Source of the DNA: a virus
Taxonomy: Duplodnaviria > Caudoviricetes
Length of the DNA stretch: 28,056 bases
IMG/VR virus record: IMGVR_UViG_3300005526_000023
Coordinates: 1-28,056 of that record
Reading direction: 5' to 3' (one strand)
Shown here: one piece after another, positions 1-28,056 of the stretch
Layout: each line of letters begins with the position of its first letter
How positions within the stretch are numbered: the stretch's first letter is position 1
Program-made: the position numbers and the translations under genes
Notes under the pieces: generated by a model
Databases searched by the model: none
What the model was told of the DNA's origin: nothing
The model's input: only the letters and a program-made list of their open reading frames with translations

Positions 1-567
1 GGGATCAAGAAGTACTATGCGGATAAACTTCGCACCGCGACTGCCGCCGGAGAAGATAGTGACGCCGGCGAACGGGCAGAAGCCACCGTGGCTGATCCTG
101 GCGGAGTACGAACCACCGGACGGGTCATCACCAGGATCGCAGATCCCCGTATTGAACTCGTGCTTCACCCTCGCCATCCCGACCTCGAAGGACTTGAGGA
201 AGCGGGAGATGGAGACAAGACCGAGGATGAGGGTGAGGACGCTGATGACTCGCCTCCGCCACCTCTGGTACGGGATACTACTAAGCCGTATGTGATCACC
301 CTCGCGGAGTTCAGCGAGGAGAACGAGACCTACTCGAAGATCACGCTCACCTACTTCACGACAGACGACACGCTCTGTGATGAGAGAGACGCCCCCATAA
401 GGGATACGACGATCATCGGGGTAGGTTTCGAGAATCTCTTCGGCCAGGACTCCGACGACCCGGACGTCCTGTATGTCCGTAACGACAAACTCCAGGTGGA
501 TTTCGAGATCGCCAGGAGGAACGAGTCATACACACAGACCGTTCTTGGTTACGGAAAGCCGACATGA
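1..567 (+). CDS. Acidic hypothetical phage protein, 5'-truncated
   Basis: Frame 1 is open from base 1 (GIKKYYADKL...) to TGA 565-567, which overlaps the next ATG (ATGA). GC3-rich codons. Confidence 0.75.
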   Translation, partial: GIKKYYADKLRTATAAGEDSDAGERAEATVADPGGVRTTGRVITRIADPRIELVLHPRHPDLEGLEEAGDGDKTEDEGEDADDSPPPPLVRDTTKPYVITLAEFSEENETYSKITLTYFTTDDTLCDERDAPIRDTTIIGVGFENLFGQDSDDPDVLYVRNDKLQVDFEIARRNESYTQTVLGYGKPT

Positions 568-1112
568 CCGATGACATTCAGCATGGTTACTTCGGTTACC
601 TGTATTTCCGGGTCTTCAAGATCTATGACGAGAAGTCCCCCCTCTCCTACGTGAACGTGTGCACGCTGATGCACGAGACGAGGTTCGACGACTCGCTTCC
701 GAACGACGACAACCGAGCTCGCGATGGAATACAGCTCAGGGATGAATTCATATCGACGCTGAAGAGCATCGTTGTGGAGGATTACACTGAGCTGCAAAGC
801 CTTGGGCAGTGCTCGATATTCGAGATGCTCATCGCTCTCGCTTACCGGGCGGATTACCTGGTCGAGAACGGTATCGAGTGGTGGTTCAGGGAGTTCATCG
901 ACAACCTTGACCTTGCCAAGTACAACGATAGAGACTACGTCCCGCGATCCGGGATTAGAATCAACAGGATCCTCAACAACTTCAACAACCGCCGTTATTC
1001 CAGAAACGGAAAGGGCGGGATCTTCCCTCTACAGAGAGCTAAGAAGGATCAGCGTACCCTCGAGTTGTGGTACCAGATGCATGCTTACATGACGGAACGT
1101 CAGATGTATTAG
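564..1112 (+). CDS. Hypothetical phage protein (182 aa)
   Basis: ATGA coupling to the upstream gene, phage-like codon usage, located directly before the replicase gene. Confidence 0.8.
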   Translation: MTDDIQHGYFGYLYFRVFKIYDEKSPLSYVNVCTLMHETRFDDSLPNDDNRARDGIQLRDEFISTLKSIVVEDYTELQSLGQCSIFEMLIALAYRADYLVENGIEWWFREFIDNLDLAKYNDRDYVPRSGIRINRILNNFNNRRYSRNGKGGIFPLQRAKKDQRTLELWYQMHAYMTERQMY

Positions 1113-1124
1113 GGAGGAGGATCC

Positions 1125-4100
1125 ATGGACTTTTTTCAGGTCGAACGGCGAGAGACGAAGGACGGGTTTGCGGTATATCCCAGCTGGATAGTCGATCGTT
1201 CAACAGACCTGATGATCCGAGGCGGAGCTTTTTACGCTATCTGGGACGAGTCCGCCGGCCTCTGGACCACGGATGAGTTTGCTGCCAGGCGAATTATAGA
1301 TCGTGAGATCAACGCCAGAGCGGCGGAACTCGGAGACATCACCAGTACACGGGTCATGACACTCGGGCGGTACAAGAGCAATACCTGGCTTGAGTTCAGA
1401 AGATACTGTGCCAACATGCCGGACACGCATGTCACGCTTGACAGTAACCTGGCCTTCGCTAACACGCCTCCCAGGAAAGAGGACCACAGCTCGAAAAGGC
1501 TTTCATACGATCTCGAGCCTGGTCCTATCGCGGCTTATGACAAGCTGATGACCCGTCTCTTCGATCCAGAGGAGCGGCTGAAGCTGGAGTGGGCTACGGG
1601 AGCGATAATCGCGGGTGACGCTAAGTATATCCAGAAGTTCATCGTTCTCTACGGAGAAGCAGGGACAGGCAAGTCGACGTTCCTGCACATCCTCGAGCAG
1701 CTCTTCGACGGGTACTGGGCGGTGTTCGATGCCCGAGCTCTTACGGGGACGAACAACAGCGGGAACATATTCGCCTCGGAAGCTTTCAGGACCAACCCAC
1801 TCGTGGCTATTCAGCACGACGGGGATTTGTCGAGGATCACGGATAACACCATTCTTAGCACGATCATCTCCCACGAGCCGATGGTCATGAACGAGAAGTA
1901 CAAAAGTCTCTACATGGCACAGATCCAGGCATTTCTCTTTATCGGGACGAACCAGTCGGTAAGGATCACTGACGCCAAGTCCGGGCTTATCCGCCGGCTG
2001 ATCGACGTCAACCCGACCGGCGAACTATTCCCCCCGGCGGAATACAACGCACTGATCAGCCAGATTCAGTTCGAGCTCGGGGCGATCGCAAGTCACTGCC
2101 TGGATGTCTACCGGAAGACCGGGAAGAACTTCTACACCGGTTACCGGCCGACCGACATGATCATCAGGACGGACATCTTCTACAACTTCCTCCTGTCGAG
2201 TTTTGACATGCTCAAGGAGCGGAACGGCATAACCCTCAAGGAAGCCTGGGGGCTTTACAAGATCTACTGTGCCGAATCCGGATTCGAGCGCATGATGAAC
2301 ATGCACAGGTTCCGGGACGAACTCAGGAACTACTTTGACGAGTTTCATCCGAAGACCCGAGTCGACGGGATCGAGGTAAGAAGTCTCTTCCGGGGGTTCC
2401 AGACTCAGAAGCTCACCTATCTTAGGCTCCCTGAGCCGGAGGTGCCATCGCTTGTCATGGACGAGACGACCTCTCTACTTGACGAGATGCTGGCGGATTG
2501 CCCGGCTCAGTACGCGAATAAGGACGGGACCCCGCTCAAGAAGTGGGCGAATGTCAGGACGACTCTTGCAGGCCTCGATACAACGAAGCTGCATTACGTC
2601 AAGCCTCCTGGACAGCACATCGTCATCGACTTTGACCTGACGGGAGATGATGGCCAGAAGAGCCTAGAAAGGAACCTTGAAGCCGCAAGCGGATGGCCGC
2701 CAACGTACGCCGAGTACAGCCAGAGCGGATCAGGCATCCACCTGCATTACATTTACACAGGAGATGTTACCAAGCTCAGCCGCGTATTCGATGTCGGGAT
2801 AGAAGTTAAGATATTCTCCGGCGACGCTTCCCTGCGCCGTAGCCTGTCGAAGTGCAACAACATCCCGGTAGCTACGATATCTAGCGGTCTTCCCTTGAAG
2901 GAGAAGCGCATGATTGACTCTGACACAGTGCAGAGCGAAAGAGGCCTCAGAAACCTGATCCTGAGGAACCTCCACAAGGAGATACACCCGGGGACCAAAC
3001 CGAGTATCGACTTCATCTACAAGATCCTCGAGGACGCCTATAACTCTGGGCTTCCTTATGACGTCACGGACATGCGGCCAAGGATTCTTGCCTTCGCGAA
3101 CAACTCGACTAACCAGCCGGAGTACTGCATTCGCAAGGTCATCGACATGAAGTTCTCCTCGGAAGCTGAGCTGCCGCCGGCTCCCGAGCCACAGGATGAC
3201 AGGTACGTCTTTTACGATCTTGAGGTGTTCCCTAACCTCTTCGTCTGCTGCTGGAAGTTCCGCGGCAGTGACAACGTCGTGAAGATGATCAACCCGAGTT
3301 CCGTGGAGATGGAAGAGCTCGCACGGATGAACCTCATCGGTTACAACAACCGGCGATACGACAACCACATCATCTATGCCCGGATCATGGGGTACAGCGA
3401 GCTCGACCTCTACAAGCTCAGTCAGAGGATCGTCAAGGGAGAGGGTGGAGCATTCTTCGGGGACGCTTACAACCTCTCCTTTGCCGACATCTTCGACTTC
3501 TCCAGCGAGAAGAAGAGCCTCAAGCGGTTCCAGATCGACCTCGGGCTGAATCACCGGGAACTGGGACTCCCCTGGGATGAGCCAGTTGACCCCTCCCTCT
3601 GGGATCACGTAGCCAATTACTGCGCCAACGACGTCATCACGGAAGAGCAGGTCTTCGAGGATCGCATTCAGGATTTCCGAGCGCGGCAGATGCTCGCGGC
3701 ACTGAGCGGTCTTACGGTGAACGACACCACCCAGCGGCACACCGCGAAGATCATCTTCGGGGACGTCAAGAACCCCCAGGCCGATTTCATCTACACAGAC
3801 TTGTCCGGGGAGTTCCCGGGCTACGTCTACGACTTCGGCAAGAGCATCTACAAGGCAGAGATCGTCGGGGAGGGCGGTTACGTCTATGCAGAACCAGGTA
3901 TGTACTCTGATGTCGCGGTGCTCGACGTGGCCTCAATGCACCCGACCTCGATCACAGTGCTGGATCTATTCGGCCCTTACACTCCACGTTTCACGGCTCT
4001 CACTGAAGCGCGACTCGCCATCAAACGCGGTGACTATAACACTGCGGGGCGGCTTCTGGACGGCAAACTCAAGCCTTACCTCGGATCAAGTGAGGATGCT

Positions 4101-4835
4101 GCAGCGCTTGCATACGCGCTCAAGATCATTATCAACATCGTCTACGGCCTGACGTCGGCGAACTTCGACAACCCGTTCAGGGACCTGCGGAACAAGGACA
4201 ACATCGTCGCCAAACGCGGTGCCCTGTTCATGATCGACCTGAAGAACGCGGTCCAGGCGCAGGGTTTCCAGGTCGTTCACATCAAGACCGACTCGATCAA
4301 GATCCCTGGTGCGGATCTCCCCATCATCGAGTTCGTGAAGCAGTTCGGCAAGGACTACGGATACACCTTCGAGCACGAGGTTACGTACGAGAAATTCTGC
4401 CTCGTGAACGATGCCGTCTACATCGCGAAGACGAACACCGGGATCTGGACGGCAACCGGTGCGCAGTTCTCGCATCCGTATGTCTTCAAGACTCTGTTCA
4501 ACCACGAGCCGCTCGTGTTCCTCGATTACTGCGAGACCCGCAGTGTCGTTGGCGCGGCGCTCTACCTGGACTTCGGCGACGGTCCTCAGTTCGTGGGCAG
4601 TGCCGGCAGTTTCGTGCCGGTCAAGGAAGGAACGGGCGGCGGCAAACTGCTCCGGGGAAAGGACGGAGTATTCCATGCGGCTTCCGGAAGCAAGGGATAC
4701 TTGTGGAAGGAAGCAGCCACAGTCTTCGATCTCTCGCTGGAAGACGACATCGACATGAGCTACTTCAGGAAGCTCGTGGACGACGCCGTCAAGAGCATCT
4801 CCAAGTTCGGCGACTTCGAATGGTTCACTAGTTAG
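1125..4835 (+). CDS. Fused SF3 helicase / AEP-type primase / 3'-5' exonuclease / family B DNA polymerase
   Basis: SD GGAGGAGG. Walker A GEAGTGKS. Primase-like motifs VIDFD and SQSGSGIHLHY. Exo I/II/III motifs YDLEVF, YNNRRYD, YCANDV. PolB-like motifs DVASMHP, KIIINIVYG, IKTDS. Confidence 0.9.
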   Translation: MDFFQVERRETKDGFAVYPSWIVDRSTDLMIRGGAFYAIWDESAGLWTTDEFAARRIIDREINARAAELGDITSTRVMTLGRYKSNTWLEFRRYCANMPDTHVTLDSNLAFANTPPRKEDHSSKRLSYDLEPGPIAAYDKLMTRLFDPEERLKLEWATGAIIAGDAKYIQKFIVLYGEAGTGKSTFLHILEQLFDGYWAVFDARALTGTNNSGNIFASEAFRTNPLVAIQHDGDLSRITDNTILSTIISHEPMVMNEKYKSLYMAQIQAFLFIGTNQSVRITDAKSGLIRRLIDVNPTGELFPPAEYNALISQIQFELGAIASHCLDVYRKTGKNFYTGYRPTDMIIRTDIFYNFLLSSFDMLKERNGITLKEAWGLYKIYCAESGFERMMNMHRFRDELRNYFDEFHPKTRVDGIEVRSLFRGFQTQKLTYLRLPEPEVPSLVMDETTSLLDEMLADCPAQYANKDGTPLKKWANVRTTLAGLDTTKLHYVKPPGQHIVIDFDLTGDDGQKSLERNLEAASGWPPTYAEYSQSGSGIHLHYIYTGDVTKLSRVFDVGIEVKIFSGDASLRRSLSKCNNIPVATISSGLPLKEKRMIDSDTVQSERGLRNLILRNLHKEIHPGTKPSIDFIYKILEDAYNSGLPYDVTDMRPRILAFANNSTNQPEYCIRKVIDMKFSSEAELPPAPEPQDDRYVFYDLEVFPNLFVCCWKFRGSDNVVKMINPSSVEMEELARMNLIGYNNRRYDNHIIYARIMGYSELDLYKLSQRIVKGEGGAFFGDAYNLSFADIFDFSSEKKSLKRFQIDLGLNHRELGLPWDEPVDPSLWDHVANYCANDVITEEQVFEDRIQDFRARQMLAALSGLTVNDTTQRHTAKIIFGDVKNPQADFIYTDLSGEFPGYVYDFGKSIYKAEIVGEGGYVYAEPGMYSDVAVLDVASMHPTSITVLDLFGPYTPRFTALTEARLAIKRGDYNTAGRLLDGKLKPYLGSSEDAAALAYALKIIINIVYGLTSANFDNPFRDLRNKDNIVAKRGALFMIDLKNAVQAQGFQVVHIKTDSIKIPGADLPIIEFVKQFGKDYGYTFEHEVTYEKFCLVNDAVYIAKTNTGIWTATGAQFSHPYVFKTLFNHEPLVFLDYCETRSVVGAALYLDFGDGPQFVGSAGSFVPVKEGTGGGKLLRGKDGVFHAASGSKGYLWKEAATVFDLSLEDDIDMSYFRKLVDDAVKSISKFGDFEWFTS

Positions 4836-4842
4836 GAAAGCA

Positions 4843-5115
4843 ATGGCGGATCTCGAACACGCGTCGGAAAACGACAACGATCTCGTCGGTGACCAGGATG
4901 CCATGCATTGGGCGGAGAGGTTTGACAGCCATTTCACAGTCCAGCGCAAGAACGGCGAGTCCGTCGACACGCTCGGCTTGATGCTCGCTTGGTTTGCGGG
5001 AGCAATCGAGACTGGCAAGATGCATGATTGGGGGTCGATCGTCGCTTACAAGGCCTTCGGCAGCATCTACGATCCGAAGGATGTCACCATCGTCCGCGCA
5101 CAACGACCGGAATAG
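4843..5115 (+). CDS. Hypothetical protein (90 aa)
   Basis: AGGA SD, tight packing after the polymerase gene. Confidence 0.7.
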   Translation: MADLEHASENDNDLVGDQDAMHWAERFDSHFTVQRKNGESVDTLGLMLAWFAGAIETGKMHDWGSIVAYKAFGSIYDPKDVTIVRAQRPE

Positions 5116-5124
5116 CGAGGAAAC

Positions 5125-5451
5125 ATGCCCGATCTCAAGCTCATCGAGACCGCCAAGCGCCACGTCTTCGAGTACGCCATGAGACACCTCGACAAGACGG
5201 ACGAGCTCGAGAACTTCACCATCGAGAGCGTCTACGTGGTCTGGTTCTGCCGGACTCTTCAGAACTGGAAGGCGCTCGTCAGCACCGATCTCCTCGACGG
5301 AACCTACTACGAGGTCACGTTCGACGGAGCAACCGGATCGATCTATCTCGACGTCTACAAGAAGTTCGACAACGTAGAGATCGTCAACACCGAAGGCGAT
5401 CCGCTCACCAACCTGGAGGCCCTCCGGAAGGACTGGGCTAAAGCCGAGTAA
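5125..5451 (+). CDS. DUF6275-like phage protein
   Basis: VYVVWFCRTLQNWKALVST...YYEVTFDG...IYLDVYKKFDN matches my recollection of this family. SD GAGGA. Confidence 0.75.
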   Translation: MPDLKLIETAKRHVFEYAMRHLDKTDELENFTIESVYVVWFCRTLQNWKALVSTDLLDGTYYEVTFDGATGSIYLDVYKKFDNVEIVNTEGDPLTNLEALRKDWAKAE

Positions 5452-5462
5452 CAGGAGCAGTT

Positions 5463-5765
5463 ATGGACGAACACCTACATGTCACGGGAGACGCACCGGA
5501 CATACCGAAGCAGCCAACGGCAGCCGATCGGAGACGAGTTCCCCTGACAGTGTATATCGGGGGGATCAAGAGGATCGTCGGATACGCAGAGGTCGAGGGC
5601 GACCAGATCAATGCGTACATAGACCCGAAGGCGGACATCGGTCAGATCCTTGTCGACCTTGTGACAGATGGGGTTATCCAGACTGTCTCTGTCGCTTTCA
5701 ACGCACCTCCGGCGACTCCCGTCATCGAAGACGGGGGCCGCGTCATCTGGCGCAAGAACTATTAG
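5463..5765 (+). CDS. Hypothetical protein (100 aa)
   Basis: SD AGGAG, tight operon packing. Confidence 0.75.
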   Translation: MDEHLHVTGDAPDIPKQPTAADRRRVPLTVYIGGIKRIVGYAEVEGDQINAYIDPKADIGQILVDLVTDGVIQTVSVAFNAPPATPVIEDGGRVIWRKNY

Positions 5766-5774
5766 GAGAGAACT

Positions 5775-6125
5775 ATGGCGTCCACACCGGACGATGACAA
5801 GAAGGACACCCTGATCCTCCCCGAGGTCGGGCCTATCCCCGACGACCCGATCGCGAGCACCAGGCACGAACGGGCCATGCCGGCAATGACCGACATCCTG
5901 GAGGAGAACCGTTCCGCGGTAACGGAACTGACCTCGTACGACCGGGTCATGACCTTCATCAGGGCCCAGGGCGCGTTCATCCGGGCACAGAGCTATTTCC
6001 TCGAGGTGGGCCGGAATCAGACGGACGACAAGGATTACATCCAGCACCTCACCGGCTTCGCCTCCGCCCAGGCCGAGCTCATCCGGGCGCAGCAGGACTT
6101 CCTGAAGATGTTCGGGGCGATGTGA
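5775..6125 (+). CDS. Hypothetical protein (116 aa) with internal IRAQ repeats
   Basis: SD AGGAG. IRAQ occurs three times. Stop overlaps the next start. Confidence 0.75.
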   Translation: MASTPDDDKKDTLILPEVGPIPDDPIASTRHERAMPAMTDILEENRSAVTELTSYDRVMTFIRAQGAFIRAQSYFLEVGRNQTDDKDYIQHLTGFASAQAELIRAQQDFLKMFGAM

Positions 6126-6700
6126 TGCCTGCAAGAACCAGGGACAGGCCGGCTCCGACCGAGGAGTACCTGAAGCCCATCACCTTCGAGGACGTCCGGA
6201 TCATCTTCCGCAACTTCAGCGGCAAGCCCGGGCGTTTCAACGCTGAGGGTGACCGGAACTTCTGCTTCCTGCTGGATGACGAACTCGCCGAGGCCATGAA
6301 GGCTGACGGTTTCAACATCCGGGAACTGAAGCCCAGGGTCGAGGGAGAAGCACCGCAGCCGATCCTCGAGGTAAAGGTCAAGTACAAGAAGCGGGACGGA
6401 ACCCGGACGATGCCCCCGCGGGTCGTGCTGATCACCAGCCGCGGCAAGACCAACCTCGACGAGGACATGGTCTCAGTCATCGACTACGCGCAGATCACGT
6501 ACGTCGACCTGATCATCAACCCCCGGCGGTACAACGTCGGAGGCAGGGAAGGCATCTCGGCTTACCTCAAATCGATTTACGTCACGATCGCCGAGGACGA
6601 GCTTGAGCTGAAGTACATCGACACTCCGGACAGCGGCGTCCCAGACAGCGCCATAAACACGATGGGAAGGGAAAGAGAAGTGGAGGAGGTAATAGCTTAG
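6125..6700 (+). CDS. Putative single-stranded DNA-binding protein
   Basis: IIFRNFSGKPGRFNAEGDRNF...VDLIINP...SAYLKSIYVTI pattern with an acidic C-terminus, within the replication module. Start could be GTG 6122 or ATG 6125. Confidence 0.65.
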   Translation: MPARTRDRPAPTEEYLKPITFEDVRIIFRNFSGKPGRFNAEGDRNFCFLLDDELAEAMKADGFNIRELKPRVEGEAPQPILEVKVKYKKRDGTRTMPPRVVLITSRGKTNLDEDMVSVIDYAQITYVDLIINPRRYNVGGREGISAYLKSIYVTIAEDELELKYIDTPDSGVPDSAINTMGREREVEEVIA

Positions 6701-6979
6701 ATGGCCAGCTCCAGGCAGTTTGTCGTGACACCCGACATGCCACCACGAGAGCTGCGATCCGTCTGGAGCAAAGCGGTTGACTACGCGAAAGCGAACCCCG
6801 GAGCGATCGCCACGATCGAGTTCGCGTTCGGAACGTACCCGCTGCCATCCAGCGGTGCAGTAGCTTACGAGACCGGCACGGTACTCAAAGTCGGTCCACC
6901 CGGGGCCAGGGTCACCATCATGTACCTTGACAGCGCGGGCCTGTCCGTGACCACGACTTCGCAGAAGCGGTCAGCTTAA
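6701..6979 (+). CDS. Hypothetical protein (92 aa)
   Basis: GGAGGAGGT SD upstream, abuts the previous stop. Confidence 0.7.
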   Translation: MASSRQFVVTPDMPPRELRSVWSKAVDYAKANPGAIATIEFAFGTYPLPSSGAVAYETGTVLKVGPPGARVTIMYLDSAGLSVTTTSQKRSA

Positions 6980-7028
6980 GGAGGTGGTGCCTAGACGCAG
7001 GGACATATACCTCATCGTCGCAGTTGGA

Positions 7029-7078
7029 GGAGAGGGGCGGGTCATTCTCTACGGGATCACCCGTGCCCGCCTCTCTCT
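7029..7078 (+). terminator. Intergenic GC-rich stem-loop (terminator or processing site)
   Basis: GAGAGGGGCGGGT (7030-7042) pairs with GCCCGCCTCTCTC (7065-7077) including G-U pairs. Inner ACGGG-ATCA-CCCGT hairpin. No U-tract. Confidence 0.5.
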
Positions 7079-7090
7079 AGGATAGGGGTA

Positions 7091-7447
7091 ATGATGCTAT
7101 TCCGACCGCCTTATAACGCCCTGTTCGAGGTCGACGAAGCTATCCCGCGGGGAACGATAACCCATCTCGATCAGTGGTTCGGTCCTGACGTGAAACTGAG
7201 CCTTGAGAGACTGCTGGTCCTCTTCGCTCTCAACCGGTACATCGAGCAAGGGTTGTTCAACGGACCCGGCATGTACCTGCTTCACCTGAGCCGGCGCCGG
7301 GGCGTGCGGGTCATCGGCCATCTTTTCAAATTCCCCCCGGACGCGGATCTCGACCGGATCACCAGGTTCCTCGCGGTAATCGGCGTCAATCTAGAACTAG
7401 AAGGAGAAGACTATGGCCCTCCGGCCTTCAACCCACGACACAACTGA
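7091..7447 (+). CDS. Hypothetical protein (118 aa)
   Basis: ORF after the hairpin with an AGGGG SD. Its 3' end overlaps the next gene by 35 nt. Confidence 0.65.
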   Translation: MMLFRPPYNALFEVDEAIPRGTITHLDQWFGPDVKLSLERLLVLFALNRYIEQGLFNGPGMYLLHLSRRRGVRVIGHLFKFPPDADLDRITRFLAVIGVNLELEGEDYGPPAFNPRHN

Positions 7448-7646
7448 CCTCCCGGCGGGGATGGAAGAGCTCGCCGAGCAGTGGCGGGAACAGTTCTTCA
7501 AGACATCCCCCCAGGTCGCGGACCTGAAGAGGAAGGTGATCGTTTACCGCCGGCAGCGGAATTTCCTCGTCACCGTCCTGGCTACTATTGCCGGCGCCTA
7601 CGTCAAGCGGGTCATGGACGGGCAGGTGAAGCATGCCGTCCGCTGA
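7413..7646 (+). CDS. Small protein with a hydrophobic C-terminal segment
   Basis: Strong SD GAAGGAG, segment FLVTVLATIAGAYV. Confidence 0.7.
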   Translation: MALRPSTHDTTDLPAGMEELAEQWREQFFKTSPQVADLKRKVIVYRRQRNFLVTVLATIAGAYVKRVMDGQVKHAVR

Positions 7647-8112
7647 AGCCTCAGTCGTCATCGGTCGCATCGCCGATATCTACATGACCTCAGGTCTCGC
7701 CACGGACGAAGACGGGAACTACGAGGGCTTCGTCACCATCTCGTGCCAGGACACCGCCGGTAACATCTTCACCGGCCAGGCTGACCCTGACGAGGTTCGC
7801 ACGATGGCCCTGCGCTGGCTGGAAGCAGCCGAGGCCGCGGACCAGGACTGCATCGTGATGACCATGTTGACCCGGGACCTGGACATTCCGCCAGAGCATG
7901 CCGCCGGCTTCATCAGGGCTATGCGTAGCGAACGCGAGCCCGATGAGACCAACGAGACCATCGAGACTGCTCTTGGAGAGCACTACGAGAAGGCAGGAGA
8001 CAATGGACAGGGAACTCAAAAAGAAGGTCATGATCCGGATGAGCCTGTGGATCCTGCTCAAGATCGTCCTGACGGTGGGGATACTCCGCCTGATGAGGAG
8101 ACTCCAGGCTAG
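7633..8112 (+). CDS. Hypothetical protein (159 aa)
   Basis: AGGTG SD, GC3-rich codons. The acidic tail overlaps ORF 8003-8197. Confidence 0.65.
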   Translation: MPSAEASVVIGRIADIYMTSGLATDEDGNYEGFVTISCQDTAGNIFTGQADPDEVRTMALRWLEAAEAADQDCIVMTMLTRDLDIPPEHAAGFIRAMRSEREPDETNETIETALGEHYEKAGDNGQGTQKEGHDPDEPVDPAQDRPDGGDTPPDEETPG

Positions 8113-8197
8113 AGAGGACAGGGAGTGGCATGCCGCTGACGCTGATGCCGCATCAGGAGAAAGCCCTCCTGAAGCTACGCAACGGCAACATCCTTAA
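8003..8197 (+). CDS. Small overlapping single-TM membrane protein (MDRELKKKVMIRMSLWILLKIVLTVGILRL...)
   Basis: SD GCAGGAG just before ATG 8003. Basic N-terminus followed by a hydrophobic helix. Confidence 0.5.
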   Translation: MDRELKKKVMIRMSLWILLKIVLTVGILRLMRRLQAREDREWHAADADAASGESPPEATQRQHP

Positions 8198-9419
8198 GGG
8201 ACCTGTCGGCAGCGGTAAGACCATCACGGCCCTGACCTACTACAACGACATCGAGACCGTCGAGCGGCTGATAGTCATCACGACGGCGAAGAAAAGAGAC
8301 TCCGGGGACTGGCAGGCTGAGGCGCGGCTCCTCGGCCTGTTCCCCGAGGTCGACTCCTGGCATAACATCAAGTCGTACGAGGACATCGAGGACGCGTTCT
8401 TCATCTTCGACGAGCAGAGGATCGTGGGGTCTGGCGCATGGGTGAAGTCCTTCCTGAAGATCACGAAGAACAACAACTGGATCTTGCTGAGCGCGACGCC
8501 CGGGGATACCTGGATGGACTATATCCCCGTCTTCCTGGCGAACGGCTTCTACAGGTCGAGAACGGAATTCCTGCGGGAGCATGTCGTCTTCGCGCCCTTT
8601 GTGAAGTACCCGAAGGTGGAGCGGTTTATCTCCACGGGTGTGCTGGCACGCCATCTCCGGGACATCCTTGTAGAAATGCCGTATGAGAAGCACACCGTCC
8701 GGCACGAGATAGACGTCTATGCCGACTACGACAAGGAGAGGTACGATCAGGTATGGCGGAAGAGATGGAACTACCTGGAGAACAAGCCAATCCAGCACGT
8801 CTCGCAGTTGTTCTCTTTGACACGGAGAGCAGTCAACACTTCATCGTCGAGAGTGGAGCGAATCCGCGAGCTGTTGACGAAGCATCCGCGCATGATTATC
8901 TTCTACAACTTCGACTACGAGCTCGAGATCCTGAGAGCGTTGTCTGCGGATGTGAATTCATCGGCCGGTCCGGAACCATCGACGAAGGAGCCGACGTGGC
9001 CGCCGTGGGAGACCGGACCGACTGGCGGAAATTCTGGCTCGATCACAGCAACTGCGGAGGAGAGTGGAAGTACATCGAGCTCCTCGCCGGCGTCGTTTGC
9101 ACTTGCCGAATGGAACGGCCACAAGCACGAGCCAATCCCGGACACTGACAGCTGGGTCTACCTCGTCCAGTACGCTGCCGGCGCTGAAGGGTGGAACTGC
9201 ACCGAGACTGATACGGTCGTTTTCTACTCGCTCAGCTACTCCTACCGTCAGACCGAGCAAGCCAAGGGAAGGATCGACCGTCTGGATACGCCCTTCACCG
9301 ATCTCTGGTACTACGTCATTTCTTCAGCTGCTCCGATAGACCGAGCCATAGCTGCGACGCTTTCGCGGAAGGAGAATTTCAACGAGCTGAAGTGGCTTAG
9401 GAGCATGACGACGGTTTAA
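8130..9419 (+). CDS. SF2 (SNF2/DEAD-like) DNA helicase
   Basis: Q-motif PHQ, Walker A GPVGSGKT, Walker B IFDEQ, motif III SAT, AGAEGWN, QAKGRIDR. Confidence 0.9.
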   Translation: MPLTLMPHQEKALLKLRNGNILKGPVGSGKTITALTYYNDIETVERLIVITTAKKRDSGDWQAEARLLGLFPEVDSWHNIKSYEDIEDAFFIFDEQRIVGSGAWVKSFLKITKNNNWILLSATPGDTWMDYIPVFLANGFYRSRTEFLREHVVFAPFVKYPKVERFISTGVLARHLRDILVEMPYEKHTVRHEIDVYADYDKERYDQVWRKRWNYLENKPIQHVSQLFSLTRRAVNTSSSRVERIRELLTKHPRMIIFYNFDYELEILRALSADVNSSAGPEPSTKEPTWPPWETGPTGGNSGSITATAEESGSTSSSSPASFALAEWNGHKHEPIPDTDSWVYLVQYAAGAEGWNCTETDTVVFYSLSYSYRQTEQAKGRIDRLDTPFTDLWYYVISSAAPIDRAIAATLSRKENFNELKWLRSMTTV

Positions 9420-9469
9420 TGTCGCGACCGCCAGAGGACGTCTCAGCCGTTTACGCAGGTCAACGGACA

Positions 9470-9690
9470 TACTTGAGACAAAAGCGTATTTCTTCTTTAG
9501 TATAGTAGTAGTAGTAATATATATATATAGGGAGGGTCAGAAACTCCCACGGGAGGTAGGCAAAGAAAAACGCCATTTTGTCTCTACCGCTCGACCATGG
9601 TCGAGTATCGCGGAAAAAACGTGGACTATGATAGAAGGAAATAGAATGTGATTAGTTTTAAAATCACGGGTTCTGTTTTTCGCGAAGGAT
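9470..9690. promoter_or_regulatory. AT-rich intergenic control region: origin-like element plus promoter
   Basis: (TAG)n and (TA)n tracts flanked by inverted GAGACAAAA (9475-9483) / TTTTGTCTC (9576-9584). Perfect 16-bp palindrome at 9590-9605. TATGAT -10-like box at 9627-9632. Confidence 0.55.
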
Positions 9691-9695
9691 GGGAC

Positions 9696-10061
9696 ATGGG
9701 TAACACAGAGAGTCCGTTCAAGACTGAACTGATTGCTGAGCTTCGTCGCATGTTCCCCGGATGCGTGGTCCTGATCAACGATCCCAACTACATTCAAGGG
9801 ATCCCCGATCTCCTCATCCTGTGGAAAGCTATGTGGGCAGCCCTCGAGTGCAAGAAAGCCCGGGGTGCCAAGCGTCAGCCGAATCAGGATTACTGGGTAG
9901 CTATGATGGACCGGATGTCGTTCGCGGCGTTCATCCACCCAGGAAACAAGGAGGTTGTCCTAGGTGATCTTCAACACGCATTCAAATCTCGCAGGGCAGC
10001 ACGCCTTCCTCGGCCCAAGCAAGTACCACTGGATCAACTACGATCCAGACAAGCTGGATGA
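9696..10061 (+). CDS. VRR-NUC domain nuclease (Holliday junction resolvase-like)
   Basis: ESPFKTELIAEL...GIPDLLIL...ALECK...QPNQDYW gives the PD...ExK pattern. ATG 9696 has a GAAGGA SD and is preferred over GTG 9648. Confidence 0.8.
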   Translation: MGNTESPFKTELIAELRRMFPGCVVLINDPNYIQGIPDLLILWKAMWAALECKKARGAKRQPNQDYWVAMMDRMSFAAFIHPGNKEVVLGDLQHAFKSRRAARLPRPKQVPLDQLRSRQAG

Positions 10062-10524
10062 GGTCTTCCTCAGCTCACAGGCCGCTGCGAGAGGAGTGGA
10101 GCTCCATGCCTTCGCTCACCACGCCGTCCGGCTTGGCATAAAGCTTCCTCGTTCTGATAAGACCCTGAACAACTACGTGAACGACGCCATCGGTTTCCGG
10201 ATGATCCCCGAGCAAGTCTTGTACTACTCAGAGAACTGCTTCGGGACTGCTGACACCATCTCGTTCAGAAGGAACTTGCTCCGGATCCACGACCTCAAAA
10301 CCGGCGTCATCGCGGGCTCCATGCATCAGGTAGAAATCTATGCGGCTTTGTTCTGCCTGGAGTACGGGTACAAGCCCGGAGAGATAGAAATAGAACTGCG
10401 GATCTATCAGGACGACGAGATCCTGGTCTCGAATCCCGAAGAATCAGTCGACATTATCGCTCACATCATGAGCAAGATCGTCGTGTTCGACAGGCGCATC
10501 GAACTACTCAGGGAGGCGGGTTAG
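9964..10524 (+). CDS. PD-(D/E)XK / Cas4-like exonuclease
   Basis: HAFLGPS, RGVELH, FGTADTI, IHDLKTG, QVEIYA motifs. SD AAGGAGG. Confidence 0.75.
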   Translation: MIFNTHSNLAGQHAFLGPSKYHWINYDPDKLDEVFLSSQAAARGVELHAFAHHAVRLGIKLPRSDKTLNNYVNDAIGFRMIPEQVLYYSENCFGTADTISFRRNLLRIHDLKTGVIAGSMHQVEIYAALFCLEYGYKPGEIEIELRIYQDDEILVSNPEESVDIIAHIMSKIVVFDRRIELLREAG

Positions 10525-10526
10525 AC

Positions 10527-13283
10527 TTGACTGACGTCATCGTTGAAGCTGACGAGCTTCTTCATTACGGAACGCCCCGCCACTCCGGTCGTTACCCTTG
10601 GGGATCCGGAAAAACCCCGATGGAACGTGGCCGGAAAAGTTTCCTGGATCAGCATGCTGCACTCAAGCGGCAGGGCATGTCTGACCCTGAAATAGCAAGA
10701 GGACTCGGTCTCGGTTCCACGACCGATCTCAGGGCGAAGATCGCGATCGCCAAGGACGAGCATCGCAGGGGTCAGGCAACGCTTGCTCTTCGTCTTAGCG
10801 AGAAGGGCATGTCCAACGTTGCCATCGGTCGTCAGATGGGGCTCAACGAGTCATCCGTCCGAGCTCTTCTCGACCCGGCTAACTCGGCGAAGAGGAGCGT
10901 TCTCGACGCTACTTCTTCCTTCCTCAAGGACCAGGTTGATTCCGGCGGATACCTGGACATCGGCAAGGGAACCGAGAACTGGCGAGGAGTCAGCAGTACC
11001 AAGCTGGCCACCGCCGTGGCGATGCTGAAGCAGCAGGGCTACGTAGTTCACAACGTTCAGGTTCCTCAGCTAGGGACAACAGGTGGGAAGAAGACCACCG
11101 TCAAGGTCCTGGCTCCTCCGGGAACCACGTACGTAGACGTCAAGACTCATCCCGAGCTCATCAAGACTGTCGCCGCGACTAGCCCAGATCACGGCCGTAC
11201 CATCGAGAGCATAAAGCCCCCGGTGGCTGTTGACCCTAAGCGAGTCGGTGTCAGGTGGGCCGAGGATGGTGGAGGCAATGCCGATGGCATAATCTTCGTG
11301 CGGCCCGGAGTTCCCGATGTATCTCTCGGTGACTCGGCCTATGCTCAGGTCCGTATCAAGGTAGGGCCCGGTCACTACCTCAAGGGCATGGCCATGTACA
11401 AGGATGGCCTTCCTGCCGGAACCGATCTGCAGTTCAACACCAACAAGCGGCGGTCACCGAACAAGCTCGATGCGATGAAGACTGTCGGAGACGATCCGGT
11501 TAATCCTTTCGGTTCGGCCATCCGGCAGAAGACATGGACCGATAGCTCGGGCAAGAAGCACCAGTCTCCGATGAACATCGTGAACGAGCAAGGTGACTGG
11601 AGGGATTGGAGCAGGTCGCTCTCTTCCCAGGTTCTTTCCAAGCAGAACCCGCATCTTGCCAAGCGACAGCTCGATCTGGCTCTTCAGAGTAAGCGTGATG
11701 AGCTAGACGAGATCATGCGGCTGACTAACCCGGTGATCAAGCACAAGCTTCTCATGACGTTTGGTGACTCTGCTGATTCCGCGGCAGTCCACCTCAAGGC
11801 CGCAGCCATGCCGGGCCAGAAGACTCACGTCATCCTCCCGATCGAGGGAATGAGGGCAGATCAGATCTACGCTCCGAATTACCACAACGGAGAGAAGGTC
11901 GTACTGATCCGGCACCCTCATGGGGGAACGTTCGAGATCCCGGAACTCACGGTCAACAACCGGCATCCTCTGGCCAAGTCGACGATCGGGTCCGCTCCTG
12001 ATGCGGTAGGAATCCATCCTTCCGTAGCTAAGCGGCTATCTGGTGCCGACTTCGACGGTGACACGGTCCTGGTTATACCGAACAAGCGTGGCGACATCAG
12101 GACCACCGATTCGTTGGCTAGCCTCAACGACTTCGATCCTATCGTTCACTACGCCCCGCATGACGGGATGCGTACCATCGACGGCGGTATCTACCACGCT
12201 AAGACGGGATCGGTGGATTACGGCGGCAGGAATCCGAAGGGCCGGCCGAAGCAGCAGCAGATGGGCGATGTGTCCAACCTGATAACGGACATGACCATCA
12301 AGGGCGCAGATCGTTCCGAGATAGCCCGTGCTGTCAAGCATTCGATGGTAGTCATCGATTCCGAGAAGCACCACCTCGATGTCAAGCAGTCCTACGTCGA
12401 CAACGGCATAGCCCAGCTCAAGGCGAAGTACCAGGGTCGTACTACCAAGGGCCGTCTTGCTGGCGCATCGACCATCATCTCGAGGGCAGGATCCGAGATA
12501 CGGGTTCCTGAAAGAAGGCCCCGCCCCGCATCAAAGGGTGGTCCTATCGATCCGGTCACAGGCCAACGGATGTTCGAGGAAACGGGCACCACGAGCGTAG
12601 ATCGTAGGGGTCGCACCATCGTGAAGACCCGCCCCTCTCAAAGGCTGGCCGAAACGGCGGATGCCCGCACTCTCCTGAGTGATACCCCCTCACCCATGGA
12701 AGAGATCTATGCCGCCCACTCTAACGGCATGAAGGGGCTGGCTAACAGGGCCAGGCTTGCTGCTCTTCAGACAGGGCGCCTGACTTACTCCTCGTCTGCG
12801 GCAAAGGTGTACCGCAATGAGGTGGCTTCACTAACTGCCAAGCTGGGGGTAGCCAAGAAGAACGCCCCCCTCGAAAGACAAGCACAGTTGGTGGCCAACC
12901 AGATTGTTGCCGCCCGCCTCCACGATAACCCCCATATCAAAGAGGACCCTGATGCATACAAGAAGCTAAAGGGTACCTCACTGCAGCAGGCTCGTGATCG
13001 TGTCGGTGCTAAGAAGCAGATGATAGAGATCACAGCTAGGGAGTGGCACGCTATACAGTCAGGTGCTATCAGTACCAACCGCCTGTCTGAGATCATCGAT
13101 AATGCCAACATCGATGAGCTTAAGAAGCTAGCCACACCACGTACCACACAGGGCATGACACCAACGAAGATGGTACTGGCTAGGTCTAGGCTAGCCTCCG
13201 GCTACACACAAGCCGAGGTTGCCCAGTCCCTTGGCATCTCTGTCAGTACACTCAACGCTGCACTCAAGAGTGAGGGAGGATGA
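10527..13283 (+). CDS. Single-chain double-psi-beta-barrel (YonO-like) RNA polymerase with HTH domains
   Basis: LIRHPH (RxP motif, about 11910) followed by GIHP...LSGADFDGD (DFDGD at 12048-12062). HTH-like segments at both ends. TTG start with GGGAGG SD. Confidence 0.75.
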   Translation: MTDVIVEADELLHYGTPRHSGRYPWGSGKTPMERGRKSFLDQHAALKRQGMSDPEIARGLGLGSTTDLRAKIAIAKDEHRRGQATLALRLSEKGMSNVAIGRQMGLNESSVRALLDPANSAKRSVLDATSSFLKDQVDSGGYLDIGKGTENWRGVSSTKLATAVAMLKQQGYVVHNVQVPQLGTTGGKKTTVKVLAPPGTTYVDVKTHPELIKTVAATSPDHGRTIESIKPPVAVDPKRVGVRWAEDGGGNADGIIFVRPGVPDVSLGDSAYAQVRIKVGPGHYLKGMAMYKDGLPAGTDLQFNTNKRRSPNKLDAMKTVGDDPVNPFGSAIRQKTWTDSSGKKHQSPMNIVNEQGDWRDWSRSLSSQVLSKQNPHLAKRQLDLALQSKRDELDEIMRLTNPVIKHKLLMTFGDSADSAAVHLKAAAMPGQKTHVILPIEGMRADQIYAPNYHNGEKVVLIRHPHGGTFEIPELTVNNRHPLAKSTIGSAPDAVGIHPSVAKRLSGADFDGDTVLVIPNKRGDIRTTDSLASLNDFDPIVHYAPHDGMRTIDGGIYHAKTGSVDYGGRNPKGRPKQQQMGDVSNLITDMTIKGADRSEIARAVKHSMVVIDSEKHHLDVKQSYVDNGIAQLKAKYQGRTTKGRLAGASTIISRAGSEIRVPERRPRPASKGGPIDPVTGQRMFEETGTTSVDRRGRTIVKTRPSQRLAETADARTLLSDTPSPMEEIYAAHSNGMKGLANRARLAALQTGRLTYSSSAAKVYRNEVASLTAKLGVAKKNAPLERQAQLVANQIVAARLHDNPHIKEDPDAYKKLKGTSLQQARDRVGAKKQMIEITAREWHAIQSGAISTNRLSEIIDNANIDELKKLATPRTTQGMTPTKMVLARSRLASGYTQAEVAQSLGISVSTLNAALKSEGG

Positions 13284-13573
13284 ACATGACAGACGACAGT
13301 GAGTACATGCTGACCACCATCGACAATCCATGGAACCCCTACACTCACTGGGATGAGTGGCAGGCATACGACATACGTCATGGACACAACACGTCTGGCT
13401 TTCTTGCTCGTGTTGTTAGCTTTTCATTTGATTTGTCAGAGACAGATCAGGATTTGGCAATCAAGCAAGCGATTGACGAAATCGTAAAAGAAAATGTTTC
13501 CGGCATTTTCAAAAAGATTTCGCCAGATGAGGTACCTTCTCCCAAAATGCTGACGGGGGGAGGGGTCTCGTAG
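13280..13573 (+). CDS. Hypothetical phage protein (97 aa), last gene before the putative genome end
   Basis: SD GAGGGAGG, ATGA overlap with the RNAP stop, MLTTIDNPWNPY motif. Start could be 13286. Confidence 0.8.
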   Translation: MNMTDDSEYMLTTIDNPWNPYTHWDEWQAYDIRHGHNTSGFLARVVSFSFDLSETDQDLAIKQAIDEIVKENVSGIFKKISPDEVPSPKMLTGGGVS

Positions 13574-13665
13574 AAAGCACCCCCCTCCTGCATCGCCGAA
13601 CCCCTAAAAAATGCCCCGGGGGAAGAATCCGGGGGAAGTCGCCGGAAAAAGTCCGCCGGAAGTAG
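13555..13665. other. Putative cos / genome-end junction
   Basis: GGAGGGG..CCCCTCC inverted repeat, then CGCCGAACCCCT (13594-13605), an A-tract, and repeated CCGGGGGAAG and CGCCGGAA. Lies at the early-to-late module boundary. Confidence 0.55.
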
Positions 13666-13671
13666 GTCTGG

Positions 13672-14058
13672 ATGAAGAACGGGTTCCGTTTGCATGGGCT
13701 TCTCATCCTAGGAATCACTTTCATGGCCTACGGACTGGGCCTGATCTTCGGATACATCCCTTCGATCTCCAGAATTCTTTACGTAACTCCAGCGGAGGTC
13801 GGATGGACGTTTCTTTTGGTCGGCTCGGTCATGTTCGTAAGCCTGGTCAGTGACTTCGATCAAGCGCTTTATGCCATGGCAGCACTGATCTCATCTGCCT
13901 GGGCGACGATTCTTACCATCTTGGCACTAGGACCTAACGGCTGGGATGGAAGCCTGGCGTGGTGGTGTCTTGCTGTGCTGTGCGTTCTGCTGGCCGGAAG
14001 GAGCGATCCTCCAGAGCCGCTCAATCTTCCTCCTCCGCCAGAGGAGAAGCCGCCATGA
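13672..14058 (+). CDS. Membrane protein with about 4 TM helices (holin-like candidate)
   Basis: Four hydrophobic segments and a Pro-rich tail, located near the endolysin. Confidence 0.65.
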   Translation: MKNGFRLHGLLILGITFMAYGLGLIFGYIPSISRILYVTPAEVGWTFLLVGSVMFVSLVSDFDQALYAMAALISSAWATILTILALGPNGWDGSLAWWCLAVLCVLLAGRSDPPEPLNLPPPPEEKPP

Positions 14059-14303
14059 CCGCGGAATCGTTCGCAATAGACGTTGTCATCGTGACGATCG
14101 TTTCCGGTTTGTTCGCGATCGGCGCATGGATCAACGCGAAACGGGCCAAACGGCAAGAGTCTCTGCTGGCTCGGGAGAAGCAGGAAGCAGAAGCCTGGGT
14201 CCGTGCTCAGGAGATTTACCAGAAAGCTATCGCGACCCAGACTCAGCAGCTAGAACAAGCCAACCGCAGGATCATAGAGCTGGAACAAGGACGAAACGAC
14301 TGA
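14055..14303 (+). CDS. Small membrane protein, 1 TM plus coiled coil (holin/lysis accessory candidate)
   Basis: SD GAGGAG, ATGA overlap. FAIDVVIVTIVSGLFAIGAWI followed by a charged heptad-like helix. Confidence 0.7.
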   Translation: MTAESFAIDVVIVTIVSGLFAIGAWINAKRAKRQESLLAREKQEAEAWVRAQEIYQKAIATQTQQLEQANRRIIELEQGRND

Positions 14304-14447
14304 GATCACTCCTGCAGGGGGCGCCGGTGCGTTCCTTAATCGCTTATGAGTGGCGTAGCCCCCCCGCGTTGCAAGTAGGTGAAAAGTCTCTTCAGCCCGC
14401 GCCGAAGAGACGGGAACTCCCGGTGCCCCCGGCAGGAGTGATCTCGG
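14300..14447 (+). ncRNA. Candidate structured RNA (three-way junction)
   Basis: About 35-bp imperfect outer stem (14300-14336 with 14412-14447) enclosing two hairpins, filling the whole intergenic gap. Confidence 0.5.
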
Positions 14448-14460
14448 CTGAGTGATAACT

Positions 14461-14913
14461 ATGCCAGAAGTGGAGGTGAACATTACGGCCTCTCGCAAGA
14501 CTTCTCAAAATGAGCGTAGGACCAGAGGACGGCCTGCTACGACGCTCAAAGGCAGGGAAGATCAGCTTATCGCTCTGGCCGTGGATGTCGCCGAAGAGCA
14601 GCTGCTCAAGGGAACTGCCTCCGCTCAGGTTATCACTCACTACCTGAAACTCGGCACAACACGAGAAAGGCTTGAGCAAGAGCGGCTTACACGAGAGAAC
14701 GCTCTCTTGACTGCTAAGGTTGAAGCTCTGGCCTCTGCTCAAAGGGTCGAAGAACTCTACGCAAACGCTCTCAAGGCCATGAGAGTGTACTCAGGGAATG
14801 CTGAAAGCGATGACTACCCAGAGACTGAGATGTTATTCCGAGCTGGTCCGGATCGAGGGTTTCAGGGAGAGATTCCGGTATCTTCAGCTGCATTCGTCTA
14901 TAGGGGTCACTAG
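14461..14913 (+). CDS. Putative terminase small subunit / helical DNA-binding protein
   Basis: RGRPATT...EDQLIALAVDVAEEQL..GTASAQVITHYLKLG plus coiled coil, adjacent to the HNH gene and near the putative cos. Start uncertain (14452/14461). Its tail overlaps the HNH gene. Confidence 0.55.
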   Translation: MPEVEVNITASRKTSQNERRTRGRPATTLKGREDQLIALAVDVAEEQLLKGTASAQVITHYLKLGTTRERLEQERLTRENALLTAKVEALASAQRVEELYANALKAMRVYSGNAESDDYPETEMLFRAGPDRGFQGEIPVSSAAFVYRGH

Positions 14914-15226
14914 TTTCGGGTCTGACAGGTGGCTGAATCAGCAGTTCTACACCTCGCGTGAGTGGCGGCGGTGCCGTAGCGAGGTTATCCTGAGGGATTA
15001 CGGATGCGATCTGGGTGTTGAGGGCTATGAGATCTATGACAGGATAGCCATTCATCACCTGAATCCGATGACGGTGGACGACATCACCCACGGAAACGAG
15101 AGCATCTTCGACCCAGAGTTCCTGATAACCGTTTCCCATAGGACTCACAATGCTATTCACTTCGGTGACGAAAAGTTGTTGAGGGCTCCTCTCGTGGTAA
15201 GGCGCCCCGGCGACACTAAGCTATGG
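14798..15226 (+). CDS. HNH endonuclease domain (packaging-associated), no in-frame stop before the endolysin
   Basis: FYTSREWRRCRSEVILRDYGCDL...IHHLNP...LITVSHRTHNAIH. Domain ends at RRPGDTKLW. Confidence 0.85.
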
Positions 15227-15238
15227 TTAGGAGCCAGC

Positions 15239-16135
15239 ATGGTAGCAACAAGCACAATGATCTCGCCGAACAGGCGTTCCGGCCGGCGCGGATCCATCGT
15301 CTTCATCGGCATCCACACCATGGAGGCACCGGAAGGTTCCTCGACCGCCGAGAACGTCGCGGCCTACTTCGCGAAGCCGGCTACTCAGGCGTCGTCGCAC
15401 TGGTGTGTCGACAACAACTCGCGAGTTCGCTGCGTCAACGACGGTGACGAGGCCTGGACGATGCCGCCGGTGAACCCGAACTCGCTCAACATCGAACTGG
15501 CCGGCTACGCCAGTCAGGGCAGTTCCGGCTGGAACGACGCGTACTCGCGGTCCATGCTCGACAACGCCGCTGTGTGCGCCGCGGAGTGGTGCCGCAAGTA
15601 CTCGATCCCGCTCCGGCGCAACACGGACGCCCAGATCAGGGCTTACACCAAGGGGTTCGTCGGCCACGTCGACGTGAACCGGGTCTTCCGGTCGAGCGAT
15701 CACTACGACCCCGGCCCTGCCTTCCCGTGGACCGACTTCCTCAAAATGGTCGGCAAGTACCTCGGTTCCACGCCGCCTCCTTCCGGCGGCGGCGGAAAGC
15801 CGAAGCCGAACTGCACGGCGTTCCAGCGGGCCGTTCACACCACGGCCGACAACCAGTGGGGACCCGAGACCGACAAGTGCGGCGAGGCGCTTGAAGCGGC
15901 CTCTCCCTACGGCGGAAGGAGATATCCCTATGGTGTTCAGTACGCGCAGAAGGTCGTCGGGACGACACAGGATGGTAGCTGGGGTCCCGCATCGAACACC
16001 GCGCTCTACAACACCGTGGTCGCGGTTCAGAAGGCGCTGCTTGGGATGGGCTTCGACCCGAAGGGCGCCGACGGGGTCTGGGGAAACAACACCGATTCCG
16101 CATACAACTCTGCTCGTGCTGCCTGCCGTCTCTAG
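15239..16135 (+). CDS. Endolysin: N-acetylmuramoyl-L-alanine amidase (Amidase_2) with C-terminal peptidoglycan-binding repeats
   Basis: IHTME, SSHW, AW, NIELAG, GHVD, HYDPG Zn-amidase motifs. Pro/Gly linker. DNQWG, DGSWG and DGVWG repeats. Own SD AGGAG 6 nt before ATG 15239. Confidence 0.88.
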   Translation: MVATSTMISPNRRSGRRGSIVFIGIHTMEAPEGSSTAENVAAYFAKPATQASSHWCVDNNSRVRCVNDGDEAWTMPPVNPNSLNIELAGYASQGSSGWNDAYSRSMLDNAAVCAAEWCRKYSIPLRRNTDAQIRAYTKGFVGHVDVNRVFRSSDHYDPGPAFPWTDFLKMVGKYLGSTPPPSGGGGKPKPNCTAFQRAVHTTADNQWGPETDKCGEALEAASPYGGRRYPYGVQYAQKVVGTTQDGSWGPASNTALYNTVVAVQKALLGMGFDPKGADGVWGNNTDSAYNSARAACRL

Positions 16136-16143
16136 GAGCGCTG

Positions 16144-16836
16144 ATGACGGTCAACGACGACAGCATTCTCGATTCGACCAAGCACACCCTGGGTCTGGAT
16201 CCCGCAGTCGAGGTGTTCGATACCGATGTCATCACGCATCTCAATTCAGCCTTCGGCGTTTTGCGGCAGCTTGGTGTCGGCCCGGTCGAGCCCTTCGTAA
16301 TCTCGGACAGCACGCCGACGTGGGCGGACTTCAGCTCGGACATGGACCGGCTCCAGAGCGTGCGATCCTACGTCTATACGACAGTCCGGGTTCTGTTCGA
16401 CCCTCCGGCGACTTCGTTCGGGATCTCAGCCCTTACCGAGGTCAACAAAGAGCTGGCGTGGCGTCTTAACGTCGAGGGCGAAGACATCAATCCTCCGGTT
16501 CCGCCTCCTGACATGGAGCTTCCAGACCAGGTCTTCAAGCCGAAGCCCGTGAACCTCGGCTACATGCCTGTCGTCACTCCCGACATGACAGACGGGAACG
16601 TGTTCTACCTCACGCTGTACGGCGACTGCACGATCAACGCTCCGGTGAACGGCCTGGACGGCGGTCACATGACCATGGAGCTTACCTCAGCTGGCTACGC
16701 AGTCACCTGGGGAGCGGGATGGAACTGGGGCACCTACGGAGAGCCGGTTCTTACTCCTGACGGCACCGACATCATCAGCGCGGTCTTCAGGGAGACCTTC
16801 GGCGAGTGGCATGCCGGCTGGACTCCTGGCTTCTGA
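16144..16836 (+). CDS. Head-to-tail adaptor with C-terminal extension
   Basis: SILDSTKHTLG...LRQLGVGP...VLFDPP...LAWRL pattern, then a Pro linker and an extra beta-rich domain. SD AGGAG. Confidence 0.65.
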   Translation: MTVNDDSILDSTKHTLGLDPAVEVFDTDVITHLNSAFGVLRQLGVGPVEPFVISDSTPTWADFSSDMDRLQSVRSYVYTTVRVLFDPPATSFGISALTEVNKELAWRLNVEGEDINPPVPPPDMELPDQVFKPKPVNLGYMPVVTPDMTDGNVFYLTLYGDCTINAPVNGLDGGHMTMELTSAGYAVTWGAGWNWGTYGEPVLTPDGTDIISAVFRETFGEWHAGWTPGF

Positions 16837-16869
16837 GATTCACGTCAAAATGGCTATAGGAGGAAAGTA

Positions 16870-17295
16870 ATGCCGCTCAACCCGTTCTTCTCAGACACGT
16901 TCGCCAAGGCCGCGGTCGACGCTGGCTGTGCGCTGGCCAACGCCGGAAAGCTCAGGGTCTACTCCGGGGCGCAGCCGACGGACGCCAACACGGCGATCGG
17001 TGCTCAGACGATGCTCGGCGAGTTCACCATGAACGCCACGGCTTTCGCGGCATCCGTAGCCGCGGGCACTGCTCCGACGCGTTCCGCCACAGCGACCGCC
17101 AACGCGATCTCGAACATCACCGCGGCTGCTACCGGCACGGCGGCATGGTTCCGACTCCTGAAGTCCGATGGCACAACCGTTCTCTTCGACGGCACAGTCG
17201 GTCTCTCGGGCTGCGACCTGAACCTGACCGACATCACGCTCACCGCCGGCGAAACCATGTCCGTCTCGAGCTTCACCGTCAGCAACCCTGAGTAA
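16870..17295 (+). CDS. Virion structural protein (Ala/Thr-rich, fibre-associated)
   Basis: SD AGGAGG. LRVYSGAQP...TGTAAWFRL...DGTVG...DLNL pattern, immediately upstream of the fibre gene. Confidence 0.7.
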   Translation: MPLNPFFSDTFAKAAVDAGCALANAGKLRVYSGAQPTDANTAIGAQTMLGEFTMNATAFAASVAAGTAPTRSATATANAISNITAAATGTAAWFRLLKSDGTTVLFDGTVGLSGCDLNLTDITLTAGETMSVSSFTVSNPE

Positions 17296-17306
17296 GGCGG
17301 TGGCCG

Positions 17307-20279
17307 GTGGCCACTTACCGAGGTGCAGCAGGAGCCGCGTCGAACAACTCGCTCAGTTCGCTTCCCGTCACCCTTCCTGCCGGATGGCAGCCAGGCGACT
17401 TCTGTATCATCGCCGGCGGCATCAACTCAGCTACCGCAACGTTCACCGATCCTGCTGGATGGACGCTGTCCGAGAAGGGAGCACTGTCTTCCGGAGGACT
17501 TTCGTACTTCTACTACTGGAGAATCCTTCAAGCCGGAGATACGGATCCAGTAGTCGTATCTTCCGTTTCCGGGCCTTACCGGTACATGTCTGCTGCTTAT
17601 ACTCCGGCGGCGGGCAGGAAGTTCCAGTTCGACGCTAACGGAGTGGCGGCCAACGTCACCACCGCCGGAACATCAATTACTCCTCCGTCCTGCTCCTCAA
17701 GGGCCGCCGGAAGCGTGTCAATCCTCGTCACGATGGGACGGGGAAGCGGCACTGTCACGCAGACAGCTTTCACCAACACTCCTACGACGAACTACACCAA
17801 CGGAAACCCCTTCTGGGGCCCGACCGGAATCAGCTACACCGGGCATCCGTTCATCGTGAACCAGCACGCCCTCAACGCCCAGAACATCTCGACGTTGAAC
17901 CCCAGTGCGGAGACAGTGGCTTCCACGCCAGCTAACACATATTTCATGTCTTCAATGCACTACAACGTCACTGAGGTTGCTGCTGAGAACTGGACAGCCG
18001 AAGGCGGCACTGACGCTACTCCCATCACCACCGGGAACAGCGGCGGCGCCTCAGGTGACGCGCTCGATTACGCAAGCATCGGAAGCGGTGCCACCCTGAA
18101 CTATGAGACCGCACAGAAAGCTCATGGTTCCCTGTCTGCTGCGGTTGCTGTTGGCGTAACGTCCACTACCTGTTACTTCGGTTGGTTGACGGCGCACGCC
18201 AGACTTTATGCAAGGTTCTATGTGCGCTTTCCTAGCGTTCCGACAGCGAACACGAGATTCTTCGGGTTCTACAGCAGCGGGCCGATCACGACAGTCGCCG
18301 CTTTCCTTCGGTACGCCACCACAGGCAAGCTGGTTGTCTGTGATTCGGCCTCGGCGACTCAGTGGACAAGCACGAACAACCTGCCGCTTAACCAGTGGAT
18401 CCGTATCGAATTCTGGGCTTACGCGAACGCTACTGCCGGGCAGTTCAAGATCAGCTATTACAACACTCCCGACAGCGACACCCCGACGGAGACGTTCACC
18501 AGTCCGGCGACTCTCAACCTCAGCACGACGATCGCTGCCGTGATAGCCGGGATTTCCATCGCGCAGGCGAGCGTGCCAAAGTTCTGGATAGACGATCTCG
18601 CATACAGCAATCTCGAGCAGCCGAACGTGGCGCTGTCTTCAGGTACGGTCGCGATAAGCCTGAAGAAGATGGGCGTAGCTGGCGCCGGTACCGGGAGCTC
18701 TGCGTTTTCCGGTGCTGTAGCGCTGAAGAAGATGAAGGTTGCCGGTTCAGGTGCTGGGAGCTCTGCATTTTCTGGTGCTATCGCGCTGAAGAAGATGCGA
18801 GTCGCGGGTTCAGCAGCGACCGTGCCTGTTTCATTTTCTGGTGCCATCAGTCTCAAGAAGATGCGAGTCGCGGGTTCAGCAGCGATCGTGCCTGTTTCAT
18901 TTTCTGGTGCCATCGCACTGAAGAAGATGGGCGTCTCCGGTTCAGGTGCCGGCAGTTCCGCATTTTCTGGCGCCGTGTCCATGAAGAAGATGGGCATTGC
19001 CGGAACGGGCTCGGTTTCCTCGATCAACAACGTTACTGTTAGCATCGCGCTCAAGAAGATGATCGTTTCCGGTACCGGTGCCGGAACATCGTCCGTAACT
19101 GGCGCGGTGAAACTCAAGAAGATGTCCGTGGCCGGCACAGGGTCGGTCATGGTTACGGTTTCAGGCTCCGTCAGCCTGAAGAAGATGGGTGTGTCGGCTA
19201 CCGCGACCGGCATATCCACTGCCTCCGGAGGCGTCACTCTTAAAAAGGGATCCATCTCAGGTTCGGCTGCCGGCATTTCGTCCGCCGCGGGTGCCGTCAA
19301 GCTGAAGAAGATGGGCATTTCCGGGTCGGCATCGGTAGCTGTCTCAGCCGCAGCAGCTGTCGTCATGAAGAAGATGGTCGTGTCGGGCGCCGTAACGTGC
19401 ACGACTGTCGCTTCTGGCGTTGTCGGCCTGAAGAAGTGCAGAATCTCTGGTTCAGGGACTGGGATAGCCACGGTCAGCGGTGGTCCCTCTCTGAAGAAGA
19501 TGGGCGTCTCCGGAGCAGTAGTTGTTATAACCGTCGGCATCGGCAACGTCTCCCTCAAGAAGATGGGAGTCTCGGGGACTGGGCCCGTGACTTCTGTCGT
19601 CTCAGGAGCTATCGTCCTGAAGAGGATGAGCGTTGCCGGTGCTGGCCAAGGAAGCTCGGCAACTGCCGGTGCCGTGTCCATGAAGAAGATGAAGATCCTC
19701 GGTAGCGGGGAGAAGCTCATCTTCGTGGATGGCTACGTGCGCATGAAGAAGATGGGCGTAGCTGGCACCGGTACCGGTAGTTCCGCGCTTTCTGGCACTG
19801 TGAATCTGAAGAAGATGTCGATTGCTGGCTCTGTCACCTGTAGATCCGCTACTACAGGAGCCATCAGCCTCAAGAAGATGTCTATCTTCGGATCCGGGGA
19901 GAAACTCAACTTCGTCATAGTCGATATACGCATGAAGAAGATGGGCATAGCTGGCAATGGCGCCGGCGTATCCACTCTCACAGGCGTAATCGTCTTGAAG
20001 AAGATGATCACCCTCGGAACTGGCCAGGGACTAGTTGTAGTCACCGGTAATGTGCGTCTGAAGAAGATGCGAGTATCCGGTTCCGTCCTGGTAACGTCTG
20101 TGGCGACGGGCTCTGTGTCTCTCGTCAAAATGGGAGTTTACGGAGAGGGTTCTGTAACGGAGGCGGAAGTCTCTGACTTCTCCGGCAACGTCGCCATGAA
20201 GAAGATGAAGGTTACTGGTCGTGGTGGACTTCTTGTCACCGGCCGTTCTTCTCAGTTGTTCATCTTCTCTCCACTATAA
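17307..20279 (+). CDS. Fibre-like virion protein: N-terminal beta-sandwich/lectin-like domains plus 25 x ~21-aa [LM]KKM repeats
   Basis: 990-aa ORF. YARFYVRF...WIRIE...FWIDDL lectin-like segment. Repeats counted from the translation. Confidence 0.75.
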   Translation: MATYRGAAGAASNNSLSSLPVTLPAGWQPGDFCIIAGGINSATATFTDPAGWTLSEKGALSSGGLSYFYYWRILQAGDTDPVVVSSVSGPYRYMSAAYTPAAGRKFQFDANGVAANVTTAGTSITPPSCSSRAAGSVSILVTMGRGSGTVTQTAFTNTPTTNYTNGNPFWGPTGISYTGHPFIVNQHALNAQNISTLNPSAETVASTPANTYFMSSMHYNVTEVAAENWTAEGGTDATPITTGNSGGASGDALDYASIGSGATLNYETAQKAHGSLSAAVAVGVTSTTCYFGWLTAHARLYARFYVRFPSVPTANTRFFGFYSSGPITTVAAFLRYATTGKLVVCDSASATQWTSTNNLPLNQWIRIEFWAYANATAGQFKISYYNTPDSDTPTETFTSPATLNLSTTIAAVIAGISIAQASVPKFWIDDLAYSNLEQPNVALSSGTVAISLKKMGVAGAGTGSSAFSGAVALKKMKVAGSGAGSSAFSGAIALKKMRVAGSAATVPVSFSGAISLKKMRVAGSAAIVPVSFSGAIALKKMGVSGSGAGSSAFSGAVSMKKMGIAGTGSVSSINNVTVSIALKKMIVSGTGAGTSSVTGAVKLKKMSVAGTGSVMVTVSGSVSLKKMGVSATATGISTASGGVTLKKGSISGSAAGISSAAGAVKLKKMGISGSASVAVSAAAAVVMKKMVVSGAVTCTTVASGVVGLKKCRISGSGTGIATVSGGPSLKKMGVSGAVVVITVGIGNVSLKKMGVSGTGPVTSVVSGAIVLKRMSVAGAGQGSSATAGAVSMKKMKILGSGEKLIFVDGYVRMKKMGVAGTGTGSSALSGTVNLKKMSIAGSVTCRSATTGAISLKKMSIFGSGEKLNFVIVDIRMKKMGIAGNGAGVSTLTGVIVLKKMITLGTGQGLVVVTGNVRLKKMRVSGSVLVTSVATGSVSLVKMGVYGEGSVTEAEVSDFSGNVAMKKMKVTGRGGLLVTGRSSQLFIFSPL
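18660..20220 (+). repeat. Coding tandem repeat, about 63-66 bp period (AAGAAGATG core)
   Basis: 25 degenerate units, including a near-identical 66-bp pair starting at 18789 and 18855. Confidence 0.9.
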
Positions 20280-20415
20280 CAAGCTTCGGCACCGTTCCCG
20301 CTGCGGAGCCGAGTCCTATCCCTTTACCTTAGGAGGCGATTCAGACAACAACACGAGCAAGACCGTTCTTCATCTAGGGGGAAGTACCCCAAACAAAGAA
20401 GTGGAGTACACGCAA

Positions 20416-21222
20416 GTGAAGAAGATCCTACTCGCTACCGCAGCGGCTGGCTTCATGGCACTGTCGATCGGTGTCCCGGCGGCTTCGGCTACGGTGACGC
20501 CGTCGCCGACTCCGACGCAGCAGCAGTTCCAGCACCCGCCGAGGGTGCAGCTGCTTCCGCAGCAGTTCGAGATCGCCCGGACCGATGTCGGTGCCCGTGA
20601 CCTCAACACCGTTCTCGCTCGCGGCCCGGTCCGCCTGACGGACGGCAACGACACGGTTCTCGGCGGCAACCTGTTCCGGCACATCCTGGACGACCGGGGC
20701 GTCAACTCGGTCAACCTCCGTCACAGCCCGCTGGGTCTCCCGCAGCTCTACCCGGGAACCTGCTCGGCGGCGCTTCTGCAGACGGTCGGCTGGACGTTCA
20801 ACGGCGGCCAGGGCATCTACCGCAACGAGACCGGCAGGGGTACGGCGATCGTGAGCCTGCTCGCCTCCGGGCACGTGCGGAACTTCAAGTCCTGGAGCTG
20901 GAACGACGGCTGGAACTACAGCCAGAACCTCAACTCGAACTACAGCCGTAACCTGCGGGTCTGCCCGCTCGACGGCCTGACCCGGGCGCAGGTCCTGGCC
21001 CAGATCATCCGGCACCTCCGCGGTCTCCCGACCGTGGTGCAGTTCGACCAGGTGTCGCTCAACGTCCAGGGACGTGGCGTGGCTTCCCAGCCGCGTCTCG
21101 TTCGCGACCCGTGCCAGTACCAGACCGACGGCCCGACCCTCGGCGCGTACCACGGCGACCCGACCCCGGCTCCGCGTAGCACCTGCTACGAGACCGCGGT
21201 TCCCATCGAGTCCGCTGCCTAA
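20416..21222 (+). CDS. Secreted protein with Sec signal peptide
   Basis: GTG 20416 after GGAG gives MKKILLATAAAGFMALSIGVPAASA, with an AxA cleavage site, followed by a TPSPTPT linker. Very high GC3. Confidence 0.75.
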   Translation: MKKILLATAAAGFMALSIGVPAASATVTPSPTPTQQQFQHPPRVQLLPQQFEIARTDVGARDLNTVLARGPVRLTDGNDTVLGGNLFRHILDDRGVNSVNLRHSPLGLPQLYPGTCSAALLQTVGWTFNGGQGIYRNETGRGTAIVSLLASGHVRNFKSWSWNDGWNYSQNLNSNYSRNLRVCPLDGLTRAQVLAQIIRHLRGLPTVVQFDQVSLNVQGRGVASQPRLVRDPCQYQTDGPTLGAYHGDPTPAPRSTCYETAVPIESAA

Positions 21223-21253
21223 CCAGCAGCCCTAGCATCACCTGAGTAAAAGC

Positions 21254-21330
21254 TCCGGGGGCGTCGTCTACCCTGCATGTCGGTCTGTGCCGTCAAGTAC
21301 TGATCGATGTGACGCGGCGGCGCCCCCGGA
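21254..21330 (+). terminator. Long intergenic hairpin
   Basis: TCCGGGGGCGTCGTC pairs with GGCGGCGCCCCCGGA. Inner CATGTCGGTC/GATCGATGTG stem with G-U pairs. Confidence 0.55.
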
Positions 21331-21352
21331 CCCGTTCTTGAGAGGAGGGTTG

Positions 21353-22045
21353 GTGGCTACTCCTACGATGGAAGAGCGCCGGACGATGGCTAAATCCGGC
21401 GTCGCGATGCCTGATGGATCGTATTACATCAGGAATGCTGGTGAACTCGACGATGCGATTGCTGCGGTCGGCCGGGCTACGCCCAATGCCGGAGAAAGCG
21501 ACGTCGCTCGCCGCAATTCGGTTCGCCGGCACATCATGAAGAGGGCCCGAGCCCTTAACCTCGCAAGCAAGATCCCTGACACCTGGAACCCGGACGGATC
21601 ACTCAAGCATTCCGAGATCGACGGTCTCATGGACGAGATCGACACGTTCCTGGAGCACTTCGGCGTCAAGGGCATGAGGTGGGGCGTGCGCCGTCGCCGG
21701 ACTGGGTCTAGTCCCTCAAGTCGCCCTTCCGGTCCTGTTTCTCAAGACGCCGCCAGAGCCGCTAGGCTTCAGACCCGGGTTAGCCAGCACGGTACCAGGT
21801 CACTGACCAATGCCGAGCTCCAGACCCTGGTCACCCGTCTGAACCTGGAAACCCAGCATGGCAGGCTGGATCCGAAGAAGGTTAACGCCGGTCAGGCCTT
21901 CATCAGCGATGTCGGCAAGAACATCGTCAAGCAGGAGGCGGCGAACCTCGTTTCCCAGTACGGCCGTAAGGGTGCGGCCTGGCTTGCCGGGATCGCCGCG
22001 GCGAAGGTCTCCGGGATGATCATCAAGAAGGCTGTGGCAGGATGA
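21353..22045 (+). CDS. Probable internal virion/head protein with HFGVKGMRWGVRR motif
   Basis: SD GAGGAGG. N-terminal AMPDGSYYIRN...VRRHIMKRARAL domain, then LEHFGVKGMRWGVRRR and a basic C-terminal half. Start approximate. Confidence 0.65.
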   Translation: MATPTMEERRTMAKSGVAMPDGSYYIRNAGELDDAIAAVGRATPNAGESDVARRNSVRRHIMKRARALNLASKIPDTWNPDGSLKHSEIDGLMDEIDTFLEHFGVKGMRWGVRRRRTGSSPSSRPSGPVSQDAARAARLQTRVSQHGTRSLTNAELQTLVTRLNLETQHGRLDPKKVNAGQAFISDVGKNIVKQEAANLVSQYGRKGAAWLAGIAAAKVSGMIIKKAVAG

Positions 22046-22572
22046 GAACCGAAGATCTGAAACCAGGCACCGTCCTGGTCACCCGCTCGGAAGGATTCGC
22101 TGCCTGGTGGATCCGATTCGGTTCGGCGATCAGGAACAAGCCAAATCTCGGCAATCACGTCGCGGTCGTTCATCACCGGGACGCAGAAGGAACTTTGTGG
22201 GCGATTGAGGGAAAGCCCGGTGGCGTCGGATGGGTGGACGCTAAGGGCTATCTCGATAGCAAGTGGACCCACAGCAATGCTGATCAGCCGCTTACCGAAG
22301 AGCAGCGGTACTTGATCGCCGTGGCGATGGAAAAGATGCTCGGTACCGCCTACGACTGGGAGTCCATCGTCGCTGACGCTTTTACCAACCTGGGCATGCG
22401 CCTTCCTGGCTGGGATTCCAAGTGGAAGCACGACGAGGTTGCCGGACAGGTGGTCTGCAGCAGTGCGGCGGCGTACGCCTACGGCAGATCGAAAGCAAAG
22501 CATCCGCCCGGCGACAGAGGATGTCAGCCGTCTGATTGGACGGAATGGATCCTCACGCGAGGCTGGATGTGA
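22042..22572 (+). CDS. Permuted papain-like NlpC/P60 (YiiX/YebB-like) amidase/peptidase
   Basis: LKPGTVLV...NHVAV (His first)...YDW...VVCSSAAAYAY (Cys last). ATGA coupling. Confidence 0.75.
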   Translation: MRTEDLKPGTVLVTRSEGFAAWWIRFGSAIRNKPNLGNHVAVVHHRDAEGTLWAIEGKPGGVGWVDAKGYLDSKWTHSNADQPLTEEQRYLIAVAMEKMLGTAYDWESIVADAFTNLGMRLPGWDSKWKHDEVAGQVVCSSAAAYAYGRSKAKHPPGDRGCQPSDWTEWILTRGWM

Positions 22573-22612
22573 CGTAAGAAGGAACGACCAACGTACAAGG
22601 TAAGGAGAACTC

Positions 22613-22849
22613 ATGCCGGCTCAGAAGAAGGCCACGACGACCGACGAACCGAATCCGATGGCATTCGGCATCGCTGCCCTCAAGTGGATGGACGGCGCAT
22701 CGGAGCAGGTCGCTGAACTCCGGGAACAGGGGGGAGTCCCTACGCTTGGGATCGACGTGCACGCTCAGGATTACCTGACGCGGATCGGCAGGCTGCTCGA
22801 CGAGGCCAGGGCGGACCTCATACCGCAGCTTCCCGCCGAAGAGACGTAG
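22613..22849 (+). CDS. Hypothetical protein (78 aa)
   Basis: SD TAAGGAG. Confidence 0.7.
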   Translation: MPAQKKATTTDEPNPMAFGIAALKWMDGASEQVAELREQGGVPTLGIDVHAQDYLTRIGRLLDEARADLIPQLPAEET

Positions 22850-22883
22850 CGAGCATATCTTCTGTCGTTAAGAAGAGGTCAAC

Positions 22884-24629
22884 ATGAGTCTTTCGAACAC
22901 GGCTACGCCGAGATATTACGGCGAGTTTCGTGCCGCCGTTCTCCGTGGCGAGATTCCGGTCAACCTGGAAATCTCCATGGAGATGAACCGCATCGACATG
23001 CTCATCGAGGACCCGAACTTCTACTACGACAGCGATGCGATCGAGGGGTTCATCAAGTACTGCGAGAACGAGCTGACGCTAACTGATGGAAGCGACTTCC
23101 ATCTGCTCGACACGTTCAAGCTCTGGGCAGAATCCCTGCTCGCGTGGTTCTACTTCGTCGAGAGAAGCGTCTACGTTCCGAAACCGGACGGCCACGGCGG
23201 AAGTTACGTCCGTAAGGTCATCAAGAAGCGGCTGCGCAATAAGCAGTACCTGATCGTGGCTCGCGGTGCGGCAAAATCGATGTACGCGGAGTGCATTCAG
23301 AGCTACTTCCTGAACGTCGACGTTTCTACGACTCATCAAGTCACCACTGCTCCAACGATGAAGCAGGCCGAAGAGGTGATGTCGCCGTTCCGGACGGCTA
23401 TCACCAGGGCGAGGGGACCGCTGTTCCAGTTCCTCACGGAAGGCTCTCTTCAGAACACGACAGGGTCGAGAGCTCTCCGCGTTAAACTCGCCTCTACCAA
23501 GAAAGGCATCGAGAACTTCCTCACGGGATCGCTCCTTGAGGTCAGACCTATGTCCGTGGCCAAATTGCAAGGCTTGCGGCCTAAGGTCTCGACCATTGAC
23601 GAGTGGCTTTCCACGGACGTTCGTGAGGACGTTATTGGTGCTCTTGAACAGGGAGCATCGAAGCTTCCTGACTACATCATCGTGGCGACAAGCTCCGAAG
23701 GCACTGTCCGGAACGGCAGTGGCGATACAATCAAAATGGAGCTTCAGGACATCCTCAGGGGTGATTACCCGAACCCGCACGTTTCTATCTGGCATTACAA
23801 GCTTGACGAGCTGGAAGAGGTTGCTAACCCGGCGATGTGGCCGAAGGCCAATCCCAACCTCGGAAAGACTGTCAGTTACGAGACGTATCAGCTGGATGTC
23901 GAGCGAATGGAGAAAGCTCCTTCCACTCGTAACGATATTCTGGCCAAGCGGTTCGGGATTCCGATGGAAGGGTACACCTACTTCTTTACCTACGAAGAGA
24001 CCCTCCCCCATCGACGGCATGAGTTCTGGCGGATGCCTTGCTCCATGGGCGCTGACCTCTCTCAGGGAGACGACTTCACGGCTTTCACCTTCCTCTTCCC
24101 GCTTCCAAACGGGACGTTCGGAGTGAAGACGAGAAGCTATATTTCCAGTCTCACGATGATGAAGCTGCCTGGCGCAATGCGTGCCAAGTACGACGAGTTC
24201 ATCGAAGAAGGCAGTCTGCATGTTCTCGAGGGCGCGATCCTCGACATGATGGAGGTCTACGACGACCTGGAGCGTTTTATCCTGGCAAACGAGTATGAAG
24301 TTCGCTCGTTCGGTTACGACCCCTATAACGCAAAGGAGTTCGTGACCCGCTGGGAGCAGGAGAACGGTCCGTTCGGGATCGAGAAAGTCATACAGGGCGC
24401 CCGGACTGAATCGGTGCCCCTCGGGGAGCTTAAGACGCTTTCCGAAGAGCGGATGCTGGTTTTTGATCAGCTGCTCATGTCTTTCGCAATGGGCAACGCG
24501 ATCACGGTTGAAGACACGAACGGCAACAGGAAGCTCCTCAAGAAGCGTTACGAGGAGAAGATCGACAACGTCGCTGCGATGATGGACGCTTTCGTGGCGT
24601 TTAAGCTCAACAAGGATTCCTTCGACTAG
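22884..24629 (+). CDS. terL: Terminase large subunit
   Basis: Walker A VARGAAKS, Walker B TIDEW, WPKANPNLG, nuclease motifs GADLS, YDPYN, KIDNVAAMMDA. Located directly before the portal. Confidence 0.93.
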   Translation: MSLSNTATPRYYGEFRAAVLRGEIPVNLEISMEMNRIDMLIEDPNFYYDSDAIEGFIKYCENELTLTDGSDFHLLDTFKLWAESLLAWFYFVERSVYVPKPDGHGGSYVRKVIKKRLRNKQYLIVARGAAKSMYAECIQSYFLNVDVSTTHQVTTAPTMKQAEEVMSPFRTAITRARGPLFQFLTEGSLQNTTGSRALRVKLASTKKGIENFLTGSLLEVRPMSVAKLQGLRPKVSTIDEWLSTDVREDVIGALEQGASKLPDYIIVATSSEGTVRNGSGDTIKMELQDILRGDYPNPHVSIWHYKLDELEEVANPAMWPKANPNLGKTVSYETYQLDVERMEKAPSTRNDILAKRFGIPMEGYTYFFTYEETLPHRRHEFWRMPCSMGADLSQGDDFTAFTFLFPLPNGTFGVKTRSYISSLTMMKLPGAMRAKYDEFIEEGSLHVLEGAILDMMEVYDDLERFILANEYEVRSFGYDPYNAKEFVTRWEQENGPFGIEKVIQGARTESVPLGELKTLSEERMLVFDQLLMSFAMGNAITVEDTNGNRKLLKKRYEEKIDNVAAMMDAFVAFKLNKDSFD

Positions 24630-24639
24630 GGAAGGAGGG

Positions 24640-25941
24640 TTGGCATTGGGCAAACGCATGGACCGCCTCAGGCATGCCTGGAACGTGTTCTTTTCTGAAG
24701 AGCAGACTCGCGACTCTCGTGTTTCGTCAGTGGATCTTGGGCCGGCATATTCCTGGCGTTCAGACCGTCCTCGATATTTGTACACGAACGAGCGAACGAT
24801 CGTCTCCTCGGTCTACACCAGACTCGCGATCGACACCGCTGCTGTCCCGGTTCTTCATGTGCGGCTGGACGAGAACGGCCAGTACCAGGAAGAGATCGAT
24901 AGCGGCCTGAACAACTGCCTGACCATCGAGGCGAACCTCGACCAGGCGGCGACGATGTTCCGTCAGGATCTGGCGCAGACGCTGTTCGATCAAGGCGTAG
25001 CCGCCATTCTTCCGGTCGACACGACGCTCAACCCGCTGGTAACCGGCGGATACGACATCTCGACCATGCGGATCGGCAAGGTTGTTCAGTGGTATCCGAA
25101 GCATGTCACGGTCCGGGCCTACAACCAGAACAGGGGGATTCCGGAAGACGTAACCGTCCCGAAAGAGATGGTCGCGATTGTCGAGAATCCTCTCTACTCG
25201 GTCATGAACGAACCGAACTCAACGCTTCAGCGTCTTCTCAGGAAGCTTTCACTTCTCGACACCGTGGACGAGCAGAGCGCTTCTGGGAAGCTGGACATCA
25301 TCATTCAGCTGCCTTACGTCATTAAGACTGAAACGAGGCGTGCTGAAGCGCAGAAACGGCTGAGGGAGATCGAGTTCCAGCTGAAGGGCTCGCAGTACGG
25401 AATCGCTTACACGGATGGTTCCGAGAGGATCACTCAGCTGAACCGGCCTGCTGAGAACAATCTGATGGGCCAGGTTGAGTACTTGACGAAGATGCTTTAC
25501 AGTCAACTCGGCCTTACCGAAGAAGTGATGAACGGCACGGCGGACGAAGCGGCGATGATCAACTACTACAACCGCTCCGTCGAACCGATTCTCACTGCCA
25601 TGACCGAAGCCATGACCAGAACGTTCCTGACCAGAACAGCAAGGACGCAGGGTCAGGCCGTCATCTATCTCCGTGATCCGTTTAAGCTCGTCCCAGTATC
25701 GGTACTTGCGGAGATCGCCGACAAACTCACCAGGAACGAGATCCTTTCGTCCAACGAAGTCCGCAGCATCATCGGCTTCAAGCCATCCAGCGACCCTAAC
25801 GCTGACAAACTCCAGAACAAGAACATCCCCCAGCAGGCTCCAGTGTCGAAGCCGATCGGAAGAGTGCCATCTCAAGCATTGCCATTGATGCCGCACGTCC
25901 CGTCGATACCACGAGGAGCAAACAGTCAAAATGGAACCTGA
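24640..25941 (+). CDS. Portal protein (HK97-like)
   Basis: Between terminase and protease-capsid genes, 433 aa, ILSSNEVRSIIG motif. TTG start with AAGGAGG SD. Confidence 0.88.
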   Translation: MALGKRMDRLRHAWNVFFSEEQTRDSRVSSVDLGPAYSWRSDRPRYLYTNERTIVSSVYTRLAIDTAAVPVLHVRLDENGQYQEEIDSGLNNCLTIEANLDQAATMFRQDLAQTLFDQGVAAILPVDTTLNPLVTGGYDISTMRIGKVVQWYPKHVTVRAYNQNRGIPEDVTVPKEMVAIVENPLYSVMNEPNSTLQRLLRKLSLLDTVDEQSASGKLDIIIQLPYVIKTETRRAEAQKRLREIEFQLKGSQYGIAYTDGSERITQLNRPAENNLMGQVEYLTKMLYSQLGLTEEVMNGTADEAAMINYYNRSVEPILTAMTEAMTRTFLTRTARTQGQAVIYLRDPFKLVPVSVLAEIADKLTRNEILSSNEVRSIIGFKPSSDPNADKLQNKNIPQQAPVSKPIGRVPSQALPLMPHVPSIPRGANSQNGT

Positions 25942-27934
25942 CTTCACCGGGTACTGCACGAGGACCGGCATCAGGTGCACTGACGGCCGGACCATCAAGC
26001 ATCACGCCTTCAAGGGCAACGACAACACCACCGTTCCGCTCGTGTGGCAGCACCTGCACGACTCGCCTGAGAACGTCCTGGGTCACGTCGTTCTGCACAG
26101 CATCGGCGACGGTGTTCGTGCCGAGGGCTACTTCAACGACACCGTGCCCGCCACGCAGGCCAAGGCGCTCGTCAAGCACGGCGACATCAAGATGCTGTCG
26201 ATTTACGCCAACCAGCTCATCCAGCAGGCGATGGAGGTCGTTCACGGAGTCATCCGTGAGGTGTCTCTGGTCCTGTCGGGAGCCAACCCCGGCGCGTACA
26301 TCGACAACGTCAACCTCGCGCACGGCGACGGCATCACTCCGCTGGCGGATGAGGCGATCATCTACAGCGAGGCGACGATCCAGTTCGTCGAGCTTTCGCC
26401 GCCGGTTCCGGCCCCTTCCCTTCCGCCCAAGCCAGCTCTGGCCCACGCGGTTGCCGGTCTTCCGGCCCTGATGCCGCCACCGGCGGTCGCTCAGGCTTCC
26501 GATGCCAACCCGACCGTCGCCGATGTCATCGCCGGCTTCACCGAGCAGCAGAGGGAAGTCGTCTACGCCCTCATCGGTGCGGCCATGAGCCAGTCCGACC
26601 CGTCCGGCACAAACCCCACCGATCCGAAGGGCGACCCGCAAGTGACCCACCGCAACGTTTTCGACCAGAGCGGCGGCAACGCACCCGCCGGGCCGGTTCT
26701 CTCACACGCCGACGTGCAGGGCATCTTCGACGACGCCCGCAAGCGCGGCTCGCTCAAGGACGCGGTCGAGGCGTACGCCCTGACGCACGGGATCCAGAAC
26801 ATCGACCTCCTGTTCCCCGACGCGACGGCTGTCGACGCCACCCCGGCGTGGATCACCCGCCGTCAGGCATGGGTCGCCAACGTTCTCGGCAACACGCACC
26901 ACACTCCGTTCTCCAGGATCAAGAGCCGGTTCGCGGACATCACGATGGACGAGGCTCGTGCCCGGGGTTACGTCAAGGGCGCCCTGAAGCGCGAGGAGTT
27001 CTTCGGCATCACGACGAGGACGACCACGCCGAAGACCGTCTACAAGAAGCAGAAGCTCGACCGCGACGACATCCTCGACATCACCGAGTTCTCGGTCGTC
27101 GACTGGATGAAGACCGAGATGCGGGTCATGCTGGACGAGGAGATCGCCCGCGCGATCCTCGTCGGCGACGGCCGCGACGTGGCGGACCCCGACAAGATCA
27201 ACGAGAACAACATCCGGCCGATCCTCACCGACGCCGACATGTTCGTCACCCGCGTGAACATCAACCTGTCCGACGCCTCCAGCAACAACGAGGAGATCGT
27301 CGACGGCATCATGTCCGGGATGCAGTACTTCCAGGGCACCGGTGTTCCGACCCTCTACACGGCCCGGTCCTGGGTTACCAAGATGCTCCTGACCAAGGAC
27401 ACGCTCGGCCGCCGGCTGCACAGCTCCGTCGCGGAGCTGGCTGACGCCATGGGTGTCGGCGGGATCGTCATGGTCGACGTTCTCGAGTCGATGAAGGACA
27501 CGTTGATCGGAATCATCGTCAACCTGCAGGACTACTCCGTCGGCACGGACCGCGGCGGCGAGGTCACCTTCTTCGATGACTTTGACATCGACTACAACCA
27601 GTTCAAGTACCTCTACGAGACGCGTCTTTCCGGCGCCCTCGTGCAGTACAAGTCCGCGATCGTGGTCGGTCTCACCACCGCCACCATGCTCGGCTCGCCG
27701 ACGGCTCCGACCTTCGTCAAGGCCACCGGTGTCGTGACCATCCCGACCATGGCCAACGTGACCTACGTGTCCGTCAACGACCAGACCGGCGTCGAAAGCG
27801 CCGCCCTGACCGCGGGTCCGCAGACCGCGATTGCTGCCGGCGCGTCGATCCACATCCGGGCCAAGGCCGCCTCCGGCTACTCCTTCGCCGACAACGCGTC
27901 CAACAACTGGACGTTCCAGCGTCCCGCCAGCTGA
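25931..27934 (+). CDS. Prohead protease-scaffold-major capsid fusion with C-terminal Ig-like extension
   Basis: HK97-type protease motifs VPLVWQH, LSIYA, IREVSLVLSGANPGA. Pro-rich linker. Capsid region EIARAILVGDG...YETRLSGAL. Very high GC3. Confidence 0.88.
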   Translation: MEPDFTGYCTRTGIRCTDGRTIKHHAFKGNDNTTVPLVWQHLHDSPENVLGHVVLHSIGDGVRAEGYFNDTVPATQAKALVKHGDIKMLSIYANQLIQQAMEVVHGVIREVSLVLSGANPGAYIDNVNLAHGDGITPLADEAIIYSEATIQFVELSPPVPAPSLPPKPALAHAVAGLPALMPPPAVAQASDANPTVADVIAGFTEQQREVVYALIGAAMSQSDPSGTNPTDPKGDPQVTHRNVFDQSGGNAPAGPVLSHADVQGIFDDARKRGSLKDAVEAYALTHGIQNIDLLFPDATAVDATPAWITRRQAWVANVLGNTHHTPFSRIKSRFADITMDEARARGYVKGALKREEFFGITTRTTTPKTVYKKQKLDRDDILDITEFSVVDWMKTEMRVMLDEEIARAILVGDGRDVADPDKINENNIRPILTDADMFVTRVNINLSDASSNNEEIVDGIMSGMQYFQGTGVPTLYTARSWVTKMLLTKDTLGRRLHSSVAELADAMGVGGIVMVDVLESMKDTLIGIIVNLQDYSVGTDRGGEVTFFDDFDIDYNQFKYLYETRLSGALVQYKSAIVVGLTTATMLGSPTAPTFVKATGVVTIPTMANVTYVSVNDQTGVESAALTAGPQTAIAAGASIHIRAKAASGYSFADNASNNWTFQRPAS

Positions 27935-27943
27935 GGTTCGTAG

Positions 27944-28056
27944 ATGCGGTTCCACGGAACCGTAGGCTACGCCACCGACACGGAGACTGTTCCAGGCGTC
28001 TGGTCCGAGGTCATCACCGAGAGAGAGTATTACGGGGATGTCCTGAGACAGGCGAG
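27944..28056 (+). CDS. Head-closure / head-to-tail stopper protein, 3'-truncated
   Basis: ATG 27944 after GAGG, MRFHGTVGYATDTETVPGVWSEVITEREYYGDVLRQ, directly following the capsid gene. Confidence 0.65.
   Translation, partial: MRFHGTVGYATDTETVPGVWSEVITEREYYGDVLRQA

Follow-up and report, generated by a model that had tools for sequence, protein, structure and literature searches.

The window, the whole stretch of 28,056 nucleotides that was analysed, carries a gene for a 918-amino-acid protein which, judged by its residues and its modelled structure, is very likely an active nucleotide polymerase. The reading that we favour, with a probability of about 0.5, is that this protein is a single-chain two-barrel DNA-dependent RNA polymerase (RNAP) that is packed in the phage head, injected and self-promoting, and whose own helix-turn-helix (HTH) and winged-helix domains recognise a promoter specific to the phage.

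10527..13283, + strand: gene of the single-chain two-barrel RNA polymerase, 918 aa (phrog_4291 match with E=0 over residues 7-915; AlphaFold model)

The polymerase gene and its family

The frame at 10527-13283 is open throughout its 918 codons, as an earlier note on this DNA had it; it starts with TTG and has GGGAGG close upstream. The database gene call for the same protein (P0002) is 887 aa long and most likely starts at Met32, so the conserved N-terminal tag described below is lost from it.

By sequence, the protein is a member of the phrog_4291 family, to which ORF75 of Lactococcus phage 1706 belongs (38% identity over 1004 columns); it represents a new soil-phage member and nothing categorically different. 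Homology extends over the full length, HTHs occur at both termini together with DxDGD, and the gene lies at the right genome end. The protein has 37-53% identity to the records of the phages named next, and 250 records were obtained in total; the family counts 880 representatives (50% identity, E<=1e-30) and 308 stretches in bacterial genome assemblies. Known carriers are Arthrobacter AM/AU/AW, Streptomyces BI, Gordonia DJ, Rhodococcus CC, Microbacterium EL, Lactococcus 1706 and FP_oengus phages (available parts of 10.1101/842583 and PMC2919709), and the phrog_4291 gene order of helicase, nuclease, exonuclease, polymerase, conserved small gene and cos is shared here.

The novelty implied by the earlier note was mistaken because the polymerase reading is already in print. 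Phage 1706 was listed in 2010 as one of five YonO-like families (PMC2919709, available part), the family was described in 2021 as having DxDGD, an HTH at each end and an HHpred match to PF05183 (10.1101/842583, available part), and both PHROG and RefSeq label it RNA-dependent RNA polymerase. The note's remark that such a gene is easily annotated as an HTH protein was apt: most GenBank records read 'helix-turn-helix DNA-binding domain protein'. The available parts of 10.1101/842583 and PMC2919709 make no mention, for this family, of a promoter motif, a winged helix, a tag or virion loading, and a search of papers accessible without subscription turned up neither a bench assay of it nor an account of its promoter nor a virion proteome.

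Predicted fold and active site

11226..11588, + strand: first barrel, beta-like (DPBB-B), with D253, R276 and K286 (invariance in 150/150; alignment of residues 234-746 to QDE-1)
11814..12086, + strand: second barrel, beta-prime-like (DPBB-A), with R462, P464 and D508-F-D-G-D512 at 12048-12062 (DPBB matches; invariance)

The signature picked out by the earlier note, RHP followed by DFDGD, was found as described: R462 begins the RHP (another RHP occurs at 479) and DFDGD occupies residues 508-512, 46 residues further on. R-x-P with DxDGD 35-55 residues downstream is present in 119/119 top homologues. The DFDGD motif is kept, as the RNAP reading demands; D508, D510, D512, R462 and P464, as well as D253, R276 and K286 of the other barrel, which the note had not located, are invariant in 150/150 full-length locus homologues. 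A set of 150 representatives with 43-55% identity shows a single exception at these eight positions, one D253E. According to the available part of PMC2919709, the eight invariant residues of the two-barrel superfamily are four Asp, three basic residues and one Pro. This pattern is present in the 918-aa protein, its first three positions being assigned by motif order; D253, R276 and K286 are thus proposed as the equivalents of D709, R738 and K743 of QDE-1. In A252-D253-G254 an Ala precedes the catalytic Asp and there is no fifth carboxylate, as described for the RdRP-related branch.

A two-barrel fold was indeed predicted by AlphaFold. The top Foldseek matches of the model were QDE-1 (E 7e-9), P74-26 gp62, the Thermus phage gp64 RNAP and RDR2, the TM-score to QDE-1 over the whole chain being only about 0.3. 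VIA aligned region 234-746 with QDE-1 (Z 15.6, rmsd 4.5, 379 residues); RDR2 (Z 14.5) and gp62 (Z 13.1), like QDE-1, outscored all unrelated entries. Model residues 430-520 matched isolated DPBBs in VIA with Z 9.4-9.7 and an rmsd of about 2. Among solved structures QDE-1/RDR2 and P74-26 gp62 are nearer than the beta-prime named in the earlier note, and neither YonO nor crAss gp66 appeared in the PDB structure-match lists. A PDB sequence search gave no match for the single protein and only weak HTH matches for an alignment query. In the beta/beta-prime type the barrels lie on separate subunits accompanied by alpha and omega; in the model both are in one 918-aa chain. The single chain, the RdRP-related active site and QDE-1/RDR2 as nearest folds agree with the YonO-like branch.

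Predicted DNA-binding domains

10641..10736, + strand: HTH 1, residues about 39-70 (sequence; helices in models)
10746..10892, + strand: HTH 2, residues about 74-122 (weak Pfam GerE and CENP-B_N matches at 88-116; VIA)
10896..11126, + strand: predicted winged-helix domain, residues about 124-200 (VIA, middling scores)
13161..13271, + strand: HTH 3, C-terminal, residues 879-915 (Pfam HTH_23, E 1.1e-7)

All three HTH segments proposed earlier, starting at residues 50, 94 and 892, were recovered. The latter two are supported by Pfam and the first by the model, which has a helix-turn-helix where Pfam gave no HTH match (50-62). HTH 2 resembles the DeoR DNA-binding domain (VIA Z 7.3, rmsd 2.3 over 49), and its residues E108, S109 and R112 are invariant in a 117-sequence alignment. 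HTH 3 scores above the Pfam cut-off for HTH_23 (best stretch 889-914) and just misses that for Sigma70_r4_2 (E 1e-5, 25.5 bits vs 25.7), generic HTH matches scoring equally; TIGR02937 is far under its cut-off. The predicted winged helix, to which the earlier note does not refer, would be a fourth DNA-binding module. Its best VIA match is the eWH domain of TFIIIC tau138 (Z 7.2, rmsd 3.7 over 86), many other winged-helix structures giving Z 5.4-6.9; Foldseek found nothing for the N-terminal model at E<=0.001. The three HTHs are all kept in 147-148 of the 150 representatives.

N-terminal tag and probable association with the virion

10551..10610, + strand: N-terminal tag, residues 9-28, L-x-H-Y-G...S-G-R-Y-P-W-G (conservation in 150 homologues; likeness to head-module proteins)

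The tag residues H13, G15, S20, G21 and R22 are kept in 146/150 homologues and lie in a segment modelled with pLDDT <50 (residues 1-36). The tag is similar to DUF7211, a motif seen in small proteins of the head module, and its pattern was found on head-module proteins in 5/6 scanned genomes; the remaining one, oengus, is a 14.7-kb piece. It is a candidate capsid-loading or cleavage signal. In the GenBank record of phage 1706 both the ORF75 homologue and the tag-bearing ORF7 are labelled 'structural protein', a label alone. Three metagenomic singletons (P0166, P0190 and P0272, each one sequence from one contig) join an intact polymerase core to polyproteins of virion-cargo type that have the motif R-x-P...G-x-E-G-G-G-R-F in common; in P0166 the core is placed behind a portal domain. 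The predicted winged helix is retained in these fusions; the C-terminal HTH is missing from P0166 and P0190, and HTH 2 from P0166 as well, while the catalytic residues of both are intact. The polymerase is thus likely to be carried in the virus particle. Two further long hits, P0273 (DNA polymerase and partial RNAP) and P0274 (partial RNAP and tape measure), were set aside as likely assembly chimeras because their breakpoints fall within domains.

A promoter-like motif

9608..9637, + strand: promoter-like motif TCGCR-N2-W5-CR-N5-TATRATR (precedes the VRR-Nuc / Cas4-like / RNAP / phrog_4303 operon; no further copy within the window)

The motif was found in 130/150 loci, each with >=1300 nt upstream, vs 2/750 shuffles, by a weight matrix whose training loci include this phage's own site. 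Across the loci 200 copies are in sense orientation vs 2 antisense. It precedes early genes and the polymerase operon and is not found within the structural module; this phage has four copies after the tail genes and one before the RNAP operon. Mudcat has 7 sense and 0 antisense copies and Poco6 14 and 0. With a looser pattern phage 1706 showed 12 sense and 0 antisense copies, all of them between 24 and 46.5 kb and none in the structural arm, the nearest 5.6 kb upstream of ORF75; the strict pattern gave none in Lactococcus phage CHPC971, a relative of 1706. When long viral contigs were picked by the motif alone, 22/23 carried phrog_4291 (14/14 if >=90% complete); no more than 19 of these contigs are independent of the loci used for training, 18 of them positive. 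The motif is thus nearly confined to phages with the polymerase gene. Motif and gene are co-inherited, so their co-occurrence does not demonstrate recognition.

The hexamer is TATAAT in 58/124 loci, which is that of the actinobacterial branch and a perfect host -10 element, and TTTTAT in 48/124. Primary sigma factors need an A at position 2 of the hexamer, which TTTTAT lacks, and no TTGACA was found 17 bp upstream of the hexamer. Scans of 6000-16500 for sigma-70 promoters (2 vs 3.2) and terminators (7 vs 8.5) remained at chance level. Co-variation of the hexamer (TATAAT vs TTTTAT) with HTH 2 looked perfect and was rejected. It is uninformative because it represents a single change on the tree (one independent pair), and at least 25 columns across the protein are as diagnostic as HTH 2.

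Proposed mode of action

By analogy with QDE-1, D508/D510/D512 and D253 would hold two metals and R276, K286 and R462 would contact RNA and NTP. The template is very probably DNA, which is also what YonO and the enzymes of the Thermus phages transcribe. The N-terminal tag probably loads the polymerase into the prohead, where a capsid-fused protease may trim it. After injection the enzyme would, somewhat less surely, initiate at two kinds of motif copy, those that head the early region and the one that precedes its operon. The structural genes lack a copy and would therefore need either a different promoter or read-through; that transcription of the polymerase operon runs through the joined cos into them is conceivable, if doubtful. 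More tentatively, the whole may be seen as a sigma-free, self-sufficient 100-kDa RNAP with histidine-tag capsid loading, injection and its own 30-bp promoter. Such an enzyme could free the lineage from most of its need for host transcription and aid its crossing from Actinobacteria to Firmicutes, and its core may also have been captured by other phages as injected, portal-fused cargo.

Genome end and alternative readings

9696..10524, + strand: genes of a VRR-Nuc-like endonuclease and a Cas4-like exonuclease (directly upstream of the polymerase gene; 138/139 loci in one count, 142/143 in another)
13280..13573, + strand: phrog_4303, a small conserved gene that overlaps the stop codon of the polymerase gene (136/138 loci)
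13553..13625, no strand: conserved genome-end element (alignment; linear record G001; Poco6 cos annotation)

The genome-end element consists of a G-rich arm, a TCTCGYAAAA-like core, a C-rich arm, TGCAT, cos, an A-run and CCCCGG. The cos overhang is the 9 nt at 13594-13602: a linear record of the same phage (G001) ends at window position 13593 and starts at 13603, and the matching 9 nt are annotated as a 3' cos overhang in Poco6. Both the cos element and the promoter-like motif have a TCGC-A-run. Hairpins at cos and at 9570-9650 were no better than those of shuffles (z -1.3, -0.9, -1.5), the window contains no Rfam family, and there was no RNA among the listed sequencing runs.

This arrangement bears on the strongest alternative, itself rather improbable: a non-virion late polymerase like YonO, where host RNAP reads the motif as an early promoter of -10 type and the protein, produced once the end of the early arm is reached, goes on to transcribe the structural genes from the conserved cos sequence. 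About 310 nt separate the gene from cos, after which come the head genes, with phrog_4259 downstream in 59/60 loci; the structural module lacks the motif, almost half of the sites have TATAAT, and the cos element has the TCGC-A-run in common with the motif. Within the wider group only YonO has been tested, and 37 late genes depend on it (PMC5467207, available part). Against this reading stand the variant hexamers TTTTAT and TATAGT, the lack of a -35 box and the near restriction of the motif to this clade, and the cos element is equally well a terminase site. The 'structural protein' label in phage 1706, the conserved tag and the cargo-type fusions speak for the injected enzyme.

Promoter choice might instead lie with a partner of an active core, either the phrog_4303 protein, a candidate since its gene follows that of the polymerase almost invariably, or a host sigma factor, the HTHs having a DNA-binding role in packaging or anchoring. 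The HTH-deficient fusions with intact catalytic residues would agree with this, and the available part of PMC5467207 leaves open whether YonO needs extra factors. We regard it as distinctly unlikely, given the retention of all three HTHs in nearly all representatives and the invariant E108, S109 and R112 of HTH 2.

A primase-like or catalytically idle DNA-binding protein is very improbable. The surroundings of the polymerase gene do include genes for a helicase and nucleases as well as an AT-rich intergenic stretch, but this phage has a separate primase-polymerase gene at 1125-4835, and the full invariance of the residues in both barrels argues against loss of activity. Least probable of all is the RNA-dependent RNA polymerase of the PHROG/RefSeq label, for although QDE-1 and RDR2 are the best structural matches and PF05183 the HHpred match (10.1101/842583, available part), the protein has four predicted DNA-binding modules, a DNA motif travels with its gene, YonO of the same branch is strictly DNA-dependent, and QDE-1, in the available description, also uses DNA.

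Comparison with known polymerases

The injected polymerase proposed here resembles YonO of SPbeta in being a single chain of about 100 kDa with two barrels and an aspartate triad, and falls in the same branch (PMC2919709, available part). The likeness is one of description; in contrast, YonO has been assayed, transcribes late genes and has an undefined promoter, and the available part of PMC5467207 describes no fused HTHs for it. QDE-1 of Neurospora and plant RDR2 share the Ala before the catalytic Asp and the lack of a fifth carboxylate, but are eukaryotic silencing enzymes with 9-12% identity and no HTH modules within the aligned range. The non-virion gp64/gp62 and the virion gp96 of Thermus phages P23-45/P74-26 are compact two-barrel RNAPs with private promoter motifs (10.1101/2022.12.01.518664); the Thermus phage structural matches gave Z 13.1 and 9.8 in VIA. 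gp96 is fused to a structural protein, the tape measure, which parallels the portal fusion of P0166. These phages have two RNAPs each, whereas one was found here, and identity is 12-17%. NCgl1702 was rejected as a relative; it is a 2169-aa beta/beta-prime-like fusion of a different family.

The phrog_4291 family is very large, marks a phage lineage spanning two host phyla and is mostly labelled plain HTH protein or RNA-dependent polymerase. If enzyme, promoter and virion loading were confirmed, it would hold the smallest two-barrel polymerase that has promoter recognition fused to it, test how an ancient polymerase core initiates without sigma and offer, for Gram-positive hosts, a candidate orthogonal expression pair. 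Cultured phages and their hosts exist (Mudcat, Bilo, Poco6 and 1706), so direct tests are possible.

The predicted RNA polymerase gene and its family

We read the product of the gene below, at roughly even odds, as an injected DNA-dependent RNA polymerase (RNAP) that recognises a promoter-like motif.

10527-13283, + strand: predicted RNAP gene, open frame of 918 codons

It lies in a tailed-phage gene set located entirely on the plus strand (primase-polymerase, helicase, nucleases, endolysin, terminase, portal and a protease-capsid fusion), and DNA near-identical to the window is listed from soil and mine metagenomes. An RHP and DFDGD signature had led the earlier note to propose a compact RNAP; RHP was found at residue 462 and DFDGD at 508-512, and the three helix-turn-helix (HTH)-like segments that it described start at residues 50, 94 and 892. 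The identity holds, on fold and invariant residues, but the implied novelty does not, the same reading being present already in 10.1101/842583 and PMC2919709. For this family the former reports an HHpred match to PF05183 (95.68%), a DxDGD motif and HTH domains at either terminus, and suggests that its members act as RNA polymerases; the latter counts phage 1706 as one of five YonO-like families and sets out eight residues as invariant.

The protein matched phrog_4291 ('RNA-dependent RNA polymerase') from end to end (E=0). Searching with tblastn gave 250 phage records, 249 of them spanning 80% or more of the query, with hosts including Arthrobacter, Gordonia, Streptomyces, Lactococcus and Faecalibacterium. 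Most listed relatives are labelled 'helix-turn-helix DNA-binding domain protein'; the label is 'RNA-dependent RNA polymerase' in some RefSeq records and 'putative RNA polymerase' in FP_oengus. All 8000 candidates of a word search scored as matches, a representative search returned 2154 clusters at E<=0.001 (880 at E<=1e-30), and a relative was encoded in 308 of 525 candidate stretches from bacterial genome assemblies. A literature search for a bench test of the phrog_4291 family found none. Sisseviridae appears as a proposed name in a passage of PMC9723715, and an integrase is reported for Oengus in one of PMC5883640.

Predicted fold and active site

The AlphaFold2 model, based on 117 sequences, had a mean pLDDT of 81.7 and a pTM of 0.66, with residues 1-36 below 50. 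A Foldseek comparison supported a polymerase fold: the silencing polymerase QDE-1 ranked first (E 7e-9), followed by P74-26 gp62, RDR2, gp64 and gp96, at whole-chain TM-scores of about 0.3. By VIA, residues 234-746 aligned with QDE-1 over 379 residues (Z 15.6, rmsd 4.5), Z was 14.5 to RDR2 and 13.1 to gp62, and residues 430-520 matched isolated barrels. A viral structure library yielded uncharacterised and RdRP-labelled phage proteins and one P23-45 protein. When residues 34-232 were modelled separately, the part spanning 74-122 resembled HTH domains (Z 7.3) and that from about 124 to 200 resembled winged helices (Z 7.2), both middling scores.

Frames open for 800 aa or more were present in 150 of 164 loci with matches (the phage's own record excluded, near-duplicates retained). 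The DFDGD aspartates D508, D510 and D512 proved conserved in 150/150 of these homologues, as did D253, R276, K286, R462 and P464; among the best 150 representatives D253E was the single exception at the eight positions. Judged by motif order, D253, R276 and K286 would correspond to D709, R738 and K743 of QDE-1.

Position at the genome end

A linear record of the same phage (G001; 46,045 bases) ends at window position 13593 and starts at 13603, leaving nine bases, 13594-13602, whose equivalent in the Poco6 record is annotated as a 3' cos overhang. Nine-base 3' extensions are given for cluster EL in part of PMC7302621. Downstream sequence of 250 nt or more was available at 140 loci: in 67 the end element was followed by a similar 9-mer, 43 ended exactly before the 9-mer, and the remaining 30 did not show this pattern. 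Because the genome ends at this cos, the RNAP gene is the last but one of the packaged genome. Its neighbours are a Cas4-like gene (138/139 loci), VRR-Nuc (142/143) and phrog_4303 (136/138), and the head module lay downstream of the joined ends in 59/60.

Possible association with the virion

In phage 1706 (GenBank EU081845) ORF75, which is 38% identical to the RNAP, and ORF7 are both labelled 'structural protein'; the labels reportedly derive from virion mass spectrometry. ORF7 has a stretch resembling residues 9-28 of the RNAP (L-x-H-Y-G...S-G-R-Y-P-W-G, the tag), and the pattern recurs on small head-module proteins (21287-22045, DUF7211).

Three database homologues carry the core at the end of virion-cargo-type polyproteins. 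P0166 runs from a portal domain through a linker to the RNAP core, and the polyproteins P0190 and P0272 have a motif in common with it; in each of the three the eight proposed catalytic residues are intact and the chain stops short of the C-terminal HTH. Each is a singleton whose genomic context was not recovered. Two others, P0128 and P0145, have a 2H phosphoesterase-like domain (Pfam 2_5_RNA_ligase2) ahead of the tag, possibly anti-defence cargo. PMC5512222 describes fusions of MuF or portal with various domains, 2H among them, as cargo for injection; the only RNAPs it lists there are N4-like.

In the protease-capsid fusion hydrophobic-x-His occurs ten times within the first 284 residues (25931-26790, +) and nowhere in the rest; these are candidate maturation sites.

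The promoter-like motif

9608-9637, + strand: promoter-like motif, TCGCR-N2-W5-CR-N5-TATRATR

With a matrix built from regions upstream of the RNAP, training and test loci overlapping, a site was found in 130 of the 150 loci that had 1300 nt or more of upstream sequence and in 2 of 750 base-shuffled regions. Sites lay mostly 800-950 nt upstream of the open frame, and 200 of those scoring >16 were sense and 2 antisense. The copy at 9608 is the only one in the window; G001 has four more, directly after the tail genes, making five. There were 7 sense copies in Mudcat, 2-3 in Bilo, 6 in G002, 6 sense and 1 antisense in G003, 14 in Poco6 and, by a looser pattern, 12 in phage 1706.

That the RNAP is a late polymerase, the early promoters being read by the host, we consider less likely. 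In favour of that reading, YonO was shown in PMC5467207 to be a DNA-dependent RNAP for late genes, and no motif copy was found inside the structural modules of G001, Mudcat, Bilo, G002, G003, Poco6 or 1706, one Mudcat copy lying at a module boundary. An injected enzyme reading the motif is the explanation we favour. A scan of viral contigs with the motif alone gave 125 stretches; among the first 80 listed, 25 belonged to contigs 40 kb or longer, of which 23 were searchable, and phrog_4291 was found on 22 of the 23 (18/19 after removal of up to four shared with the training set). The P23-45 RNAPs and their promoter motifs are described in a section of 10.1101/2022.12.01.518664.

Of 124 loci, 58 had TATAAT as the hexamer, 48 had TTTTAT and 9 had TATGAT. 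A co-change of TTTTAT with HTH 2 was considered as evidence of recognition and set aside as uninformative, since the TTTTAT group is a single clade.

The AT-rich intergenic stretch 9420-9647 contains repeats of TAG and TA, with a small hairpin directly before the motif, and is a candidate replication origin.

Other features of the window

A very stable branched hairpin in an intergenic gap (14302-14445, +; -97.5 kcal/mol, z -9.4) precedes the phrog_4259 gene and had no match in Rfam. The region ahead of this gene folded with z below -3 against base shuffles in 25/40 related loci. The hairpin may be a structured RNA, or an attenuator placed where the late genes begin. Before it, a short open frame (14057-14301, +; ATG near 14057) follows a membrane protein (13672-14058), with which it could form a holin-type pair. 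The single open frame 14798-16135 (+) joins an HNH endonuclease to an amidase endolysin, separate genes in Mudcat and Bilo, either by fusion or through a lost stop. In the head module a 990-aa protein (17307-20279, +), with no Pfam or PHROG match, has a C-terminal half in which a 21-residue unit with L-K-K-M is repeated about 25 times. The 1236-aa helicase/primase-DNA polymerase fusion (1125-4835, +; phrog_4210) is a known hallmark of this phage lineage.

Follow-up and report, generated by a model that had tools for sequence, protein, structure and literature searches.

Virion-packaged RNA polymerases (RNAPs) are found in phages phiKZ, SPN3US, N4, and P23-45, and the last of these delivers its enzyme, gp96, as part of the tape-measure protein. 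YonO of SPbeta is a non-virion late enzyme. In T4, IPI-III and Alt carry a capsid targeting sequence (CTS) and are processed by the prohead protease gp21 (PMC9026906, PMC5694885). The head proteases of phiKZ and SPN3US, gp175 and gp245, recognize S/A-x-E and A-x-E sites, respectively, and the beta subunit of the 201phi2-1 virion RNAP (vRNAP) is trimmed by the head protease (PMC5694885, PMC10052503). In Nocturne116 ORF18, the mature capsid start was observed at residue 243 (PMC13595954). A putative RNAP family, that of phage 1706 ORF75 (PHROG 4291), has already been described with its DxDGD motif and terminal HTHs; the available excerpts of these reports mention no N-terminal tag, virion location, or processing (Koert et al., 10.1101/842583; Ruprich-Robert and Thuriaux, PMC2919709).

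Here we analysed a 28,056-nt stretch of phage DNA (the window; all features given with coordinates lie on its plus strand), which encodes a member of this RNAP family together with a protease-capsid fusion. We consider it reasonably likely that the capsid protease cuts after hydrophobic-x-His, and that the same site, joined to a conserved Gly/Trp/basic peptide (DUF7211 or its RNAP form), labels the predicted RNAP and a variable range of basic proteins as cargo of the prohead.

The phage is a member of the 1706/BI/AM/AU/DJ/CC/Oengus supercluster. Cultured phages of this lineage account for about 250 records, with dairy, gut, and SEA-PHAGES isolates among them, and its metagenomic relatives number at least in the thousands. 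These phages are cos siphoviruses of 42-95 kb with a protease-capsid fusion, and they infect Actinobacteria and Firmicutes. The cos site of the window, CGCCGAACC (13594..13602), likely forms a 3' overhang: exactly these 9 bases are absent between both ends of an identical 46-kb record, and the genome ends of cultured relatives are similar 9-mers. On the virion DNA, the RNAP gene is the penultimate gene at the right-hand end. A search for tRNA genes in the window found none.

Histidine sites in the capsid precursor

The capsid gene (25931..27934) encodes a fusion of protease, spacer (scaffold), and HK97 capsid with a C-terminal beta-rich domain, as judged from PHROG 3270 (E 2e-214) and the predicted model; its Pfam matches, PF04586 (E 0.0056) and PF05065, are both under the cut-off. 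In the N-terminal prohead protease domain (25931..26305), His41 (26051), Ser90 (26198), and Glu110 are invariant in 60/60 sequences and, by comparison with proteases of the HK97 type, would be the catalytic residues. The HK97 fold follows the scaffold segment and spans precursor residues 293-584 in the model comparison, in which residues 302-583 align with 1OHG (Z 13.1, rmsd 3.8, 221 residues aligned).

The original prediction described L-x-H motifs at seven His codons of the window, 10563, 21608, 21656, 26321, 26444, 26705, and 26786, and all are as described. Four lie in the precursor: LAH-G where the protease domain ends (26315..26326; His131, codon 26321), in a segment with pLDDT <50 (residues 116-138); LAH-A in the variable spacer (26438..26449; His172, codon 26444), in another such segment (156-191); LSH-A (26699..26710; His259, codon 26705), where a predicted helix (259-272) starts; and LTH-G (26780..26791; His286, codon 26786), the likely maturation cut. 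A fifth L-x-H of the gene, LGH at 26084, is located within the folded protease domain. The expected conservation of these sites across homologues holds for His131 (121/121) and for His259 and His286 (119/121 each), but not for His172, which is not conserved in position; in its column, His is outside the four commonest residues of the 121 sequences. His259 is preceded by Ser/Thr in 121/121 and followed two residues later by Asp in 109/121, and it may double as a helix cap in this S/T-x-x-D context.

The spacer of the window has four L-x-H in 173 residues with 5 His and 13 Leu (p=0.0001 in 20,000 shuffles, about 1 in 10,000). Across the 121 homologues, spacers hold 357 L-x-H against 36.8 expected, and the capsid domains hold 3 against 11.8. 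The gapped pair most enriched in the spacers of 33 precursors sharing <55% identity is L-x-H (113 observed, 13.6 expected), and the enrichment of Leu and His is specific to this spacing, as the other three spacings give 4, 3, and 15. The broader [LI]-x-H occurs 164 times in these spacers, compared with a mean of 27 and a maximum of 43 in 1000 shuffles. The His sites vary in number (4-12) and place among the 33 precursors, and many L-x-H sites fall in low-confidence, length-variable segments. The residue after the spacer His is Ala (69), Ser (60), Gly (41), Asn (19), or Asp (16).

In 33/33 divergent precursors, the final His ahead of the capsid N-arm is part of hydrophobic-x-His. In the structural alignment, residue 302 of the model is matched to residue 124 of HK97, in a 280-residue chain ending at 383; extrapolated with an ungapped offset, His286 falls within about 5 residues of HK97 residue 104 and, by the same kind of extrapolation to a weak sequence relative (E 0.004), within about 10 residues of Nocturne116 residue 243. 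The last spacer site thus maps near the mature starts of the HK97 and Nocturne116 capsids. Javan18, an outgroup capsid with a separate protease, has an N-terminal extension without His. These comparative data strongly support the view that the fused protease would cut the precursor after hydrophobic-x-His, a specificity that had been proposed as L-x-H. The portal protein (24640..25941; PF04860) may possibly be a further substrate, with LRH-AWN near its N-terminus (His 24673); this position is His in 31 of 39 distinct relatives and Asn, Arg, Lys, or Gln in 8.

A common peptide on the predicted RNAP and unrelated proteins

The 918-residue product of 10527..13283 is predicted to be a single-chain two-barrel RNAP. 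It belongs to PHROG 4291 (bits 1218), shares 38-53% identity with the proteins of cultured relatives, and has HTH modules at both ends according to Pfam matches. The best Foldseek matches of its AF2 model (mean pLDDT 81) are QDE-1 and the phage proteins gp64 (8F72, E 3.8e-8) and gp96 (8H2M, E 4.8e-5). The putative catalytic loop DFDGD (D508-D512; 12048..12062) is invariant in 65/65 aligned homologues, and so are R462 and P464 of an R-x-P 44 residues upstream. A sequence search for a solved structure of a family member and a literature search for activity data (RNA synthesis on DNA) found none.

Behind an acidic leader, the RNAP carries L-x-H at residue 13 (His 10563), reading DELLH-YGTPRHSGRYPWG, followed by YG-xxxx-SGRYPWGSG (10557..10610). 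His-Tyr-Gly and SGRY.WG occur in 116/121 RNAP homologues, the other 5 being shorter gene calls, and each of the 20 RNAP-bearing genomes has hydrophobic-x-His. The tag is invariant across phages of both Actinobacteria and Firmicutes, yet residues 1-36 have pLDDT <50 and are predicted to be unfolded. A complex prediction of precursor residues 1-580 with RNAP residues 1-45 scored 0.00 and weighs neither way. In the RNAP body, L-x-H occurs 62 times against 191 expected. We rejected protease avoidance as the explanation, since after dereplication the observed-to-expected ratio is 0.46, compared with 0.60 and 0.45 for two non-virion proteins, the helicase and the exonuclease.

The second tagged protein of the window (21353..22045) has a GTG start preceded by an AGGAGG ribosome site. 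It comprises a DUF6582-like N-domain, an LKH-S junction at the end of this domain (21602..21613; His 21608), an acidic stretch, the DUF7211 tag FLEH-FGVKGMRWG (21629..21700; His 21656), and a basic body. The match to DUF7211 (PF23847, E 9.6e-13) reaches the gathering score (47.7 bits vs 27); the likeness of the N-domain to DUF6582 clusters (0.92 by ESM features) is a lead only. A two-sequence comparison with phage 1706 ORF7 gave weak matches of the tag (E 6e-6) and the body (E 9e-6). The junction reads LKH-G in one related locus (L090) and MNH-S in 12 gut-phage loci, and the tag stands upstream of the body in 31/31 homologues of the body. The Pfam name DUF7211 gives no function, and we found no mention of DUF7211, PF23847, or the tag peptide in the full text of the literature searched. 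RNAP residues 1-58 do not match the DUF7211 profile, and relatives' RNAPs reach just 11-15 bits at model positions 2-14, below the cut-off.

Tags were located without using His, giving 149 DUF7211-type and 73 RNAP-type contexts. P1 is His in 147/149 of the former (Glu in 1) and in 71/73 of the latter, where the two misses are register shifts of tags that have L-x-H. P3 is Leu in 137/149 DUF7211-type contexts, so that Leu/Ile at P3 and His at P1 are common to spacer sites and tags. No lineage with another P1 residue was found in 22 genomes, 33 divergent capsids, and 222 tag contexts; the distant tblastn matches in that search were ordinary Streptococcus capsids. The residue after His is Tyr (49), His (48), or Phe (44) in DUF7211 tags and Tyr in 62/73 RNAP tags. 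The tag lies ≤30 residues from an in-frame start codon in 141 of 146 measured cases; tags also stand at the module junctions of polyproteins, often directly behind a spacer-type site (LKH-S, MNH-S), and a sample of 61 cargo proteins included 8 with two DUF7211 stretches.

The tagged bodies form 51 clusters and are net basic in 141/142 (median +0.10 per residue); in relatives, they include GNAT, 2H-phosphoesterase, and similar enzymes. Tag matches among 50,697 phage records come from the host genera in which this capsid type is also found (134 records) and mostly adjoin terminase and portal genes. In one genome (G012), two small unrelated proteins encoded beside head genes begin with the RNAP form of the tag, which makes this form a movable module. 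Two genomes, G013 (listed as 100% complete) and G004, carry tags and spacers with His sites and lack the RNAP; both are without the entire replication arm, and we therefore withdrew them as examples of tags without RNAP. The census supports a common cargo tag on the RNAP and unrelated proteins. It also modifies the idea that an acidic leader and tag together target cargo. The shared tag after His stands, but the leaders, although acidic, are variable before P4, and the conserved information runs from P3 to about 12 residues past His. Because this information is outside the leader, fusing the leader alone to a reporter is likely to fail.

Proposed packing, cutting, and early transcription

Support for a virion location of the RNAP and the DUF7211 protein comes from GenBank labels on their phage 1706 homologues: ORF75 (RNAP) and ORF7, a DUF7211 homologue with two tags and five [LI]-x-H, are labelled 'structural protein' (EU081845 / NC_010576). 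Since the untagged ORF62 and ORF71 share this label and that of ReqiPoco6 was copied by similarity, the virion evidence amounts to one indirect label. Our literature search found no virion proteomics of the family and no observed cut, packing, or ejection in any member.

What we observed directly are the motifs and how well they are conserved, the architecture of the fusion, and a two-barrel fold in the RNAP model. As L-x-H is common to the spacer and the tags, the head protease likely cuts at the tags and the tagged proteins are probably packed. The protease-scaffold-capsid protein would very probably build the prohead, with the protease cutting the 4-12 spacer His sites to leave a mature capsid from about Gly287. 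Tagged proteins would probably dock in the prohead through the stretch from P3 to around P12', with the protease or scaffold that lines it as the simplest partner. The chances are slightly better than even that the acidic leaders would then be trimmed at His and that proteins with several tags, among them the 21353 protein and ORF7 of 1706, would be split into modules. Of the mature N-termini predicted after His, GIQNID is the more secure; YGTPRH and FGVKGM are less so because the tags have Tyr, His, or Phe after His where the spacers have Ala, Ser, Gly, Asn, or Asp. Whether the basic cargo and the RNAP would remain with the DNA and be ejected with it is evenly balanced.

The RNAP gene sits in a replication-arm operon away from the head genes. 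This operon (VRR-Nuc, exonuclease, RNAP, and last gene) is preceded by a promoter-like element, TCGCR-N6-ACR-N5-TATRATR (9608..9633), which has 4 further copies in the central region of the same phage. With the pattern tuned after the copy at 9608..9633 had been seen, the element stands upstream of the VRR-Nuc gene, at a distance of ≤400 bp, in 32/62 relatives and occurs in 0/245 coding control windows. In 16/16 loci, the interval from the last gene to the first structural gene lacks the element, which so does not explain late transcription at that place. We suggest tentatively that the ejected RNAP would begin transcription at these TCGCA-ACA-TATAAT promoters; one of them would drive the operon that encodes the RNAP itself. 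The injected early RNAP is the least certain step of the scheme. It is possible, though doubtful, that a very large family of small cos-ended siphoviruses of Actinobacteria and Firmicutes uses a His-specific protease and a portable tag to load swappable effector enzymes and a compact single-chain RNAP that reads promoters into the head, and that the injected RNAP would start infection at these promoters, including that of its own gene, so that there would be no start without a packaged copy.

We considered three alternatives. The spacer sites may be cut while the tags act as slowly cut or uncut substrate mimics that dock the cargo and the RNAP on the protease or scaffold; the tags would then stay intact and the RNAP would be packed with its leader. 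The bulky Tyr, His, or Phe at the tag P1', compared with small residues in the spacers, and the conservation extending about 12 residues past His would fit such docking. In T4, Asp at CTS position 10 likewise stops processing and permits targeting (PMC9026906), and the beta subunit of the SPN3US vRNAP is packed yet unprocessed (PMC5694885). The position of tags at polyprotein module junctions, often after LKH-S or MNH-S, fits cutting instead, and we consider the mimic unlikely.

It is also rather unlikely that the capsid sites are real and the RNAP acts only outside the virion, as a YonO-like enzyme expressed from a promoter that the host reads, with its N-terminal peptide serving another interaction and virion copies being incidental. 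Such an enzyme would suit a gene that lies in the replication-arm operon after a TATAAT-type element potentially readable by a host sigma factor, as well as the nonspecific L-x-H depletion in the RNAP body and the 'structural' label shared by untagged 1706 ORFs. However, the tag is invariant between Actinobacteria and Firmicutes phages and is found on small non-RNAP proteins beside head genes, and the TCGCA box is 14 bases before TATAAT, compared with the usual spacing of 17 for the sigma-70 -35 box. Finally, L-x-H could be an uncut structural or metal-binding repeat, such as a helix cap or scaffold contact. His259 and His286 flank predicted helices, the former in a capping-box context, and a literature search found no prohead protease cutting after His. 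Yet the sites float in number and place in poorly predicted, length-variable segments and the last one maps to where mature HK97-fold capsids begin, which makes an uncut repeat very improbable.

Comparison with known systems

If true, our reading would assign a role to DUF7211 as well as to the lineage's signature 'HTH protein', and would extend T4-like cargo and head-packed RNAP beyond T4-type and jumbo phages to a small siphovirus. It would also hint at a pool of injected host-modifying enzymes, and the tag would be usable for protein delivery into Gram-positive hosts. A literature search did not find a T4-like head-cargo system with a His-specific protease in print.

To our knowledge, neither gp96 nor YonO has this tag. 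The RNAP shares its predicted single-chain two-barrel fold with these two proteins (gp96, 8H2M; SPbeta YonO) and with P23-45-type gp64 (8F72). Nocturne116 ORF18 (PDB 9SZ9) resembles the precursor in combining protease, scaffold, and capsid in one protein with a mature start near His286, but its cut was inferred after Arg242 and it is a weak sequence relative (E 0.004) (PMC13595954). Like phiKZ, 201phi2-1, and SPN3US, the present phage has redundant sites in acidic propeptides and would have a two-barrel RNAP in the head. In contrast, those jumbo myoviruses have experimentally proven, multi-subunit vRNAPs (PMC5694885, PMC10052503), whereas the present enzyme is a 918-residue single chain with HTH ends and a His P1, known from sequence.

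The closest parallel is T4. In both systems, a single short N-terminal signal stands on unrelated, variable, basic proteins, the signal holds a hydrophobic-x-P1 site that is also used in head precursors, and the cargo varies between relatives. The differences lie in the site and its setting. P1 is Glu in T4 (I/L-x-E) and His here; the CTS is a 10-residue piece that is removed, whereas the conserved peptide here follows His and would stay on the cargo (PMC9026906, PMC5694885). In addition, the tags here also occur inside polyproteins, and the phage is a cos siphovirus with a protease-capsid fusion instead of a T4-type myovirus. Overall, the locus likely encodes a T4-like head-cargo system with a His-specific protease.

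Genome context and the predicted RNA polymerase

The window is 100% identical to G001, a 46-kb virus record of which it covers 28 kb. Its gene order and homologues assign it to the supercluster of actinobacteriophage clusters AM, AU, AW, BI, CC and DJ, Lactococcus phage 1706 and Faecalibacterium phage Oengus, a group described by Koert et al. (bioRxiv 10.1101/842583). VRR-Nuc, an exonuclease, a 918-aa protein (10527..13283) and one small gene close the replication arm. Next comes the cos site CGCCGAACC (13594-13602), the nine bases absent between the two ends of G001. Lysis genes, head-associated genes and head genes follow downstream. At 14798-16135, an HNH endonuclease and an amidase endolysin share one open frame with no intervening stop; they are separate genes in the relatives with annotation examined, and the endolysin may have its own internal start. 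A 990-aa protein (17307-20279) built of many ~22-residue repeats on G.V.LKKM.V.G.G had no match in Pfam or PHROG, and its gene adjoins that of a PHROG 3758 virion protein. An ORF with a signal-peptide-like stretch (20221-21222), which matched no family, is inserted between the head-associated genes.

The 918-aa protein is matched by 250 phage records and matches PHROG 4291 along its length. R462, P464 and DFDGD are retained in 65/65 homologues, and structure prediction and comparison show a model like QDE-1 and the Thermus-phage single-chain RNAPs. The family has been proposed as an RNAP before (Koert et al., bioRxiv 10.1101/842583; PMC2919709). A TCGCA-N6-ACA-N5-TATAAT-like element, at 9608-9633 before the RNAP operon, is repeated across the supercluster genomes examined; the pattern was tuned after its initial version. 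It lies upstream of the RNAP operon in 32/62 relatives, against 0/245 coding-sequence windows used as a lenient control, and four further copies precede small genes in the central region of the same phage (locus L167, 3540-8038). For cluster DJ, a 43-base motif containing TATAAT has been published (PMC10868162). The element is a candidate target of the phage RNAP. If the phage enzyme reads it, a packaged copy would be required for transcription of its own operon, and if the host RNAP reads it, a packaged copy would be unnecessary.

Histidine sites in the capsid precursor

The PHROG match and structure model divide the 667-aa precursor (25931..27934) into four parts: the protease is followed by a low-confidence spacer, then by an HK97-fold capsid and last by a beta-rich tail domain. 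In the query and its 120 best homologues, L-x-H occurs 357 times in the spacer (36.8 expected) and 3 times in the capsid domain (11.8 expected). Because close homologues are not independent, 226 full-length precursors were thinned to 33 of <55% identity. In the spacers of this set, no gapped pair is more enriched than L-x-H (113 versus 13.6 expected); I-x-H ranks third, and no other Leu-His spacing is enriched. Each spacer carries 4-12 hydrophobic-x-His sites at varying positions, with mainly Ala, Ser, Gly, Asn or Asp at P1', the residue after the putative cut. In 33/33, the final His before the L-F-P motif of the N-arm belongs to such a site, 7-32 residues upstream. The 173-residue spacer of the window has four L-x-H sites, a number equalled in about 1 of 10,000 shuffles.

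The seven L-x-H His codons of the original prediction are all correctly placed, and its expectation of positional conservation holds in the precursor for His131 (121/121), His259 (119/121) and His286 (119/121), but not for His172, which is not kept. Every sequence has Ser/Thr immediately before His259 and most have Asp two positions after it, at the opening of a predicted helix; therefore, this His may be conserved as a helix cap. HK97 residue 104, which we take to be the HK97 maturation cut in agreement with a 280-residue chain ending at 383, maps near model residue 282 by ungapped extrapolation from the structure alignment. The observed mature capsid start of Nocturne116 ORF18, given as residue 243 (PMC13595954), maps ~10 residues past His286 by ungapped extrapolation from a weak alignment. 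In the outgroup capsid of Javan18, whose protease is separate, the N-terminal extension contains no His.

Two sites had been overlooked: LGH at 26084, within the folded protease domain, and LRH-AWN at the portal N-terminus (His at 24673). The portal His, whose surroundings are basic instead of acidic, is retained in 31/39 distinct relatives and is a possible further cut site. At 26648, VTH-R lies directly ahead of NVF, a motif conserved in the spacer, and may be a degenerate site, since many relatives have MKH-N or MRH-N there.

Tags and tagged proteins

Near its N-terminus the RNAP carries a tag, a short peptide opening with hydrophobic-x-His, which is found in 116/121 homologues (the remaining five are shorter gene calls) and in 20/20 genomes, down to 36% identity. 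Residues 1-36 are predicted to be unfolded in the structure model. Conservation of a predicted-unfolded segment is what characterizes a linear motif that a partner recognizes. This tag has L-x-H-[YF]-G and, further on, W-G in common with DUF7211 but scores below the cut-off of the Pfam model. DUF7211 itself is present in the 21353 protein (21353..22045), which has two modules: a first domain ending LKH-S, for which ESM features give DUF6582 as a lead, and an acidic stretch, tag and basic body. In relatives sharing this first domain, it ends LKH-G or MNH-S. DUF7211 is above cut-off in 33/34 related genomes or records, with up to seven copies in one; the exception, G012, has instead two small proteins with the RNAP-form tag (L168, 1343-1885 and 3882-4694).

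A census of all fetched loci used patterns derived from known tags but restricted to residues after the putative cut. His directly precedes the tag in 147/149 distinct DUF7211-type and 71/73 RNAP-type contexts, counts that include close relatives. The tagged bodies form 51 clusters and are net basic in 141/142, with acidic leaders. Among 61 surveyed of 95 cluster representatives of at least 130 aa, five contain GNAT domains and one a papain-fold deamidase domain (L131, L012, L203, L053, L213, L027), and eight carry two tags. Two of 20 further cargo proteins contain a 2H phosphoesterase domain. ReqiPoco6 gp15 and Gravy gp12 combine such a domain with an internal DUF7211 tag (L001 14111-15727; L227 5628-7193), each possibly a packaged counter-defence enzyme. 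The tag matched 134 of 50,697 phage records; among the 60 matches listed, the host genera are those of the supercluster.

Proposed cleavage and packaging, and known head proteases

The original prediction held that the head protease cuts after L-x-H and that the tag targets proteins, including the RNAP, into the head. L-x-H enrichment in spacers and the His before tags favor this reading, which is supported in part. Against it, P1' is Tyr, His or Phe in tags and a small residue in spacers, so tags may dock uncut. In addition, the conserved peptide follows the His and, judging from sequence, would stay on the cargo after cutting. The location of the RNAP gene in a replication-arm operon also counts against packaging. 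Depletion of L-x-H in the RNAP body was rejected as a specific signal, as the helicase and exonuclease are depleted to a similar extent.

Virion mass spectrometry by Garneau et al. in 2008 is said to be the source of the 'structural protein' labels in phage 1706. In GenBank EU081845, this label is on ORF75, the RNAP homologue, and on ORF7, the DUF7211 homologue, in which the tag occurs twice and [LI]-x-H five times; two small untagged ORFs bear it as well, and the ReqiPoco6 'structural' label is a copy. The full-text literature, with most subscription papers outside reach, yielded no paper on DUF7211, His-specific prohead cleavage or virion packaging of this RNAP. No lineage with a P1 other than His was found among 22 genomes, 33 divergent capsids and 222 tag contexts. 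Direct tests of the tag and His-protease system are feasible in cultured phages.

The proteases of T4, phiKZ and SPN3US are described as having a hydrophobic P3, a fixed P1, a small P1' and redundant sites, with Glu at P1 (PMC9026906, PMC5694885, PMC10052503). The spacer sites here share all of these features except the P1 residue, which is His. By analogy, the system would operate like the T4 CTS and gp21, yet it falls outside that system: P1 is His, protease and capsid are fused, and the tag would be retained on the cargo, the reverse of what is described for T4.
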